NCBI GenBank assembly: GCA_964012805.1
Contig: CAXGUD010000003.1
Span: 1 to 64,000, forward strand
Direction: 5' to 3'
DNA from: an uncultured Bacteriovoracaceae bacterium
GTDB lineage: Bacteria > Bdellovibrionota > Bacteriovoracia > Bacteriovoracales > Bacteriovoracaceae
DNA: 64,000 bases
Part shown: piece by piece, positions 1 to 64,000 of the stretch
How the letters are laid out: the number at the start of each line of letters is the position of its first letter
Position numbering within the stretch: the stretch's first letter is position 1
Position numbers and translations under genes: made by a program
The notes under the pieces: generated by a model
The model's database searches: none
What the model was told of the DNA's origin: nothing
What the model saw: the letters and a program-made list of their open reading frames with translations, nothing else

Positions 1-39
1 GAAGAAGAAGAAGAAGAAGAAGAAGAAGAAGAAGAAGAA
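1..39 (+). repeat. (GAA)13 trinucleotide microsatellite encoding poly-Glu
   Basis: 13 perfect GAA units from base 1, may continue outside the window. Confidence 0.95.
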
Positions 40-1194
40 GCCTCCCCAGCAATTGACACGAAATTACAAAGAAAAATCAACCGAATTAGAGATCAGAAAA
101 AGTGGAGAGTTGACTACTTTAAAAATATTGAGAAAGAAGACGAAAGCCTTGTATCCGATTATAAAAAAGCTCATAAAGTTCCAGCAAGTGTGATGGCTTT
201 ATTAGCCTTTTTTTGTGTTGTGTTTATTTCTTTATTTATTTTTGTATCTTTTGACTTTTCAACTTCAGAGCCCGGTTTTGAAGATTTATACGTAAGGGAC
301 ATTCAAAGACTTGGCTCAATCGCTAGTTCAATAAACCAAGAAAAGCCTCTTGTCGGTTTGGCTTTAGAAAAGAATGGGAAAGGTTTATGGCTAGCATTAA
401 ACTATGCTGAACCTTATTCCCTTCTTTTGCGCTTTGAGTCTGTTTCAAAGAAAATTCTAAGCTCTGAGAGGGTTGTTTTTAGCGCAAGCTGTACTGTCGT
501 GGAGCACTGGTGTGACATCAAAAATTTGAATATTGAAGAGGGGACAAATATTTTTCCCGGTTTTTATAATGTAAAAGTCAAGGGCTTTCATTTGCCAGAG
601 AAAGAGCCTATTCAAAAAAGGTTGATCTACTTTTTAAAGACGGGGGGAGCAAAGAATGAGAAGCTAAGGTCCTTCACTTTTGAAGGAAGTGCTTTCTTAT
701 TTAAAGGACCTCCGAGTCAATTTAATAGAAAATTAAAAGAAAGAGAAAGAAAATACCTCGAGGAAAATGCACAATTTTTAAGGGAAAAACTTGAAGAATA
801 TAGGACCCTTAAGGCTTTGGTTTCTAGAATGATGGAAATCTATACTGAAGTCCTTAAAAAAATAAGAGTCGGTCGGAAGATTTCAAGGTTTGAGGGTAAG
901 TATGCTGTTACGGTTGGCCCTTTACTTCGGAGTTTAATCCTAAACAATAAAGATCAGTATGATAAGGAAAGGCTAAAAAATTCATTTCGTGCAAAATATA
1001 ACCAAAATGTCTTCTCCTATGGGAGGCAAATAGGGAATTTGGCCAGTGACATGGTTGTTTTGACGTCTAAGAGGAAGAGGTTGGGTCCTAAAACGAAAGT
1101 CAAATTAGAGAATCTATTTAAAAATAAGGTGGATCAGCTGCTTTCAAAAGGGAGCAGATACGTTAAAGAAATAGAGAGCCTTCTGCAAATTTAA
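1..1194 (+). CDS. Hypothetical membrane protein, 5'-truncated (poly-Glu tract, one TM helix, soluble C-terminal domain)
   Basis: The frame of ORF 190..1194 is open back to base 1 (E13-ASPAIDTKLQRK...); hydrophobic stretch VMALLAFFCVVFISLFIFVSF. Confidence 0.75.
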   Translation, partial: EEEEEEEEEEEEEASPAIDTKLQRKINRIRDQKKWRVDYFKNIEKEDESLVSDYKKAHKVPASVMALLAFFCVVFISLFIFVSFDFSTSEPGFEDLYVRDIQRLGSIASSINQEKPLVGLALEKNGKGLWLALNYAEPYSLLLRFESVSKKILSSERVVFSASCTVVEHWCDIKNLNIEEGTNIFPGFYNVKVKGFHLPEKEPIQKRLIYFLKTGGAKNEKLRSFTFEGSAFLFKGPPSQFNRKLKERERKYLEENAQFLREKLEEYRTLKALVSRMMEIYTEVLKKIRVGRKISRFEGKYAVTVGPLLRSLILNNKDQYDKERLKNSFRAKYNQNVFSYGRQIGNLASDMVVLTSKRKRLGPKTKVKLENLFKNKVDQLLSKGSRYVKEIESLLQI

Positions 1195-1348
1195 AGAATA
1201 CAATTTGGAAAATGTTTAGGTTTATAATCTGTTTCTCAAAATTTAAGCGTTGCTCCTAGCAACTCGTTTTTGGAAAGCGTAGTATGGTTACCAATTTTGT
1301 TTGATAAGAAGCCTTGAGGCTTTGGTGATTTTTTGAAGGAGAAATTGA

Positions 1349-2521
1349 ATGAACATTCACGAGTACCAGGCTAAAGACCTTATGAAAAAATTTGGGATAA
1401 AAGTCTTGGGTGGGCAGGTCGCTCATACAGTAGATGAAGCTGTAGAGGCTGCAAAAAAACTTGACTCTAATGTTTGGGTTGTCAAAGCTCAAATACATGC
1501 TGGTGGTCGAGGAAAAGCGGGAGGAGTCAAGGTAGCTAAAAGTCTGGAAGAAGTGAAAGAACACGCCACAAATATTTTAGGTAAGGTTCTTGTGACTCAT
1601 CAAACAGGGCCAGAAGGAAAAGAAGTAAAAAAACTTCTCATAGAGCAAGGTTGTGATATTGATCATGAGTACTATGTGGGTCTCGTCCTTGATAGAGGTA
1701 CTGGTAAAGTTGTTTTTATGGCCTCTTCTGAAGGTGGTGTAGAGATTGAAAAGGTAGCAGAAGAAACGCCAGAAAAAATTCATAAAGTCTTTATTGACCC
1801 TGCAGTTGGTTATACTTCTTATGTAGGAAGACGGCTCGGTTATGCTATGGGCATGAAGGGAGACGTTCTTAAAAAATGCAACAAGTTTTTAGAAGGTCTT
1901 TATAACCTTTATATGGAATCAGACTGTACGGCGGCAGAGATTAACCCCTTAGTTACCACTAAAGATGGGGAAGTTTTGGCCCTCGATGCAAAATTAAACT
2001 TTGATGCCAATGCGATGTTTCGCCATCCAGATATAGATGCCTTGAAAGACCTTAACGAAGAGTCTGAAAAAGAAGTTGAAGCAGCTAAGTATGGGCTTTC
2101 TTATATTGAGCTTGATGGAAATATTGGTTGTTTGGTGAACGGCGCTGGTTTGGCCATGGCAACTATGGATATTATTAAACTTCATGGAGGTGATCCGGCA
2201 AACTTCCTTGATGTTGGTGGTGGTGCGACTAAGGAAACGGTTGAAAAAGGCTTTTCGATTATTCTTTCTGACCCCAATGTTAAAGCAATTCTAGTGAATA
2301 TTTTTGGTGGAATTATGAAGTGCGATATTATTGCTGAAGGAGTCCTTGCTGCAGCAAAAAGCGTTGATCTTAAAGTCCCTCTTGTTGTTAGACTTGAAGG
2401 AACAAATGTAGCTATGGGAAGAAAAATATTGGAAGAATCTGATTTAGAAATTATCACCGCAAGTGATTTTAGGGATGCAGCGATGAAAGTTTGTGAAGCT
2501 GCTAAATCACAGGAGGCTTAG
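1349..2521 (+). CDS. sucC: Succinyl-CoA ligase beta subunit
   Basis: [52 protein letters not shown]. Confidence 0.98.
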
Positions 2522-2523
2522 TT

Positions 2524-3417
2524 ATGTCGATTTTAATAAATAGAGATACCAAGTTGATTACAATAGGGTTTACAGGAAAACAGGGGACCTACCATTCTCT
2601 TCAGTCAAGAGACTACGGTACTAATTTCGTAGGAGGAGTAACCCCAGGTAAGGGTGGCATTACTCATGAAGGTTTCCCGGTTTTTAATTCGATTCACGAG
2701 GCAGTTGAAAAAACTGATGCAAATGCTGCGATGATATTTGTTCCTCCACCGTTTGCGGCTGACTCAATTTTAGAGTGTATCGATGCTGAACTTCCTTTGG
2801 TCGTATGTATTACTGAAGGTATCCCTATTTTAGATATGGTTAAAGTTAAATCTGCTCTGAAAGGGTCAAAAACGAAAATGATTGGACCTAACTGTCCAGG
2901 ACTGATTACTCCTGGAGAGTGTAAAATTGGAATTATGCCTGGTCATATTCATATGCCACCTCAGGAAGGTGGGAAAAGCGTTGGAGTTATATCGAGGTCA
3001 GGGACTCTTACCTATGAAGCCGTTTATCAGCTAACAGAGAGGGAGATTGGTCAATCTACTTGTGTTGGGATTGGTGGAGACCCCGTTGGTGGGCTCAATT
3101 TTATAGATACCTTAAAGCTTTTTGAAGCTGATCCTGACACTGATGCTGTCATAATGATTGGTGAGATTGGCGGAAACGCCGAGGTTGATGCAGGGCGCTG
3201 GATTAAGGAAAATATGAGCAAGCCTGTTGTGAGCTTTATTGCTGGTGCTTCCGCTCCTCCAGGTAAAAGAATGGGACATGCCGGTGCGATAATTTCCGGT
3301 GGTGACGATACGGCTGAAGCCAAGTTTGCCATATTAGAGGAGTGCGGTGTGGCCATAGCTCGCTCTCCTGCGGAGCTAGGAGCCAGAGTTGAAGAAGTTT
3401 TAAAATCAAGGGGTTAA
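2524..3417 (+). CDS. sucD: Succinyl-CoA ligase alpha subunit
   Basis: [30 protein letters not shown] phospho-His motif. Confidence 0.98.
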
Positions 3418-3505
3418 TGAATTTTTTTACTTTAACTCTTGACTTTGTTGAGTCGACTGACTTACGAAGTCTTTGCTTGTTTTCACTTTATTGAAGGAGA
3501 TTAAA

Positions 3506-3934
3506 ATGGCGAACGAACGTACATTTAGCATTGTGAAGCCAAATGCAGTTCACGATAACAATATTGGTAACATACTTTCTCGTTTTGAGGCCGAAGGTTT
3601 GAGACTGGCAGCTTCCAAGTTTGTCAGCCTATCCAAAGAGAAAGCTGAAGGTTTTTACATTGAACATAAAGAAAGGCCTTTTTTTGGCTCCCTTGTTAAC
3701 TTTATGACTTCTGGTCCAGTACTTCTTATTGTTCTTGAAGGAGAGGATGCTGTTGCAAGATGTAGGGAAATTATGGGAGCGACAAACCCTGCTGAGGCCG
3801 GTGAGGGAACTTTAAGAAAGCTTTATGCCAAATCAATTGAGGAAAATGCTGTTCATGGTTCTGACTCAAAAGCTTCTGCCGAGAGAGAGATCTCTTACTT
3901 TTTTGAAGCTCATGAGATAAGTCCACGGTTCTAA
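3506..3934 (+). CDS. ndk: Nucleoside diphosphate kinase
   Basis: [20 protein letters not shown] at 3506 after GAAGGAG preferred to the track start. Confidence 0.97.
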
Positions 3935-3947
3935 ACTAATTTTATTT

Positions 3948-3978
3948 AAGGCTTTTCTATTTTGGAAAAGCCTTCTTT
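3948..3978 (+). terminator. Hairpin terminator after ndk
   Basis: AAGGCTTTTC-N7-GAAAAGCCTT followed by CTTT. Confidence 0.65.
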
Positions 3979-4109
3979 AAATTTCATCAAAGGCAAGGCA
4001 TGAATGACGCCTAGGGCGTGGTGTCTTGCTCTTTAAGTTTCTAAATGTTTAAATGACCCCAATTTTTTTAGCCTTATCATGTAGCTTTTACAGGCTTGTG
4101 TAGGGCCAC

Positions 4110-4138
4110 TTGATATATGCAACGCTAGGCAGTATAAA
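4110..4138 (+). promoter_or_regulatory. Putative sigma70 promoter of carD
   Basis: TTGATA-17 nt-TATAAA, ending 32 nt before the start codon. Confidence 0.5.
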
Positions 4139-4170
4139 GGGCAAGTATTTATTTTGCTGCTTGGAGGTAA

Positions 4171-4647
4171 ATGATGTTTAAAATTGGGGATTATGCCGTT
4201 TGTCCCGGTCATGGTGTTGGCCAAATTTTTGATGTCGAGGAGAGGGAAGTTGGTGGAAACCAAAGTTCTTTCTACATACTCAAAATCATAGCAAATGGGA
4301 TGACTGTAATGGTTCCGACTGACAGTGAAGATGGAATTAGAACACTTGTCGGTGAAACCGAAATCGATCAAGTTTACGAACTGTTAAACGATCATGAGGT
4401 TAAGGTTGATAACTCAACTTGGAACAGGCGTTATAGAGAATATATGCACAAAATTAAAACGGGTTCACTTCTTGAAATAGCAGATGTTTTAAGGTCTCTT
4501 TTCCTCTTAAAGAACTTAAAATCTTTAAGTTTTGGAGAAAAAAAGATGTTAGAAAACTGTAAGAACCTTATCGCACAGGAAATTTCTCTCGCGAATGGCG
4601 AAAATACTAAAGATGTTCGTTCAAAAATAGACGCCCAGTTTGTTTAA
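4171..4647 (+). CDS. carD: CarD/CdnL family RNA polymerase-binding factor
   Basis: FKIGDYAVCPGHGVG, MTVMVP, conserved Trp in TWNRRYR, LSFGEKKML. Confidence 0.93.
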   Translation: MMFKIGDYAVCPGHGVGQIFDVEEREVGGNQSSFYILKIIANGMTVMVPTDSEDGIRTLVGETEIDQVYELLNDHEVKVDNSTWNRRYREYMHKIKTGSLLEIADVLRSLFLLKNLKSLSFGEKKMLENCKNLIAQEISLANGENTKDVRSKIDAQFV

Positions 4648-4758
4648 AATAAAGAGTTTTTTGCTGTTTTCTTTTGATTGATTTTCTTTTAAAAGGCCTT
4701 ATTATAGATTTTTATTTTTGGCACACAATACCGATGTGCCAATGAAAACGAGACCAAT

Positions 4759-6234
4759 ATGGCCAAACCAATACAACTTTACAATAATATGTTGCGCAAA
4801 AAGGTTCCCTTCAACCCAATAAAAGAGGGGAAAGTTCTTTTTTATTCATGTGGTCCAACTACTTATGACTTTCTTCATGTCGGGAATGCTAGAGCTCTTG
4901 TTGTTGGAGATCTTTTTCATAGAGTTTTTGATTCGATGGGTTATGATGTCACATTTGTAAGGAACTTTACAGATGTTGACGACAAAATTATCGAAAAGGC
5001 CAATGAATTAGGGGTAGACCCTCTTGAGCACAGTGATCGTTTTATCAAAGAATGTCAGAAAGATATGGAATTTCTTGGAATGAAGGAAGCTTCTTTTACT
5101 CCAAAAGTATCTGAAACAATGGATGAAATTATTGAAATGATTGAGGGCCTTATTGATAAGGAAAAGGCTTACGTGCTTGAAGGGGAGGTTTTCTTTCATG
5201 TACCGAGTTTCAAAGAGTATGGAAAACTATCTAGGAAAAAATTAGATGAGCTTCAGCATGGAAGAAGAGTTCAAGTAGATAAAAGAAAGAAAAATGGTGC
5301 TGATTTTGTTTTATGGAAACCGGCCAAAGAGGGTGAGCCATCATGGGATTCACCTTGGGGAAAGGGTCGACCAGGTTGGCATATAGAGTGCTCTGCAATG
5401 GCAAAAAAGTATCTTGGTGAAACGATTGACCTTCACCATGGTGGTGTAGACCTGATGTTTCCTCATCATGAAAATGAAATAGCTCAAAGCGAGTGTGCTA
5501 ATGGTTGCGAGTTTTCTAAAAATTGGTGTCATAACGAATTCTTAAATTTTGGTTTAGAAAAGATGTCTAAATCTTTGGGTAATGTAATTACAATTCGAAG
5601 TTTTGTTGAATCTTTCGGAGGAGAGGTTTTAAGGCATGTTTTAAGTTCGGTTCATTACAGGTCTAAAATGGATTGGACTCAAGAAGTGATTGAAAAAGCT
5701 ATCTCAGAAATGGAGAGAATTCACGTATTTGTTCAAAATATGAAAGATACAGTTGAAAGTGAGGTAGACGAAGAAAGTGAAAAACACTTATTAGAAGTGG
5801 ACTCCCTCTTAGAAAAAATGAAAAACGAATTATCAGATGACTTTAATATACCAGGAGCATTAAGCAGCTTATTTTCTTTAATAAGAATGATCAACAGAGA
5901 GTATTTTGGAGCTAAAAAAGAGGGGGACAAGATCTTTGTTGGTAAGAGTTTAAGGACTAAAATCCTTGAAACCATTACTTTTCTTGAAAAAAGCACAGGC
6001 CTTGTCTACGAGAATCCTGAAAGTATTTTATCTAAATTAAAATCGGCTAAAAAGTCTCTTTCTGGTACTACAGGCTTAAATGAGGAAGAAATCGAAGAAT
6101 TGGTGAAGGAAAGAACAGCAGCAAGACAAAATAAAGATTGGGCCAAGAGCGATTTAATTCGGGATGAGCTAAAATCAAAAGGTGTTATTCTAAGAGACAA
6201 CCCTGATGGAACTGTTTCCTGGACTTTTAAGTAA
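4759..6234 (+). CDS. cysS: Cysteinyl-tRNA synthetase
   Basis: CGPT, HVGN (HIGH), [17 protein letters not shown]. Confidence 0.98.
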
Positions 6235-6242
6235 AAACAAAA

Positions 6243-8240
6243 ATGGAAAAAAATTGCTTTAAACTCTCTTCTGAATATAAACCTTGTGGAGATCAGCCAA
6301 AGGCCATAGAAGAGTTAACTAATTTTTACTCTAATGGTGAGAATGAAAACATTCTATTAGGGGTAACAGGTTCTGGCAAAACCTTTACAACTGCCCATAT
6401 AATTCAAAAGCTTGGAAAAAAGACTCTTATTTTGGCCCACAATAAAACTCTTGCTGCACAGTTGTATGCTGAGTTTAAGTCTTTTTTTCCTGAAAATGCC
6501 GTGGAATATTTTGTTTCATACTACGATTACTATCAACCAGAAGCTTACGTTCCGGGTTCAGATGTTTATATAGAAAAAGATGCTTCTATAAATGATGAAA
6601 TTGATAAACTTAGGCATTCAACGACCAAAAGTCTTCTGACAAGAGATGATGTTATTGTTATTTCTAGCGTAAGTTGCATATACGGAATAGGTTCACCTTC
6701 AGAATATGACTCATTGAAAGCTACACTTTTCGTTGGGGATAATATCGATAGAGACGACTTTCTAAGAAAACTAGTAAGACTTCAATATGATAGAAATGAT
6801 ACGGATTTTTATAGAGGCTGTTTCCGCGTAAGAGGAGACCTTGTAGAAATCTTTCCTGCTAGTGAAGACAAAGAAGTTATTAGAATAGAGTTTTTTGATG
6901 ATGAAGTTGAAACTATCTCTATTGTTGACCCCCTTAGAGGACAGTGTCTTGAGCAATTGAAAAAAGTTACAATTTTTCCAAAGTCTCATTATGTCGTAAG
7001 TTCAAATAAAATGGAAAGAGCAATTGAATCTATTAAAGTTGAACTTAGAGAAAGACTAATAAAACTTGGTAAAGAGGAAAAGTTAGTTGAGAGACAACGT
7101 TTAGAACAGAGAACTTTGCTTGATTTAGAAATGATGGAAGAGCTTGGTTATTGCTCTGGTATAGAAAATTATTCTCGCCATCTTACGGGAAGAAGTCAGG
7201 GAGAGGCTCCCCCTACACTTATAGACTATTTTGGTACAGATTTTTTGCTAGTTATAGATGAATCTCATGTGACTGTTCCACAGGTTGGTGGGATGTTTAG
7301 AGGAGATAGGTCAAGAAAAGAAAACCTTGTTAATTATGGGTTTCGGTTACCAAGTGCTTTAGATAATAGACCTCTTACATTTGATGAATTTTTACTAAAA
7401 ATGAGAACTGTTCTTTATGTTTCTGCAACTCCTGGTGATTTTGAATTAAAAAGAACTTCAGGAGAATATATTGAACAAATAATTAGGCCGACAGGACTTC
7501 TTGACCCTGAAATTGAGATAAAAGATGCTAAAAACCAGGTGGAAGATCTTCTATTAGAAGCAAAAAGTGTAATCAAGAGAGGAGAGCGAGTTCTTGTTAC
7601 GGCGTTAACAAAAAGGTTAGCTGAAGAATTAACGAACTTCTATCAGTCGGTAGGTATGAAGGTTCGTTACTTACACTCAGATATTGATACTTTGGAAAGA
7701 GTTGAAATAATTAGAGATCTTAGGGCCGGTAAATTTGATATTTTGGTTGGAATTAACCTTCTAAGAGAGGGCTTGGATATTCCTGAAGTTTCTCTTGTTG
7801 GAATTTTAGATGCTGATAAAGAGGGATTTTTAAGGAGTGAGAGGTCACTTATTCAAACAATTGGAAGAGCAGCTAGAAACGATAAAGGAAGGGTGATTTT
7901 ATACGCCTATAAAAAAACCAAAAGTATTGAGAAGGCTTGTAGCGAAACAAAAAGGCGAAGGGATTTACAAGAAAAATATAATAAATCTAACGGGATTACG
8001 CCTCAAACAATTACTAAGCCTATTTCTGAAGGTGTTATTGAAGCTATTAGGGGAAGCAAAGGAAAGAAAGGAAAAATTGAAAAGAAACACCTTTCAAGTT
8101 TTGACCTTAAAACTTTGGAAAAAAGGATAAGTGAGCTTAGAGCAATGATGAAACAAGCAAGTAGAGAATTAAGATTTGAGGATGCTGCGAAAATTAGAGA
8201 CGAAATTAAAAGCTTATCTGAAGCGAGGCTTCTTCTTTAA
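6243..8240 (+). CDS. uvrB: Excinuclease ABC subunit B
   Basis: [23 protein letters not shown]-terminal UVR ([11 protein letters not shown]). Confidence 0.98.
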
Positions 8241-8305
8241 TCTGTAAAAAGGAAATTTATTCCAATCATTAAATCATTAATAACTTCTTTTGTTAGAATG
8301 GTTTT

Positions 8306-8695
8306 ATGAGAAGGAAGACTCCACTATTTATATACCTAATCAGCCTTTTAATATGTATTTTCTTTTCTAATTTTATTCAAGCTAAAGTAAAGTCGGATAC
8401 ATTTAAAGTGACAGTTAAGGGCCGGTCGATAGAGGTTGTATCTCCCCAAAATTTTAGTGAAAAATTGAGTGTTATTGTTGTTAATGAAAGTCTTACGAAA
8501 ATAGTTTTTAAGGCAATGAAAGATACAGGAAAGTCTTTAGGCTTTTTGATATTGGAACCGAAGTCTTTTGCTAGTCTGAACTTAACTTTTGAGGAAAGTA
8601 ATGTCGAATATTACTTAATTCCTTATTCTCCATCATCTCAAAAAATAATTTTAAAAATTGGGCGAGAAGTTTATGATATCCCATACCAAAAGTAG
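8306..8695 (+). CDS. Hypothetical exported protein
   Basis: Signal-peptide-like N-terminus; overlaps the next gene start. Confidence 0.65.
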   Translation: MRRKTPLFIYLISLLICIFFSNFIQAKVKSDTFKVTVKGRSIEVVSPQNFSEKLSVIVVNESLTKIVFKAMKDTGKSLGFLILEPKSFASLNLTFEESNVEYYLIPYSPSSQKIILKIGREVYDIPYQK

Positions 8696-9830
8696 TTTTG
8701 AAAAAACGATTTTAGTTATTTCAGATATTCACCTGGGTGCGGGTGAAATGGTCAACGGAAAAAGAAACCTATTAGAGGACTTTCACTATGATAAGGAATT
8801 TATTGAGTTTCTGGATTATTACTCTACAGGACCATATGAAAAGAGAGAGGTAGAATTAATAATTAATGGAGATTTTTTAGATTTTTTAGCAGTCCCATTT
8901 GTGAATTATTTTGATGATGAATTTTGGAGTGAAGAAGCTGCCTTAGAAAAGTTAAAAATTATTTTGGATGCTCATAAAAATGTTATGGACTCTTTGAGCA
9001 AATTTATTTCAAAAGGTGATAAAAAATTAATCTATATTGTTGGAAATCATGATGGTGAATTCCTTTTTGAATCGATGAGGGATTACTTCATTAAACTTTT
9101 TCCTAAGACAGTCAGGAATAATATTTTATTTAGATTTGAAAAAGATGGTGAATATAGTCCTCATCCTGGGATCGTGATTAAGCATGGCCATGAATATGAA
9201 ATTCCTAACCAAATAGACCCTGAGGGATCAATTATAATCACCGAGGAAGGAAGGAAATATTTTCTTCCTCCATGGGGCTCTTACTATGTAACTAGAGTTA
9301 TAAATAAATTTAAAGAGGAAAGAGCTTATATTAACTTGGTTAGGCCAATAAAAAAGTTACTTATCAGTGGAATTATTTATGATACGTTGTTTACATTAAG
9401 ATTCATGTTGGCCAATATTTACTACATTTTTATGGTTCGTTTCATTCTTTACTTCAAATACAGTAAAAGTTTAAAAGAGATAATTGAAAATATGAAAAGA
9501 GAACTTAAAGTTTTCCAGGTCTCAGAAACAATTGTTGAGGATTTTTTTGAGGAAAGGAAGGATGTTGGTGTTCTTATAATGGGTCATACTCACTACCCAT
9601 CGATAACAACTTATTTTGATGGAGCCACTTTCATTAATACGGGTACTTGGGTAAAAATGAACTATTTAGACTTCGATAAACAGTCCCAAAATAATGACCT
9701 AACTTATGCAAAAATTAATATTAAAAGTATTAAAAAGAGTGGAAAGGTTAGAAGTAGAAACCTAAAGAATTTAGATATTCATTTTAATGTTTGGAAAGGG
9801 AAGAGTGAGAATCCTTTTAGAGGATTCTAG
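8673..9830 (+). CDS. Calcineurin-like metallophosphoesterase
   Basis: SDIH, GDFLD, GNHD, HGH, GHTH motifs; ATG at 8673. Confidence 0.85.
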   Translation: MISHTKSSFEKTILVISDIHLGAGEMVNGKRNLLEDFHYDKEFIEFLDYYSTGPYEKREVELIINGDFLDFLAVPFVNYFDDEFWSEEAALEKLKIILDAHKNVMDSLSKFISKGDKKLIYIVGNHDGEFLFESMRDYFIKLFPKTVRNNILFRFEKDGEYSPHPGIVIKHGHEYEIPNQIDPEGSIIITEEGRKYFLPPWGSYYVTRVINKFKEERAYINLVRPIKKLLISGIIYDTLFTLRFMLANIYYIFMVRFILYFKYSKSLKEIIENMKRELKVFQVSETIVEDFFEERKDVGVLIMGHTHYPSITTYFDGATFINTGTWVKMNYLDFDKQSQNNDLTYAKINIKSIKKSGKVRSRNLKNLDIHFNVWKGKSENPFRGF

Positions 9831-10333
9831 AACTCTGCATAACAAAGCTCCATGAACATTTTTCCATGAGCAGAGTTTATTGGTATCTCAACCACGGTCG
9901 TTCCAACTGGATACTTTATAGTGTGTTTAGGTCCCTCAATAATTGAAGGGATTGCCATGTTTGATGAGTATCCCATAACAGCGAGGTCTCTTTTGGCATT
10001 CCCCATGATCATGTTACAGATTTCTCCACCAACATCGGCTATGTCGTCATTGTACTCCTCATATGTTTCCATGAGCATAGCACTGGCTACTTTAAAGTAA
10101 GTTTCATAGGGCCAGGAGAGAACTAGCATCGCTCTATATTCGATGGTATCCCCTCCCTTAGTAAGTTCGCCACTAAGACCCAGGACTGATGAAACATCAC
10201 CATTTGAAACTTGACTCTTTTTTAACCCTGGTTTTTGAGGTTCCAGTTTGGTAAAGACCATGGTCTCAAAAACGTTTTTTGCCGCGTTAATAAAGGGTCT
10301 TGAAAACTCGATGAAATTTGTTGCACTGGCCAT
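9827..10333 (-). CDS. cheX: CheX-family phosphatase
   Basis: PFINAAKNVFETM, GEICNMIMGNAK (ExxN catalytic motif), MAIPSIIEG. Confidence 0.88.
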   Translation of the reverse strand: MASATNFIEFSRPFINAAKNVFETMVFTKLEPQKPGLKKSQVSNGDVSSVLGLSGELTKGGDTIEYRAMLVLSWPYETYFKVASAMLMETYEEYNDDIADVGGEICNMIMGNAKRDLAVMGYSSNMAIPSIIEGPKHTIKYPVGTTVVEIPINSAHGKMFMELCYAEF

Positions 10334-10350
10334 TTATGCCCCAACTTTTT

Positions 10351-10869
10351 TTATAATCCTAAACTTGCCATTAAATCGTCAATCGATGATTGCGACATTT
10401 TCTTATTATTTTCGTACTTAACATCTGACTCTACGGAAGCTCTGTCGATATTCTGAAATTTATTTGAGAGCCATTTTAGCCTAGTCGCGAAGGCTTTAGT
10501 ACTTAAACCGTTTAAAGTTTTCGAATTACCTGACTGAAGTGATGTCACCATTCCTCTTAGTAAGTCTACTGCATCAAATAAAATGGCCACAACAACGTTT
10601 AGTAAGGGTAGATCCGTTGTTTGACTTGATTTATATCCTATCACTTTTCCAAGTTCACAGAATCTAGAAATTTCTTCCGCACCTATCGTTTGAGCCGATC
10701 CCATTACTCGATCGATAATTTGACCAAACTTCTCCAGTTCTTTCGCTCCAGATTCGTCTTCTTCAAGTTCTTCTTCAAGATCTTCAAGTATTTCTTCAAG
10801 TTCGTCAAATAGACCCGCAGCTTCCTTACAAAAGTCTTCTATTATCTCTGGGTCATCAATTAATTCCAT
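10351..10869 (-). CDS. Hpt-fold protein lacking the phospho-His, with a CheZ-like C-terminal peptide
   Basis: IIEDFCKEA..LFDELE start; DRVMGSA in place of HTLKGSA; ends SQSSIDDLMASLGL. Confidence 0.7.
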   Translation of the reverse strand: MELIDDPEIIEDFCKEAAGLFDELEEILEDLEEELEEDESGAKELEKFGQIIDRVMGSAQTIGAEEISRFCELGKVIGYKSSQTTDLPLLNVVVAILFDAVDLLRGMVTSLQSGNSKTLNGLSTKAFATRLKWLSNKFQNIDRASVESDVKYENNKKMSQSSIDDLMASLGL

Positions 10870-10891
10870 AGGGTCTTACCTTAAACAAAAC

Positions 10892-11290
10892 TCATGAATT
10901 AAAAATCTTATCAATCTTCTCTTTTAAAACCTGTGCAGAGAAAGGCTTTACAATAAAGTTACTTACCCCGGCTTTAACAGCAATAACAACATTTCCTTGT
11001 TCTGCTTCGGCAGTAATCATTAGGAAAGGTGTTTTTTTAAATTCGTCAGTTGCTCTCATTTTTTTCAATAGGTCTAGCCCGCTCATTTTGGGCATATTCC
11101 AGTCCGACAAAATAAATTCGTATGGAACTCCTTCCTTATTTGCTTTTTCAATAAGAGGCCATGCTGTGGAGCCGTCATCAGCTTGAGTTATATTAGTGAA
11201 GCCGATCTGTCCGAGCATATTTTTGATGATTTTTCTCATGGTCGCCATGTCATCAACGACGAGAATTTTCATATCTGCTTTTAGGCCCAT
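10892..11290 (-). CDS. cheY: CheY response regulator
   Basis: ILVVDDMATMRKII, SDWNMPKMSG, MITAEA, IVKPF; single domain. Confidence 0.92.
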   Translation of the reverse strand: MGLKADMKILVVDDMATMRKIIKNMLGQIGFTNITQADDGSTAWPLIEKANKEGVPYEFILSDWNMPKMSGLDLLKKMRATDEFKKTPFLMITAEAEQGNVVIAVKAGVSNFIVKPFSAQVLKEKIDKIFNS

Positions 11291-11324
11291 TTCAAAACTC
11301 CCTAGATAGCCAAAATGTTAAAAG

Positions 11325-12335
11325 CTAGTAAGAATTTTTTAAGAGTTGATTTATTGTATCGCCAAATTCAAATTCAAGTCCAGGTGTAAAATTTTTATCT
11401 TGTATTTTTTTTATTACTAAATCCAATGGGTATTCTTTTTCATCAATTTTTCCTGTCGAAAAATCAAATATATGAGATGTTAAACCTAATATTAATGAAA
11501 GTGGATCAATTGAGTGTCCTAGTTTACTATTAGGGTAACCACTACCATCATACCTTTCGTGATGATCAAGAATAATATTTAGCGCTCTTTTACTTATTTC
11601 CAGTCCACTTTTTTTAATCAAATGTTGTGCTAGCCCCATATGTTTTTTAAATAGATGCTTTTCATCCTGACCAAGCTTTAAATAAGGTTTATGGTTAATA
11701 CTCTTATTTATTTGCGTAATGCCAATATTATGAAGAAATGAGGCACAAATAATTTCAGAGAGTGTTTGCTCATCTTCAAAATTGAGTAGTTTAGACAAGA
11801 AATAGGAAAAAGATACGATTCTGTTTGTAGTATTATCTTCACCTAAGAGCATCTTACAAAAGTAAACAGCTAAGCTGACAGTGTGGCTTTTTTTTGGGCT
11901 GAAACAAAGCACTTCCTTTCTGACTTGCTCAATAACTTCTGAAAAATCATCTTTTGAGATACATAACTTAATTTTACTAGGGAAATCAAATGATGATGAA
12001 TCCTCCATGGCCAATTTATATTTTTCTTGTTCTATTTCCATGGGATGTGGAGGAGGCTTTTTTAAGCTTGGAACCTCATCTTTCATTAATTGTTGAGCCC
12101 TGAGAAAAGTTCTTTGTTGTTTTACTAAAACAGCTAATTTCCCACCCCTATCAAGAATAAAATTTAAGAAAGATTTTTTTTCATCTGAAAGGGGACTATT
12201 AGCAAATAGAAAAGTGTTAAATTTTTTATTTTGAGGATTGAAAATATATAAGTGAAAAGAGAATAAAGTCTTTTCTTTTAGATGCTCTTCTTCAATAATA
12301 AAAAAGTCACTTTTTGTTTTCATATTTTTAACCAA
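11325..12335 (-). CDS. Degenerate HD-GYP domain protein
   Basis: HHERYDGSGYP present; LHNIG replaces LHDIG; true start may be ATG at 12323. Confidence 0.8.
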   Translation of the reverse strand: MVKNMKTKSDFFIIEEEHLKEKTLFSFHLYIFNPQNKKFNTFLFANSPLSDEKKSFLNFILDRGGKLAVLVKQQRTFLRAQQLMKDEVPSLKKPPPHPMEIEQEKYKLAMEDSSSFDFPSKIKLCISKDDFSEVIEQVRKEVLCFSPKKSHTVSLAVYFCKMLLGEDNTTNRIVSFSYFLSKLLNFEDEQTLSEIICASFLHNIGITQINKSINHKPYLKLGQDEKHLFKKHMGLAQHLIKKSGLEISKRALNIILDHHERYDGSGYPNSKLGHSIDPLSLILGLTSHIFDFSTGKIDEKEYPLDLVIKKIQDKNFTPGLEFEFGDTINQLLKNSY

Positions 12336-15015
12336 ATAAGCTTTTGAAGAAACCTTTAACTTTTTCTATAACTTTTTGGATTGCTCCGGAATTTTCTATC
12401 CTCGTTTTATCTAAAAAATCTTCATTGCTTGAAAAATCTAAAAATACACCTCTAGCTGATTCCATAAAAACTTCAATTTTTTTTGAGTTTGTTTCATCAA
12501 CACCATTATTAAAAATGCCAATGGTAAAACCTAGTCTATTTGGACCATCAAAATATGGATAATAAAAAATATTTTCTTGATTTAGAAACTTAGGATCTTT
12601 CCATGTTGGTAATTGTGTCTCTTTCCAAGTTTTTATATTTTCTCTTTTTATTTCCAGCCACAACTCATTTCTTACTGGGTCTGGGTTTTCTTTTTCGACA
12701 AAAGAGTTAAATATTTCAAAGAAATTACTTTTTCTATTATCGTATATGAAAAAGATGAGGTGAGCCTGAATTTCTGAATCAGTTACTTTTGAAATGTAAT
12801 CTAATATTTGATCTTCATCGACCTCTGGATCTTCATAAAGTTTCAATAAATTAATTATATACTCTAAGCCTTTTGAGTCTGCTGGAATTACAGGTTTATC
12901 ATTATCTTCATCTTCATCTTTAGTTATGCTTTTATCTTGGTCATTATTATCTTCATCATCTTTTTTTTCTTCATATTTACTATCTGTAAACTCTTTATGA
13001 ATTTTTCCATAATCAATTGTTTGTTCACCAGAGTCTCTTCTATTTAGAGAAATAGTTTGATTCTCTTCTTTTTTATTTGTAGAAAAATTGTCGTAACTAT
13101 TATCTTTTTTGGTGATTAGACCTTCCCAATCCGCTTCAACTTCTTTTTTCTCTTTCTTTTTCTTTTCTTTAAAATTAAAAGATGAGGCATTGTTATAATA
13201 TTCATCTTTTGCTTCATCTACCTCTATTTCTACTTTGCTCTCTGAAAGCTTTTCACCTGATTCTACATTGACATCAACACTTTTATTATCTAGTGAATGC
13301 TCAGAATCCAAATCTATATCATTATTTAATTCATCCTTCTTACTTCCCTCATCAACTAATCCCTCAAGTTCATTTGATGTCTCAAGTTTATTGTCCTCAT
13401 CTTCAATGTTTAAATCCGAATCGAGATTATTTTCTTTGTCGTCTAATTTTAATGAATCATCCTGAGAATCTATTTTTTCATAAGACCCCTGCTCATCCTC
13501 ACTATTATTAGCTTGATTCATCGTTTCGTCTGAATCAGTACTTATATCTAAGTTATCTTTATCTTCTCCATCTATACTATTAGAATCTATTTCTAAATTA
13601 TCATCCTCATTCGATGATTGTTGAGAGCTACCTTCTGCTATATTTAGACCTTCAGAGTCAGAAAGCTTCGAAACATTATCATCTTCATCTAAGCCTTTAA
13701 GGGAATGAGAATCTTGTTCGTCAATATTTAATTCTTTATTTTGATTTTCATCAAATTGACTGGAGGAATCTTCTATATTGAGGTTATCCTCCTCTGATGA
13801 AAGAAGAGAGTTTTCATTGCTAGACTCAAAGTCATCATCTTTTTGATTCGTTAAATTTGAGTCGACTAAATCTAAACCACTTTGGAGGCTACTTTCTAAA
13901 GGATCATCTGATTCTTCAATATCCAAATCTTTTTCTGATTTTAAACTTTCATTTTCAAGTTCGTCACTTTTTAGAGGGTCATCTGATTCATCTAAGTCAG
14001 CTTCATCTATAAAGTTATCCAGTTCTTTATCAAGTGAACTTATATCTTGGTTATCATCAAGGCTAAAACCAGTACTTTCTGAGCCGATACTATTATTACC
14101 TTCATCAATATTTAGATCCATATCTTTAGAGCTATCTTTTTTTTGGCTTGACTCTTCAATATTAAGACCTTGAGAAGATTCCAATAATTTGGTGTTATCA
14201 CTATCATCAATAAGGTTGTTTCCTTGTGTATCAGGCAATCCTTTGTCATCTATATCTAAATCAAATAGTGAATCTGGGCTTTTATCACTTGACCCTGATT
14301 CAATATCTAAGTCAAAGTTATTCCTCGAAGAATCACTGTTTCCTTGCTCTATTTCTAAGTCTGTTTTTCTTTTAGGTTCTTCATTTTCATTTTCGACATC
14401 TAGGAGAAGATTTCCTTCATTTGAAGATTTACTATTATCACTAGAACTTGGAGCTATTTGAAGTTCTGTTTGTTGAGTAGCTTTGGAAGAGTCCGGCTCA
14501 TCATTTTCATCCATTAAAAAAAGAGATTTTACTTGGGTACTTTCTGATTCATCTTTTTCTTCTATGTCTTGAATAAGAGATTCAACCTTTTGAATACTTT
14601 TTTCTTCTTTTTCCTCTTCCATTTTCATAGCGGGGAGAGATTTAATCAAAAACTTTACTTTATAAACTAATGACTTTGGAACGACGGGCTCGCAAAGAAA
14701 TTCTGTTAAACCTATTTTTTGAAACTTCTGAATGGTATTTCTTGGAAGATCCTTAGGAGATAAAAGAAGAACCTTTGATTTAAGCTTTTTAATTGCTTTC
14801 CTGTTTATTTGAAGGAGAGTAGAACAGAGTTTGGGATGGGAAATAAGTGTTATTGAAGCGCCAACAGTCTGGATTAATTGATTGGCTTCGTTTAGATCTT
14901 CACATTCATATATTTCTATTCCATCCTCATGGCTAGTCTCATTTATAACTTCCCTTAACTTTTGAAGGGAGGGAGATAAAGGGTTTACGAAAATTAAAGG
15001 TTTAGGCATATCCAT
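12328..15015 (-). CDS. Pseudo-receiver domain + long acidic low-complexity region + C-terminal globular domain
   Basis: REC-like N-terminus (VLLLSP..GLTEFLCEPV) without the Asp/Lys residues; long D/E/S/N-rich centre. Confidence 0.75.
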   Translation of the reverse strand: MDMPKPLIFVNPLSPSLQKLREVINETSHEDGIEIYECEDLNEANQLIQTVGASITLISHPKLCSTLLQINRKAIKKLKSKVLLLSPKDLPRNTIQKFQKIGLTEFLCEPVVPKSLVYKVKFLIKSLPAMKMEEEKEEKSIQKVESLIQDIEEKDESESTQVKSLFLMDENDEPDSSKATQQTELQIAPSSSDNSKSSNEGNLLLDVENENEEPKRKTDLEIEQGNSDSSRNNFDLDIESGSSDKSPDSLFDLDIDDKGLPDTQGNNLIDDSDNTKLLESSQGLNIEESSQKKDSSKDMDLNIDEGNNSIGSESTGFSLDDNQDISSLDKELDNFIDEADLDESDDPLKSDELENESLKSEKDLDIEESDDPLESSLQSGLDLVDSNLTNQKDDDFESSNENSLLSSEEDNLNIEDSSSQFDENQNKELNIDEQDSHSLKGLDEDDNVSKLSDSEGLNIAEGSSQQSSNEDDNLEIDSNSIDGEDKDNLDISTDSDETMNQANNSEDEQGSYEKIDSQDDSLKLDDKENNLDSDLNIEDEDNKLETSNELEGLVDEGSKKDELNNDIDLDSEHSLDNKSVDVNVESGEKLSESKVEIEVDEAKDEYYNNASSFNFKEKKKKEKKEVEADWEGLITKKDNSYDNFSTNKKEENQTISLNRRDSGEQTIDYGKIHKEFTDSKYEEKKDDEDNNDQDKSITKDEDEDNDKPVIPADSKGLEYIINLLKLYEDPEVDEDQILDYISKVTDSEIQAHLIFFIYDNRKSNFFEIFNSFVEKENPDPVRNELWLEIKRENIKTWKETQLPTWKDPKFLNQENIFYYPYFDGPNRLGFTIGIFNNGVDETNSKKIEVFMESARGVFLDFSSNEDFLDKTRIENSGAIQKVIEKVKGFFKSLFG

Positions 15016-15217
15016 GAATATGTTAATCGGATAAGTATAAAAAAAATAAAACAGATAAGGTTTATAAATTAAAAAATATTAAAGCCTACGAAAAAGATCT
15101 ATAAATAAAATACCTATTATTTTAAAAATTTGATTTAAGTTTTTAAATACAAAATCGATAAGAATTTTGAATGACATATTTATTCGCGTAAAGGAATAAA
15201 AGGGCAAGGAGATAATT

Positions 15218-15586
15218 ATGGCAAAAATACTGATAGTAGACGATTCCGAAACACTTAGATCTCAATTAAGAAAAGCTCTAGAAGAGGCTGGTCACGAGGT
15301 CGTTGAGGGGTATGATGGTGTGAATGGCTTAGAAACTCTTAACTCAAATCCAGACGTTCAACTTATCTTGTGCGATGTGAATATGCCGGAAATGGATGGG
15401 CTGACTATGTTAGGTAAGGTGGCTGAAAATGACAGCTTCAATAAGATTCCTATTTTTATGCTAACAACTGAGTCAAATGCAGATATGAAAGAGAAGGGAA
15501 AAGCAGTTGGTGTTAAAGCATGGGTAACCAAGCCATTTGTACCTGAAAAACTATTAGGAGCCGTTAAGAAGGTTCTTGGTAGTTAG
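15218..15586 (+). CDS. Single-domain CheY-like response regulator
   Basis: ILIVDDS, CDVNMPEMDG, MLTTES, WVTKPF. Confidence 0.93.
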   Translation: MAKILIVDDSETLRSQLRKALEEAGHEVVEGYDGVNGLETLNSNPDVQLILCDVNMPEMDGLTMLGKVAENDSFNKIPIFMLTTESNADMKEKGKAVGVKAWVTKPFVPEKLLGAVKKVLGS

Positions 15587-15618
15587 CAAAAGGGTAAACT
15601 TAAATTAGAGGTTCCACG

Positions 15619-18600
15619 ATGTCAAACATGGTTAAAAAATCGTCGGTTGCAACTAAGATGATATTTACAATTATTATTGTAACTCTTTTTGTTGCAGCAA
15701 TAGCCTCAGCCATAATTCTTAGTCAAGACTATGAAAAATATCTAAAAAGAGTAGAGCAGACGATGGAAGAAGCTAAGGAAAGCTTTATGAAACCATTGTC
15801 TGTTGCCCTTTACTCTGAAGATGAAGACCAGGTTAATAATGCCCTAAACGGTATATTAAAATTAGAAGGGTTAGTAGAGGTAAGAATTGTAAACGTTGGG
15901 GAGAAAGATCCTTCATTCTCAGCGGTCACTAGCAAGAAAGGTGGGAAATACAAAAAAATGAAGGCAGCGGAAAGGCGGTCCTTAGGCCCATCTAGAGAAA
16001 TAAAAATTATTCACGTAGACCCAGACGACCCTGATTCAAAGGGTGAGCAGATTGCTACAATGTTTCTGAACTCTACTAAGGAAGTCGCCAGAGATAAAAT
16101 TATAAACCAAATTCAAAAATTTGGGATTGTTCAATTATCACAAGTTGTTGTTTTGGCAATAGCGATTTTTCTCATATTTAGAAGTCTAGTAGCTAGACAT
16201 CTAAGGTCCATGGCCCAATTTGCTCAGGCGATGGATCTTAATGACTTGTCAGGTCCAGGTTTGACATTGGCCCGGAAAAGACCGGATTCAAATGATGAAC
16301 TTCAAGATCTAACGGACTCATTCAACGAAATGAGGGATAATCTAAAAAAGGCGCATGCAGAGTTAAAAGATTATGCCGAAAATTTAGAAGATAAAGTTAA
16401 GGCGGCAACAAAGGAAATAGAAGAAGAAAAGCAAAAAGTTGCAAACCTTCTTAATAATATGAAGCAAGCTATTTTTTCAATAAACTCAGAAGGAATAATT
16501 GTTGGTCCTGTGTCTGCTTTTTCTAAGGTTGTGTTTGATGGAGATGTCGAAGGCAATAATGTTTATGATACTCTTTACAAAGATATGGATACTCATGGTG
16601 AGGAATATGCGACTTTAAAAACATCAATGTTGTCTGTTTTTGGTGAGGATGATCTCCAGTATGATCTTATGGAAGATAATTTTCCGAATAGGATTGAATT
16701 TAAAGCAGGAAAAGAATCTAATAAAAAAGAAGATAACTCAGATCCAGAGATGGTGGTTGAAGAAGAAGAGGATGTCAGAATACTTTCTGTTAATTACAAC
16801 CCTATGTGGGATTCAAGCGACTGTTTAGAGCAATTAATGATTGTTGTCGAAGATATTACTGAGAAAGAAAAGTTAGAGGCAGAAGTTGCTAAACAGAAAA
16901 AAGAAAGTGAAAAAAATATATCTATAATAACTGAAATGGCAAATGCAGACCTTGAAGATATTTCAACTTTTCTAAAAAGTTCTCCTGAACTTGTTCAAAG
17001 TACTATGGATTTATCAAGAGTCGCTCATGAAAATACAGCGGTCCTTGGAGAAATGTTTAGGCATTTACATACTTTGAAGGGGAATGCCAGGGCCTTTAAT
17101 TTTAATTCGATTTCTAGTTTGACCCACGTTGCTGAAACAATCGTCACCACAATAAGAGAAAAAAAATCTAGCGGGGAGAATGTAACTAAAGAATTATTTA
17201 CACCTTTGATTTCCAAGCTTTACGATATTAACTCTGAGATTAATGATTATGGAGCATTGGCCAAGAAAGTTTTTAGAATTGAAAATGAGTTCGAAAACAA
17301 GCTAATTAGTGATATTCAAAGCTTCACAATAACTCTCGATCATTTGATATCGAAAAATATAACTTCAAAAGAGGCAGACTTTGATTTAAATCAACCTAAA
17401 GAAAAGCGAGAAAATGCATTTAATAGCTTCAAGGAAAATGATGGTATTTCGAAGGAAAACCTAAATCGTATTAAACGCTCGGCTCATTCGATAAAAGGTG
17501 CTTTGAGATCAATGAATGCACCTGAAATATCAGAAATGGTTCATAGGTTAGAAAGTGAAATTATTAAGTTTGATGACTTTAATCAATTTGACTTGGACAC
17601 TTTTACAAAAGACTTTATTTCGCCTTATGCAGATATTAAGGATAGGATAAAGTCTATTTACTCAAACTCTGATTTAAACAATCCATATACAAATGAATCA
17701 GCGGATTGGATAAATATATTTTTAGGAATCTTCCAATTATCTTCTGATTTGAATACTTTGGGAGCAGATGAAATTTTCCAAATAGAAGAAAAAGTCGAAA
17801 AAATACTCACAGAAACAAAGAGTCTAAAATTAGCATTTTTAACTAAAATGTCATCAGAGCTTTTTGGTTTAATTAAAATGGGAGCTGAAAAGCTAAGTGA
17901 TAATAAAAAGCCTATTAATTCAATTCTAAGGGAAATGTGGATTTATATATCTTTAGTTTCTAGGGCAAATTTGTCAAGAATAGAGGGCAGTTCAGAAAAA
18001 GAGAAGCTTATTAAAGTGGTAAGGAATCTACAGGATGATATAGATCTTGCTAGAGAGTCCCTAGATAATGCGAATGTAAGAGGTTCTATTCTACTTTCAA
18101 CATTGAGGCATATAGGAAGGATAGGTATAAATCCAAAAGATTTCTTTAAGGAAGCTAAAACTTGTTTAGGTAAAGACTCAGTTGAAGATTACTTCCTTTT
18201 TAAAGAAGATGCAGTAACTGACTTAAAATTTATTACGGCTGATTTAAAAACAACAAATATGGTGGATCTTCCAAAAGGAACAATTGAGTTAGCTGAAAAG
18301 GGAGACCCTTTGGCAGAAATGCTAAAAATATCTTTAGACGAAGATCCTCATTACAGATACCTAAAAATTATGGACTTCTCCCAATTATTGAGAGGTTTTA
18401 ATGAGGTCGTTGAGGATCAAGAGGAAGATACTGGTAAAAAAGTAAATACATTTCCTGTTGTTGCAAGAAATTATAATAGGTTGAAAGAAATTATAAGAAA
18501 TCATTCAAATGAAGAGATTTCCCAGGCTTTTAATCGGTTACTTGACGTTCCAATAATTCCATCATTAGCGAAGTATAAAACTATGGTTAACGACATTTCA

Positions 18601-19104
18601 ACAAAACTTAATAAGTCAGTTGATTATAGGGTCTCTGGTGGTGAAGTAACTATGAATAAAGATTCTTTTTACCTTTTTCAGGACGCCTTCGTTCATATCC
18701 TAAGGAATTCATTGGATCATGGAATTGAAAACCCAAGCGAGAGAGAGGAAAAAGGGAAAAACAAAAAGGGTATAATTCATATAGACTGTAATGAAATAGA
18801 CCCCGAAAATATTGAGATTAAGATTTCAGATGATGGAAAAGGAATTAATGCTGAAATTATAGCAAAGAAAGCTATCGAGAAAGGTATTCATACTGAAAAT
18901 GAAATTAATGGAATGTCTAAAGAAGATATAATAAAGCTGATATTTGTGCCGAGCTTTTCTCAAAAAGAGTCTGTAGATGAACTATCCGGCAGAGGTGTTG
19001 GTATGGATATCGTTGAAAAAAATATGAAAAAGTTAGGTGGGGATATCGATATAGAGACTGAAGTAGGGAAGGGTACTACATTCACTTTAAAAATTAAATC
19101 ATAA
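15619..19104 (+). CDS. Membrane CheA-like kinase: TM-periplasmic-TM-HAMP-PAS-like-Hpt-Hpt-HATPase, no CheW domain
   Basis: Two TM helices; DELQDLTDSFNEM; HTLKGNA and HSIKGAL; HILRNSLDHGIE, DDGKG, SGRGVGMD; stops at GTTFTLKIKS. Confidence 0.88.
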   Translation: MSNMVKKSSVATKMIFTIIIVTLFVAAIASAIILSQDYEKYLKRVEQTMEEAKESFMKPLSVALYSEDEDQVNNALNGILKLEGLVEVRIVNVGEKDPSFSAVTSKKGGKYKKMKAAERRSLGPSREIKIIHVDPDDPDSKGEQIATMFLNSTKEVARDKIINQIQKFGIVQLSQVVVLAIAIFLIFRSLVARHLRSMAQFAQAMDLNDLSGPGLTLARKRPDSNDELQDLTDSFNEMRDNLKKAHAELKDYAENLEDKVKAATKEIEEEKQKVANLLNNMKQAIFSINSEGIIVGPVSAFSKVVFDGDVEGNNVYDTLYKDMDTHGEEYATLKTSMLSVFGEDDLQYDLMEDNFPNRIEFKAGKESNKKEDNSDPEMVVEEEEDVRILSVNYNPMWDSSDCLEQLMIVVEDITEKEKLEAEVAKQKKESEKNISIITEMANADLEDISTFLKSSPELVQSTMDLSRVAHENTAVLGEMFRHLHTLKGNARAFNFNSISSLTHVAETIVTTIREKKSSGENVTKELFTPLISKLYDINSEINDYGALAKKVFRIENEFENKLISDIQSFTITLDHLISKNITSKEADFDLNQPKEKRENAFNSFKENDGISKENLNRIKRSAHSIKGALRSMNAPEISEMVHRLESEIIKFDDFNQFDLDTFTKDFISPYADIKDRIKSIYSNSDLNNPYTNESADWINIFLGIFQLSSDLNTLGADEIFQIEEKVEKILTETKSLKLAFLTKMSSELFGLIKMGAEKLSDNKKPINSILREMWIYISLVSRANLSRIEGSSEKEKLIKVVRNLQDDIDLARESLDNANVRGSILLSTLRHIGRIGINPKDFFKEAKTCLGKDSVEDYFLFKEDAVTDLKFITADLKTTNMVDLPKGTIELAEKGDPLAEMLKISLDEDPHYRYLKIMDFSQLLRGFNEVVEDQEEDTGKKVNTFPVVARNYNRLKEIIRNHSNEEISQAFNRLLDVPIIPSLAKYKTMVNDISTKLNKSVDYRVSGGEVTMNKDSFYLFQDAFVHILRNSLDHGIENPSEREEKGKNKKGIIHIDCNEIDPENIEIKISDDGKGINAEIIAKKAIEKGIHTENEINGMSKEDIIKLIFVPSFSQKESVDELSGRGVGMDIVEKNMKKLGGDIDIETEVGKGTTFTLKIKS

Positions 19105-19235
19105 ATATTTAAATCAGATAACCAATAAAGTTTATAGGTTATTCTATGTAATGAAAAAAAATATTCTTATTTTTGGTACATGAGTTATTATAGAAATATA
19201 TTTTTGCTATCAACCACAAAATTTGGGGAGGCCAA

Positions 19236-20072
19236 ATGAAAAAATTTTTGATTTTGTTTTCACTTCTCGCATTCGTATCTAATACCTATGCACTAACAGA
19301 CCTTAAATGGTGGACTGAAGAGTATGGTCCATACAACTACCGTGATAAGTCTACTAAGAAAATTGAGGGTATCTCAATTGAATTATTAGAAGCTACTCAC
19401 AAAGAACTCGGCGTAAGTTTAACAAGAAAAAATTACAAGTTAGCTCCATGGGCAAGAGGTTACAAAGCTGCTCAAAAATCAGGAAAAATGAATGTAATTT
19501 TCTCTACTACAAGAAGTTTAGCTAGAGAGCCTATCTTTAAGTGGTTTGGTCCTGTGGCTCCTGCAACGCAATCTCTGTTTGCAATTAAAGGCACTGCTAA
19601 GCCTTCGAGTAATTCACAAATCAAAGGCTTTAAAATTGCCGTTATTAGAGATGATATCGCTCAGTTAACTCTTGAAGGTAAAGATTATGGAGTTCCTTCA
19701 TCGAAACTAGTTAAGCTAGCTAAAATCAAGCCAATGTTCAAAAACGTCGCTAAAGGTAAAACAAAGTATTTTGCTTATAATGAAAACGTAGCAAAATTCA
19801 GCTTTAAAAACCTTTATGGTGGTGAGTTCGCTGGTAAATTTGAAGTTGTTTACAAGCTAGCTGAGAATGATGAGCTATGGTATGCAGTTAACAAAAGTGT
19901 TGATGATGCAACTGTTCAAGCTTATCAGGATGCTCTAGATAAAGTTAAAGCTAAGGCTTCAGTAAGAAAAGTTTTGAAAGCTAAGCATGACTTTGTTCCT
20001 GCTACAAAAGCTGAAAGTCTTTTCGCTAGCTGTGGTTTAACTGGTTCAGACCAAGCTTGTAAGAAAAAATAA
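19236..20072 (+). CDS. Periplasmic substrate-binding protein (family 3, amino-acid type)
   Basis: Signal peptide; TEEYGPYNY, GISIEL, PWARG, FSTTRS..RE..FKWFGP. Confidence 0.85.
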   Translation: MKKFLILFSLLAFVSNTYALTDLKWWTEEYGPYNYRDKSTKKIEGISIELLEATHKELGVSLTRKNYKLAPWARGYKAAQKSGKMNVIFSTTRSLAREPIFKWFGPVAPATQSLFAIKGTAKPSSNSQIKGFKIAVIRDDIAQLTLEGKDYGVPSSKLVKLAKIKPMFKNVAKGKTKYFAYNENVAKFSFKNLYGGEFAGKFEVVYKLAENDELWYAVNKSVDDATVQAYQDALDKVKAKASVRKVLKAKHDFVPATKAESLFASCGLTGSDQACKKK

Positions 20073-20088
20073 TTTAAATTTGATGAAT

Positions 20089-20120
20089 AGGGCTTCACCC
20101 CTCATGGGTGAAGCCTTCTT
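20089..20120 (+). terminator. Hairpin terminator after the SBP gene
   Basis: GGCTTCACCC-CTCAT-GGGTGAAGCC then TTCTT. Confidence 0.8.
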
Positions 20121-20222
20121 AAATAGAAGAGAAACTTTTTCCCAACTTAAATAAGTTTAAAATCAGCATAAAATATAATCATATTGTTTTATTTTTGGCT
20201 TCTTATGTCATGTGAGGAATAA

Positions 20223-20798
20223 ATGTCAGAAGAAATTATGGAAAGTTCTCTTGCCAAATTGAAAGAGCTTGTGCGCCAAGTTTCAATTACTAGGTTTAAG
20301 CAGTCTGCTCAAAATGATGAATACAACCTCTTAGAGGTTCCAAAAAGCTCTGAAAAGACCGTTTTTGATCATTGGATGTCCCTAATATTAATATCGGGTA
20401 AGAGTCTCAGAATAACCTTCAAGACTCATTTCAATATAAAAACTTGTCGTAAGATAGCTTCTCCCATTTACGGAAAAAAGCCCGACGATATTGCTGTAAG
20501 GCAGGCTCAGGATTTCGTTAAGGAATATGGTAACTTATCAGCAGGCTTTTTGAAAAAAATATTTGAAGAACAAGATGTAGATGTTGGGATTAGTCTTCCT
20601 CTTGTCATTAGAGGATTTGATGAAGTCTTTTTCGATAAAAGCGAAGATGAGTCTAAGTTAGAGGATTGTTGGAGACTTGACAACGGATCAACAAGCCTTG
20701 TTTGTACGTCTCTTCTTGAGGTTTACCAACCTGAAGTTATACAGGAATTGGATTTTACTATTGAAGAGGAAGAAGAAGAGGAGATAGATTTCTTATGA
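20223..20798 (+). CDS. CheX-like protein, copy 1
   Basis: DFVKEYGNLSAG (ExxN), GISLP; tail EEEEEEEIDFL. Confidence 0.75.
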   Translation: MSEEIMESSLAKLKELVRQVSITRFKQSAQNDEYNLLEVPKSSEKTVFDHWMSLILISGKSLRITFKTHFNIKTCRKIASPIYGKKPDDIAVRQAQDFVKEYGNLSAGFLKKIFEEQDVDVGISLPLVIRGFDEVFFDKSEDESKLEDCWRLDNGSTSLVCTSLLEVYQPEVIQELDFTIEEEEEEEIDFL

Positions 20799-23386
20799 GC
20801 AATATCAATCAGGACCTCCAGGCCACACATAAGATTTTAACAATTATTGAGCAATCAAAATCTAATAATGATGAACTTTTAGATCATCTTCCGGGAATTT
20901 TCTGCATCATAGATGAAGAAGCTAAAATCCTTCGAGGTAACCTAGAGTTATCTAATATTTTCAATATAGATCTAGAAGATTTAATTGAAAAAGACTTTAG
21001 TACAATTTTTTCTAAAGAGATCTGGAAGATTTTTAAAGGGAAAATAGATGCTCTTGATGGAAAAAGTGATGAACTTCAGTTTGAACTAGAAATCCATAAA
21101 GAAGGAGACGATGAAAGTAAATCCTTTTATTGGTATATTTCAAACTTTTCAAGTGGCAAGGAAAATAAGAAGAAATTTTATAGTATTGTTGGTGAAGATA
21201 TTTCCGAGCTAAGGAAAAAAGAAAAGCAGTTAATGGAAATTTTCTCTAGTATACCTCTAGGAATTTTAACTATAGGACCTAATAAAAAAATAGAACCACA
21301 ATATTCACAATTCACTGAGTACCTCCTAGATAATAAAGAGTTACAAGGAAAAGATTTAGAAAGTACTATTTTTAAAGAGACATTGGAAGATTGTGAGCCT
21401 GAGGTAAGGGAAGGAGTTAATAATATTATTGGCTCAATTGGAGAAAATGATCTAATTTTCGAATCATTGAAATCAACATTTCCTTCTAAAATTTGGTATC
21501 CAATAAAAGATAATTTAGATGGTGGAAGATGGATCGGTTTAACTTATCAACCCGTTGTATACAGTGGAGTAGTTAAAAGAATACTTGTCATTTGCGAAGA
21601 TAGAACTAAGATCATTCAAAGCGAAGAAGCCTTAAAAGATTCCCAAATGCTTGAAGACAAAAGTATAGCTAGAATTCTTCAAATCAAAAAGTCGGATCAG
21701 AGTATGCTCCCTCTTTTCATGAAGGAAATTGAGGAATTAGTTTCTCGATTATCGGCCCTTCATAAAGAGGAAGATTCTAAAGAGATTTGTAATGTACTCC
21801 ATGGTGTAAAGGGTAATGCTAGGGTTGCTGGATTTGATTTTTTGACTTCGTTAAGTCATGAGCTTGAAACCTATGTATTAGATAAAAATAAATCTGAAAA
21901 TGAATCAAAGTGGAAAGATATTGGTGATAGGGTTCATGACATAAAAGAGGAATGGAAAGAAATTAACTCTCTGTATAGATCACTTTCTCCATCAGATGGT
22001 GACCAAGCTGATAATGAAAAGGTAGACTCCGATGTTGCTGAGCTATTTGAGCGGTATAGCAAGATGCTTAATGAATCTAGCTTTTCAGAAGATCCCATTA
22101 AAACAGAAAGAATGATGCTTGCAATAAAGAGTATAAATTTCTCATCTATAGATGATTTGAATGAGACTATCTTACATAAGGCTGAAAAAACCGCAGAAAA
22201 ACTAAGTAAAAAAGTTGAAGTAAAGTTTGATTGGAACTCTATAATTCTCGAAGATTATACTAAGTCTTCTCTTAGCGAATCTCTTTTACATCTTGTGACC
22301 AATGCTATCAGTCATGGGGTGGAGGCTCCTGATAAAAGAACTCAGTTAGGCAAAAAAGAAGTTGGCCAAATTAACATCAAGGCCAGAGAAAAAGACGGTA
22401 TGATCTTTCTTGATGTTCACGATGATGGGGCAGGTATTTCTTTTAGTTCGATAGTTCGTACTGCAGTTAAACGTAAGATTATCACTTTAGAAAAAGTTAC
22501 CCAAATAAGTAGGTCAGAATTATTGAAATTAGTTTTTGAGCCAGGCTTTTCTACAGCTCAAGAGCTAACCGAAATATCTGGTCGTGGTGTTGGAATGGAT
22601 GTTGTTGCGGAAAGAGTGAAAGAACTTGGTGGTGACATAACTCTTGATACCAAAGAGGGAAAAGGTACTCGGTTTAGCATGAGTATGAGGACTGGAAAAA
22701 AGACTGAAGTTAATCGGAATGTTGTTTCCCTATCCAGGTTCAAAAATTTACTTGAAAAGAATATCCAATCTCTTGGAAAAGAGAAAAGTGTCGAATTAGA
22801 TTTCGAAAAAAGTGGAGATGCAACTTTGTCAAAAGGGATGATCTTTTGTGATATGCCTAGATTGACACTTGCAGTGACAACATATTTGGGATCATATTTA
22901 AAAGAAGGGGGATCTTACAAGCTCCATTCTTTCAGGGAAGGTAATCAATTTAACATCCATGTTCAATGTATAAAAGAAGGTGATGATCAAAGTAAATGGG
23001 CAGAGTTTTCAAAACCACTCTCTTTTTGCCTTGATTATTTAAAAAAACACGGTGGAAATGTTAGTATTACGAGTGAAAAAATGGAGATATCTTTTGGCCA
23101 TATTTTAGGTAAAACAGATATTCCTGATCTTCATGTGGCTTTTGAAAAAGGAATTTCTGAAGACGATGCTAAAATTACGGTTGAAAGAATTTTGAGTATT
23201 AAAGATGAACTAGATCTGTCGCTTGAAATAGATCTAAAACCTGATAGATATACTAATCTTCTTGTAGTTTCAAATCCTTCAGAATCTAAAGACTTATCCT
23301 TAACTCTTGGAGCATCCAAAGCAAGTCTTCAAAAGGAGTTAAGGAAAAAAGTTGAGTCAATCGTTTCGGCAATTGATAGGTTCTAA
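20795..23386 (+). CDS. Cytoplasmic CheA-like kinase: PAS-PAS-like-Hpt-HATPase plus C-terminal extension, copy 1
   Basis: LHGVKGNARV, HLVTNAISHG, DDGAG, FEPGFST, SGRGVGMDVV; ATGA overlap with the upstream gene. Confidence 0.88.
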   Translation: MSNINQDLQATHKILTIIEQSKSNNDELLDHLPGIFCIIDEEAKILRGNLELSNIFNIDLEDLIEKDFSTIFSKEIWKIFKGKIDALDGKSDELQFELEIHKEGDDESKSFYWYISNFSSGKENKKKFYSIVGEDISELRKKEKQLMEIFSSIPLGILTIGPNKKIEPQYSQFTEYLLDNKELQGKDLESTIFKETLEDCEPEVREGVNNIIGSIGENDLIFESLKSTFPSKIWYPIKDNLDGGRWIGLTYQPVVYSGVVKRILVICEDRTKIIQSEEALKDSQMLEDKSIARILQIKKSDQSMLPLFMKEIEELVSRLSALHKEEDSKEICNVLHGVKGNARVAGFDFLTSLSHELETYVLDKNKSENESKWKDIGDRVHDIKEEWKEINSLYRSLSPSDGDQADNEKVDSDVAELFERYSKMLNESSFSEDPIKTERMMLAIKSINFSSIDDLNETILHKAEKTAEKLSKKVEVKFDWNSIILEDYTKSSLSESLLHLVTNAISHGVEAPDKRTQLGKKEVGQINIKAREKDGMIFLDVHDDGAGISFSSIVRTAVKRKIITLEKVTQISRSELLKLVFEPGFSTAQELTEISGRGVGMDVVAERVKELGGDITLDTKEGKGTRFSMSMRTGKKTEVNRNVVSLSRFKNLLEKNIQSLGKEKSVELDFEKSGDATLSKGMIFCDMPRLTLAVTTYLGSYLKEGGSYKLHSFREGNQFNIHVQCIKEGDDQSKWAEFSKPLSFCLDYLKKHGGNVSITSEKMEISFGHILGKTDIPDLHVAFEKGISEDDAKITVERILSIKDELDLSLEIDLKPDRYTNLLVVSNPSESKDLSLTLGASKASLQKELRKKVESIVSAIDRF

Positions 23387-23407
23387 AAAAAATAAAAATC
23401 TTATTTT

Positions 23408-23440
23408 AAAAAAAGCCTCCAATTTGGAGGCTTTTTTTTT
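23408..23440 (+). terminator. Rho-independent (bidirectional-type) terminator
   Basis: A-run, GCCTCCA-ATT-TGGAGGC, T9. Confidence 0.9.
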
Positions 23441-23522
23441 GCCTAACAAATTCAAATAAAGCCATGGCCAAGAAGTAAAAAACAATTCTATTATTAGTTA
23501 GCTCTATAAAGTTTAACCAAGG

Positions 23523-24110
23523 ATGGACGTTTTTATGACTGAAGCTCAAATAGATCCTGAGTGTTTAAAAAGAATGAGGGACTTAGTCAGAAATGTTTCT
23601 ATAGATCGGTTCAAAAGAGCTGCTCAGAATGAAAATTATATTCTTTTAGAAACATCTCAATTAAAAAGAGACGTTTATGATCACTGGATGGCTTTAATAC
23701 TAGTTTCTGGTAAAGCCCTTAGAATAACTTTAAAAGTACACTTTAATATAAAATCTTCCAGAAAAATGGCATCACCGATTTATGGGATTAATCCAGAGAA
23801 ACTAGAAATTCGACAAGCTAAAGATTTCATAAAAGAATTCTGTAATTTATCTGCGGGATATATAAAAAAGATATTTGAAGACCAATCAATAGATGTAGGG
23901 ATAAGTTTACCTCTAGTGATTAGAGGTTTTGATGAAGTTTTTTTTGAAAGACAAGATAAAGAATCTATTATTGAGGATAAATTTAGAATAGAAAGTGGTG
24001 GCGTTGGAGTTCTTTGCACTAATATAGTTGAGGTTTTTAATCAGAGTCTTTTAAACGATGTAGACATTAATATTGAGGAAGAAGAAGAAGAGGAGATCGA
24101 TTTCTTATGA
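23523..24110 (+). CDS. CheX-like protein, copy 2
   Basis: DFIKEFCNLSAG, GISLPLVIRGFDEVFF; tail EEEEEEEIDFL. Confidence 0.75.
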   Translation: MDVFMTEAQIDPECLKRMRDLVRNVSIDRFKRAAQNENYILLETSQLKRDVYDHWMALILVSGKALRITLKVHFNIKSSRKMASPIYGINPEKLEIRQAKDFIKEFCNLSAGYIKKIFEDQSIDVGISLPLVIRGFDEVFFERQDKESIIEDKFRIESGGVGVLCTNIVEVFNQSLLNDVDINIEEEEEEEIDFL

Positions 24111-26704
24111 GCGAAATTAATAAGGACCTTCAGGCTACTCACAAAATATTAACTATTGTAGAGCAATCAAAGTCTCATAATGATGAGCTTTTGGACAAAC
24201 TCCCCGGTGTTTTCGCCATTGTCGATGAAAAGGCAAAAATTCTCAGAGGGAATTTGTTTCTTTCTGGAATTTTTGATTGCGAATTAGAAGAAATCATTGA
24301 AAAAGATCTTTCTTCTATTTTTAGTCAAGAAGCTTGGAATATATTCCAGAAAAAAATTATAGATGTAAAAGATAGTGACGGAAAAGATGAACAATTTGAA
24401 CTAGAGCTTGAAAGTAAGAAGGATGATGAGAGCAAATCCTTTTACTGGTATATTTCAAAATTTTCTCCGAGTAAAAAAAATGATAGAGATTTTTACTCTA
24501 TAGTCGGTGAAGATATTTCAGAGCTTAGAAAAAAAGAAAAACAGCTCATGGAAATATTTTCAAGTATTCCGCTAGGAATTTTGACGGTCAGTTCTGATAA
24601 AACTATTGATCCCCAATATTCTCAATTTACGGAATATCTGCTCGATAGAAAAGATTTGGAAGGAAAGAATTTTGAAGAAGTTCTTTTCAGCTATACGTCT
24701 GCAAATGGAACACCTGAAGAGAAGGAAGGTGTTAACAATATAAAAGCATCGATAGGTGAAAATGAGCTTATCTTCGAATCTTTGAAATCTACTTTTCCAA
24801 CTCAAGTCTGGTATCCAATTGATAATAATTTGGATGGGGGGAGATGGTTAGGGATAAGTTATCAACCAGTTGTTTATAGCGGATCTGTAAAAAGATTACT
24901 CATTATTTGCGAGGATAGAACAAAAATTATCCAAAGTGAGGAAGCATTAAAAGACACACAGATGTTGGAAGATCAGAGTATTGCAAGAATTCTTCAAATT
25001 AAGAAATCAGACCAAAATATGCTTCCCCTATTTGTGAAGGAAATTAACGCTCTAATGGAAAAACTTGAACCTCATATTGAAGCAAAAGAGTCTAGAGAGC
25101 TCTGTAACTCCCTCCATGGAATAAAAGGTAATGCAAGAGTTGCAGGTTTTGATTTTCTTACCAATCTTTCCCATGAGCTTGAAACTTTTGTCTTGGATAA
25201 AAATAAACCAGAAAATGACGGCAAATGGACTGAAATTGGGGAAAGCATACAGGGTATTAAAAATGAGTGGAGTGAAATAGAGTCTCTCTATAATTCTTTA
25301 ATGAAAGTTAATAAGGAAGAGGGAAAGAACTCTAATTTAGATGATGATGTTTCAGACTTATTTGAAAGGTATAGCAGAATTTTAAATGCAGGAAAATTAG
25401 GTGATGATCCACTTAAAGCTGAAAGAATGATGTTAGCAATAAAGTCTATTAACTTCTCCAATCTAGACGATCTCAAAGATAAGTTATCCGTTCAGGTGGA
25501 TAAAACAGCAGAAAAATTAGGGAAAGAAGTTAATTTTAATTTTCAATTCGATGAGGTGACTGTTGAAGAATATGCCAAATCGTCTTTAAGCGAGTCCTTA
25601 CTTCATATTCTTAACAACTGTGTTGGTCATGGCATTGAAATGCCTGACGATAGAGAGATGATGGGTAAAGAAAGGGCGGGCCAAATTGATATTGTTATTC
25701 GGGAAGGAAAATCTGGATTTCTTGATATAAAAGTATCAGATGATGGTGCTGGAATATCTTTTTCTTCCATTGTAAAAAATGCTGTGAAGAAAAAAATAAT
25801 CGACCTCGATAAAGTTCCTGACATTAGCAAAGAAGAGTTACTTAACCTTGTGTTCGAGCCAGGTTTTTCTACCGCAGAAAATGTAACTGACGTCAGTGGA
25901 AGAGGCGTAGGAATGGATGTTGTAGCGGAAAGAATGAAAGAACTTGAAGGTTCGATAGCTCTAGATTCTATTGAGGGAAAAGGCACAACTTTTGTTCTTA
26001 AGATGAAAAGTGGAAAAAAATCTGAAATAAATAGAACTGTTTTCCCGTTGAAAAAATTTAAAGAGATCATAGTAAAAAATATTATCCAAACTGGGAAAGA
26101 AAAGAATGCCAACTTATCCTTTGATGAGGAAGGAATTGAAGAGCTTGATAAAGGAATTATCTATGGAGATATTTCCAGAATCATTTTAAGTTTGACGACA
26201 TATGTTGGAAGTTTTGTTAAAGGTGGAGGAGATTATAATTTTAAAGTTTCTAGAAACGGAACAAAAATTATTTGTCATGTCCATGCCAAAAAGCAAGGTA
26301 AGGATAAAAAGAAACTCGCTGAATTTAATCGTCCATTGAATTTCTGCCAGGAATATTTAAGGCAACATGGTGGGAATATAAATTTGGATGGAAATAAATT
26401 AGAGGTTTCCTTTGGTAACTTATTAACAAAAACTGAGATACCTGAAATAAATATCGCCTTTGAAAAAACAATAAGTGAAGTCGATGCTCAAAGCACCAAA
26501 GAAAAAATTGAGCAAGTGAAAGCTGAATTAGACCTTCCTATAAATATTTCTAATAAGCCAAACATACAAACAAACCTAATGGTTTTGACAACTCCTTCTA
26601 ACTCTGGGGATTTAAATCTTACTTTGGGTTCATCAAAAGCAAGCATCCAAAAAGATCTAAGAAGAAAAATAGAATCAATTTTCAGGGCCCTTGATAATTT
26701 CTGA
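24107..26704 (+). CDS. Cytoplasmic CheA-like kinase, copy 2
   Basis: LHGIKGNARV, HILNNCVGHGIE, DDGAG, SGRGVGMDVV; ATGA overlap. Confidence 0.88.
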   Translation: MSEINKDLQATHKILTIVEQSKSHNDELLDKLPGVFAIVDEKAKILRGNLFLSGIFDCELEEIIEKDLSSIFSQEAWNIFQKKIIDVKDSDGKDEQFELELESKKDDESKSFYWYISKFSPSKKNDRDFYSIVGEDISELRKKEKQLMEIFSSIPLGILTVSSDKTIDPQYSQFTEYLLDRKDLEGKNFEEVLFSYTSANGTPEEKEGVNNIKASIGENELIFESLKSTFPTQVWYPIDNNLDGGRWLGISYQPVVYSGSVKRLLIICEDRTKIIQSEEALKDTQMLEDQSIARILQIKKSDQNMLPLFVKEINALMEKLEPHIEAKESRELCNSLHGIKGNARVAGFDFLTNLSHELETFVLDKNKPENDGKWTEIGESIQGIKNEWSEIESLYNSLMKVNKEEGKNSNLDDDVSDLFERYSRILNAGKLGDDPLKAERMMLAIKSINFSNLDDLKDKLSVQVDKTAEKLGKEVNFNFQFDEVTVEEYAKSSLSESLLHILNNCVGHGIEMPDDREMMGKERAGQIDIVIREGKSGFLDIKVSDDGAGISFSSIVKNAVKKKIIDLDKVPDISKEELLNLVFEPGFSTAENVTDVSGRGVGMDVVAERMKELEGSIALDSIEGKGTTFVLKMKSGKKSEINRTVFPLKKFKEIIVKNIIQTGKEKNANLSFDEEGIEELDKGIIYGDISRIILSLTTYVGSFVKGGGDYNFKVSRNGTKIICHVHAKKQGKDKKKLAEFNRPLNFCQEYLRQHGGNINLDGNKLEVSFGNLLTKTEIPEINIAFEKTISEVDAQSTKEKIEQVKAELDLPINISNKPNIQTNLMVLTTPSNSGDLNLTLGSSKASIQKDLRRKIESIFRALDNF

Positions 26705-26716
26705 GGGACATTTTTG

Positions 26717-26756
26717 AAAAGGCATCTTTATTTGAAAGAATAGGGATGCTTTTTTT
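26717..26756 (+). terminator. Hairpin terminator between convergent genes
   Basis: AAAAGGCATCTTTA...TAGGGATGCTTTTTTT, imperfect stem with G-U pairs. Confidence 0.6.
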
Positions 26757-26757
26757 A

Positions 26758-27645
26758 TTATAGAAACTCTACGTCTGAACTAGGTGGAGTAAAAGGGACT
26801 TCTGTAAGGTCGAAAAGTTTCTTTCCTTCATGGTCAATATAACCGAGAGTTAGCGAAAAGATGTTTTTCTCTTCCCTTAGTACGATTTCTGGAAAGTATA
26901 TTTTACCAAAATTGACTCGTGAATTTCTATCGTAGGATTGGGGTATTGATATTTTGGCTTTTATATCTATTTTGGTAAAATTATAGTTTACTATACCAAT
27001 ATATTGATTCATGAATTCTCGGAAGTAGTCTTCTAGCTTACCTTCTGTTTCACCTTGAAGCGTTTCCGAGTTTGACCTTAAATTTTCCTCGTTAACCCTT
27101 AAAACGAATCGACCTGTTGTTGACTCAAAAGAGTTTTCACAAATGGTCATGTAATCGCATTCTTCAATTCCAGGTCCGCTATCTAAAGTCCAGACTGTTT
27201 GAATATCTTTGAATATAAATGGGAAAATATAATTGGCACAAGATACTGAAAATTTGTTGAGTCCTCCCGGCATCCTTGAACGATCTCTAACAGAAAAAGA
27301 AGCTTTCATAAAGTCTTCATTAAAGTCACCAAAGACAATCTTTTCATGATGCTTCTCAGGTATGTCTAGGTCTGTTGAGGGGTTGAAAAGGATGAAGTCC
27401 AGCTTAAGGGGACCAAGCGCATTAAAAAGAATATTTAGGGTGTCCTGATCAATTCCGTCAAGAAATAGATAAATGTCGATGAAGTACTTAACCCTATCAA
27501 TTGTATCTAAGAACTCATCGATATCGTATACTTCTGCAACTTTAAACTTTTTCTCTTTCGCCAGTTTTTTATTTATCTCTTTAACTTCCTGAGGCGTATT
27601 AAAGGATACAAGATAACTAGAGTTTGAGAAGATAAATTTTGGCAT
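26758..27645 (-). CDS. Putative receiver-like + CheX-like fusion
   Basis: DYFREFMNQYIG (ExxN), ISIP; ends SSDVEFL; alpha/beta N-terminal domain. Confidence 0.55.
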   Translation of the reverse strand: MPKFIFSNSSYLVSFNTPQEVKEINKKLAKEKKFKVAEVYDIDEFLDTIDRVKYFIDIYLFLDGIDQDTLNILFNALGPLKLDFILFNPSTDLDIPEKHHEKIVFGDFNEDFMKASFSVRDRSRMPGGLNKFSVSCANYIFPFIFKDIQTVWTLDSGPGIEECDYMTICENSFESTTGRFVLRVNEENLRSNSETLQGETEGKLEDYFREFMNQYIGIVNYNFTKIDIKAKISIPQSYDRNSRVNFGKIYFPEIVLREEKNIFSLTLGYIDHEGKKLFDLTEVPFTPPSSDVEFL

Positions 27646-27741
27646 CTTTTGTCCCTAATCCTTAGACAATCACGAACTACCATAAAATTATAATCAATTT
27701 GGTCTAAAAAAACCATTAATGGGAAAGAATGTTCTCATTAA

Positions 27742-28944
27742 TTAAACACAATTTTTAATACTTAGAGAAATTCCTTGGCCAACACCTATGCACATCGTGG
27801 CCAAACCATTTTTAAGGTTTTTATCTTTAGACATTATGTGGATCAGAGTAGTCAGGATTCTAGTCCCTGAACATCCGAGAGGGTGTCCTAATGCAATTGA
27901 ACCACCATTAAGGTTGACTATTTTGGGGTCTATTTCCAACTCTTTTAGGCAACCCAAACTTTGTGCCGCAAATGCTTCGTTAAGTTCAACAACATCAAAG
28001 TCCTGAGGAGTCATTCCAAATTTTCTGCAAAGCTCTTTGGTTGATTCGACTGGACCTAGTCCCATGGTGTTTGGATGAAGACCTTTGACTGCTGCCCCAG
28101 TGACTTGAGCTAATGGCTTTAAATTATGTTTATCTAAAAACTCTTTGGATACAACCATGACAAGAGAAGCACCATCATTAAGGCTAGAGGCATTACCGGC
28201 CGTCACACTACCACCCTCTCGAAAAACAGGTTTAAGTGAGGACAATTTTTCTATTGAGGTGTCTTTCCTTGGTCCTTCATCTTTTGAAACTGTTATTGTT
28301 TCTTTTCTCTTTTTGATTTCAACGGGAACAACTTCTTCGTTAAAGCGCCCGGAATCCATTGCATCGACAGCTTTACGGTGGGAATCAAGGGCAAATTTAT
28401 CTTGGTCTTCTCTAGGGATGTTGAGAAGGGACGCAACTTCTTCAGCCGTTTCACCCATACTCCATAAAGGGAACATTTCTTTCATTTTAGGATTTGGAAA
28501 CCTCCACCCAAATGATGTGTCAAAAAGCTTTTGTCCTCTACCGTAAGGCCCCGAAGATTTGCTTAAAGCGTAGGGAGCTCTTGTCATGCCTTCAACCCCA
28601 CCGACAACTATACATTCACCAAACCCGCTGGAAATTCTAGCTACAGCTCCCATAACGGCATCGAGGGAGGATCCACATAAGCGGTTAATGGTTGTGCCTG
28701 GAACAGAAAAAGGCAGTCCACCTAGAAGAAGAGACATGCGGGCAATATTTCTATTGTCCTCTCCCGCTTGATTTGCACAACCCACTATGACATCGTCGAT
28801 TTCTGAAGGATCAAAGTTCAAAGAATTCTTCAGGTCTTGAACGAGCACGGCCATTAAGTCATCAACTCTAATATCAGAGAGAGATCCATTAATTCTACCT
28901 ATAGGCGTTCTTTTAGCGTGTACAATATAAGTCTCTTTCAACAT
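27742..28944 (-). CDS. Thiolase (PaaJ/PcaF-like)
   Basis: GCANQAGEDNRN, NRLCGS, NEAF, GHPLG, MCIGVGQG; next to paa genes. Confidence 0.92.
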   Translation of the reverse strand: MLKETYIVHAKRTPIGRINGSLSDIRVDDLMAVLVQDLKNSLNFDPSEIDDVIVGCANQAGEDNRNIARMSLLLGGLPFSVPGTTINRLCGSSLDAVMGAVARISSGFGECIVVGGVEGMTRAPYALSKSSGPYGRGQKLFDTSFGWRFPNPKMKEMFPLWSMGETAEEVASLLNIPREDQDKFALDSHRKAVDAMDSGRFNEEVVPVEIKKRKETITVSKDEGPRKDTSIEKLSSLKPVFREGGSVTAGNASSLNDGASLVMVVSKEFLDKHNLKPLAQVTGAAVKGLHPNTMGLGPVESTKELCRKFGMTPQDFDVVELNEAFAAQSLGCLKELEIDPKIVNLNGGSIALGHPLGCSGTRILTTLIHIMSKDKNLKNGLATMCIGVGQGISLSIKNCV

Positions 28945-29004
28945 GTTTATGTCCTTATCCAGGTCTTTGTCTTTTTGCAGAGTGGCTTTGGTGCAAACTT
29001 TTTT

Positions 29005-29820
29005 CTAAGTCGGCTGATCAGATTCTTTGTAGTCTGGTACTTCAAGCCCCCACTTTTTGCAAAGAGGTAATATATCATCGAGAAAGGCTTGTCTAATTTC
29101 CCCATTAGTTCTTTTTTTAAGCCCTAGCCTGACGTAAAGGTCATTTGTTTGGCTTCTGGTACTTCCAAAAACGTTCATAACTCGTGGCCACCAAAGGTTA
29201 AGCCTTTCTTGAAGAAATGGTTTTTCTTTTGGGTCTTGGGCCAAAATACCAATCCACTTGTCTCCATGGACAACGTGGAAAGTCTCTTCTTTAAAGATCC
29301 CTGCAATATTCTTCTTCCATGGGAGGTAAGATGATTCTAGAGTGTCTTCTAATTGGTGGCCTGCAGCCCTATCCATAAGAAAATTAAAAAGGATAAAGTC
29401 ATGCCAATACTTAATATTGTAGTAAAAAATATTTACTCTGTAGTCGTCTTTAACTCTTTTGAAGCCAATTTGCGCCTCGTCTTCTTCAATTTTATAACCA
29501 AGCTCTTTTGTGTTTGTGTGGTCGAGGGTTTTCTCACCAAGGCCATCAAGTAATCTGTAAACAACTTGAGCGTGGCGCATTTCATCCTTTACAATTTGTG
29601 CTACGAGCACTTTTTCATGCAGGCTTGGAGCTTTTTCAATCCAAGGCATATAGCCAAGTGCACCCGCGTATTCGCTATCTCCTTGCATCCAGAGGAGGTT
29701 TAAGAGGTGCTTTTTGTAAAAGGGTGGAAGTTCGTCGCCTAAGTCGAATGTACGCCCACTTTTAATATCATCAAAGAGTTTAAGTTCTTCCTCACCGTAT
29801 TGATTCTGTTCTGTACTCAT
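29005..29820 (-). CDS. paaA: PaaA-like di-iron phenylacetyl-CoA epoxidase subunit
   Basis: DSE, WIEKAPSL, DEMRH, FLMD, SSYLP, EETFH, WWP..FG. Confidence 0.75.
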   Translation of the reverse strand: MSTEQNQYGEEELKLFDDIKSGRTFDLGDELPPFYKKHLLNLLWMQGDSEYAGALGYMPWIEKAPSLHEKVLVAQIVKDEMRHAQVVYRLLDGLGEKTLDHTNTKELGYKIEEDEAQIGFKRVKDDYRVNIFYYNIKYWHDFILFNFLMDRAAGHQLEDTLESSYLPWKKNIAGIFKEETFHVVHGDKWIGILAQDPKEKPFLQERLNLWWPRVMNVFGSTRSQTNDLYVRLGLKKRTNGEIRQAFLDDILPLCKKWGLEVPDYKESDQPT

Positions 29821-29855
29821 GTGATGCTCCCTTGTTTAAAAAAAATTGTTTTTTC

Positions 29856-30644
29856 TTAATCCCTCGAAAAATGGGCCTCTCTTTTTTCAAAAAAGGCATT
29901 AAGTCCTTCTTTATAATTATCCGAGTGGCCTAATATTCTTTGGCAGTTGACTTCTTTTTCTATAGATTTTGCATAAGTTTCTTCTAATGAAAATTGTAAA
30001 TTTTGTTTTATCATTTTGACTGAGGCTGGTGATAAAGCATTAATTTTTTTAGCGAGCCCTTTTGAAAACTCTAAAGGGTTTTCGTCAATGAAGTTAACGA
30101 GCTTATTTTCAAAAAGGACTTCACTGGTAAGGGGTTCATTTAATAGAAAAAATTCCAAAGCCTTTTGGTAACCAAGTGCTCTTGTAAAAGTAAAAGAGCT
30201 TCCAGCGTCAGGGATGAGGCCTAATTTAGAAAAACCACTGATAAATTTAGTTTTAGGTTTTGCCACAATCAAGTCACAACTGACCGCCAAAGGAAGACCA
30301 GCTCCTGCACAAACGCCATTAATGGCGCCTATTACGACCTTTGAACTCTTCTTAATCGAATTCATAAGAGGGTTCCATTCTGTTTCAAGTGTGTGCCCAA
30401 GGTCAACTGTTCCACCATCTTTGATAGAAACGCTTCGATCATTTAGGTCTTGACCTGTGCAAAAGGCTTTTCCTTCACTAGTTATTATTATGGATCCAAT
30501 TTCTTTATTTTCTTCAGAGAGTCCAATTGCTTTTTGAATTTCGTCCTTTGACTCTTTGTTTAAAGCGTTATAGACCTCCGGCCTATTTATAATAATTAGG
30601 GCTGTTCTTTCTAAGCATTCAAATTTTATGTGTTTAAAGGTCAT
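29856..30644 (-). CDS. paaG: PaaG-like enoyl-CoA hydratase/oxepin-CoA isomerase
   Basis: FCTGQDL, DLGHTLE..WNP, GLIPDAG (Asp in place of the hydratase Glu). Confidence 0.8.
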   Translation of the reverse strand: MTFKHIKFECLERTALIIINRPEVYNALNKESKDEIQKAIGLSEENKEIGSIIITSEGKAFCTGQDLNDRSVSIKDGGTVDLGHTLETEWNPLMNSIKKSSKVVIGAINGVCAGAGLPLAVSCDLIVAKPKTKFISGFSKLGLIPDAGSSFTFTRALGYQKALEFFLLNEPLTSEVLFENKLVNFIDENPLEFSKGLAKKINALSPASVKMIKQNLQFSLEETYAKSIEKEVNCQRILGHSDNYKEGLNAFFEKREAHFSRD

Positions 30645-30726
30645 TTTTGTACCCTCATCATCTAAAGCTTCACTCCATATTATACACTGTGGTTTAAGCC
30701 TTAAAGATTAAACAGATATTATTTAG

Positions 30727-30792
30727 TTAAACTTTTCTTAAACTATTCTTAAACTATTCTTAAACTACTCTAAAAATATTCTTAAACTATTC
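30727..30792. repeat. Six tandem 11-bp units, consensus TTAAACTATTC
   Basis: ttaaacttttc/ttaaactattc/ttaaactattc/ttaaactactc/taaaaatattc/ttaaactattc. Confidence 0.9.
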
Positions 30793-30799
30793 AATTTAA

Positions 30800-31879
30800 C
30801 TATTTTAAGTAACCTCTTTCCTTTTGATCTCTTTCTATTGCATCAAAGAGGGCCTGAAAGTTGCCCTCTCCGAAGCCGTGATGATTTTTCCGTTGAATAT
30901 ATTCGAAAAAAAGTGGTCCAATATAAGTTTGGGAAAAAAGTTGGAGGAGATACCCTTCAGGGTCCCCATCAACTAAAATTTTATTTTTTTCTAATTCATT
31001 AAGGTCTTCAGTAACTTTAAAATCCCTTTTTGGAATGTCTTCATAATAAGTTTTTGGGATATCTAAAAATTGAAATTTTCTTTTGTGAAGCTCTTCGACG
31101 GTTTCTATAATATTGGTCGTTGTAAGAGCAATATGCTGAACACCAGGTCCTTTATGGAGGTCTAAAAATTCTTGAATTTGAGACTGGCCATCTTTTGTGT
31201 CTGGTTCGTTAATGGGAATAATTATCGCCCCATTCGGCATTTGAACTACTTTAGATTCAAGGCCTGTTTTAACTCCTTTTATGTCAAAGTATCGAGTCAC
31301 TTTAAAGCCATAGATTCTTTCATAAAACTCAACCCATTTCTTCATTTCACCGTGAGGTACGTTATTTGTCAGATGGTCAATTCTCGTAATGGGGCATGAG
31401 AGAGGTCGAGATTCGCTATCATTTTCAATCTTTTCGTAGCCTGGTTTAAAGATTTTTTTTGATGGTCTTTCAATGAACTCGTTTAAAACATCTCCAAAGC
31501 CTTGAATGCTTGCCGTTTTAAACACTCCATGCTCAGTCTCTTCCTTTTTGAGAGGTAGTACTTCTTTTGCGCCTCTTGATATTGCTTCTTTAAGGGCATG
31601 TTGTGCATCTTTAACTAGGAATGAAATTTTAGAGACACCTTCACCATGCTTGTCAAAATATTGTCTTGCTGGATTTGATGTATCTTTTGATGCGATCATT
31701 GAAAAATGAACTGATCCTTGTGAGAAAACGGCAGCTTCTAGTTCTTTGTTTTCAAAGGACTTATGAAACCCCATGTTATAAAAAAGTTTTGGTGTTTCTC
31801 CCATCATTGAGTCACAAGTGAACTCCAAATGATCAATGCTTACAAGGCCAAGGGGATTTTCTGACGAGTTTGGTGCCAC
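30800..31879 (-). CDS. hppD: 4-hydroxyphenylpyruvate dioxygenase
   Basis: IDHLTNN, SQIQEFL, GPGVQHIAL, FFEYIQR, GFGEGNFQALF; GTG at 31879 after AAGGA preferred to the track start 31906. Confidence 0.95.
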   Translation of the reverse strand: MAPNSSENPLGLVSIDHLEFTCDSMMGETPKLFYNMGFHKSFENKELEAAVFSQGSVHFSMIASKDTSNPARQYFDKHGEGVSKISFLVKDAQHALKEAISRGAKEVLPLKKEETEHGVFKTASIQGFGDVLNEFIERPSKKIFKPGYEKIENDSESRPLSCPITRIDHLTNNVPHGEMKKWVEFYERIYGFKVTRYFDIKGVKTGLESKVVQMPNGAIIIPINEPDTKDGQSQIQEFLDLHKGPGVQHIALTTTNIIETVEELHKRKFQFLDIPKTYYEDIPKRDFKVTEDLNELEKNKILVDGDPEGYLLQLFSQTYIGPLFFEYIQRKNHHGFGEGNFQALFDAIERDQKERGYLK

Positions 31880-32047
31880 AAGTAAATCCTTTTTTATTTT
31901 AAACAATTAGAATTTCACCAGTATCTTGGTATAGATTACCACTGTGATCAAGCTTTTTGTAGGTTCAAAAGCCTTTTGCGCTTTGTATAAAGAGCTTAAA
32001 TAAGGGTTATAATAGAAAAAAGTGACCTTTGGGAGGAATCTTTTCTT

Positions 32048-35000
32048 ATGACGACACAAATCATGACTGGAAATGAACTCATCATTCAAGGTGGACTTGA
32101 AGCAGGTTTCTCCTTGTATACCGGTTACCCTGGGTCACCCCTGGCAGATTATTTTAATATTTTAAATCATAAAAAAAATGAAATGCAGAAAAAAGGAATC
32201 CGTGTTGTTATAGGAAACTCGGAGGCCAATGCTGCTGCAATGGCAAGTGGAGCAAAGCAAGCTGGAAGAAATACTTTGCTTGCTATGAAGTCAATGGGTC
32301 TTCATGTTGCTTCCGATGCACTATCAGTTGGAAACTTTGCTAATCCTGGAATACCAGAGAAGGATCCAAAAACTGGAGAAGAGCTCAATCCAGGTGTCGT
32401 CGTAGTTGTTGGTGATGATCCTTGGTCGATTTCAACTTCAACTCCAGCAGACTCCAGGTACCTTTTTAAGCATCTTCACATACCTTTTTTAGAGCCTTCA
32501 ACTCCTCAGGAACTCAAAGATTGGATTAAAGTGGCTTTAACCATTTCTCAAAAAACTTCTGTTTATCAAGGCCTACTTTTAACTACGTTCATGGCCGAAG
32601 GGGGTGGTCGAGTAAAGTGTTATGAAGAGGTTACGGTTAACCAGGAGCTTGTCCACTTAGATCCAGATAAGTTTGATTTAAGCAAAAACGTCATGGTACC
32701 CCCTAATTCTCTTATGGCCGATCATGAAATGATTAAGCAGAGGTTTCCAAAAATAAAAGATGTCTTGAAAGAGATGGACTTAGATAGTTTGTTTGGAAAT
32801 AAAGAGTCCTCTGTGGGATTCATTTCTGCGGGAGTTGTTTTTGAAACTGTTAAACAAATTTTGGAGGAGAGGAACCTTTTAAAAAATTACTCTTTGTACA
32901 AAATTGCTTGTTCATATCCTTTAGTTGATGAACTTCTTTTACCTTATCTAAAAAATTTAGAAACGCTCATTGTTGTTGAAGAGAAAAGAGGGTTTTTAGA
33001 AACTGAGTTGAGGGAGCTTATAGATAGGCATGGATTGAACCTTAAGGTTTACGGGAAATCTTTTAAATCAGGGGAAGGTGAAAAAGATTTAGAAGGTTTT
33101 CCTGCTTTTGGAGGGATTTCCTACGAAATTCTTCAAGAGAAGATTGAAAAGTTAATGAAGATTCTTCATCTTGAGAATGGAATAAAGGAGGAAGTGGACT
33201 TTGACACCTGGGATAGTTTTTTTCCAAAAAGGTTGCCTACTTTTTGTCCTGGTTGTCCACACAGAGAAACCTTAAGTCTTTTGAAAGATTTACGGAAAGT
33301 TCTTAAACAAAAAGATATTAACCTAGTTTCTCACGGAGACGTGGGGTGCTACTCTCTTTCATTTTTAGAGCCTTTTAAAGAAATGCACAATCTTTCAGCA
33401 ATGGGACAGGGAGGTGCTTTAGGTTCTGGAGTTGATCTTTTTACAACAAATCCTTCAGTCGTTCTAATGGGGGATTCAACTTTCTTTCATTCAGGGCTGA
33501 CAGATATTTCTAACTCAGTTCAGATGGGGCACAACATTACTTATATTCTTCTAGACAATGACAATACTGCGATGACAGGTCATCAAATGACTCCTGTTAG
33601 TGGAGAAAGTGTTGAAGGGCTGAAGAGGCCACGTCAAGATATGCTCCCGATAGTTAAAGGACTTGGAGCTGAAACTGTATTGGAGGTTAACCCTTCAGAT
33701 CGCTACTTCTATAAGAATATATTACAGAAGATGGTAGAATCTAAAGGTGTTAAGGTCATTATCTCAAATAAAGAATGTGGTCTTACTTTTCATGGACGTC
33801 AAAAATCCTTGGAAAGGAAGAAGTTTTCCAAAGGGGAAACTCTAGAGACAAAAAGCTTTTATCAAATCAATACTGCTGTTTGTGAGGATTGTAGAGAATG
33901 TGTTGAAATGACAGGTTGTCCGGGCCTTTCCAGAACTTTTGATGGTTATGGGAGTAAAGTTTCAATAGATCCTCAGATTTGCGTTGCAGACAGCTATTGT
34001 ACTAAAATTAAAGTATGCCCTAGCTTTGAGTTAGTTGAAGTTTCAGATTATCATCCAACATTAAAAAAGGATCTGCAGTCTTCTAAAGCTCAAAATGATG
34101 ATTTGCCTTCTCCAGATATTGCAAAAACGTTGGACCTTATTTCTAAAGGGGAAGACTGGAGAGTTGTAGTAACTGGTGTTGGTGGTTCTGGGGTTACTAC
34201 GATATCAAGAATTTTGGCAGAAGCCTCAAAGGAGATGGATGGAAGGGATGATCTTGATTTTAAGTTTATGGATCAAAAAGGTCTAGCTCAAAGAAATGGG
34301 CGTGTGACAGGGCACTTATCTGTTTATAAGAAGGGTAAGAGCCAGGGAGCCGTGACTCCTTTAGGTAAAGCAGACCTTCTTTTATCTCCAGACCTTTTAG
34401 ATGGTTCTCAAGCAATTTCTTTCCTTTCAAAATCGGGTAAGGCCCTCATAGACAATGATTTCCAAGTACCATTAAGTATTCTATTAGATCGAGAACTTGA
34501 AAAAGATGCTCTCAAAGAAGAAAACCTTAGGAATGATTTAAAGGAAAAGCTTGGCGAAAGGCTTGTTTTAAAATCTTTAAAAAAGAAGTCTTATGAAGTC
34601 TTCGGTAAAAGTGTTTACGCTTCAGCAATGCTTTTAGGTTTAGCTTATCAGGCAGGAAAGATTCCTTTTACATCAGATAATCTTAAAGACTCTTTTGAAA
34701 AATCTCTTCCAAAAAGAGAAGTTGAAAGTAATTGGAATGCTTTTATTTTGGGAAGAAAACTCTACTTGTCTAAAGAAGATAACTTGGAGTTACAAGGACA
34801 TGAAAGTAAAGAAGATAATAATTTTTACCTTGAAAGTATTAAAGAAAGCTTTCTTCCATGGGAAAATAAAGACAAAACTCTTTCCTTTTTTGACCGTACA
34901 ATAAGAGAACTTTATGAGTTGTTTCCAGAAGTAAATAGGTCTTTTCTTTCTCAATATGTACATGATTTGGCGATATATAATAGAGGAGAAGAAGCCAGTG

Positions 35001-35485
35001 ATTTTTTAGAAGGTGCCAGGAAAATAAAAGATTTGTACCCTTCAAAGGATCAAATGGTAATGGCCTTAAGGACATGGGTCCGAACTTTTTGGATAAAAGA
35101 TGAGGTTTTTGTCGCTCATCTTATGTCTAGTCCTGGACAGCACCAAATTAACCAAAAAGCCTACTCGAAATTAGGCTCAAGTTACAAAGTGACTCACATT
35201 AATAGACCTCGTTTTGATATTTTTGGAAAGGTTATAGAGTTTGATATTAATCCTAAAAAGTGGATGTTAAAAATTATGAGGCATATGAGATATCTAAGAA
35301 GGTTGATGCCTCAGTGGCATCAGAAGGAAAAAAAGATCGCGGCTTTTATTAGAAACCAAATTATTGATGTGATTCCCCATTTAAAAGAGGAAGAAAAGAG
35401 GGGTGAACTCAAGAAGTGTGAAAATGTAAAAGGCTACAGAGAAGTAAGGTATGAAAAGTTTAAAGAATATTTTGGAGAGGTTTGA
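32048..35485 (+). CDS. Fused indolepyruvate/arylpyruvate:ferredoxin oxidoreductase (alpha + ferredoxin + beta)
   Basis: TGYPGSP, FCPGCPH, GDVGCY, GDSTFFHSG, AMTGHQ, CEDCREC..CP/CPSF, VTGVGGSG, GLAQRNG. Confidence 0.9.
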   Translation: MTTQIMTGNELIIQGGLEAGFSLYTGYPGSPLADYFNILNHKKNEMQKKGIRVVIGNSEANAAAMASGAKQAGRNTLLAMKSMGLHVASDALSVGNFANPGIPEKDPKTGEELNPGVVVVVGDDPWSISTSTPADSRYLFKHLHIPFLEPSTPQELKDWIKVALTISQKTSVYQGLLLTTFMAEGGGRVKCYEEVTVNQELVHLDPDKFDLSKNVMVPPNSLMADHEMIKQRFPKIKDVLKEMDLDSLFGNKESSVGFISAGVVFETVKQILEERNLLKNYSLYKIACSYPLVDELLLPYLKNLETLIVVEEKRGFLETELRELIDRHGLNLKVYGKSFKSGEGEKDLEGFPAFGGISYEILQEKIEKLMKILHLENGIKEEVDFDTWDSFFPKRLPTFCPGCPHRETLSLLKDLRKVLKQKDINLVSHGDVGCYSLSFLEPFKEMHNLSAMGQGGALGSGVDLFTTNPSVVLMGDSTFFHSGLTDISNSVQMGHNITYILLDNDNTAMTGHQMTPVSGESVEGLKRPRQDMLPIVKGLGAETVLEVNPSDRYFYKNILQKMVESKGVKVIISNKECGLTFHGRQKSLERKKFSKGETLETKSFYQINTAVCEDCRECVEMTGCPGLSRTFDGYGSKVSIDPQICVADSYCTKIKVCPSFELVEVSDYHPTLKKDLQSSKAQNDDLPSPDIAKTLDLISKGEDWRVVVTGVGGSGVTTISRILAEASKEMDGRDDLDFKFMDQKGLAQRNGRVTGHLSVYKKGKSQGAVTPLGKADLLLSPDLLDGSQAISFLSKSGKALIDNDFQVPLSILLDRELEKDALKEENLRNDLKEKLGERLVLKSLKKKSYEVFGKSVYASAMLLGLAYQAGKIPFTSDNLKDSFEKSLPKREVESNWNAFILGRKLYLSKEDNLELQGHESKEDNNFYLESIKESFLPWENKDKTLSFFDRTIRELYELFPEVNRSFLSQYVHDLAIYNRGEEASDFLEGARKIKDLYPSKDQMVMALRTWVRTFWIKDEVFVAHLMSSPGQHQINQKAYSKLGSSYKVTHINRPRFDIFGKVIEFDINPKKWMLKIMRHMRYLRRLMPQWHQKEKKIAAFIRNQIIDVIPHLKEEEKRGELKKCENVKGYREVRYEKFKEYFGEV

Positions 35486-36850
35486 GTGATAAGAGAAGCA
35501 GTTTCAGGAATTTTTACTTTTGGGAAAGAGGTTTTTATAACCCACAGGCAAAATTACTTGAGGGCCTTTCCTGGCTATCATGCTTTCCCGGGAGGTAAAG
35601 TTGATAAAGAAGACTCTTTGGAGGGAAATCAAGATGAACAAAAATTATTTTCTGAGGATGTTTTATTAAAGAAGTTTCCATTGCGCTTTATGAGGGCCCT
35701 CAATAGAGAAATGAAAGAAGAGTTGGGCATTGATATTTTAAAGCTTATTAAAAATAATTTAGTTAATGATATTCATGAAATTGGAATTGGGATAACTCCC
35801 GCATTTAATCCTTATCGCTATGACACTCATTTTTACATTATTGACCTCGCAGAAAAGGTTTCATTTGATGTTGCTAAAGATGAAGCTCAAGATGCCTATT
35901 GGTCTACTCCATCTGAGATTTTAGAAAATTATAAAAAAGCTCAAGTTATGGCCGTTCCTCCAATTATTGTAATCTTAGAAGCTTTAAGTTCGGATATAAA
36001 AAGAAGGGATTATGTTGAGCTGAGTCTAGATTATGACCCTGAATTAGAAATTCCAATGATTGAAAGTGTTTATGGAATTAAACAATTTATTCCTTTAAGC
36101 AATACAATTCCACCAGCGAATAGAACAAATTCTTTTCTTATTGGTGATAAAGGAGAAGCTTTTTTGATTGATCCTTCACCAAAAAATAAAGGTGAAAAAG
36201 AAAAGTTTTTGAAAAGTTTGGAAAATCATGAAGTGAATGGAGTTTTTTTAACTCATCATCATAAGGATCACCACGAATTTGCGCCAGACTTTGCCCTACA
36301 TTTTGGAGTGCCTCTTCTTTGCAGTAAAGACACTTATCAAAGAATCAGAAAAAATTGGGGTGAAAATTACTTTAAAGGTATTGAAGTAAAAGTTGTTGGT
36401 GAGGGAGATCTTCTTACCCACAGTTTGGGGAAAAAAGTTAACCTTTATCATGTACCAGGACATGATGAAGGGCAATTAGCTTTGGCCAATGAAAGCCTTG
36501 ACTGGTTCATTGCTGGAGATCTTATTCAGGGAATTGGGACTGTTGTTGTCGGTGGACCTGAAGGAAATATGAAAAAGTATATGAACTCTTTAGATAGAGT
36601 TATCAAGCTAGGACCTAGATTTATTTTTCCTTCTCACGGAATAGGTCTGGGAGGAACTTTCAAGATTGAGGAAACTTTAAAGCATCGCTTTATGAGAGAA
36701 AATCAAATAAGAGGGTTTTTGAAAGAGGGAAAGACTAAAGAAGAAATTTTAAAACTGATCTATCACGACATTTCTCCCCACTTACTTCCTTTGGCCATGA
36801 AAAATATTCATTCTCATCTAGAAAAGATTGAAGAAGATGAGAATGAATAA
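35486..36850 (+). CDS. NUDIX hydrolase - metallo-beta-lactamase-fold (LACTB2-like) fusion
   Basis: AFPGGKVD..REMKEELGI; THHHKDH, PGH, GD, PSHG. Confidence 0.85.
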   Translation: MIREAVSGIFTFGKEVFITHRQNYLRAFPGYHAFPGGKVDKEDSLEGNQDEQKLFSEDVLLKKFPLRFMRALNREMKEELGIDILKLIKNNLVNDIHEIGIGITPAFNPYRYDTHFYIIDLAEKVSFDVAKDEAQDAYWSTPSEILENYKKAQVMAVPPIIVILEALSSDIKRRDYVELSLDYDPELEIPMIESVYGIKQFIPLSNTIPPANRTNSFLIGDKGEAFLIDPSPKNKGEKEKFLKSLENHEVNGVFLTHHHKDHHEFAPDFALHFGVPLLCSKDTYQRIRKNWGENYFKGIEVKVVGEGDLLTHSLGKKVNLYHVPGHDEGQLALANESLDWFIAGDLIQGIGTVVVGGPEGNMKKYMNSLDRVIKLGPRFIFPSHGIGLGGTFKIEETLKHRFMRENQIRGFLKEGKTKEEILKLIYHDISPHLLPLAMKNIHSHLEKIEEDENE

Positions 36851-36859
36851 ACCTGGTCC

Positions 36860-37501
36860 TTACTTCTTTAGGAGGACGAAATAACCGACTGTTTTATTCT
36901 TTTTTAGAGTTTTTGTAATTTTGAATCCTCTTCCAATGACCATTTTATCGTTCAACTGGTGAAGATTATCTTTGAGTCCGCCACCATACACAATGCTTCT
37001 TTTGTTATTTTTGATTTTGGAAACACTACGTCCTTTCCAGGCATTAAACTTTTCTATAGGAATAATGCTTTTAAAGTCTTCACCGTAATCAATATAAATA
37101 TCACCGTTTTCTTCGTTCGTTTTGACCTCAAAGAAGCCAGGTCCTCCAAGGAATTCTATTTTACTTTTATTATATCCGAATATTTTATCTCCCTCTAAAG
37201 TATCTATGGTAAAAAAGTGTTTTTCGAATGCCTTAAAAATAGGGAAGCTGTTAACACCGAAAAATTTTTGAACTCTCATCGCTTGTCTCTTTTTAGGAGG
37301 AAGAAAAAAACTTAATCTTGGTTTTTCATTCCATCTAGATTCTTCAAAAAGGCAAGCCATATCCTTTTTCTTGAGCTTTTTTAATATTTCTTGCTTTTCC
37401 TCGAAGCTTTTATAAAGGAGTGAACTGTTCAACTTTTCAAGACAGGCAAAAGAATGAACTCCATTTAACAATAGAACAACTGAAACGATCCATTTGGTCA
37501 T
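36860..37501 (-). CDS. Hypothetical exported protein
   Basis: Signal peptide, RBS GGAGG, 213 aa ORF. Confidence 0.7.
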   Translation of the reverse strand: MTKWIVSVVLLLNGVHSFACLEKLNSSLLYKSFEEKQEILKKLKKKDMACLFEESRWNEKPRLSFFLPPKKRQAMRVQKFFGVNSFPIFKAFEKHFFTIDTLEGDKIFGYNKSKIEFLGGPGFFEVKTNEENGDIYIDYGEDFKSIIPIEKFNAWKGRSVSKIKNNKRSIVYGGGLKDNLHQLNDKMVIGRGFKITKTLKKNKTVGYFVLLKK

Positions 37502-37667
37502 TAAAAACCTCCGTTTTAACTCAGGTAAAAATTCTTAATTGATTTATTTTCATAGAAGATAAATCAACAATTGCTCCACCACAATAAAAAAGCGTCAAGA
37601 CATTTTTATTTTTTCCGAAAGATACTATGAATTTAGGATTTTTTTTAAACGCCTAAGGAGAGATTTC

Positions 37668-38039
37668 ATGGCCAGAATACTTATCATAGATGATTCAGAT
37701 TCAGTAAGGTCAACCTTGAAAAACCTTTTGACAGAAATGAAACATCAGGTCGTTGAAGCAGAAGACGGACAGATTGCTCTTGAAATATTGGATAATGAAC
37801 AAAACTTTGATCTAATCATGTGCGATGTGAATATGCCTAATGTTAATGGAATGGAGTTCATAGAGCAGCAAAGTGCTCGAGAAGGGATAAAGTCTATTCC
37901 AACTATCATGTGTACGACAGAATCACACCCAAAGTTAGTTTTGAAAGCTAAGCGAGTTGGTGTAGTTAGGGCATGGTTAGTTAAGCCTTTTAAAGCACAA
38001 AGATTAAAGGAAACCTTAGAAAGGATTTTACCTGCTTAA
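37668..38039 (+). CDS. Single-domain CheY-like response regulator
   Basis: IIDDS, CDVNMP, CTTES, WLVKPF; resembles 15218..15586. Confidence 0.92.
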   Translation: MARILIIDDSDSVRSTLKNLLTEMKHQVVEAEDGQIALEILDNEQNFDLIMCDVNMPNVNGMEFIEQQSAREGIKSIPTIMCTTESHPKLVLKAKRVGVVRAWLVKPFKAQRLKETLERILPA

Positions 38040-38176
38040 CACCCCCTCTTATTTATCCATCAACATAAAATTATGAGAAGCTAAGTGCCAACTTTTCTAT
38101 CTAACAAGGGTGGTCTTGTCACTTAGCGGAATTTTTTTAATAATTCCCGCGTTTGTCAAATATCGGAGAATAACGG

Positions 38177-39802
38177 ATGGATATTTTAACTTCCCATGTG
38201 GACTGTTCTTCCCCCCTTTTTAAAGAAAATGAAGGTTTTCACCTTGGCTTAAAGGATGAGCTGAGAAGTAGACTCGAACATGTTAAGAAAGGTGGCGGTG
38301 AAAAATCTATTGAGCGTCATAGAAAAAGGAAAAAGTTATTACCTAGAGAGAGGATTGAGAAGATTCTCGATGAGGGTTCCCCTTTTCTAGAATTAAGTCC
38401 ACTTGCAGCTTTTGATCTTTACCGAGAAGAAGTGCCAAGCGCGGCAATTGTTTGTGGAATTGGAAGAATTCATGGTGTTGAGTGCATGCTTATTGCCAAT
38501 GACGCAACTGTTAAGGGCGGGACTTACTTTCCAATGACAGTTAAGAAGCACCTACGTGCTCAAGAGGTAGCACTTGAAAATAGTTTGCCATGTGTCTATT
38601 TAGTAGACTCTGGTGGGGCTTTCCTTCCCAAACAAGATGAAGTTTTTCCAGATAAGGAACATTTTGGGAGAATCTTTTTTAATCAGGCGCAAATGTCTGG
38701 AAGAGGAATCCCTCAAGTGGCGGTTGTGCTAGGTTCTTGCACTGCTGGTGGAGCTTACGTTCCAGCAATGGCCGATGAGTCAGTCATTGTGAAAAAAAAT
38801 GGGACAATTTTTTTAGCGGGACCTCCTTTGGTGAAAGCTGCAACAGGTGAAGAAGTAACGGCTGAAGAGCTTGGAGGAGCAAGTGTTCACACTTCCCAAA
38901 GTGGTGTGGCCGATCATTTTGCAGAAGATGAAGAAGAAGCCTTAGAGATTACAAGAAATATAATTGAAAATTTAAATTATAAGTCCAAGGGTTATCTTTT
39001 AAGGCAAAAAGAAATTAAAAAAGAGGTTAAGCCTCCTGTTTATGATGCCAAAGAGCTCTATGGAATCGTAAATAAAGATACGAAAATCCCTTTTGATGTT
39101 AGAGAAGTTATTGCAAGACTTGTCGATGGATCAGAGTTTCATGAATTTAAAGAGAGGTTTGGGACAACCTTGGTTTGCGGCTTTGCTCACCTTTATGGTC
39201 ACCCAGTTGGAATTGTGGCAAATAATGGAATTCTTTTTTCTGAAAGTGCGGTTAAAGGAGCTCACTTTATTGAACTTTGTGGTCAAAGGAAAATCCCCCT
39301 TATTTTTCTTCAAAATATAACAGGCTTTATGGTTGGAAAAAAATATGAGGGAGAAGGTATTGCTAAACATGGAGCTAAAATGGTGACGGCTGTCTCAACC
39401 GTGAAGGTTCCTAAGTTAACTGTCATTATTGGAGGCTCATTTGGAGCAGGAAACTATGGAATGTGTGGACGAGCTTACAGTCCTCGCTTTTTGTGGATGT
39501 GGCCTAACGCAAGAATCTCGGTCATGGGAGGAGAACAAGCAGCTGGAGTTTTAAGCACTATTAGAAATACTAACTTAACGACGAAAGGCGAGTCAGAGAT
39601 GACTGATGATGAACGACAGGATTTCGAGAAGCCTATATTGGAAAAATATGAAAGAGAAGGATGCGCTTATTATGGCTCCGCTCGCCTTTGGGATGACGGT
39701 GTTATTGACCCTTCTCAAACAAGAGAAGTTCTCGCTCTTGGCTTGGAAGCTGCCTTGAATACTGAAATTGAAGAAACTCGTTTTGGGGTTTTCCGAATGT
39801 AG
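38177..39802 (+). CDS. liuB: Methylcrotonyl-CoA carboxylase carboxyltransferase subunit
   Basis: [41 protein letters not shown]. Confidence 0.92.
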
Positions 39803-39817
39803 AAATTTTGAGGGGGT

Positions 39818-40612
39818 GTGAGTATGAGTGGTTCATTTTATTTAGATGACTTTAACGAAGAGATTGGCGTTTTAAGAGTTAGCTTTAACCGACCTGAGGT
39901 AAGGAATGCTTTTAATGATGAAATGATTGAAGAACTCATAAATCTTTTTTCATCTATAGCAAAAAGAGAAGATGTAAGACTTGTTCTTCTGGAAGGAAAA
40001 GGAAAAGCTTTTTCTGCTGGAGCTGACCTTAACTGGATGAAGAAAATGAAGGACTACTCCAGTGAAGAAAACAAAAAAGATAGTGAAAGATTGGCAGAGC
40101 TTTTTAAAACTATGAATGCGCTTCCGCAACCCCTCGTTGCACTTGTTAAAGGGCACACTTTGGGGGGAGGGACTGGTATTCTGTCTGTCTGTGATTTCGT
40201 ACTGGCTGAAGAAAATTCGAAATTTGGCTTTACTGAGGTTCGCCTTGGCCTTGTACCAGCGGTCATTTCCCCATTTGTAATTGCAAAAATAGGTGAAAGC
40301 CAGGCAAGAGCTTACTTTTTATCTGGAGAAATTTTTAAAGCTGATGTGGCGCTTAGAATGGGTTTGATCCATAAAGTTGTACCCGGTGAAGTTTTTGATC
40401 AGGAATGTGAGCGGCTTGTTTTAGAATTTTTGAAGGCAGCACCTAAGGCTTCTAAGGAAGCCAAGGAACTTGTCTTGCGGGTTAAGTCTTTAAAGAGTGA
40501 TGAGTTAACAGATTATACCTGTCAAACGATTGCTAGAATAAGAACTGGTGAAGAGGGGCAAGAAGGAATGAAGGCCCTTCTTCAAAAAGAAAAAGCTCCA
40601 TGGATTAAATAA
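39818..40612 (+). CDS. liuC: Methylglutaconyl-CoA hydratase
   Basis: NRPEVRNAFN, FSAGADLNWM, EVRLGLVPAVISP; liu context. Confidence 0.85.
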   Translation: MSMSGSFYLDDFNEEIGVLRVSFNRPEVRNAFNDEMIEELINLFSSIAKREDVRLVLLEGKGKAFSAGADLNWMKKMKDYSSEENKKDSERLAELFKTMNALPQPLVALVKGHTLGGGTGILSVCDFVLAEENSKFGFTEVRLGLVPAVISPFVIAKIGESQARAYFLSGEIFKADVALRMGLIHKVVPGEVFDQECERLVLEFLKAAPKASKEAKELVLRVKSLKSDELTDYTCQTIARIRTGEEGQEGMKALLQKEKAPWIK

Positions 40613-40675
40613 GGCCTTAAGAAGATTTTTGTAGGCCAAAAAGGTTTGATTTCAAAAACAATTTGAGGAAATTTG

Positions 40676-42196
40676 ATGAACTCTAAAACAACTCTGAGAA
40701 AAATAAAGAAGGTTTTAATTGCAAACCGTGGAGAAATTGCCGTTAGAATTATGGAAACCTGTCGGTTGATGGGTATAAAAACCGTTAGTCTTTATCATCT
40801 TGAAGAAAAAGAGCTTCCCCACTCCTTGCTAGGTGATGAATCTGTTTGTCTAGGAGAGGGGAGTCTGCACGAAACTTATCTCAACGGTGAAAAAATAGTT
40901 GAAGTGGCCCTTGCAAAAGGTGCTGACGCTATTCATCCTGGTTATGGTTTTTTATCTGAAAATGCCGATTTCTCTAAAAGAGTCCGAGACGCAGGAATTT
41001 TATTTATTGGGCCCCAAGCAGAAACAATGACCCTAATGGGAGATAAAACAGAAAGTAAAAAAGCTATGGAAAAATTGAGGGTTCCCATCATTCCTGGTTA
41101 CCATGGTGACAATCAAGACGATTCTTTTTTACGGGAAGAAGCTCAAAAAATTGGTTATCCACTCCTCATAAAAGCCTCTGCTGGCGGGGGAGGAAAAGGG
41201 ATGAGGGTTGTTTACGAAGATGATCTATTTTTTGAGTCATTGGAGTCTGCAAGAAGAGAGGCCCATAATGCTTTTGGGAATGATAAAGTCTTAATTGAAA
41301 AATATATTGAAAACCCTCGTCATATAGAAGTTCAGGTTCTCTCCAGTTGTCATGGAGAGCATTTCCATTTATTTGAAAGGGAATGCTCTATTCAAAGAAG
41401 GCACCAAAAAATTATAGAAGAGTCTCCATCACCCGCTTTAAAGGACGATTTAAGACTAGAAATGTGCAAGGTCGCTGTTCAAATAACGGAGGGTATCCAA
41501 TATGAGGGTGCAGGGACTATAGAGTATATTTTGGATGAAGATGGAAGTTTTTATTTTTTAGAGATGAATACTCGTCTTCAAGTTGAGCACCCTATTACTG
41601 AAATGGTGACTGGGGTTGACCTGGTTAAATCTCAGATAGAAGTTGCAGAAGGAAGAAGTCTTTCTTTTAAACAATCAGATTTAGAGCAAAAGGGTCATGC
41701 CATCGAAGCGAGAGTTTATGCTGAAAATCCTGATCAAGACTTTCTTCCCTCGGTAGGCGATATAGTAACTGTCGGTAACCCGAAGGGAAGTGGGGTAAGG
41801 TTTGATTGTGGTTACCAGGATGGAAATACTGTCTCAATTAAATATGATCCAATGCTCGCTAAGCTTATCTGTTGGGCAGAAGATAGAGAGACGGCCATTT
41901 CAAAAATTAAAATGTCCTTGGAACAAGTCCTCTTTGCGGGTCTAAAAACAAATAGGCAATACCTTCAAAGAATTTTAGATTTGGAAGACTTTGAAAAGGG
42001 AATCACTTTTACTCATTTCATTCCAAAGCATTCTGAAGATTTGAAAGATAAAGGTCCTACAAGTAATGAATTGGCTTTAGCCATTGCAGCTCATTTCTTG
42101 TGTTCAGAGAAAGGTCAGAGCTCCTCTTCTCAGGAATATGGCCCTCGAGTTGATAGAGCTTCGTGGGATCTTTTAAGTAATTTTAGGAACTCTTAG
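40676..42196 (+). CDS. Biotin carboxylase (MCC alpha, no biotin-carrier domain)
   Basis: ANRGEIA, HPGYGFLSEN, GGGGKGMR, ERECSIQRRHQK, EMNTRLQVEH. Confidence 0.93.
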   Translation: MNSKTTLRKIKKVLIANRGEIAVRIMETCRLMGIKTVSLYHLEEKELPHSLLGDESVCLGEGSLHETYLNGEKIVEVALAKGADAIHPGYGFLSENADFSKRVRDAGILFIGPQAETMTLMGDKTESKKAMEKLRVPIIPGYHGDNQDDSFLREEAQKIGYPLLIKASAGGGGKGMRVVYEDDLFFESLESARREAHNAFGNDKVLIEKYIENPRHIEVQVLSSCHGEHFHLFERECSIQRRHQKIIEESPSPALKDDLRLEMCKVAVQITEGIQYEGAGTIEYILDEDGSFYFLEMNTRLQVEHPITEMVTGVDLVKSQIEVAEGRSLSFKQSDLEQKGHAIEARVYAENPDQDFLPSVGDIVTVGNPKGSGVRFDCGYQDGNTVSIKYDPMLAKLICWAEDRETAISKIKMSLEQVLFAGLKTNRQYLQRILDLEDFEKGITFTHFIPKHSEDLKDKGPTSNELALAIAAHFLCSEKGQSSSSQEYGPRVDRASWDLLSNFRNS

Positions 42197-42210
42197 GAGG
42201 GGTTAAGTCT

Positions 42211-42729
42211 GTGAAAAAGACAATTAGTATTAATGACAAATCCATTGAAGTTGACCTGTTAAACCTCCAACAAGAAGAAATTCATTTTGAACTAGAAGGA
42301 GAGAGGTACAAGTTTAAGCTTCAAATGGAAAAATGTGGTAAAATCTTCCTTAAAGATGAAAGCGGAAAGAATAGTGAGGTATTTGGTTATAGACTCCCTT
42401 TTAAAAGCGGAATGACAGCTAAAAGTTGGCATTATGTTACGAATGGAAGGGACCTTTTCTTTGAATTGGCCGGGCGAGGAAAAAAGAAAAAGAAAAGTGA
42501 TCAAGAAGGACATATGCTCTCCCCTATGCCTGGTCAAGTTATCAAGGTTTTAGTTAAGGAAGGTCAGGAAGTTAATAAAAATGAGCCTCTTATTGTCCTC
42601 GAGGCCATGAAAATGGAGCACACAATAAGATCAAATTGTAAGGGCTTGGTTAAAAAGGTTTTTTTCAATCAAGGAGATTTAGTTGGTGGAGAAGTAGAGC
42701 TTTTAGAGCTTGTTCCATCTAAGGAGTAA
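42211..42729 (+). CDS. Biotin carboxyl carrier protein
   Basis: SPMPG, EAMKME; own RBS AGGAGG. Confidence 0.9.
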   Translation: MKKTISINDKSIEVDLLNLQQEEIHFELEGERYKFKLQMEKCGKIFLKDESGKNSEVFGYRLPFKSGMTAKSWHYVTNGRDLFFELAGRGKKKKKSDQEGHMLSPMPGQVIKVLVKEGQEVNKNEPLIVLEAMKMEHTIRSNCKGLVKKVFFNQGDLVGGEVELLELVPSKE

Positions 42730-42736
42730 AGGCTTT

Positions 42737-43651
42737 ATGCTTAAAAATCTTCCACAAAAAGTAAAAATCGTTGAAGTGGGCCCAAGGGATGGTCTTCAAA
42801 ACGAGAAATTGATTGTACCAACCGAGGATAAAGTCAAATTTATTCTTTTGTTGGGAGAGTCTGGTTTAAAAAATATTGAAGTCACAAGTTTTGTACGTCC
42901 AGATAGAATCCCTCAAATGACTGATGCAAAACAAGTTATTGAAGCACTTCAAAAAACAGATCTTATGAATACTGTAAACCTCTCCTGCCTTATTCCAAAC
43001 CTTAAAGGACTAGAAGCCGCTTCTAAGCTTGGTGTAAAGGAGATTGCAGTTTTTTCTTCGACAAGTGATACTTTTAATAAAAAAAATATAAACTCCACAG
43101 TTGAAGAGTCTCTAACTATAATACGGCCGGTAGTGAAGGAAGCACTTAAGCTAAATATAAGAGTGAGGGCCTATATTTCGACAGTTTTCGGTTGCCCTTA
43201 TGAGGGGAAGCCAAAGTCTTTGGATACATTAAAAAGGATGGTTGATTTTTTTGTTGAGGCGGGAGCTTATGAACTTTCTCTTAGTGACACTATTGGTCAT
43301 GGTAACCCAAAAGAAGTTGTCAGCGTTTTAGAATCTTTAAAAGACTCCGTCGATAGAAAAAATTTGGCCATGCATATGCATGATACAAGAGGTTTGGCAC
43401 TTAGTAATATTCTTACTGGTTTAGAAATGGGCATTTCCACTTTTGATGGGTCCTCTGGTGGATTAGGGGGCTGTCCTTATGCTAAGGGAGCTTCTGGAAA
43501 TTGTGCTACTGAAGAACTTGTTTATTTATTTGAATCTATGGGAATATCAACGGGTGTTGATATAAATAAACTAAAAGAGGCTTCATCTTTTGCACTTGAA
43601 AAATTAGAAAGAAAAAGCCCTTCTAAATTTCTTCAAGCCTATAAAAGTTAA
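42737..43651 (+). CDS. liuE: Hydroxymethylglutaryl-CoA lyase
   Basis: EVGPRDGLQNE, HMHDT, GLGGCPYA; ATG at 42737 after AAGGAG. Confidence 0.93.
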   Translation: MLKNLPQKVKIVEVGPRDGLQNEKLIVPTEDKVKFILLLGESGLKNIEVTSFVRPDRIPQMTDAKQVIEALQKTDLMNTVNLSCLIPNLKGLEAASKLGVKEIAVFSSTSDTFNKKNINSTVEESLTIIRPVVKEALKLNIRVRAYISTVFGCPYEGKPKSLDTLKRMVDFFVEAGAYELSLSDTIGHGNPKEVVSVLESLKDSVDRKNLAMHMHDTRGLALSNILTGLEMGISTFDGSSGGLGGCPYAKGASGNCATEELVYLFESMGISTGVDINKLKEASSFALEKLERKSPSKFLQAYKS

Positions 43652-43682
43652 ATCTTACAATAATTATCTTTAAGAATAAGAG

Positions 43683-44519
43683 GTGGTCATGAGCTACTAT
43701 GAGAAAACTTTTTCTGACCTTAAACTTAAGACTCAGTCATTTGAAGGCCAAACTTGTCTATGGGTTGGGTTAAATAGGCCAGAAGCTAGGAATGCTCTAA
43801 GTTTAGATATGATTGAGTCTTTAGTTCAGGTACTGGAGCAAGGAGATCAGGATCCTGAAATAAAGGTAATGGTCATCTATGGTGAAGGAGAATGTTTTAG
43901 TGCCGGTGGGGACGTTAAGGATATGGAATCAAGGGAAGGAATGTTTGCCGGAGATTCAAATGAGTTAAGGCTCAATTATGTTCATGGAATTCAGAAAATA
44001 CCAAGGGCCATTGAAAATTTAAATACTCCCCTGTTGGCAATGATCAATGGCCCAGCGATTGGTGCAGGAGCGGATTTAGCTTCAATGTGTGATCTCAGGG
44101 TTGGATTTTATAATTCAAAATTTGGAGTAACCTTTTCTAAGCTTTCTTTAGTTTCTGGAGATGGAGGACTCTTTTTCCTGCCCAGAATCGTTGGATATGC
44201 TAAGGCCTTGGAAATGTCTCTGACTGGAGATATCTATAATGGTGAAGAATGCTTTAAAATGGGTCTTTTAAATACTTATGCCGAAAAAAAAGAAGACCTC
44301 TTACCTAAAACCGAGAAGCTTATAAATAAAATTTTATCCAATGGTCCAGTTTCTCAATCTATGATTAAGAGAGCACTCAAACATAGTACTAAAGGAGACC
44401 TTAATTCTTGTTTAGATTTAATGGCCGCTTACCAGGGAATAGTTCAAAGAACTGATGATCATTTTGAGTCACTAAAGGCCTTTAGGGAAAAAAGAAGGCC
44501 AATATTTAAAGGAAAATGA
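43683..44519 (+). CDS. Enoyl-CoA hydratase/isomerase family protein
   Basis: NRPEARNAL, FSAGGDV, NGPAIGAG. Confidence 0.88.
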   Translation: MVMSYYEKTFSDLKLKTQSFEGQTCLWVGLNRPEARNALSLDMIESLVQVLEQGDQDPEIKVMVIYGEGECFSAGGDVKDMESREGMFAGDSNELRLNYVHGIQKIPRAIENLNTPLLAMINGPAIGAGADLASMCDLRVGFYNSKFGVTFSKLSLVSGDGGLFFLPRIVGYAKALEMSLTGDIYNGEECFKMGLLNTYAEKKEDLLPKTEKLINKILSNGPVSQSMIKRALKHSTKGDLNSCLDLMAAYQGIVQRTDDHFESLKAFREKRRPIFKGK

Positions 44520-44658
44520 GTAAGCTCTACCCTTATCTTATAGTTTATCATCCTAACACTTTCTAACTTTTTCAAACTCTTCAATTCAGACCCTTTATTA
44601 AAGGCTTTAGCTTTTTAGAAGAAGTTGACAATGGCCTTATGTTCATTCGAGAATTAAA

Positions 44659-45024
44659 ATGTTCCAAAAATTTGGAGACCTCTTGTCAAAGGTAATACTA
44701 CTAGTGTTTCTAAGTATAGGCTGCACGACGATTCATTACCAATCGAATGAAACAATCCCCGTCCTATGGGGAAGTCAAAAAGAAGTAACTGATGAGACTA
44801 AGGTGGTTCTTGGAACAAAGGACTTTTATCTCTGGGGCCTTTATCCGGAGAGCCAATCAGTTTTTCTTGATGATGAATTTAAGAAAGTAGGTTTCCAAAA
44901 GGTCAATAAAACTGTCATTGAAGAATTTCAAACAGCATTAGATAAAATAAAAGAGTACGCCACTTTAGGGATGTATATACCAAAGAGGTATAAACTAATT
45001 GGACATGGAAAAAAGGTAGATTAG
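44659..45024 (+). CDS. Bor/Iss-like lipoprotein
   Basis: Lipobox SIGC; FYLWGL; TLGMYIP. Confidence 0.6.
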   Translation: MFQKFGDLLSKVILLVFLSIGCTTIHYQSNETIPVLWGSQKEVTDETKVVLGTKDFYLWGLYPESQSVFLDDEFKKVGFQKVNKTVIEEFQTALDKIKEYATLGMYIPKRYKLIGHGKKVD

Positions 45025-45059
45025 GTTTTTTGTAGGAAATAGAGGTTGATAAAACATTT

Positions 45060-45440
45060 ATGAAAGTTAGATGGTTTATTTTCCAACCTATTGTTTTGAT
45101 CCTTTTTTTTTCGTGTAGTACATCTTTGAGGGTGACTTCAGAGGAATGTAGCGGAAGGCTTTATTTAGCTAAATTAAAAGGCTCCAAGCTTTCAAAACTA
45201 AATAGAGTCTCCAAATTAGAAGAAAAAAAACTTACTAGTTTTTCTTTTATAGGTAACGCAGATACTATTTATTTGGGGGAATTTTTAAGAAAGAAAAGAA
45301 TGGACTGTCGTAAAAAGCAGGCGCTTTCTTTAACAATAAAAAATACCTGGAGTGATGTAGTTTTGAGCTTAGTGCCTTTTATTAATAGGACAACTGTAAG
45401 AGTTTCAATCGGACCTTTAAGAAGAATAAAGAAAAAATAA
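45060..45440 (+). CDS. Putative lipoprotein
   Basis: Lipobox FFSC; two further Cys; C-terminal TWSDVVLSLVPF. Confidence 0.55.
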   Translation: MKVRWFIFQPIVLILFFSCSTSLRVTSEECSGRLYLAKLKGSKLSKLNRVSKLEEKKLTSFSFIGNADTIYLGEFLRKKRMDCRKKQALSLTIKNTWSDVVLSLVPFINRTTVRVSIGPLRRIKKK

Positions 45441-45569
45441 GAAGGTAAGGTTAGAACCAATTAAAATATCATGTTAAACTTTAGGGAGTTCTTATTGGCC
45501 CCGTAAAAGGGAAACATAATTTGACTTGTTCATGATGAGCAAATGCTGGGCCAGGAGGGCCGCTTTTTC

Positions 45570-45965
45570 TTAAAATTTCTGCCCTCTATATTTGATTCTT
45601 GTTTTGCTGCACTCCATAAATTTGGGCCCATTTAAAAAGCCTTTGTCTACTCCACAAGTGTTCAATATGTATTTGTCTGTGCAAAGAGTCTCATTTTCAA
45701 TCTCAGAAAAAAGTATTTTTTTATTTCTAAAAAAAAAATTCCTTGGGTTTTTTTTACAGTCATTCACATAGTGAGCAGGTGTTTCACTAAACTCGTTCAT
45801 AAGACATAGGCGATGAAAATTACTCGGCTTTAAATTATAAATATTTTCTGCGACTTTTTTGCATATTGAAGCGGTCAAGGGTCGAGGAGTAAAAAAAATA
45901 AGGATCATAAAAGTAAAAATTATAGAATTAATAATTTTTGAAAATATTTGATTTGAAGTAACCAT
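45570..45965 (-). CDS. Hypothetical exported Cys-containing protein
   Basis: N-terminal hydrophobic stretch; six Cys. Confidence 0.5.
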   Translation of the reverse strand: MVTSNQIFSKIINSIIFTFMILIFFTPRPLTASICKKVAENIYNLKPSNFHRLCLMNEFSETPAHYVNDCKKNPRNFFFRNKKILFSEIENETLCTDKYILNTCGVDKGFLNGPKFMECSKTRIKYRGQKF

Positions 45966-45982
45966 AGTGAGTTTATCGGCTC

Positions 45983-47017
45983 TTAAAATTTATAATTAAA
46001 ATCTATTCCTCTTTTTTTAAATGAATATTCATCTAAATAAGTCTTTTCATAAGAATGAAGGGAAAATGATAAATTTTTATTTTTGTAAGTAAATATAAAT
46101 CCCATTTTATTACTTTCTAGAAAAAAGACATTAAAGTTGAGGTATTTATTGAGGTATAAATTTGTTCCATACCGAGTCGTTTTCAACTTATCGTTATTAC
46201 TCCCTGATATTGGTGTTGTATTAAAAAAAAAGTCTAATGATGAAAAATATGGACTTTTAAAAGGAGAGTAAAACTTTTTAGACTTTAGGCCAGAGACAAG
46301 GCTCCAATAAATATAATCTCTGTTAATTAAGGGGAATGACTTGAAATCTAATGTTAGATTAAGAATTTTAAAATTTATATCTAATAGTAGATTAAGTTCT
46401 GAAAAAAAAATCCACTTGAAATTTGAGAGCGTTTGATCTGGTTGTTCTATAAGAAGATCATTGATTGAAAAACTTTTATTCATAGATTTTCTAAGACCAT
46501 ATGTAATCTGGGGAATTATAAGAATTCCACTTCTATTAAAGAAAAATCTTTTAGAGGTCTTTCCCGCCAAGGTATGATTCATAAGGGAATCAAGCACTGT
46601 TGGTGTGTTTGGATTAATAAAAAGAAACTGATTTGAGCTAAAAGAAAATGAGTGATGGAAAAGTCTTTTTTCGAATGAAGTTTCTAATTTAAAGTTTAAG
46701 AGATTAGGTGTTCCAGCTGTGTTGGAGATAGCTTCTGTGATCTTTGTACTATCACCAGTTCTAATTTGATTATAGAAATCTAGAAAAGAGGGCGATCTTG
46801 AAAAGATAAAAAAAGACTTCTTTAGGAAAATATCTTTTTCGAAATAGGGGTGAATAAGCCAGTCATGGAAGTTTCTGGATGATGAAAGGTCGAATAATTT
46901 AGATTGTACCAGGTCTAACTTTTGTGTTGAAGCGCTCGCTCCTTTGCAGCTTAGAATTATAGATAAAATTAAAAGAGGTAGATAGACTTGTATGATTTTC
47001 TCCATTGAAATATCCAT
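45983..47017 (-). CDS. Hypothetical protein, possible outer-membrane beta-barrel
   Basis: Signal or lipobox; aromatic-rich; C-terminal GIDFNYKF. Confidence 0.55.
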   Translation of the reverse strand: MDISMEKIIQVYLPLLILSIILSCKGASASTQKLDLVQSKLFDLSSSRNFHDWLIHPYFEKDIFLKKSFFIFSRSPSFLDFYNQIRTGDSTKITEAISNTAGTPNLLNFKLETSFEKRLFHHSFSFSSNQFLFINPNTPTVLDSLMNHTLAGKTSKRFFFNRSGILIIPQITYGLRKSMNKSFSINDLLIEQPDQTLSNFKWIFFSELNLLLDINFKILNLTLDFKSFPLINRDYIYWSLVSGLKSKKFYSPFKSPYFSSLDFFFNTTPISGSNNDKLKTTRYGTNLYLNKYLNFNVFFLESNKMGFIFTYKNKNLSFSLHSYEKTYLDEYSFKKRGIDFNYKF

Positions 47018-47079
47018 TTTCGAAATGATTAGAATGAGTCTATTTTATCGGATAAAAGAATAAAAAGAAAATGAACTTC

Positions 47080-49122
47080 TTAGAGATCTTTCATAAGGTT
47101 TGAGAAAAAGTCCTGTTTATACTTCTCAGCTTCTTCTTCATTAAGGTGCCCAAAAGTTGTTCTATCTTGCTCAAGATAGAGTTTTTTTTCTTTTAATGGA
47201 GATATAAATCTTGATGGATGACGTGGTTGTTTTTTTCCGTAAAGAATTCTCTCTTTACAATAAGTCATGATAAGCTTTTTCTTTGCTCTTGTGATGCCTA
47301 CATAACAAAGCCTTCTTTCCTCATTAATATCACCACCTTCTTGAATTATCTTTTTATGAGGAAGAGTTTCTTCTTCAATTCCAATCAAATAGACAAGGTC
47401 AAACTCAAGCCCCTTTGATGAGTGGAGGGTCATAAGAGAAACCTCATTAGCAATGGTGGATTCTTCTTCATCAGGAGAGTCCTTTTTGGTTTGTGAATCT
47501 TGGAGTAAAAGTTTTTCCACAAAGTTTTTTAGATTTCCATCTACGGGGCCTCTTTGAGCAAACCTTTTGGCAGATTCAAGGAATTGATTAACATCATTTT
47601 TTCTTCTTTGAATTTGTTTTGGAGTTCTTTCATACTGTTTTTCAATATAACTATTGTAATCAATTTTTTGAATGAGTTCATCAAGAGCTTGATCCAGACT
47701 TTTTTCTTTGAAGACTTTTTGAAAGTACCGGATCATTTTTGAGAATTGGAATATCAATGGTCCTCTCTTTGAATCAAGTTCTGGGTACGTTTCAAAGGCC
47801 CTGAAGAGGGATAGTTTTGTTTCTCGGGCTTTTTCCAGATACTTGGAAAGGGTTGAAGGTCCAATTCCCCTTGAGGGTACATTTAGAATTCTTCTTAAAG
47901 ATAATTCGTCGCGGGGATTCAAAATGATAAAAAGGTAGGCCATTAAATCCTTAACTTCCTTCTTTTCATAGAACTTTTGGCCTCCAATAATTTTGTAAGG
48001 AACCTGCATTATTCGAAGTTGGTCTTCCAAAGGTCCATTAAGTGTGTGACTTCTGTAGAGTATTGCAACCTCGGAAAGAGGCTTCCCTTCTGATTGATAG
48101 CGGGCGATTTCTTCAGCAAGAATTTGAGACTCGTGGTCGGGGTCTGCCATTGACCAAAGGACTGGTAAATCATCTGACTTTTGCTGGCTCCATAATGTTT
48201 TTTCCCTTCTATTTTTGTTATCCTTAATGACCTGATTTGCCAGTTCTAAAATTGGCATTGTAGATCGATAGTTTTGTTCGAGTTTGATAATCGTGGCGTT
48301 TGGGAAGTTTTTTTCAAAGTCCAATATATTTCTGATATCTGCTCCTCTAAAAGAGTATATGGACTGGTCATCATCTCCGACTACGCAAAGGTTATTATGC
48401 TGTGTCGTTAGTTTCATCACAATTTGAAATTGTAGAGGATTAGTGTCTTGGTACTCATCAATCATAATATAACGAAACTTTTTAGAGTAGAGTTCGGCAA
48501 CATCAGGGTGCTGGTTTAAAAGCTTGAGTGTAAGGAAAAGAATGTCATCAAAGTCAATGGCATTGAAAAACTTTAGCTTTTCCTGGTAATAAATATAACA
48601 ATATTCTGTAACATCGTCGTATGAGTCTTCTGGATCAAAATGTTTAGAATGTGGAAATTCCTCTGCGCTCACACCAGAATTTTTAAGGAAGCCTATTTTT
48701 GAGAGGATGGTTTGAGCATCAAATTGTTTACCAGATCTAAAACTTCTAAGGGCCTCTCGAATAAGGGCTATCTGGTCTCCTGTATCGTAGATTGTGAAGT
48801 TTTTGTAATACCCCAATTTTTCAATTTCATTTTTAAGAATTTTAATGCCTAGAGAATGGAAGGTACAAAGAGTTATTTCTTTTGATTTTTGATGGCCCAA
48901 AAGTCCTTTTACTCTTTCTTTCATTTCCATTGCGGCCTTATTCGTAAAGCTAACTCCAAGAATACTTGAGCCAGGAATACCTAGATGGTCTACCATATAG
49001 GCTATTCTGCACGTTAGGGTTCCTGTTTTACCACTTCCTGCTCCGGCAAGTATAAGGACAGGGCCTTTAACCGTGGTAGCTGCTTTCTGTTGCTCTGGGT
49101 TAAGTTTTTGAAGAGAGATCAT
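47080..49122 (-). CDS. UvrD/Rep/PcrA superfamily I helicase
   Basis: AGAGSGKT, FTNKAA, DEYQD, GDDDQSIY, NYRS, TLHSSKGLEF, YVGITRA. Confidence 0.95.
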   Translation of the reverse strand: MISLQKLNPEQQKAATTVKGPVLILAGAGSGKTGTLTCRIAYMVDHLGIPGSSILGVSFTNKAAMEMKERVKGLLGHQKSKEITLCTFHSLGIKILKNEIEKLGYYKNFTIYDTGDQIALIREALRSFRSGKQFDAQTILSKIGFLKNSGVSAEEFPHSKHFDPEDSYDDVTEYCYIYYQEKLKFFNAIDFDDILFLTLKLLNQHPDVAELYSKKFRYIMIDEYQDTNPLQFQIVMKLTTQHNNLCVVGDDDQSIYSFRGADIRNILDFEKNFPNATIIKLEQNYRSTMPILELANQVIKDNKNRREKTLWSQQKSDDLPVLWSMADPDHESQILAEEIARYQSEGKPLSEVAILYRSHTLNGPLEDQLRIMQVPYKIIGGQKFYEKKEVKDLMAYLFIILNPRDELSLRRILNVPSRGIGPSTLSKYLEKARETKLSLFRAFETYPELDSKRGPLIFQFSKMIRYFQKVFKEKSLDQALDELIQKIDYNSYIEKQYERTPKQIQRRKNDVNQFLESAKRFAQRGPVDGNLKNFVEKLLLQDSQTKKDSPDEEESTIANEVSLMTLHSSKGLEFDLVYLIGIEEETLPHKKIIQEGGDINEERRLCYVGITRAKKKLIMTYCKERILYGKKQPRHPSRFISPLKEKKLYLEQDRTTFGHLNEEEAEKYKQDFFSNLMKDL

Positions 49123-49348
49123 AAAGACACTTTTTTAAAGGGGTATAGACTTTTTGAAGATTAATGAACCTATTGCCCTTTTGACAAGGTTTGATGCCAA
49201 TAAGGGAGTAAATAAAATGCCTCGATGACTGGAAGAAGAAAATCAGGCATGCTATTGTGGCGGTCATTAATAAGTTTTTCGCATTGTATCTTTTTTCGTT
49301 GGAAATTAGGATCCTTGTTCATTTGATAAATCTTGCTTTAGGTGTTTT

Positions 49349-51052
49349 ATGAAAAGATATCTTGTCACTTCGGCCCTTCCTTACGCTAATGGACCCATTC
49401 ACTTTGGACATCTAGTAGGTGCGTATATTCCTGCTGACGTATACACGAGACACAAAAAAATGCAGGGAGAGAATGCTATCCACATATCGGGTTCAGATGA
49501 GCATGGAGTGGCCATCATCATGGGTGCCCAAAAGGCCAAAAAGTCCTGCCAAGATTATGTGAATGATTGGCATAAGGAGCATAAAAAGCTTTTTGACCTT
49601 TTTGACATTCAATTTGATTACTTTGGACAAACATCTGCGGAATATCATCACGAAGAAGTTCTAAAATGGTTTGAAGCTTTAAATGAAAAAGGTCTCATTG
49701 GGCCTAAAGACACGCAACAACTTTTTTGCAAGAGCTGTGAAAATCACCTTCCAGATCGCTTTGTTGAAGGTGAATGCTATGAGTGTGGTTATAAGCACGC
49801 TAGGGGAGATGAGTGCCCTAATTGTGGAATTCTTATTGATCCAACGAAGCTTATAAATCCTGTTTGTAAAATTTGTGGGGCCCAAAATTCTGAAGAAGTC
49901 ACCGTAACACAATGGTATTTACTTCAATCTAAATTTCATGATCATTTTAAAGACTGGTTGAAGACCAAAAAAGATATTTGGCGTAAAACAGTCTACCCTT
50001 TTGTTGAAGCTTTAACTGAGAAAGGCCTTCACGATAGGGCCATAACAAGGGATTTGGATTGGGGGATTGATGTTCCTCTTGCCGAAGCTAGAGGTAAGAA
50101 GCTCTACGTTTGGTTTGATGCTCCTATTGGTTATGTAAGTAACACAAAACAATTGTTTAAAGAAACAGGCAGCAAAGAAGATTACTTAAAAGATTGGTGG
50201 AATAACCCAGATACAGAAATCATCCATTTTGTAGGAAAGGATAATATTATTTTTCACACTGTTATTTTTCCTGTTATGGGTATGGGATCTGGAAGAATTA
50301 ATCCCCCAAGTGATGTTCCAGCAAATCAATTCCTTAATTTAGAAGGAAAACAATTCTCAAAGTCGAGTGGCTGGTATGTTGATATTGAAGAAGCTTTTAA
50401 AAACTTTGGTGTCGATTCATTAAGGTATTACCTTCTCTCAATTTTACCGGAGACAAGCGATTCAAGCTTTGCTTGGAAAGAGTTTGGGCTAAAAGTTAAC
50501 GGTGAATTGGCCAATAATATCGGAAACCTCGTTAACCGCTGTCTTAAATTTTGGAAAAAGAATTGGAGTGATGGTCTTGATGCAAGGTTTTTTGAAGGTT
50601 TCTCGGAGTCTGATCATGGAAAGGCATTTAAGGAAGCTTTAGCTAAACTCAACGAATGCCTTGATAAAAAGCAGATAAGGAAAGGCCTAGAGCAGTTGAT
50701 GAGTATGGGGCAAATGGCCAATACTTTCTTTAGCGATCAGGAGCCTTGGGCCCAATTCAAGACTGAGCCTGAAAAAGCGGCCAAGACAATAGCTCAATCG
50801 GGGATTCAAATACTTATTTTAGGAGTTCTTTTTAGTCCTTTTCTTCCAACCCTGAGCGGAAAAATACTCTCTTTTTTCGATTTGTCCCTGGAAGATCAAA
50901 TTAAGCAGAAAATTTACCGAGGAGACTGGAGTGTCCTTGATCAGCTCTTTAAAGAGGGTGGAGTACTTAAGGGAAAACCAAAGGCCCTTGTTCCTAAGAT
51001 TGAGGATGAGGTAATTCAGAAATTGACTGACGAACTTCACCAGGGAAAGTAA
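49349..51052 (+). CDS. metG: Methionyl-tRNA synthetase (short form)
   Basis: SALPYANG.IHFGH, four CxxC, YVWFDA, GKDN, QFSKS. Confidence 0.96.
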   Translation: MKRYLVTSALPYANGPIHFGHLVGAYIPADVYTRHKKMQGENAIHISGSDEHGVAIIMGAQKAKKSCQDYVNDWHKEHKKLFDLFDIQFDYFGQTSAEYHHEEVLKWFEALNEKGLIGPKDTQQLFCKSCENHLPDRFVEGECYECGYKHARGDECPNCGILIDPTKLINPVCKICGAQNSEEVTVTQWYLLQSKFHDHFKDWLKTKKDIWRKTVYPFVEALTEKGLHDRAITRDLDWGIDVPLAEARGKKLYVWFDAPIGYVSNTKQLFKETGSKEDYLKDWWNNPDTEIIHFVGKDNIIFHTVIFPVMGMGSGRINPPSDVPANQFLNLEGKQFSKSSGWYVDIEEAFKNFGVDSLRYYLLSILPETSDSSFAWKEFGLKVNGELANNIGNLVNRCLKFWKKNWSDGLDARFFEGFSESDHGKAFKEALAKLNECLDKKQIRKGLEQLMSMGQMANTFFSDQEPWAQFKTEPEKAAKTIAQSGIQILILGVLFSPFLPTLSGKILSFFDLSLEDQIKQKIYRGDWSVLDQLFKEGGVLKGKPKALVPKIEDEVIQKLTDELHQGK

Positions 51053-51100
51053 GGAGCACTGATTTATAACCTCCTGCTTTTAATAGTCGGGAGGGTTCAA

Positions 51101-51571
51101 ATGAAATCAATAAAGGCCCTTTTTATCTTCACTCTTATATGGAGTAGTGTTGTTTATTTCAATTTAAAAAAAAGCACTCTTGGCTCTGTTAAGAATCCAA
51201 TTAAAGTTTGGGTATTGGCTGATAAAGAGAAAGCTGTCTATTTTCGAGCAAAAGAACTCGTTAAGGGTTTAAGGGAAGAGACAGGCTTTAACTATGAATG
51301 GAAGGTTGTTTTCTCAGAACAAGAAGCTAATGAGTCGTTGAGCTTGTCCAAAATCGATGTTCTTTTACACTTAGAAAATTCCGAATTAAAAGCAAAAAAA
51401 CCGCGAGAAGTTTCCAAAGAAGCTAAGGCAAGTGAAGCCGATGGTTCCTCGTTGAGAAACCCAGCAAGCTTTCAAAAACAAGGGTTTAAAAAATCTGTCA
51501 AAGCCGTCCAGTTTCGAAAAGCCCTCCCAAAAAGAATCAATTACAGTATTTTGAAAGGGCTTAGAAAGTAA
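51101..51571 (+). CDS. Hypothetical protein resembling a partial PhnD-type SBP
   Basis: LGSVKNPIKV..LREETG..KIDV and FRKALP segments; N-terminal TM or signal. Confidence 0.45.
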   Translation: MKSIKALFIFTLIWSSVVYFNLKKSTLGSVKNPIKVWVLADKEKAVYFRAKELVKGLREETGFNYEWKVVFSEQEANESLSLSKIDVLLHLENSELKAKKPREVSKEAKASEADGSSLRNPASFQKQGFKKSVKAVQFRKALPKRINYSILKGLRK

Positions 51572-51588
51572 GAAATTGCTTTAGAGAA

Positions 51589-52581
51589 TTAAGGTTCAGT
51601 TACTTTTGACTGAATTACTTTTTGGAAGATCGTTCCAAAAATAGAGTGACCTTCATGATCTTTCATTTCAATTCTTATTGTATCGCCAGGTTTCATGAAA
51701 GGAGTTTTTATTTCACCTTCATTAATTTTTTCAAGCATTCTTTTTTCGGCTAAACAGGAGCTCCCTTTCTTCTCATCCTCATTGGAGACCGTTCCGCTTC
51801 CAATAATCGTTCCAGCGCTAAGGTTCCGTGTTCTAGCCGCATGCTCTATAAGTTGATGAAAAGAGAAGTGCATGTCCCCTGAGTCTGGGTTACCAAACCA
51901 TTCTTTGTTATATTCAGAAAGAAGTGGGAGGTGGACTCTTCCTTCTTTCCAGGCATTGCCTAATTCTTTGGGAGTGACAGCAAATGGAGAGAAGGCCGAG
52001 GAAGGTTTACTTTGCATGAATCCAAAGCCCATGGCTAACTCACCTGGGATAAGCCCTCTTAAGCTTACATCATTTACAAGTAGGATGAGTTTGATATATT
52101 GCTCAGCATCTTCTGCCTTCGTGCCCATAGGGACATCGCCAGTTATGACGGCAACTTCTCCTTCAAAGTCAAGCCCATGAGCCGAAGCGACGTGAGGAAT
52201 GTCCTCTCTTGGTGAAAGAAAGGTGTCGCTGCCACCTTGATACATAAGGGGTGTCGTTTTTAAGTTTTGTGGTGGTTCTGCTCCTCTTGCTTTTCTTACG
52301 AGAATGATGTGGCGGATATAAGCCGACCCATCAAGCCACTGATAGGCCCTGGGAAGAGGGGAGTGGAATGATTCTTCATTGACTTCAAAACTTGATGATA
52401 ATGAGCCCTCATTAAGAGCTTGATAGACTTCTTCGAGTTTTGGACAACACTCTTCCCAATTTTCGAGCGCTTGCTGAAGAGTTTGAGCAATATTTTCTAC
52501 TTTCGTTGCCTTTTTGTTGTCTCTACTAACAACAACAAGGTCTCCATCTTTAGATTTATTAATTAATGTTCCTAGTTTCAT
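51589..52581 (-). CDS. Fumarylacetoacetate hydrolase family protein
   Basis: PRAYQWLDGSAY, DFEGE, NDVSLR, QSKP, GSGTVSN. Confidence 0.92.
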   Translation of the reverse strand: MKLGTLINKSKDGDLVVVSRDNKKATKVENIAQTLQQALENWEECCPKLEEVYQALNEGSLSSSFEVNEESFHSPLPRAYQWLDGSAYIRHIILVRKARGAEPPQNLKTTPLMYQGGSDTFLSPREDIPHVASAHGLDFEGEVAVITGDVPMGTKAEDAEQYIKLILLVNDVSLRGLIPGELAMGFGFMQSKPSSAFSPFAVTPKELGNAWKEGRVHLPLLSEYNKEWFGNPDSGDMHFSFHQLIEHAARTRNLSAGTIIGSGTVSNEDEKKGSSCLAEKRMLEKINEGEIKTPFMKPGDTIRIEMKDHEGHSIFGTIFQKVIQSKVTEP

Positions 52582-52681
52582 TTCATTTCACCTCAAAAAG
52601 TTTTTTCTTTTCAAAAGGTCTGGCCTTTAGGTATTCAAATAGTATTGATCAATTTTATAGACCAAACCAAGGGGGAAAGCA

Positions 52682-53335
52682 ATTAAACCCATCCTTTATA
52701 GTTATTTTAGAAGCTCTTGTTCTTATAGAGTGCGGATAGCCCTTCATTATAAGAATATTGATTATGAATACCGACCCATTCACCTAGTAAAGGATGGTGG
52801 GGAGCAGCGCAAAGAGGATTATTTGAGTGTGAACCCAAAGGGAGAGGTTCCTTATTTTATTGATGGGGATCTTAAGCTAAGTCAATCCATGGCCATTTTG
52901 AGCTATATTGATGAAAAGTGGCCTCAAAACCCTCTTTTTCCAGATGATCGTGGTCTAAGGTCTAGGTGCATTCAATTAAGTGAAATTATCAACTCCGGGA
53001 TTCAGCCTTTGCAAAACTTGCGAGTAATGCAGGAAGTTGTTAAGCGCTTCGGCTGTAGTGACCAAGAGAAAAAGAATTGGTCTTCTTTTTGGATTGAAGA
53101 AGGTCTTTCGGTTTTAGAAAGAGAACTTGGTTTATTTAAAGGACCTTTTTCAATGGGTAAGGATTTAACTTGTGTTGACTTGTACTTAATTCCTCAAATA
53201 TATAACGCAAAAAGGTTTGGAATTGACTTGAAAAGGTTTCCTAGATTGGTCGATATAAATGATTCTTGTCTAAAGCTTGACCCATTTATTAAAGCTGACC
53301 CAAAAAATCAGCCTGATTCGCCCTCGGATCTATAG
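52682..53335 (+). CDS. maiA: Maleylacetoacetate isomerase (GST zeta), probable ATT start
   Basis: LYSYFRSSCSYRVRIAL lies upstream of the track start (52730); SGIQPLQNL; ADP.NQPD. Confidence 0.9.
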   Translation: MKPILYSYFRSSCSYRVRIALHYKNIDYEYRPIHLVKDGGEQRKEDYLSVNPKGEVPYFIDGDLKLSQSMAILSYIDEKWPQNPLFPDDRGLRSRCIQLSEIINSGIQPLQNLRVMQEVVKRFGCSDQEKKNWSSFWIEEGLSVLERELGLFKGPFSMGKDLTCVDLYLIPQIYNAKRFGIDLKRFPRLVDINDSCLKLDPFIKADPKNQPDSPSDL

Positions 53336-53346
53336 GTTTTTGGCTT

Positions 53347-53760
53347 TTACATTGAGTCTTTAATAACCTTATTCCAGTATTGGAAGTGGTTCCTCACTTT
53401 GGAAAGAGCTTCTTGTATTTGTTCGTCTTGAAATGGCTTATTTAGGAAGTACTCTACACCGGCATTGAAACATTTTTCAAGAGTTTCTTTTGAGGTATCT
53501 CCAGAAAGAGCAATAACTTGAATACCTTTATTGAGGTAGCTGCAATATTCGAAAATATCAATCCCTAACTCTTCTCCTAAGTGAATATCAGTAATAACAG
53601 CTTCGATTGGGTTTTCAAAAATAAAGTCTGTCGCATCTTGAAGATTTGTAAAGGTAAACATTTCAATATCGAAATCGCATAGATCTGGTATTTTTATTTC
53701 AAGTGTTTCAAGAATATCTTCTTGATCATCAACCAACACAAGTTTCAGCTTATCGTCCAT
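53347..53760 (-). CDS. Single-domain response regulator
   Basis: LVDDQ, ITDIHL, ALSG, LNKPF. Confidence 0.88.
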   Translation of the reverse strand: MDDKLKLVLVDDQEDILETLEIKIPDLCDFDIEMFTFTNLQDATDFIFENPIEAVITDIHLGEELGIDIFEYCSYLNKGIQVIALSGDTSKETLEKCFNAGVEYFLNKPFQDEQIQEALSKVRNHFQYWNKVIKDSM

Positions 53761-53801
53761 GTTTTTATCTCCTTCTTCTCATTTTTTTATTTTTTCAAAT
53801 T

Positions 53802-55160
53802 TTACTCATCACCTTGCTTAGAAACGGCTTCGTAAACTCTTAAAAGATTGCCAGATTTATATGCATCTTTTTTCTCTAGAATAAAGTCTTTGATCGTCCA
53901 CTTTTTATTGAAAAAAATATAATCGGAAAGATCGTGAGAAATAATAAATATTGATGAGAATAAAGAAGGCTCACCGGCAGAACCGCCTAAGGTAACACCA
54001 TCATGAATGTTATGGTGTTGTTTAATTATGGTGTCTACATCGAGGGGAACACCTTGGAACTTTATTGAAGCATCTGCTGAGTCTTTATGATGATTTAAAA
54101 TTAACTTTTTTTCATCTTTTGTGAGCGTGTTTTTCATTTTATCAAATTTTGACTTTGTGTTGATTTCGGCAAGTTTTGTATTTTTTGCAAGAGTAAGATC
54201 ATGAAGGTAAGCACTAAAAATAAATTTTCTGAAGGTTTGGGGGTTTCCGACACCGAGTTCTTTTGCAATTCCACAGGCTATTCGGCCAGTTAGTTCAATA
54301 TGGCTAGAATAATAGTCAGCTTGGTTTTTATTTAATTTAAATATTTTTATAAACTTAGAAAATTTTGGAATTTGTTCAACTGTTTTCAAAACATCATCTA
54401 TATTTCCTTCGACGGTTTTGAGCTCTTCATCATTGAGAGGCATAATTTTTTGTATTTTTTCTAGCTTTTTTTTCATTTGATCAGGTGTTACAAAATTTAG
54501 TATTTGCTTGTTTTGAATAGCTTTTGTAACAGCATCTTCATTTTTGAGGATAATCTTTATAATATCTTGTGCATTTTCCCTTTCAAGAAAAAGGTATTTA
54601 ACCTGCCTTTTATTTAATTTGTGTATATCTTCTTCCGTAATAGTGTCTTCTTTCCTAAACATTTTTAAGTATCGGCCACTGACAAGCTTTATGAATAAGT
54701 GACCACCTAAATTTCTAAAATGGAGAAGAAGCAAAAGGGGAATTGCCAAATATTCATTTTTATTGGCACTTACTTCTTTTTCAAAATATTGCTCGATGGC
54801 TTTTTGAAAGTTATTGATATACTTTTCAGATTCACCAGAATATTTTTCCAAGCCACCAAATTCTTTATAAAGCTGAGGATCTTTTGAAATTCTAGGAACA
54901 AAATCATTGGTAAAAATGAGGAACTTTTTTCTTATACATTCAAATACAAGCTTTATACAGTTGTCTTTAAAACCCAAAAAATCTATAACAACTAATTTCA
55001 ATTTAGTACTGTCTTTTAAAATTTTCTCTGCATTTCCAACACTTGATACCGTTATACACTGAAAACCCGTCATATAATTAATGAGGATAGAGTATAACTC
55101 GCCCATCAAGTTATCTTGAAAAAAGATAAGTACTTCAAAATCTTGATTCTTTTTGTCCAT
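53802..55160 (-). CDS. Receiver-like + HD-GYP-like (GYP-less) protein
   Basis: H...AYLHDL, QHH then no GYP; N-terminal alpha/beta domain (LVVIDF). Confidence 0.65.
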   Translation of the reverse strand: MDKKNQDFEVLIFFQDNLMGELYSILINYMTGFQCITVSSVGNAEKILKDSTKLKLVVIDFLGFKDNCIKLVFECIRKKFLIFTNDFVPRISKDPQLYKEFGGLEKYSGESEKYINNFQKAIEQYFEKEVSANKNEYLAIPLLLLLHFRNLGGHLFIKLVSGRYLKMFRKEDTITEEDIHKLNKRQVKYLFLERENAQDIIKIILKNEDAVTKAIQNKQILNFVTPDQMKKKLEKIQKIMPLNDEELKTVEGNIDDVLKTVEQIPKFSKFIKIFKLNKNQADYYSSHIELTGRIACGIAKELGVGNPQTFRKFIFSAYLHDLTLAKNTKLAEINTKSKFDKMKNTLTKDEKKLILNHHKDSADASIKFQGVPLDVDTIIKQHHNIHDGVTLGGSAGEPSLFSSIFIISHDLSDYIFFNKKWTIKDFILEKKDAYKSGNLLRVYEAVSKQGDE

Positions 55161-55232
55161 GTCCCCACCGTAAAGAACAGTACTTTCCTCTCGTCATTTT
55201 AGTCTATTATCTTGAGGGGGAAGAATGGTAAG

Positions 55233-55943
55233 TTACCAGCTCCATCCGAGCTCGGCAAAAGTGGAGTAAAAGTATCGGTATTTGTTTTGGTCACTCATTT
55301 TGTCTTCAATTGATGTGAGAGTAAATCTTATAAATGATCCTTTTCTAAAATAAAAAGGAAGAGAGTACGGAAGGTTATCTTCTGGAGTTAGAAATAGAAC
55401 GGCTCCAGCAGAGTATTCTTGTTGTTTTCTATAATCTAGGTCTGTTTGGAAGGGGTAACGTAAAAATAAATTTATGTGCTTATTTAATTTTGAAAAGAAA
55501 ACTTCAATTGAGTACTTTACTCCATATAAATCGTCGTATCCAAACTTGTCTGAATTTTTATATTTTATTTGCATTCTAGAGTGAAAGTAGTGTGCCGAAA
55601 GGATAAACATCAAGGGGGTTGCTGGAATTTCCCATCTTAGTGTGCTTTCATAATGACCCATTAAGGCTTCGTACCCTTTTTTACTTGTCATGGTAACTGG
55701 GCCCATAAGTCTTACTTCGTTAGTTAAGTAAAGCCAGTTTGGCAAAAGCATTGCTTTCAAGCCAAGTTTTAAAGAACCTGTATTTTCTTTAAAACTTAAG
55801 TTTAAAGAGCTAGTATTTTCTTTGTAACTTAAACTATGGTATCCCAAAGCAAATTCCCAAAGAAAAGTGTCACCTCCAAAAGATCCCTTTTGGAAGCTAA
55901 GGGTTAAAAAGGCTGCTAATAAAGTATATTTTAGTTTTCTCAT
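55233..55943 (-). CDS. Putative outer-membrane beta-barrel protein
   Basis: Signal peptide; alternating strands; C-terminal AELGWSW. Confidence 0.6.
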   Translation of the reverse strand: MRKLKYTLLAAFLTLSFQKGSFGGDTFLWEFALGYHSLSYKENTSSLNLSFKENTGSLKLGLKAMLLPNWLYLTNEVRLMGPVTMTSKKGYEALMGHYESTLRWEIPATPLMFILSAHYFHSRMQIKYKNSDKFGYDDLYGVKYSIEVFFSKLNKHINLFLRYPFQTDLDYRKQQEYSAGAVLFLTPEDNLPYSLPFYFRKGSFIRFTLTSIEDKMSDQNKYRYFYSTFAELGWSW

Positions 55944-56007
55944 GATTATGATTATAGTCTCTACAAAAGAGTTAATGTAGGGGAGTAAAAAATGATGCGG
56001 AGTGGCT

Positions 56008-56448
56008 ATGAGGGTCGTTGTTCAGAGAGTAACAGGTGCTAATGTAAGAGTTGGTGATGAATTAGTGGGGGAAATTGGCCCTGGTTTAGTCCTCCTCGTT
56101 TGCTTTGAAAAGAGAGACTTACCCGATATTTTGGAAAAAGCTTCAAAGAAAGTTCTAAATTTAAGGTGTTTTGAAGACCCGGATACCAAAAAAATGGGAA
56201 AGAGTGTTTCTGATATTGAAGGCGGTTCTTTGTTGGCAATAAGTCAGTTTACACTTTCCTGGAGAGGAGGAAAAGGTAATCGACCCGGTTTTGATAATTC
56301 GATGGAACCAGCAAAAGCAAATGAAATGTTTGAAGATTTCTGTTCAATTTTGAAAAAAACTGTCCAGGTTGAAAAAGGTGTTTTTGGAGAGTTTATGGAC
56401 GTTTCAATAAAGAATCATGGGCCTGTGACATTTTGTCTTGATTTTTAA
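56008..56448 (+). CDS. dtd: D-aminoacyl-tRNA deacylase
   Basis: MRVVVQRV, SQFTL, NHGPVT. Confidence 0.93.
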   Translation: MRVVVQRVTGANVRVGDELVGEIGPGLVLLVCFEKRDLPDILEKASKKVLNLRCFEDPDTKKMGKSVSDIEGGSLLAISQFTLSWRGGKGNRPGFDNSMEPAKANEMFEDFCSILKKTVQVEKGVFGEFMDVSIKNHGPVTFCLDF

Positions 56449-56652
56449 AATATTCGCCAACATTGTTGATTTCTTTTACAACAGAAGATAACTTTCCACA
56501 CCACTAGTGTCTCTGATGATAAGTTGGCGGCGCAGATTCTCTTAAGACCTCTTTAAAAGCCTTTTAAAAGGAGTTTAAAGCTCCTATGTTAGGTTTCACC
56601 AAGACCTTGTTTCAATTTCGAAGGTTTTTAATAAAGGTAAAGGAGGAAACCT

Positions 56653-57255
56653 ATGAAAAGTTCACTAAAAATGTTTTTAATTTTAGCTGCTGCTATGATT
56701 TTAGGGCAAGCTCAAGCTGACGATATTCAGTTGGGTCACCCAGGTTATGGTGGTAATGGTTGTCCAAGTGGGAGTGCTTCTGTAACTCTTAGCCCTGATA
56801 ATAAGGCCCTATCAATTCTTTTTGATGAATTTCAGGTTGAAGCAGGTGGTTTTTCTGGAAGAAGAGTTGCACGTAAATCTTGTAATATTGCAATTCCCGT
56901 TCACGTTCCTCAGGGAATGAGTGTCTCTATTATTGAGGCTGACTATAGAGGTTTTAACTCTATTCCACGTGGTGGAATGTCTCGTTTCTCTGCTGAGTAT
57001 TTCTTTGCTGGTAAAAGAGGTCCTAGGTATAGAAAGACTTTTAGAGGTGGTATAGATGACGATTATACACTTTCAAATACTTTGGCCTTAAGTGCTTTGA
57101 CATGGTCTCCATGTGGTCAGTCAGTTAACCTTCGTGTTAACACCAGCATGATGGTGAGGACAAACAGGATGGGAGACGATGCTCTTTCTACAGTTGATAG
57201 TGCTGATTTCAATGCAGGTCTAGTTTATCACCTTAAGTGGAGAAGGTGTCGATAA
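56653..57255 (+). CDS. Secreted DUF4360-like protein
   Basis: Signal peptide; YGGNGCP.GS, RKSC, DYRG, WSPCG, LKWRRC. Confidence 0.8.
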   Translation: MKSSLKMFLILAAAMILGQAQADDIQLGHPGYGGNGCPSGSASVTLSPDNKALSILFDEFQVEAGGFSGRRVARKSCNIAIPVHVPQGMSVSIIEADYRGFNSIPRGGMSRFSAEYFFAGKRGPRYRKTFRGGIDDDYTLSNTLALSALTWSPCGQSVNLRVNTSMMVRTNRMGDDALSTVDSADFNAGLVYHLKWRRCR

Positions 57256-57289
57256 TTGATATTTAGGTCTTGGTTTTGTGTTTAGCGTT

Positions 57290-57323
57290 AAAAGCCCCTT
57301 TCTTTCGGAAGGGGCTTTTTTTT
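57290..57323 (+). terminator. Rho-independent terminator
   Basis: AAAAGCCCCTT...AAGGGGC followed by T8. Confidence 0.9.
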
Positions 57324-57472
57324 GCTAAAAAAATTAATGATTTAGTCTTCTCATAACAATTTCATTTTTCTAAAATTATCTAAGAATAAATTAATCGGAA
57401 TCCTGACCCAACTCCTTTTTGGTAAAAGGAAGTGGTTTTTTGAGGGAGGTTTTATGCTTTTGAGGAGGTATT

Positions 57473-58210
57473 ATGATTAGAGTTACTGAACTCTCAAAAT
57501 CATTTGGTGAGATTAAAGCCGTAGACAAAATTTCTTTTGAAGTAAAAGAAGGTGAAGTTTTGGGTTTTTTGGGGCCAAATGGCGCTGGAAAATCAACTAC
57601 TATGAAAATGATCACTAGCTTTATTTCTCCATCTGGAGGAGATGCAACCGTTTTTGGAAAATCTATTCTAAGTGAACCTATTGAGGTGAGAAAAAAAATA
57701 GGATATATGCCAGAAAATGCACCTCTTTATGATGATATGACTGTCGATGAGTTTCTTCATTATACCGCTCAATTGAGAGGTCTTGAAAAAAAGGGTCAAG
57801 TGAAGGCAGTGGAAAAAGTCATAGAAATGTGTGCTTTGAAAGATGTTCAATTTCAAACGATAGAAACTCTTTCTAAAGGTTACAAAAGAAGAACTTCTAT
57901 GGCCCAAGCTCTTATTCATGACCCACAAGTGTTAATTTTGGATGAACCAACTGATGGATTAGACCCAAATCAAAAGCACGACGTAAGGACTTTGATTAAA
58001 TCGCTGGCAAAAGATAAATGTGTCATTCTCTCGACTCATATTCTTGAAGAAGTGGAAGCGGTTTGTACAAGGGCCATTATAATTTCATCTGGGAAAAAAC
58101 TTTTTGATGGAGAAGCATCAGAACTAAAAGAAAAATCATCTTTAGGAAGAATTGATGATGTTTTTAGGGCCATAACGACAGGCCAAGAAGTGCAAGGAGT
58201 TTCATTATGA
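57473..58210 (+). CDS. ABC ATPase (GldA-like)
   Basis: GPNGAGKST, LSKGY, ILDEPTDGLDP, STH. Confidence 0.92.
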   Translation: MIRVTELSKSFGEIKAVDKISFEVKEGEVLGFLGPNGAGKSTTMKMITSFISPSGGDATVFGKSILSEPIEVRKKIGYMPENAPLYDDMTVDEFLHYTAQLRGLEKKGQVKAVEKVIEMCALKDVQFQTIETLSKGYKRRTSMAQALIHDPQVLILDEPTDGLDPNQKHDVRTLIKSLAKDKCVILSTHILEEVEAVCTRAIIISSGKKLFDGEASELKEKSSLGRIDDVFRAITTGQEVQGVSL

Positions 58211-58953
58211 TGAGTCATTCAGTAAAAACTATTTTAAAAAAAGAATTAAAGTCCTACTTTACGACTCCCCTTGGATACGTCTTTTCTATAATTTTTCTTT
58301 TTTCCATAGGCTATGTAACATTTGAATCTGGCCGCGGTAGTTTTTTCGTTTTAAGGCAAGCTGATCTAAGTTCTTTTTTTAGATACATTCCCTGGCTTTT
58401 TCTTCTTTTAGTTCCTGCAGTATCAATGAGGTTATGGGCCGAAGAAAGGAAATCTGGTACAATAGAACTTCTTTTAACTCTACCAGTAACAGTAAGAGAA
58501 GCGGTCCTTGGAAAATTCCTGGCATCATGGGCTTTTATAGGTTTTAACCTTCTTTGTACTTTTCCAATCGTTTTAACGGTAGCCTACCTCGGACAACCAG
58601 ATTACCTCGTCATACTTATAGGGTATTTGGGTTCCTTTCTCTTGGGTGGAGCATACCTAGCAATAGGCTGCTTTTTTTCTGCTTTGACAAAAAATCAGGT
58701 CATAAGTTTCATTTGTACCGTTGTCTTTTGTTACCTTTTAACTATGGCAGGCTCACCACCTATTCTTGAATTTCTTTCAACTTTTCTTCATCGTTACTTT
58801 TTAGATCTTTTTGAATCTCTTAGCATGATTCATCATTTTGAAACAATGGGAAGAGGAGTAATGAGGGTAGGCGATTTATGGTTTTTTGCTGTCATAATTC
58901 TTGCTTGGCTTTACGGTTGCGAGGCCATTTTAGATGAGAAAAAAGCTTCTTAA
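58207..58953 (+). CDS. ABC-2 permease (GldF-like)
   Basis: KELKSYF.TP.GY, MRLWAEERKSGTIELLLTLP; multiple TM helices. Confidence 0.9.
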   Translation: MMSHSVKTILKKELKSYFTTPLGYVFSIIFLFSIGYVTFESGRGSFFVLRQADLSSFFRYIPWLFLLLVPAVSMRLWAEERKSGTIELLLTLPVTVREAVLGKFLASWAFIGFNLLCTFPIVLTVAYLGQPDYLVILIGYLGSFLLGGAYLAIGCFFSALTKNQVISFICTVVFCYLLTMAGSPPILEFLSTFLHRYFLDLFESLSMIHHFETMGRGVMRVGDLWFFAVIILAWLYGCEAILDEKKAS

Positions 58954-58963
58954 GGAGAGAAAA

Positions 58964-60874
58964 ATGAAAAGACAAACTGGTAATTATTTTGTTGTCACCT
59001 TAAGCGCGATTATCATGGTTTTAACCGTTTATATCGGAAATTCGTGGTTAAAGCGTTTTAAGGTAGACATGACCGAAGAAAAACTTTACACACTTTCAAA
59101 TGGCTCGAAGGATATTTTAAAAAAATTAAATACTCCTTTGACTTTGAAACTTTACTACTCAAAAACAAGTGCTAATAAAGGAACTGAGGGCCTAAGAATA
59201 TTTAATAATTATTTCTTCTATGTGAAGGACTTATTGGAAGAGTACGTTGCTCATTCAAGAAATAATCTAAGACTTCAGGTCATTGATCCTAGACCAGATA
59301 CTAAGGAAGAGGAAGAAGCTTCTACCTACGGGTTAAAAAAGTTTCAGTTGACTGAAACCGAAAAATATTTTTTTGGTCTCGTTGTGGAGAATAATGTAGG
59401 GACTGAAAAAATTATTGAATTCTTTGATCCTGGCCAACAAGAAAACCTAGAGTATGAAGTCACCAGGTTGATTTATTCAGTTATTAATCCGAGGAAGAAA
59501 AGCGTTGGTATTCTTTCTTCTCTCCCTATCTTAAATGATAAGATGACTCCTTACATGGCTCAATTAATGAGGATGCAAGGAAAAGCACCTCAAGAATCCT
59601 GGATAATTACTAAGCTTATGCAGGAGTTCTACGATGTTAAAAATATTGAGCCGGATACTGAAAAAATTTCTGGTTTAGATATTTTGATGATTGCTCATCC
59701 TAAAAATCTATCTGAAAAAACTCTTTGGGCCATTGACCAATATGTATTAGGTGGCGGAAAAGTCCTTCTTTTTGTTGACCCTTATTCGATTGTTGACAAC
59801 GTTATTTCTAAGGCAAGAGCTGGAGCTGAGAAAAAGTCAAACCTCAAAAAGTTGATGACTAAGTGGGGGGTAGAGCTAGAAGAGAAAAAACTAGCTGGAG
59901 ACCGCTTTTTAAGTGGTGTAGGTAGAATGAATGCTAGAATGCAACCTCAGAGATTGCTTGCTCTCTTAGAGTGTGATCAAAGATGCGGTGCTGAATTTAA
60001 GGATGCTATTACTTATAAACTCGGAAGCATGACATTCCTTTACCCTGGCAGTTTGAGGGTAATTGATAAAAAGCAAAAAGATAAAAAGATCTATCCTATT
60101 CTAGGGACAACCAACAAAGGTAATTCATACGAGTTTTCCACATGGAAGTTAAGTGATCCTACCTATTTATGGAAAAATTTTAAAGACGGTAGCAAGCCTG
60201 TTCATTTAGCTTATAAAATTGTTGGTAAGTTTGAATCAGCGTTTCCAAATGGAGTGAGTGTTAAGAAAAAGGATCAAAAGGATAAGGTTGAAAAAGAGAT
60301 CCTTCTCACGGGACTAAAGAAGTCGACAAAAGAATCCGCGGTAATTGTTTTTAGTGATGTTGACTTTATCCACGATCAGTTTTCTTTTAAAAACTCTGTT
60401 TTTGGTATTGGTTTGGCAAATGAAAATTCCACTCTTGTATTAAATTCTTTGGAACAACTTGGTGGTTCAAGAGAATTGTTGGAAGTACGTTCAAAGGGTC
60501 GATTTAACCGTTCATTTGATGTTGTAGATAAGATTGAGTTTGATGCTCAAAAAAATACAGCTGAAAAAGTTTCTGAGATCAATAAGAGAATTGAAAGTTT
60601 TGAAAAAGAATTGGGAGAACTAGGTAGAAAAATGAATGAAGGTAATATCGGCTTAATTCAAAACGAAGGTATTAAGAAGAAAAAAGAATTAACTAAAGTT
60701 ATTGCAAAATTAAAGGGTGAACTTCGTGATGTGAAAAGAGAGGGGAGAGAAAAGATTGAGAAGCTTGGTTCAAACCTCCAGTACTTAAATACTCTTTTTA
60801 TGCCTTCGATTCTTTTAGTTTTTGGGATCTTTTTCCAAATGAGAAGAAAGAAAGGTATCAGAAAAGATTCTTAA
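58964..60874 (+). CDS. GldG-like ABC auxiliary component
   Basis: DMTEEKLYTLS, LEYEVT, IDQYVLGGGKVLLFVDP; TM at both ends; ATG at 58964. Confidence 0.88.
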   Translation: MKRQTGNYFVVTLSAIIMVLTVYIGNSWLKRFKVDMTEEKLYTLSNGSKDILKKLNTPLTLKLYYSKTSANKGTEGLRIFNNYFFYVKDLLEEYVAHSRNNLRLQVIDPRPDTKEEEEASTYGLKKFQLTETEKYFFGLVVENNVGTEKIIEFFDPGQQENLEYEVTRLIYSVINPRKKSVGILSSLPILNDKMTPYMAQLMRMQGKAPQESWIITKLMQEFYDVKNIEPDTEKISGLDILMIAHPKNLSEKTLWAIDQYVLGGGKVLLFVDPYSIVDNVISKARAGAEKKSNLKKLMTKWGVELEEKKLAGDRFLSGVGRMNARMQPQRLLALLECDQRCGAEFKDAITYKLGSMTFLYPGSLRVIDKKQKDKKIYPILGTTNKGNSYEFSTWKLSDPTYLWKNFKDGSKPVHLAYKIVGKFESAFPNGVSVKKKDQKDKVEKEILLTGLKKSTKESAVIVFSDVDFIHDQFSFKNSVFGIGLANENSTLVLNSLEQLGGSRELLEVRSKGRFNRSFDVVDKIEFDAQKNTAEKVSEINKRIESFEKELGELGRKMNEGNIGLIQNEGIKKKKELTKVIAKLKGELRDVKREGREKIEKLGSNLQYLNTLFMPSILLVFGIFFQMRRKKGIRKDS

Positions 60875-60889
60875 GGGGAGGATAAAAAA

Positions 60890-61951
60890 ATGGAAAAAAA
60901 GTTAAAAAAATTATCAGTTTTAACAGTTGTTCTCATTGCCCTTTCTATTTTTACTTATATTGAGGATCATAGAAGGGGAACAGGGCTTGCTTTAGGAAGT
61001 GATTTCATAGCCGGTTTTGATGTTGATAAAGTCGCTAAATTAGTTATTGAGGAGTTGGGAGATAACAATAAGTCCCATAAAGTGAGTCTTTTGAAAGAAG
61101 GGGAATCTTTTGTTTTAGAGGATTATTTCGCTTATCCAGCTTCCAATGAGAAAATTAATGATCTTCTATATAAAATTGCCAATATTCAAATTACCCAAAA
61201 GGTCTCTGAAAAAAAGAGCTCTCACCTTGAATACGATTTGACGAAAAAAAAGTCTAAGATTCGTGTTAGTGGCTTTGATAGAACGGGCTCCAAAACATTT
61301 GATTTCTATGTTGGTAAAAAGAAAAAGTACAATGGAAGTTTTATTCGCTTTGCGGATAAAAATCCAGTTTATTTATCTAGTAATGCTCTCTATATTAGTG
61401 GCGAAAAGGACTCTTATATAGAAACTGAACTGATGAATGTAGAAAAGAAAGACTTTGAGGGAATGAGTCTTATCTCTTCTGGAAAGAAGCTTTCCTTTGA
61501 GAAAATAGGTAGTGAAATCAGTTATAAGAGTAATAATTTAACTAGTGTAAACCTTGATGAAAAGAGCAAAGAGAAATTGCTAGATTTTGTAGAAGGTACA
61601 CAGCCGATCCATTTTAATGATTTTAAACCTATTGATTTTAAAGATTTAGCTGACCTTAAGTTTGATTTGAAATTAGAGTTAAAGTCGAAAAATAAAATGA
61701 TATATGATCTTCAGTTTTCGAAAGGAAAAGGGGATTATTATTTAAAAATTTCAAGCAGACTTGAAGATGTACCTGACAAGATAGTTATCTCTAAGGATGA
61801 CGACAAGAAAAAGTTAGCAGGAGTTGAAGACCTTTTAAAGGCCCAAAAAGAGGTTAATCAATTTAATTTAAGTAACTCTCGTTGGATTTTTAAAGTTGAT
61901 AAAACAACCTACGAAGATATTGAAAATTTTTTGAAAGATTTTAAATCCTAA
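60890..61951 (+). CDS. DUF4340-like periplasmic protein
   Basis: N-terminal anchor, YPASNEKINDLL; usual position after gldG-like genes. Confidence 0.7.
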   Translation: MEKKLKKLSVLTVVLIALSIFTYIEDHRRGTGLALGSDFIAGFDVDKVAKLVIEELGDNNKSHKVSLLKEGESFVLEDYFAYPASNEKINDLLYKIANIQITQKVSEKKSSHLEYDLTKKKSKIRVSGFDRTGSKTFDFYVGKKKKYNGSFIRFADKNPVYLSSNALYISGEKDSYIETELMNVEKKDFEGMSLISSGKKLSFEKIGSEISYKSNNLTSVNLDEKSKEKLLDFVEGTQPIHFNDFKPIDFKDLADLKFDLKLELKSKNKMIYDLQFSKGKGDYYLKISSRLEDVPDKIVISKDDDKKKLAGVEDLLKAQKEVNQFNLSNSRWIFKVDKTTYEDIENFLKDFKS

Positions 61952-61963
61952 ATTTAAGTAGAC

Positions 61964-62006
61964 GGGCCTTTTGACTTTTTATGTTGGACTTGACGTCAAA
62001 AGGCTC
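61964..62006. terminator. Hairpin between convergent genes
   Basis: GGGCCTTTTGAC...GTCAAAAGGCTC. Confidence 0.6.
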
Positions 62007-62131
62007 TTCTTTATCACTTCCTCTAATTTTCATTTAGAAAACTTATCAAAGGTATTTTTAAAATTCACGTTAGCAAAGTAGGTCGCTTTAAGCGAAAAGC
62101 CTAAGTTTAATTTCTCTTCAGCTTATATTAG

Positions 62132-62947
62132 TTAATTACAAGCTATTGCCTTGTCTTTCGTTAATGGGAAAAGACCAACTGAAAGTTGATAGACCTCTTT
62201 CTTCTCACCTTGCTCAAGGTAACCTGCAAGATTGCTCATGAAATCTTGTATCATTTTTTTTGCTAATTCCATCTTTTCAGTGTCAATAGCAATCGTTGTT
62301 GCTTGAAAGTTTCTTTGTGAGGAGGGGTCATTTTCTAATGAATGAAGACCACGGCAAAGAGTTTCTCTTTGATATTTTTTATGGTGAGACTTATAGTTTT
62401 GCGATTCCTGAGCGACGGGAACATTTGCATCTACTTTTTGGAGGCCACCTTTTTCGTCTTCTAACAGGAAGCCTAATCTAACAAGCCTTTCAATGGCAGT
62501 CATTGCTTTCTTTTCTGTAATTCCAAGCTTTTGAGCAATCCAAGTGGCATTTCCCTGAAAGCCCTGAATGTGGGTTAGTTCAAGTATAGAGAAGTGATGT
62601 AATTCACTTGTAACTTGAATTAAGTCTTCATTCATTTTTAAAAGATTTTCTCTTTTTTCTTGAGTTCTTTTTTCTCTTTTAAGGCTTAAGGCTTTTCTAT
62701 CTTCCATAACGGAAAAAAGAAAAAAGTCTCTCTCTTTGGTAGGTAGATCAAGCTTTGAAACTATTTTATTTGCCGTTTTCATTGTTATTGTTTGTTTATT
62801 AGAAAGAACTCTTGAAAGAGCTGCTACGTCGACACCTAAGCATTTTGCGAAGGCCCTTAAAGAATAGCGCGGGTTTCTACCATTTCTTTTTTGGAGTTCT
62901 TCCCTAAGCATTTCTCTGTAGTGATTACTTGTAACTTCCATTTTCAT
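62132..62947 (-). CDS. TIGR02147/DUF4423-type HTH protein
   Basis: RNPRYSLRAFAK.LG, WIAQKLGIT, VYQLSVGLFPL. Confidence 0.85.
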   Translation of the reverse strand: MKMEVTSNHYREMLREELQKRNGRNPRYSLRAFAKCLGVDVAALSRVLSNKQTITMKTANKIVSKLDLPTKERDFFLFSVMEDRKALSLKREKRTQEKRENLLKMNEDLIQVTSELHHFSILELTHIQGFQGNATWIAQKLGITEKKAMTAIERLVRLGFLLEDEKGGLQKVDANVPVAQESQNYKSHHKKYQRETLCRGLHSLENDPSSQRNFQATTIAIDTEKMELAKKMIQDFMSNLAGYLEQGEKKEVYQLSVGLFPLTKDKAIACN

Positions 62948-63124
62948 CTCCTAAATAACCTGCTTTTTCAAAATAAAAATTATTTAAGATACCTTAATTG
63001 CTTTTCAGGTTCCTTCTTGATGATGATTACCATTTCTTTTTGAATTGTTGAGATAGTCGACTGCTACAAGCCGAAAAAGCCCTCTAATGTAATAAATTGT
63101 AAGAAAAGGGGCCCTTTTTTCAGT

Positions 63125-63499
63125 TCACTTTGGGACTTTATGACCTTTTTTGAAGGTTAAAAAAAGGGAAATAAAGAGAGATCCGAAAGTTGAAATGACG
63201 GTAAGGTAGGTAATAAAGTTTGTTGAAAAGTCTTCGTTAAAAAGGTCATCAAGGATGTACTTTATATAAGAAGAGGGTAAATTAGTTTCCCCAATTTCTT
63301 GTTTAACTTTCCAGTGATAGTCAGTTAAGGGGCAATAACCTAAGCCGTACCATATCCCAATGATGAACCAGCAAAAAAGAGTGGAGAGGATTGTGATGAG
63401 GTGTAAGGTCCTGGTTTTCTTAGATATCCATCCAAAAAGGTTAAAAAAAATAAGAAACAAGTGGGTAAACTCAAGTAGCTTATCTAATAGGAAGTTCAA
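63125..63499 (-). CDS. DUF2784-like membrane protein
   Basis: H..LI.FNLFGW, GYCPLTDYHW; TTG at 63499 after AAGGAG removes the overlap seen in the track. Confidence 0.75.
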   Translation of the reverse strand: MNFLLDKLLEFTHLFLIFFNLFGWISKKTRTLHLITILSTLFCWFIIGIWYGLGYCPLTDYHWKVKQEIGETNLPSSYIKYILDDLFNEDFSTNFITYLTVISTFGSLFISLFLTFKKGHKVPK

Positions 63500-63503
63500 A
63501 GTC

Positions 63504-64000
63504 TTATTTCTCCTTTCCTTTATTTGCTTGAAAAGAGATTTTTTTAAAAGAAAGGGCATCAACAGGACAGGCATCAATGCAACCACCGCACCCAATGCAA
63601 GGTGTTGTATCAAGCCCAAAAGATTTTTTTATAGGAGCTTTATCAAGGTGAGCATATGATGCTACATCGATTCCCATTGGGCATGCTTGGGAGCAAAGGT
63701 TAGCCCCTATACATTTGTCGTTAGGTTGAATTTTAAATTTAGTTTTGCCAAAACGACCAAATAATTCCATTCCTTTAGCTAAAGGGCATCCGTAGCGGCA
63801 CCATACCCTTGTTCCTAAAAAAGGATAGGCGCAAATTCCTATAATGGCGCCAAATACAAAGTCAACAATGAAGTCGTTGTAAAACCTTCCAGCTTCTATA
63901 AGGTTGGTTGCCGTTACAACTTTAATAATATCCAAAAATAAAACAAAGCCAAAAAGGATGCCTCCTATTAAGAAAGCCGTTTGAAGATGCTCAAGCTTTT
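63504..64000 (-). CDS. Membrane 4Fe-4S binding protein (NapH/FixG-like C-terminus), 5'-truncated
   Basis: WCRYGCP, CSQACPMGID, CIGCGGCIDACP; frame open to the window end. Confidence 0.85.
   Translation of the reverse strand, partial: KLEHLQTAFLIGGILFGFVLFLDIIKVVTATNLIEAGRFYNDFIVDFVFGAIIGICAYPFLGTRVWCRYGCPLAKGMELFGRFGKTKFKIQPNDKCIGANLCSQACPMGIDVASYAHLDKAPIKKSFGLDTTPCIGCGGCIDACPVDALSFKKISFQANKGKEK

Follow-up and report, generated by a model that had tools for sequence, protein, structure and literature searches.

The window analysed here, a 64-kb stretch (64,000 nucleotides) from the genome of an uncultured marine member of the Bacteriovoracaceae, raised the question whether its CheA-type kinases signal independently of chemoreceptor arrays and, if so, to which output. 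CheW-coupled receptor arrays are presented, in the accessible text of 10.1101/2022.05.07.491037, as the key feature that separates chemotaxis from two-component systems. An earlier note had interpreted the locus as a single self-contained, non-adapting island with a dedicated phosphatase for each kinase. All parts listed in that note were found where it had placed them, and genome-wide searches for MCP, CheW, CheR, and CheB yielded no matches within the 64-kb window. Its list omitted a solute-binding protein (19236–20072) and an 895-aa acidic protein (12328–15015). The locus consisted of two arms: a left arm (9827–15015) that included cheY, a His-less Hpt, and cheX, and a right arm (15218–27645) that encodes a receiver, three CheA-type kinases devoid of CheW/P5, and three proteins of the CheX family. 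The two receivers, which had been grouped as two CheYs, belonged to different classes (CheY1 and REC2, 32% identical). Contigs from four marine metatranscriptomes covered parts of pseudo-Hpt/cheY, of REC2-K1, and of the genes for the binding protein, K2, and K3; because carry-over of DNA is possible, they are not taken to prove expression.

The right arm started with REC2 (15218–15586, + strand), a single-domain receiver of the 'TTE...W..KP' class (Pfam Response_reg, E 8e-25) located 33 bases upstream of K1 (15619–19104, + strand). K1 was assigned as a membrane-bound class III kinase with two transmembrane segments, a CHASE5-like periplasmic domain and HAMP (both below Pfam cut-offs), a PAS-like core, two His-bearing Hpt domains, a helical region, and a CheA-type P4. 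K2 (20795–23386, + strand) was a soluble class III kinase for which domain scans and a structural model gave PAS, a PAS-like core, Hpt, CheA-type P4, a predicted degenerate second GHKL domain, and a small alpha/beta domain. Its paralogue K3 (24107–26704, + strand) was 55% identical to K2 over P4 plus tail, and PAS matches were weak in both. As the earlier note had described, all three kinases combined H-x-x-K-G Hpt boxes (H484 and H623 in K1, H336 in K2, H337 in K3) with a CheA-type ATP lid: Pfam Hpt scored above cut-off in each, and the N, D/G1, SGRGVGMD, and G3 boxes were intact. In fold searches, the K2 P4 model matched CheA with Z-scores of 22.6–23.3 (rmsd 2.1–4.2, 178–198 residues aligned), as compared with at most 16.5 for classical kinases; the matches listed for the K2 model covered its first ATPase domain. 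PF02895 (H-kinase_dim, P3), described in the accessible part of PMC10542144 as a low-sensitivity model, matched a single protein in the genome, the CheA on contig C58.

Absence of P5 from the three kinases was confirmed, with no Pfam CheW domain on any of them. K1 ended 38 residues past the start of its lid motif, while K2 and K3 carried a 229-aa tail beyond P4. In the AlphaFold model, strands and helices of this tail followed one another as in a second GHKL domain, not as in the all-beta CheW fold, and hhalign matched it to classical HATPase at E 0.004 over 115 columns (GHKL probability 8%), versus E 0.65 over 11 columns for CheW. A P5 hidden in the tail was ruled out by this profile comparison and by the secondary structure of the model; K2 and K3 are instead predicted to end in a dead second ATPase fold. 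The last 90 residues, modelled at low confidence, gave no alignment with receivers (E 0.12). Atlas leads for a kinase-less paralogue tail were all under 0.9.

The family 3 solute-binding protein between K1 and K2 (19236–20072, + strand; Pfam E 5e-8) was syntenic in loci L002 and L003, which kept the gene order of the kinase block. It may possibly provide input to K1. A general role of such proteins as kinase inputs was rejected: one of 20 paralogues was encoded near a class III kinase, not above the background of 176/3185.

The three kinases were part of a genome-wide expansion. In this assembly (130 contigs, 100% marker completeness), 72 ORFs exceeded 140 bits against a P4 profile derived from its own sequences, and 71 of these were without P5. 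One ended in a CheW tail, two (K2 and K3) in the 229-aa tail, and 69 stopped within 16 residues (two of them at a contig end). A His-bearing Hpt and the PAS-like core were each found in 69/72, and many carried two His-bearing Hpt domains. Input domains varied (7TMR-DISM, above cut-off in paralogues; HAMP/periplasmic; REC; PAS), and most of the 71 P5-less kinases had transmembrane sensors of their own. Since P4 identity had a median of 35% and a maximum of 74%, and the kinase ORFs, together 4.6% of the genome, were spread over 38 contigs, they are not assembly duplicates; the block moreover recurred in L002 and L003. A search of openly accessible literature for such an expansion returned nothing relevant.

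No MCP gene was detected by profile search in this 100%-complete genome, whereas 70 of 100 family genomes gave matches. tblastn searches with the MCPs of two relatives and with array CheW also gave no matches, and a soluble chemoreceptor was not found in the genome. Regular-expression motifs for MCP, CheR, MotA, and MotB matched nothing; MotB was detected by profile search. CheW-domain genes were confined to contig C58 (PF01584), where a REC-Hpt-CheA and its neighbour were the only two; this CheA fell outside the common CheA group of the family in a quick tree whose deep forks were unsettled. FliM retained its N-terminal CheY-binding segment, eight flagellins gave strong matches, and pilT was present (TIGR01420 over cut-off, contig C22). 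The array independence proposed in the earlier note gained support: the genome had no MCP match and 71/72 CheA-type kinases lacked P5. Its description as non-adapting applies to methylation-based adaptation and does not follow beyond that. What is new is the genome-wide scale: 72 kinases, no MCP match, and motor genes kept.

Lid-motif counts were highest in this genus, with 60, 59, and 36 in its three genomes that are kin rather than independent (two of them 68–72% complete), against 0–15 in 98 family genomes and 0–4 in 250 genomes of the phylum. One member of the genus (G082) retained a single MCP gene, located within a cheA-cheY-cheR-cheB-cheW operon. In G027, G037, and G089, which represent two other genera, 13–15 lid motifs and 5–11 class III core matches occurred together with 19–31 MCP matches. 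Because these three genomes keep many MCPs, expansion does not require receptor loss.

All four CheX-family ORFs of the window matched the full D/S-X3-E-X2-N-X21-P active-site consensus of CheC/CheX/FliY phosphatases (PMC12887009), a pattern found in just 15 of the 1551 ORFs of 150–320 aa in the genome, and are putative phosphatases. Three of the four were divergent members of a subfamily of about 17 copies: XL2 (20223–20798, + strand; Pfam CheX E 3e-6, at cut-off, motif at 97), XL3 (23523–24110, + strand; E 1e-5, below cut-off, motif at 101), and XL4 (26758–27645, – strand). XL4, a 295-aa protein with a C-terminal motif at 206 and a paralogue at C3:72677, had no Pfam match; in the ESM Atlas it reached CheX-named clusters at 0.92, with CheX on 16–18% of members. 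XL2 and XL3 overlapped the starts of K2 and K3, respectively, by 4 bases, and a 4-base overlap of an XL gene with the start of a class III kinase gene was also seen in G037 and G027. XL2 and XL3 are probably co-translated with K2 and K3 and serve them. The proposal of a dedicated phosphatase for each kinase applied to K2, K3, and a further soluble kinase (another candidate lay at 778 bp), and failed for the rest of the 72.

In the left arm, CheX1 (9827–10333, – strand) was a canonical CheX-type phosphatase by sequence (Pfam CheX E 1.4e-19; full D-x3-E-x2-N-x21-P motif at 100). CheY1 (10892–11290, – strand) had the residues of a motor-type CheY (D13, D14, D63, T93, K115; NCBIfam CheY E 3e-40, 137 bits, below the cut-off of 189) and shared 62–98% identity with counterparts in 22 relatives. 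Between them lay the pseudo-Hpt gene (10351–10869, – strand), which adjoined the CheY1 gene in 25/25 loci and the CheX1 gene in 23/25. The HD-GYP-like protein reported earlier (11325–12335, – strand; Pfam HD_5 E 4e-16; PDB 4mcw E 3e-11) retained HHE and GYP (at 266) and had H202-N in place of H-D. An HD dipeptide, the metal-binding dyad of HD-GYP proteins, occurred nowhere in its sequence, and the protein is likely to be catalytically weak or inactive. The adjacent 895-aa protein (12328–15015, – strand) had a 31% D/E linker, no Pfam match, and an atypical receiver-like N-terminus, of which residues 1–135 gave weak phmmer matches to receivers of the same genome. One relative had the block next to cheA-cheW-mcp-cheR. 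The left arm is a conserved motor-output block of the family, retained also in chemoreceptor-rich relatives, and was present in 50 of 70 MCP-containing genomes. Because the cheY/pseudo-Hpt/cheX arm is such a family-wide block, the locus is not a self-contained island.

The pseudo-Hpt protein, annotated in databases as 'CheA' or 'Hpt', gave a profile match to the P1 domain of T. maritima CheA (E 2.8e-6), with Asp aligned to the His. In agreement with the pseudo-Hpt label of the earlier note, Asp53 occupied the His position and the window protein contained no His at all; the phospho-accepting His was replaced by Asp in 59/59 members. E46, G49, D53, R54, D164, and L170 were likewise invariant (59/59), and Q50 was found in 58/59. 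The model comprised five helices, a disordered stretch (144–160), and a helix at 163–169. Foldseek returned nothing at E ≤ 0.001, its top matches being CheA P1 at E 0.006–0.03. The active site of CheZ carries a DxxxQ motif. Like CheZ, the protein is predicted to combine a helical core, a disordered linker, and a C-terminal amphipathic helix that in some members aligns with the last positions of Pfam CheZ; it is encoded directly after cheY and conserves an acidic-x3-Gln spacing, Gln being catalytic in CheZ (PMC5231405). Pfam CheZ matched 16/59 members at E ≤ 1, all below cut-off (best score 17.3 bits, cut-off 30.7), and was missing in 43/59; on rescanning 18 members, four gave alignments that ran to position 202 of the 203-position profile. 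Neither the pseudo-Hpt profile nor its last 23 residues matched any CheZ structure. An assignment as CheZ proper was rejected, since the Pfam cut-off was missed and the core is, in sequence and predicted fold, a CheA P1 bundle rather than a CheZ hairpin.

The His-less P1 protein is thus a candidate CheY-P phosphatase or sequestering protein. A predicted complex with CheY1 scored 0.46, versus 0.01 for the best control, and gives weak support for pairing, not for a particular interface: the score mark was passed by 116/157 solved and 2/215 mismatched pairs, but scores of 0.60 or under included only 18/157 solved pairs and both passing mismatches. Runs showed at least 93% contact agreement and a partner pLDDT of at least 74; the prediction may nevertheless be memory, because similar P1-CheY complexes have been solved. 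On balance, docking of the protein to CheY1-P via its CheZ-like tail, followed by dephosphorylation or sequestration, appears somewhat more plausible than not. Orthologues occurred in 50/70 MCP-positive and 4/31 MCP-negative genomes; two of those four belong to this genus, and G004 and G032 kept the protein without MCP and without kinase expansion. A search of openly accessible literature on the protein found nothing relevant.

In the reading that we favour by a small margin of confidence, some 70 sensor-fused, CheW-less kinases replace the arrays. Each class III kinase would sense on its own and autophosphorylate an Hpt histidine, phosphate would pass to single-domain receivers, CheX-family phosphatases would reset these receivers, and part of the kinase pool would feed the retained motor CheY. 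What is known of CheA biochemistry makes it very probable that the kinases autophosphorylate and pass phosphate to REC2-type receivers. REC2 is likely a cognate partner of the class III kinases: 17 of 36 receivers of its class lay within 1.6 kb of such a kinase, as compared with 3/51 other receivers. The weakest step is the supply of phosphate to CheY1, by which the kinases would steer swimming; this is tentative and falls a little short of probable. Several observations run against the favoured reading, among them the MCP gene of G082, the many MCPs of G027, G037, and G089, and the pseudo-Hpt of G004 and G032; in addition, neighbourhood ties the kinases to REC2-type receivers and not to CheY1, the genome encodes six CheY1-like receivers, and the lone P5-bearing CheA could phosphorylate CheY1. 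The most extensive version, in which the genus swapped arrays for about 70 self-sensing kinases that integrate at receiver phosphorylation and steer the motor without methylation-based adaptation, and in which a new phosphatase made of a His-less P1 and a CheZ-like tail ends the motor signal, is unlikely.

A less likely alternative is that the kinases form a separate many-to-many network whose 36 REC2-type receivers control processes other than the flagellum (type IV pili, the predation cycle, or c-di-GMP). CheY1 would then be driven by the P5-bearing CheA or be idle, and cells would swim without chemotaxis. The receiver-class linkage agrees with it, as do the class III kinases found alongside many MCPs in G027, G037, and G089. 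Class III kinases are also reported from genomes without chemotaxis genes but with a pilus marker (accessible part of PMC6501615, citing Adebali 2017), and since pilT is present here, a pilus output, as proposed for these kinases, may apply. Against such a network, the genome retains intact, conserved versions of CheY1, the pseudo-Hpt, CheX1, and the CheY-binding segment of FliM, and 27/31 MCP-negative genomes lack a strong pseudo-Hpt orthologue; moreover, the kinase and cheY blocks adjoin each other in this genus and share a contig in G025.

The self-contained island, with a phosphatase for each kinase and signalling to the two local CheYs, is improbable despite the 4-base overlaps, the order conserved in L002 and L003, and an XL distribution that tracks class III kinases (the XL2 family occurred in 7/100 family genomes, each of which had the class III core). 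The 72 kinases compare with 18 CheX-like ORFs from the iterated set and the additional XL4 pair; no more than 3–4 kinases had such a gene adjacent, K1 had none directly beside it, and the left arm, which occurs family-wide, is older. Still less credible are kinases that remain array-dependent, with receptor genes that the assembly lacks or that have diverged beyond detection. Fragmentation into 130 contigs and a P5-bearing CheA and CheW without known receptor partner would fit this idea, but marker completeness was 100%, profile and tblastn searches found no MCP, 71 kinases lack P5 for array docking and most have their own transmembrane sensors, and PF01584 occurred on 0/61 K1-core homologues.

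Class III histidine kinases reportedly combine sensor, Hpt, and CheA-type ATPase without CheW or a detectable dimerisation domain, and are said to occur with a single-domain receiver and CheX nearby and pilT in the genome. By these features, the label used in the earlier note fits: sensor, Hpt, and CheA-type ATPase share a chain without CheW, REC2 lies upstream of K1, XL2 and XL3 overlap K2 and K3, and pilT is present. The present system differs in its 71 copies, in lacking an MCP match while keeping flagellar motor genes and cheY, in a co-expanded divergent CheX subfamily, in the pair of His-bearing Hpt domains that many copies carry, in the predicted dead second ATPase domain of K2 and K3, and in that no soluble chemoreceptor was found. 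Canonical CheAs (class II) share the P1-type Hpt with H-x-x-K-G and the P4 type; according to the accessible part of Berry et al. (2023; PMC10542144), they have a CheW domain in 100% of cases and a sensor domain in none, whereas the window kinases have sensors and no CheW. A search of openly accessible literature found no experimental papers on class III kinases, and K2, K3, their CheX partners, and the receivers offer many soluble targets for a first biochemistry of this class. The pseudo-Hpt, conserved across the chemotactic members of the family, can be tested directly as a possible new architecture among CheY-P phosphatases. A lineage with a motor and CheY, no receptors seen, and 4.6% of its genome devoted to sensor-fused kinases is a natural test of array-free flagellar control.

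The locus at 9827–27645 comprised 13 ORFs, arranged as two divergent arms on either side of a 202-base gap. Pfam and NCBIfam models identified three Hpt + HATPase_c kinases (K1, 15619–19104; K2, 20795–23386; K3, 24107–26704), for each of which CheA was the best kinase model, as well as two receivers (CheY1, 10892–11290, minus strand; REC2, 15218–15586), CheX matches on three ORFs, a weak Hpt match and an HD domain. Every kinase box was intact in K1, K2 and K3, which bore out an earlier note's reading of three kinases with an Hpt and a CheA-type ATPase. Its four CheX-family ORFs were likewise recovered: the CheX-type active-site consensus D/S-X3-E-X2-N-X21-P, as given in an excerpt of PMC12887009, occurred in all four (CheX1, 9827–10333, minus strand, and the divergent right-arm proteins XL2, XL3 and XL4) and in 15 of 1551 genome ORFs of 150–320 aa. 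A convergent metallophosphoesterase gene (8658–9830, plus strand) overlapped cheX1 by 4 bases and was its neighbour in most related loci. Beyond the locus, two more single-domain receivers (37668–38039, plus strand; 53347–53760, minus strand) were present, as was a 452-aa ORF (53802–55160, minus strand) that begins like a receiver.

K1 terminated immediately after its ATPase domain, and in K2 and K3 this domain was followed by 229 further residues. In an AlphaFold model of K2 residues 430–863 (13 rows, mean pLDDT 77), the tail repeated the order of strands and helices seen in the first GHKL domain, mostly at pLDDT 70–90, and ended in a small domain of low confidence. Profile comparison of the K2/K3 tail with the genome's classical ATPase domains gave an E of 0.004 over 115 columns at a probability of only 8%, and comparison with CheW an E of 0.65 over 11 columns. 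The claim that the kinases lack a CheW-like P5 thus held, and the tail is predicted to be a dead second ATPase fold. Tails of this type were common to only three clusters in the 5.8-billion set, and no precedent for them was found in literature titles and abstract openings. The first ATPase domain of K2 scored higher against CheA P4 (Z 22.6–23.3) than against classical kinases (Z 16.5 or less). The window kinases fit the class III histidine kinases, the class features used for comparison being those reportedly described by Adebali in 2017. That class is discussed in a citing passage of PMC6501615. Since a CheW domain was present in every CheA surveyed, according to an excerpt of Berry et al. 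(PMC10542144), the window kinases are not CheAs. A module of kinase, receiver and CheX is of an already known kind.

The host genome (4.47 Mb, 100% complete, 1.8% contaminated), the window DNA of which is contig C3 and also occurs in marine metagenomes, contained 72 ORFs scoring above 140 bits with a P4 profile built from this genome; two fragments and a degenerate copy scored lower and are not counted. The 72 were spread over 38 contigs, occupied 4.6% of the genome and showed a median pairwise P4 identity of 35% (maximum 74%). A single ORF, on contig C58, carried a CheW tail; among the 71 others, two of which were short fragments, K2 and K3 had a long tail and 69 stopped within 16 residues (two at contig ends). 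A PAS-like core and a His-bearing Hpt were each found in 69 of the 72. Sampled members of three N-terminal clusters (16, 15 and 4 ORFs) contained 7TMR-DISM; other clusters included HAMP/periplasmic (13, including K1), REC-containing (4) and PAS (3). Of 24 proteins sampled (18 belonging to the 72), none had a CheW, P2 or dimerisation domain by Pfam. By regular-expression count, the classical kinase motif was present on about 18 genome ORFs.

Approximately 15 full-length ORFs, plus fragments, combined sensors and a PAS-like core as in class III kinases with a conserved helical C-terminal domain of ~250 aa (for example L062, C18:630–3104; L060, C27:24343–26550; L061, C6:24877–28698). This domain had no Pfam match in the three proteins scanned and no Hpt/ATPase match; these ORFs constitute a kinase-less sensor family. 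In three fusions, including L049 (C32:4832–12403) and L050 (C4:109624–113682), a classical HisKA-HATPase-REC hybrid kinase preceded the class III core, giving two kinase classes per chain. In homologues P0176, P0178, P0179 and P0181–P0184 (~2000 aa), this core was fused with Ser/Thr kinase, AAA and GAF domains.

Copies of the ATP lid were counted with a degenerate DNA pattern that picks up ordinary CheA too; it matched 60 times in this genome, 59 and 36 times in the other two genomes of the genus (G082, 68% complete; G025, 72% complete), 0–15 times in the other 98 family genomes (13–15 in three) and 0–4 times in a second, partly overlapping sample of 250 phylum genomes; the reversed control pattern gave 0–3 matches. 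The K1 core was strong in 9 of 100 family genomes and marginal in 4, and the divergent CheX family occurred in 7 of the 100, each of them one of the 9 with a strong core match. As in the window, the divergent CheX gene overlapped the kinase start by four bases in family genomes G037 and G027; at the three other loci inspected, no kinase lay beside it. A single CheW-less CheA-type kinase was observed in a genome from another family of the phylum (L083, G205:C1:2315300–2316900).

No MCP was detected in the genome with PF00015, which did match in 8 of the 14 controls and in 70 of the 100 family genomes; tblastn queries with the MCPs of two relatives and with one array CheW gave zero matches at E 0.01. 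CheW domains were confined to a C58 gene pair (L001:12277–15306), also found in G082, that encodes the genome's sole P5-bearing CheA (REC-Hpt-P3-P4-P5) alongside a CheW whose N-terminus carries a long extension; no receptor gene to go with this pair was found in the genome. CheR matches fell in frames of 345–1089 aa, and CheB in one 867-aa frame that also holds CheR. Present in the genome were FliM with its N-terminal CheY-binding segment, MotB, PilT and eight strong flagellin matches, with export genes, recognised by eye, adjoining fliM. G025 also had zero MCP matches, and G082 had one MCP gene, within its own cheA-cheY-cheR-cheB-cheW operon. Because family genomes G027, G037 and G089 keep 19–31 MCP matches each, kinase expansion is not coupled to receptor loss everywhere. 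Expansion to ~70 copies with receptor loss and motor retention was not found in literature titles and abstract openings; the supplements of Adebali 2017 may list high copy numbers.

The pseudo-Hpt of the left arm (10351–10869, minus strand) had matches in 61 of 100 family genomes. At the 25 best loci it was always preceded by cheY1, and cheX1 came next in 23. Strong orthologues (E under 1e-20) occurred in 50 of 70 MCP-positive versus 4 of 31 MCP-negative genomes, kin not being independent, and in family genome G026 the block directly adjoined cheA-cheW-mcp-cheR. This association with MCP genomes and che genes indicated that the left arm is the family's motor-output block, kept here. By profile match, the pseudo-Hpt is homologous to CheA P1 and has Asp in place of His; E46, G49, D53 and R54 were invariant and Q50 nearly so. 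Its model shows a disordered linker and a terminal helix. Pfam CheZ, always below cut-off, was the second commonest match of its family (16 of 59 members) and reached the last profile positions in 4 of 18 rescanned members; the P1 core sets the protein apart from CheZ. Membership of the CheZ family was rejected on account of the sub-cut-off matches and the P1 homology. A predicted complex with CheY1 scored 0.46 (best control 0.01; contacts agreeing 93%, partner pLDDT at least 74), weak support for a kind of complex of which similar examples are already solved. Of 157 solved pairs, 116 reached the mark for this score, 18 of them at 0.60 or under; of 215 mismatched pairs, 2 reached it, both at 0.60 or under. 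Sequence and model comparisons suggest a putative CheZ-like role on a P1 scaffold; no precedent for a P1 protein with a CheZ-like tail was found in literature titles and abstract openings.

Single-domain receivers in the genome numbered 87, and 17 of the 36 of REC2 type lay within 1.6 kb of a kinase, versus 3 of the 51 others. A dedicated phosphatase for each kinase, as the earlier note had proposed, was supported for the soluble kinases K2, K3 and one on contig C39, the only ones for which strict kinase–CheX pairing was seen. Three divergent CheX-family genes stood in tandem without a nearby kinase at L040:5635–7577 (C3:97634–99576). Most likely, each class III kinase would be controlled by its own input, phosphorylate its own Hpt and pass phosphate to single-domain receivers, which CheX-family proteins would reset. 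CheY1 would receive phosphate either from the class III pool, to which we give a little less than an even chance, or from the lone C58 CheA, a candidate donor but one without a known receptor. Since the genome has no MCPs, the substrate for methylation is absent, and the pathway proposed earlier as non-adapting would be so in this respect; adaptation of a form other than methylation is possible in this organism.

Follow-up and report, generated by a model that had tools for sequence, protein, structure and literature searches.

A histidine-less CheA P1-like protein with a CheZ-type tail, a possible CheY-P phosphatase family of predatory Bdellovibrio-type bacteria

Gene X and its locus

Gene X lies on the minus strand of the window (the whole 64,000-nucleotide stretch of DNA that was analyzed), in a same-strand run in which an HD-domain gene comes before cheY, 22 bp separate cheY from gene X, and 17 bp separate gene X from cheX. 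The four genes are:

11325..12335, minus strand: HD-domain (HD-GYP-like) gene upstream of cheY, identified by its HD domain, start codon uncertain
10892..11290, minus strand: cheY, 132 aa, the predicted target of X, identified by Response_reg and by CheY as its best NCBIfam match
10351..10869, minus strand: gene X (Bd1818 family), 172 aa plus stop, encoding a His-less CheA P1-like protein with a CheZ-type tail
9827..10333, minus strand: cheX, 168 aa, with an intact ExxN motif, identified by Pfam CheX

The position of gene X between cheY and cheX, as given in an earlier sequence-only reading of this DNA, is borne out by the shared strand and by the Pfam/NCBIfam identification of both neighbors. 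The neighboring CheY keeps the equivalents of E. coli D12, D13, D57, N59, T87, E89, K109, K119, and K122. The cheY-X-cheX order is intact in all 30 of the closest loci, and the HD-domain gene is present in 29 of 30 close loci. We considered this HD-domain gene as an orthologue of Bd1817 and rejected it, as the alignment of the two is confined to 114 columns, all within the HD domain; the Bd1817-like gene of the source genome sits on another contig than gene X. Control of gene X by sigma-28 is not supported either: of 54 loci, 5 have a CCGA(T/A)A box in the 150 nt upstream, compared with 7.6 on average in the background.

An 895-aa protein (12328-15015, minus strand), receiver-like at its N-terminus and acidic over a long middle part, apparently heads the HD-cheY-X-cheX run, and has no Pfam or NCBIfam family over cut-off. 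Large sensor kinases combining Hpt and CheA-type HATPase domains without CheW, together with the CheX-like genes and single receivers that they adjoin, are found in the window (15619-19104, 20223-20798, and 20795-23386, all plus strand) and genome-wide; the kinases resemble the "HKIII" class and could be phosphodonors for the neighboring CheY. In the source genome, a CheA query matches 78 ORFs, including many long Hpt-HATPase kinases, and 14 ORFs match the CheX-like protein encoded there.

Residues 48 to 63 of X read FGQIIDRVMGSAQTIG and its C-terminal end is MSQSSIDDLMASLGL. Pfam Hpt (PF01627) matches residues 20 to 72 at 24.9 bits against a cut-off of 24.6, and matches only 20 of 63 Bd1818-family members at E ≤ 0.01. 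The NCBIfam search of X returned no family. X passes the Bd1818-family profile as well as the motifs (Q/N)xxDR(I/V)MG and KxxxY, and its 120 closest homologues are mostly 164 to 177 aa long with the same ends. A frameshift, a fragment, or a split CheA was considered and rejected, as the homologues mostly agree in length and in their ends, and a P1 detached from a bipartite CheA would still have the His. Longer forms are limited to five pseudo-receiver fusions in the 8000 candidates that were scored, a result of little weight regarding fusions, and a few more among the representatives (the best 150 of 582 clusters, with less than 50% identity between clusters). Two degenerate paralogues of X are fused as well, one of 350 aa with a receiver-like N-terminus (G000:C7:30304-31356, minus strand; L090) and one of 439 aa placed behind another domain (G000:C54:19956-21275, plus strand); both have lost most of the D-R-x-M-G motif.

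The claim that the protein has no His at all is right for X, whose 172 residues include none, and does not extend to the family, as 70 of 121 close homologues (the query and the 120 closest) carry a His somewhere in the sequence. At position 53 itself, His is found in 0 of the 150 representatives.

Database names for the family are "hypothetical," "Hpt domain protein," or, wrongly, CheA, and the ESM Atlas matches of X are "hypothetical" clusters only, with Hpt on 20% of members in one of them. An ESM Atlas cluster of 61 members (about 142 aa, mostly Campylobacterota, feature score 0.90) carries Hpt on 43%. In the literature searched, whose coverage leaves out most subscription journals, we found neither a description of the family nor, in main texts, the name "Bd1818." The Bd1818 family is a real, conserved signaling protein family of predatory Bdellovibrio-type bacteria.

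Predicted fold

10435..10857, minus strand: predicted five-helix bundle, residues ~5-145, CheA P1-like including helix E (AlphaFold2)

The AlphaFold2 model of X (76 sequences, mean pLDDT 84, pTM 0.81) is composed of helices at residues 7-36, 42-62, 65-81, 87-112, and 125-145, followed by a last helix at 163-169. In a VIA-align comparison of this model with 48,161 chains, the top four structural matches are CheA P1 domains (1TQG, Z = 16.0; 1I5N, 15.1; 2LP4, 15.1; 3KYJ, 15.0), with designed helical bundles close behind at Z = 14.8. The rmsd to 1TQG is 1.9 Å over 104 aligned residues, and the range over 1TQG, 1I5N, and 3KYJ is 1.9 to 2.6 Å for 104 to 129 residues. Foldseek places the same CheA P1 entries first, none of them at E ≤ 0.001 (best 0.0097, a CheA P1). 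When a profile of 63 family members was searched against the PDB, one designed protein took the first rank and CheA P1 chains were the best natural matches (E = 2e-6 to 2e-4). Structures of CheZ, CheX, Rap, and Spo0E are not among the fold-search matches listed, which does not exclude them.

Sequence and structure prediction agree, and the modeled fold of X appears to be CheA-P1-derived including helix E. The proposed Hpt scaffold is hence retained in a more specific form, that of the predicted five-helix CheA P1 fold (Z = 15-16), with Pfam Hpt just over its cut-off.

The altered phosphotransfer site

10681..10728, minus strand: degenerate Hpt signature F48-G63 (Q50, D53, R54, M56, G57), from alignment to CheA P1
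10711..10713, minus strand: Asp53 codon at the CheA His48 position; Asp in 149/150 representatives
10645..10647, minus strand: Lys75 codon at the CheA Glu70 position; Lys in 148 and Arg in 2 of 150 representatives

Alignment of X with E. coli CheA P1 pairs D53 with His48, M56 with Lys51, G57 with Gly52, Q50 with Arg45, E72 with His67, and K75 with Glu70, and the register is unchanged against the PDB chains 2LD6 and 1TQG. The replacements of His by Asp and of Lys by Met that had been read from the Hpt-like pattern are confirmed by this alignment. With the phosphorylatable His and its Lys and Glu/Gln partners replaced by D53, M56, and K75, X is not a functional Hpt. CheA Glu70 is, we assume, the hydrogen-bond partner of the phospho-His; if so, the His:Glu pair would have been swapped for Asp:Lys in X.

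The D53-R54-M56-G57 residues are kept in 120 to 121 of 121 sequences (the query and the 120 closest homologues). Among the best 150 of 582 clusters, R54 and G57 are each found in 144, M56 in 142, Y79 in 136, F13 and E16 in 145 each, R130 in 148 of 148, and an acid at position 99 in all 150. Position 50 is less strict: 105 of the 150 have Q, 25 have N, and 20 have a non-amide residue, and 15 of these 20 keep the CheZ-like tail. The constrained core is accordingly D53/K75/R54, with the amide at position 50 secondary. Within the pattern Q..DR..G, D53, R54, and G57 are near-invariant and Q50 is not. The most constrained surface residues cluster at the former phosphotransfer site, which looks re-tooled rather than decaying.

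The suggestion that the Q..D pair mimics the catalytic Asp/Gln of CheZ is weakened: the order is reversed, position 50 is a non-amide in 20 of the 150 representatives, and a Q-to-N change abolishes RapH activity according to the available text of PMC3035606. The pair E46-x-x-x-Q50 has the CheZ spacing; among the best 150 of 582 clusters, no more than 89 have both the acid and the amide.

An acid exactly at the phospho-acceptor position, with the basic residues K75 and R54 conserved nearby, might itself be phosphorylated by CheY-P, through an Asp-to-Asp transfer that serves as covalent hydrolysis intermediate or relay step. We consider this highly improbable, as the side chain of Asp does not reach as far as that of His and would meet repulsion in the acidic CheY pocket, no receiver-like metal-binding acid cluster is evident, and we found no precedent. 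The His-less Hpt domains of ChpA were also not phosphorylated in vitro, as stated in the part of PMC10782961 that was available.

The C-terminal tail

10399..10434, minus strand: variable low-confidence linker, residues ~146-157 (pLDDT <50 over residues 144-160)
10354..10398, minus strand: CheZ-type C-terminal amphipathic peptide, residues 158-172 (AlphaFold2 helix 163-169)

The CheZ C-terminal and FliM N-terminal peptides bind activated CheY. With a position-weight matrix derived from 84 family tails, the E. coli CheZ C-terminus reaches 29.0 bits, E. coli FliM 19.0, and the FliM of the source genome, which has the classic N-terminal peptide, 17.0. Among the 4134 genome ORFs of at least 100 aa, only X scores above the CheZ C-terminus, the next ORF reaching 22.4 bits, and the earlier description of the tail as CheZ-type is upheld. 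Together with the Pfam Hpt score and the conserved D53-R54-M56-G57 residues, this result places the pattern beyond coincidence. The tail alone gave no match to PDB sequences at E ≤ 10, the query being too short to inform. The ORF with the second-best tail score (G000:C18:63480-64358, plus strand) encodes a 292-aa protein that ends CheZ-like and, judged by eye, has a cyclic-nucleotide-binding look.

Conservation of the tail depends on the depth of the comparison. Q160, I163, and D164 are each kept in 120 of 121 sequences (the query and the 120 closest homologues), whereas among the best 150 of 582 clusters, some of whose records are fragments, the strict tail pattern is found in only 85 and a looser one in 103; the tail is lost or decayed in a large minority of the family. 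The distance from Trp133 to the tail varies from 18 to 82 residues (median 26, 72 measurable representatives). A tail-less paralogous subfamily of about 145 aa (L068, L075, L077, L078, and L079), in which D-R-I-Y-G replaces D-R-I-M-G, occurs as a second copy distant from che genes.

The existence of tail-less members would agree with a role as kinase decoy, in which a His-less copy of P1 enters the ATP-binding domain of CheA or Hpt-HATPase kinases and damps autophosphorylation, as would the full predicted five-helix P1 fold with its conserved F13 and E16, and the many Hpt-HATPase kinases among the CheA-matching ORFs of the source genome. This role is nevertheless very unlikely, for it leaves the CheZ-like tail, the D53/K75 swap, and the cheY-cheX position unexplained, and gene X seldom adjoins cheA in the loci examined.

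Model of the complex with CheY

Modeling of X in complex with its adjacent CheY and Mg gave weak support, with a score of 0.54 (runs 0.54, 0.54, and 0.60) against 0.26 for the best control. The runs agree in at least 89% of contacts, and the pLDDT of the partners is at least 74. The mark applied is reached by 116 of 157 solved complexes and by 2 of 215 mismatched pairs; at scores of 0.60 or lower it is reached by only 18 solved complexes and by both mismatches, and these counts are roughly applicable to the X-CheY job. The pass may reflect likeness to solved complexes of P1 with CheY or of the CheZ peptide with CheY. The pairing of X with its neighbor, which the sequence-only reading proposed to model, is in line with this result, and X probably binds CheY in some form.

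Distribution and co-occurrence

The genome searches covered Bdellovibrionota, in which the family profile matches 150 of 401 genomes at E ≤ 1e-12, or 140 of 337 when the count is restricted to good-quality genomes; the representative search gave 309 clusters at E ≤ 1e-10, with no taxa given. FliM is present in 148 of the 150 X-positive genomes, compared with 346 of 401 overall. Co-occurrence was examined in a panel of 80 genomes from two families, made up of all 45 X-negative and 35 of the 108 X-positive genomes. CheW is found in 33/35 X-positive vs 21/45 X-negative panel genomes, and the CheY clade in 33/35 vs 14/45 at E ≤ 1e-44 and 35/35 vs 26/45 at 1e-25. The Bd1817 type is found in 32/35 vs 7/45 at E ≤ 1e-27; this threshold and the 1e-44 for the CheY clade were chosen once the scores were known, and related genomes do not count as independent. 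CheZ is over cut-off in 0 of 81 genomes, that is, the 80 of the panel and the source genome. The source genome (100% complete) has one CheW-bearing kinase, no CheC match, and no MCP match, thus no detectable chemoreceptor.

The panel places X in a CheY/Bd1817 module and cannot single out its partner, because losses follow physical linkage. In genus g54, seven X-negative genomes are without the adjacent Bd1817 orthologue and five of them keep CheY; in genus g8, six X-negative genomes have lost the adjacent CheY type and kept an unlinked Bd1817-like gene.

In 59 diverged loci, chosen from the family matches to span scores and families and including some paralogues, cheY lies within 300 bp of gene X in 7 and anywhere in the fetched locus in 14. 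Outside the close relatives, the commonest neighbor across the phylum is not cheY or cheX but a Bd1817-type HD-GYP gene (300-340 aa, the family of PDB 3TM8), found on the opposite strand within 300 bp in 39 of the 59. All four genes occur together in several loci from different families.

This neighborhood raises the possibility that X works with the degenerate HD-GYP protein of Bd1817 type, or connects it to CheX/CheY, providing a cyclic-nucleotide link in the growth phase. The co-occurrence of the Bd1817 type with X is tighter than that of CheW or the CheY clade. The tail might bind the peptide cleft of the N-terminal domain of Bd1817, in which a peptide was bound in one crystal form, and the transcripts of Bd1817 likewise peak late inside prey, both according to the available portion of PMC3188283. 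Against this, the losses in g54 and g8 follow physical linkage, shared promoter DNA between head-to-head starts about 30 bp apart can alone preserve that linkage, the Bd1817-like gene of the source genome lies on a separate contig, and the tail of X is CheZ-like. We regard a role of this kind, or one as an adaptor, as quite unlikely.

The Bdellovibrio bacteriovorus member

In B. bacteriovorus s4 (L116), X comes after an HD gene of 308 aa and is followed by an inserted gene, queG, the gene for poly(A) polymerase, one of 218 aa, another HD gene, cheX, cheY, and a LuxR-like gene, with the starts of X and the first HD gene head to head about 30 bp apart. Because this order and the gene sizes match Bd1817 to Bd1826 of HD100, the HD100 member of the X family is, by synteny and gene size, Bd1818. 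The LuxR-type gene (L116:14629-15024, plus strand) is divergent from cheY, and its HD100 counterpart, Bd1826, stands at 7092 RPKM in the growth phase.

In the available part of PMC3627812 (Table S1), Bd1818 mRNA rises from 3.3 RPKM in the attack phase to 904 in the growth phase. The latter value is far above those of the neighbors Bd1817 (26) and Bd1819 (67), so that the signal is not read-through. The same table gives attack vs growth values of 109 vs 44 RPKM for cheY and 98 vs 32 for cheX; both are called attack-phase-specific there, the difference for cheY not being significant after correction. At the protein level, Bd1818 was detected with seven unique peptides, its level being at a minimum in the attack phase and peaking at 5-7 h (log2 fold change +0.67), and CheY, CheX, and Bd1817 dip at 3-4 h, unlike Bd1818, as far as the accessible data of PMC12546842 go. 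The available text of PMC3188283 describes a deletion of Bd1817 without detected phenotype. None of the Bd tags searched is present in the Tn-seq supplements of PMC6561027. The Bd1818 protein is real and regulated, and its timing does not match that of a simple attack-phase substitute for CheZ.

Proposed function

The reading that we favor, at somewhat less than an even chance, is that X is a tethered CheY-P phosphatase built on a P1 scaffold and using Asp53. The tail would bind the FliM/CheZ-binding face of activated CheY, the flexible tether would hold CheY, and the bundle would dock on the CheY active site as P1 does in phosphotransfer. D53, at the in-line position, would orient a water molecule in the receiver pocket, the shorter Asp in place of His leaving room for the attacking water. 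In Bacteriovorax-like genomes X would act alongside CheX, from within the cheY operon; in Bdellovibrio most of it would be produced within the prey, where CheY-P would be kept low in a non-motile cell. P1 is described to dock on CheY through helices A and B (PMC2817712, in the part available). Auxiliary phosphatases are described to act by orienting a water molecule in the pocket of the receiver. An acid can take this part, given that RapH Q47E retains full activity and that Spo0E is suggested to use one; the Q-to-N change that abolishes RapH activity does so alone (PMC3035606, in the part available).

Several lines of evidence favor a phosphatase. The predicted P1 fold is a known CheY-docking module, the D53/K75/R54/M56/G57 residues are constrained, the tail is CheZ-like and tethered, and cheY, X, and cheX are linked. 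FliM accompanies X almost throughout, and neither CheZ nor CheC was found in the source genome. The weak X-CheY model, RapH Q47E, and the precedent of a CheA3 region in R. sphaeroides point the same way.

Other observations argue against it. An amide stands at position 50 in 130 of 150 representatives, short of the invariance of the catalytic amides in CheZ, CheX, and Rap, and the adjacent CheX with its intact ExxN already offers a phosphatase. The strict tail is limited to 85 of 150 representatives and a cheY within 300 bp to 7 of 59 diverged loci. The source genome is without detectable chemoreceptor, and many genomes have CheY and CheW without X, as seen for CheW in 21 of the 45 X-negative panel genomes. 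The growth-phase mRNA of Bd1818, together with the opposite lean of cheY and cheX, argues against a CheZ-like role in attack-phase chemotaxis.

Some of these observations would suit a non-catalytic inhibitor or sequestrator of CheY, the tail of which competes with FliM while the acidic P1 face, as a dead-end mimic of phospho-P1, blocks both kinase and motor. The fold, the tail, and the weak complex model are shared with the phosphatase reading, a variable amide suits binding better than catalysis, CheX is already present as phosphatase, and the strong growth-phase transcription of Bd1818 suits a stoichiometric inhibitor. The plant pseudo-HPt AHP6 is an inhibitor. Catalytically dead RapH still blocks phosphotransfer, as the available text of PMC3035606 has it. 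However, the near-invariance of D53 and K75 is stricter than a binding surface usually needs, and the long tether with a P1-type docking face would resemble an enzyme that recaptures its substrate; we judge sequestration to be unlikely.

Taken more broadly, and only as a tentative proposal with a chance appreciably short of even, the Bd1818 family may be a further class of response-regulator phosphatase, derived from a phosphodonor domain by the change of His:Glu to Asp:Lys and the gain of a CheZ-type tether, silencing CheY-P inside prey and possibly coupled to Bd1817. If true, this class would be separate from CheZ, CheC/CheX, Rap, Spo0E, and the histidine kinases, a phosphotransfer domain would have been made into a phosphatase by a two-residue charge swap, and a catalytic role would be suggested for His-less Hpt domains elsewhere, for example in R. 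sphaeroides CheA3. A function for Bd1817, for which the deletion is reported without detected phenotype (PMC3188283, available portion), could follow. X is small and soluble, and Bd1818, detected as both mRNA and protein, is a tractable member, which makes the questions of His-less Hpt domains and of the missing CheZ directly testable.

Comparison with known systems

X resembles CheA P1 (PF01627; 1TQG, 1I5N, 2LP4, 3KYJ) in the predicted five-helix fold with helix E, in the register of the signature helix, and in F13, E16, and G57. It differs in having Asp for His48, Met for Lys51, and Lys for Glu70, and in being a stand-alone protein without kinase core, in which a CheZ-type tail replaces the P2 domain.

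With E. coli CheZ (PF04344), X would share an amphipathic C-terminal peptide on a flexible linker, as predicted from sequence and model, as well as an acid-amide pair spaced by one turn on the helix presumed to be catalytic. In CheZ, however, the acid comes first and the amide follows at +4 (D143/Q147), whereas in X the amide lies three residues before the acid (Q50/D53); the predicted fold of X is P1-like and its amide is not invariant. PF04344 does not match X at E ≤ 1 and matches 1 of 63 family members (E = 7e-4); Pfam CheX/CheC matches neither X nor any of the 63.

Spo0E (SQELD) likewise has an amide three residues before an essential-looking Asp, the motif being taken from the available text of 10.1101/2023.03.28.534590. 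Spo0E proteins, however, are two-helix proteins of 40-100 aa that act on Spo0A, whereas X has 172 aa and five predicted helices. The Ser before the amide is rare in the X family (G/A/S in 94/41/13 of the best 150 of 582 clusters), and the Q-x-x-D spacing may be a coincidence. As only this spacing agrees, X is not a member of Spo0E.

Free-standing proteins with an HPt fold and without the phospho-His are found in plants (AHP6 type), where they are thought to damp the phosphorelay; these are eukaryotic, without a CheZ-type tail, and not CheA-P1-derived. His-less Hpt domains in chemosensory proteins are a further likeness, occurring inside P. aeruginosa ChpA and R. sphaeroides CheA3, where the available text of PMC10782961 states their role as undetermined. 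A region of CheA3 has CheY6-P phosphatase activity (PMC2817712, in the part available), and the same region contains two of the His-less Hpt domains (PMC10782961, in the part available). These domains lie within large kinases, and the sources, as far as available, do not assign the activity of CheA3 to them; X, in contrast, stands alone as a protein and combines a conserved Asp/Lys site with a CheZ tail. X thus stands outside functional Hpt, CheZ, CheC/CheX, and Spo0E, yet it plausibly works in a CheZ-like manner.
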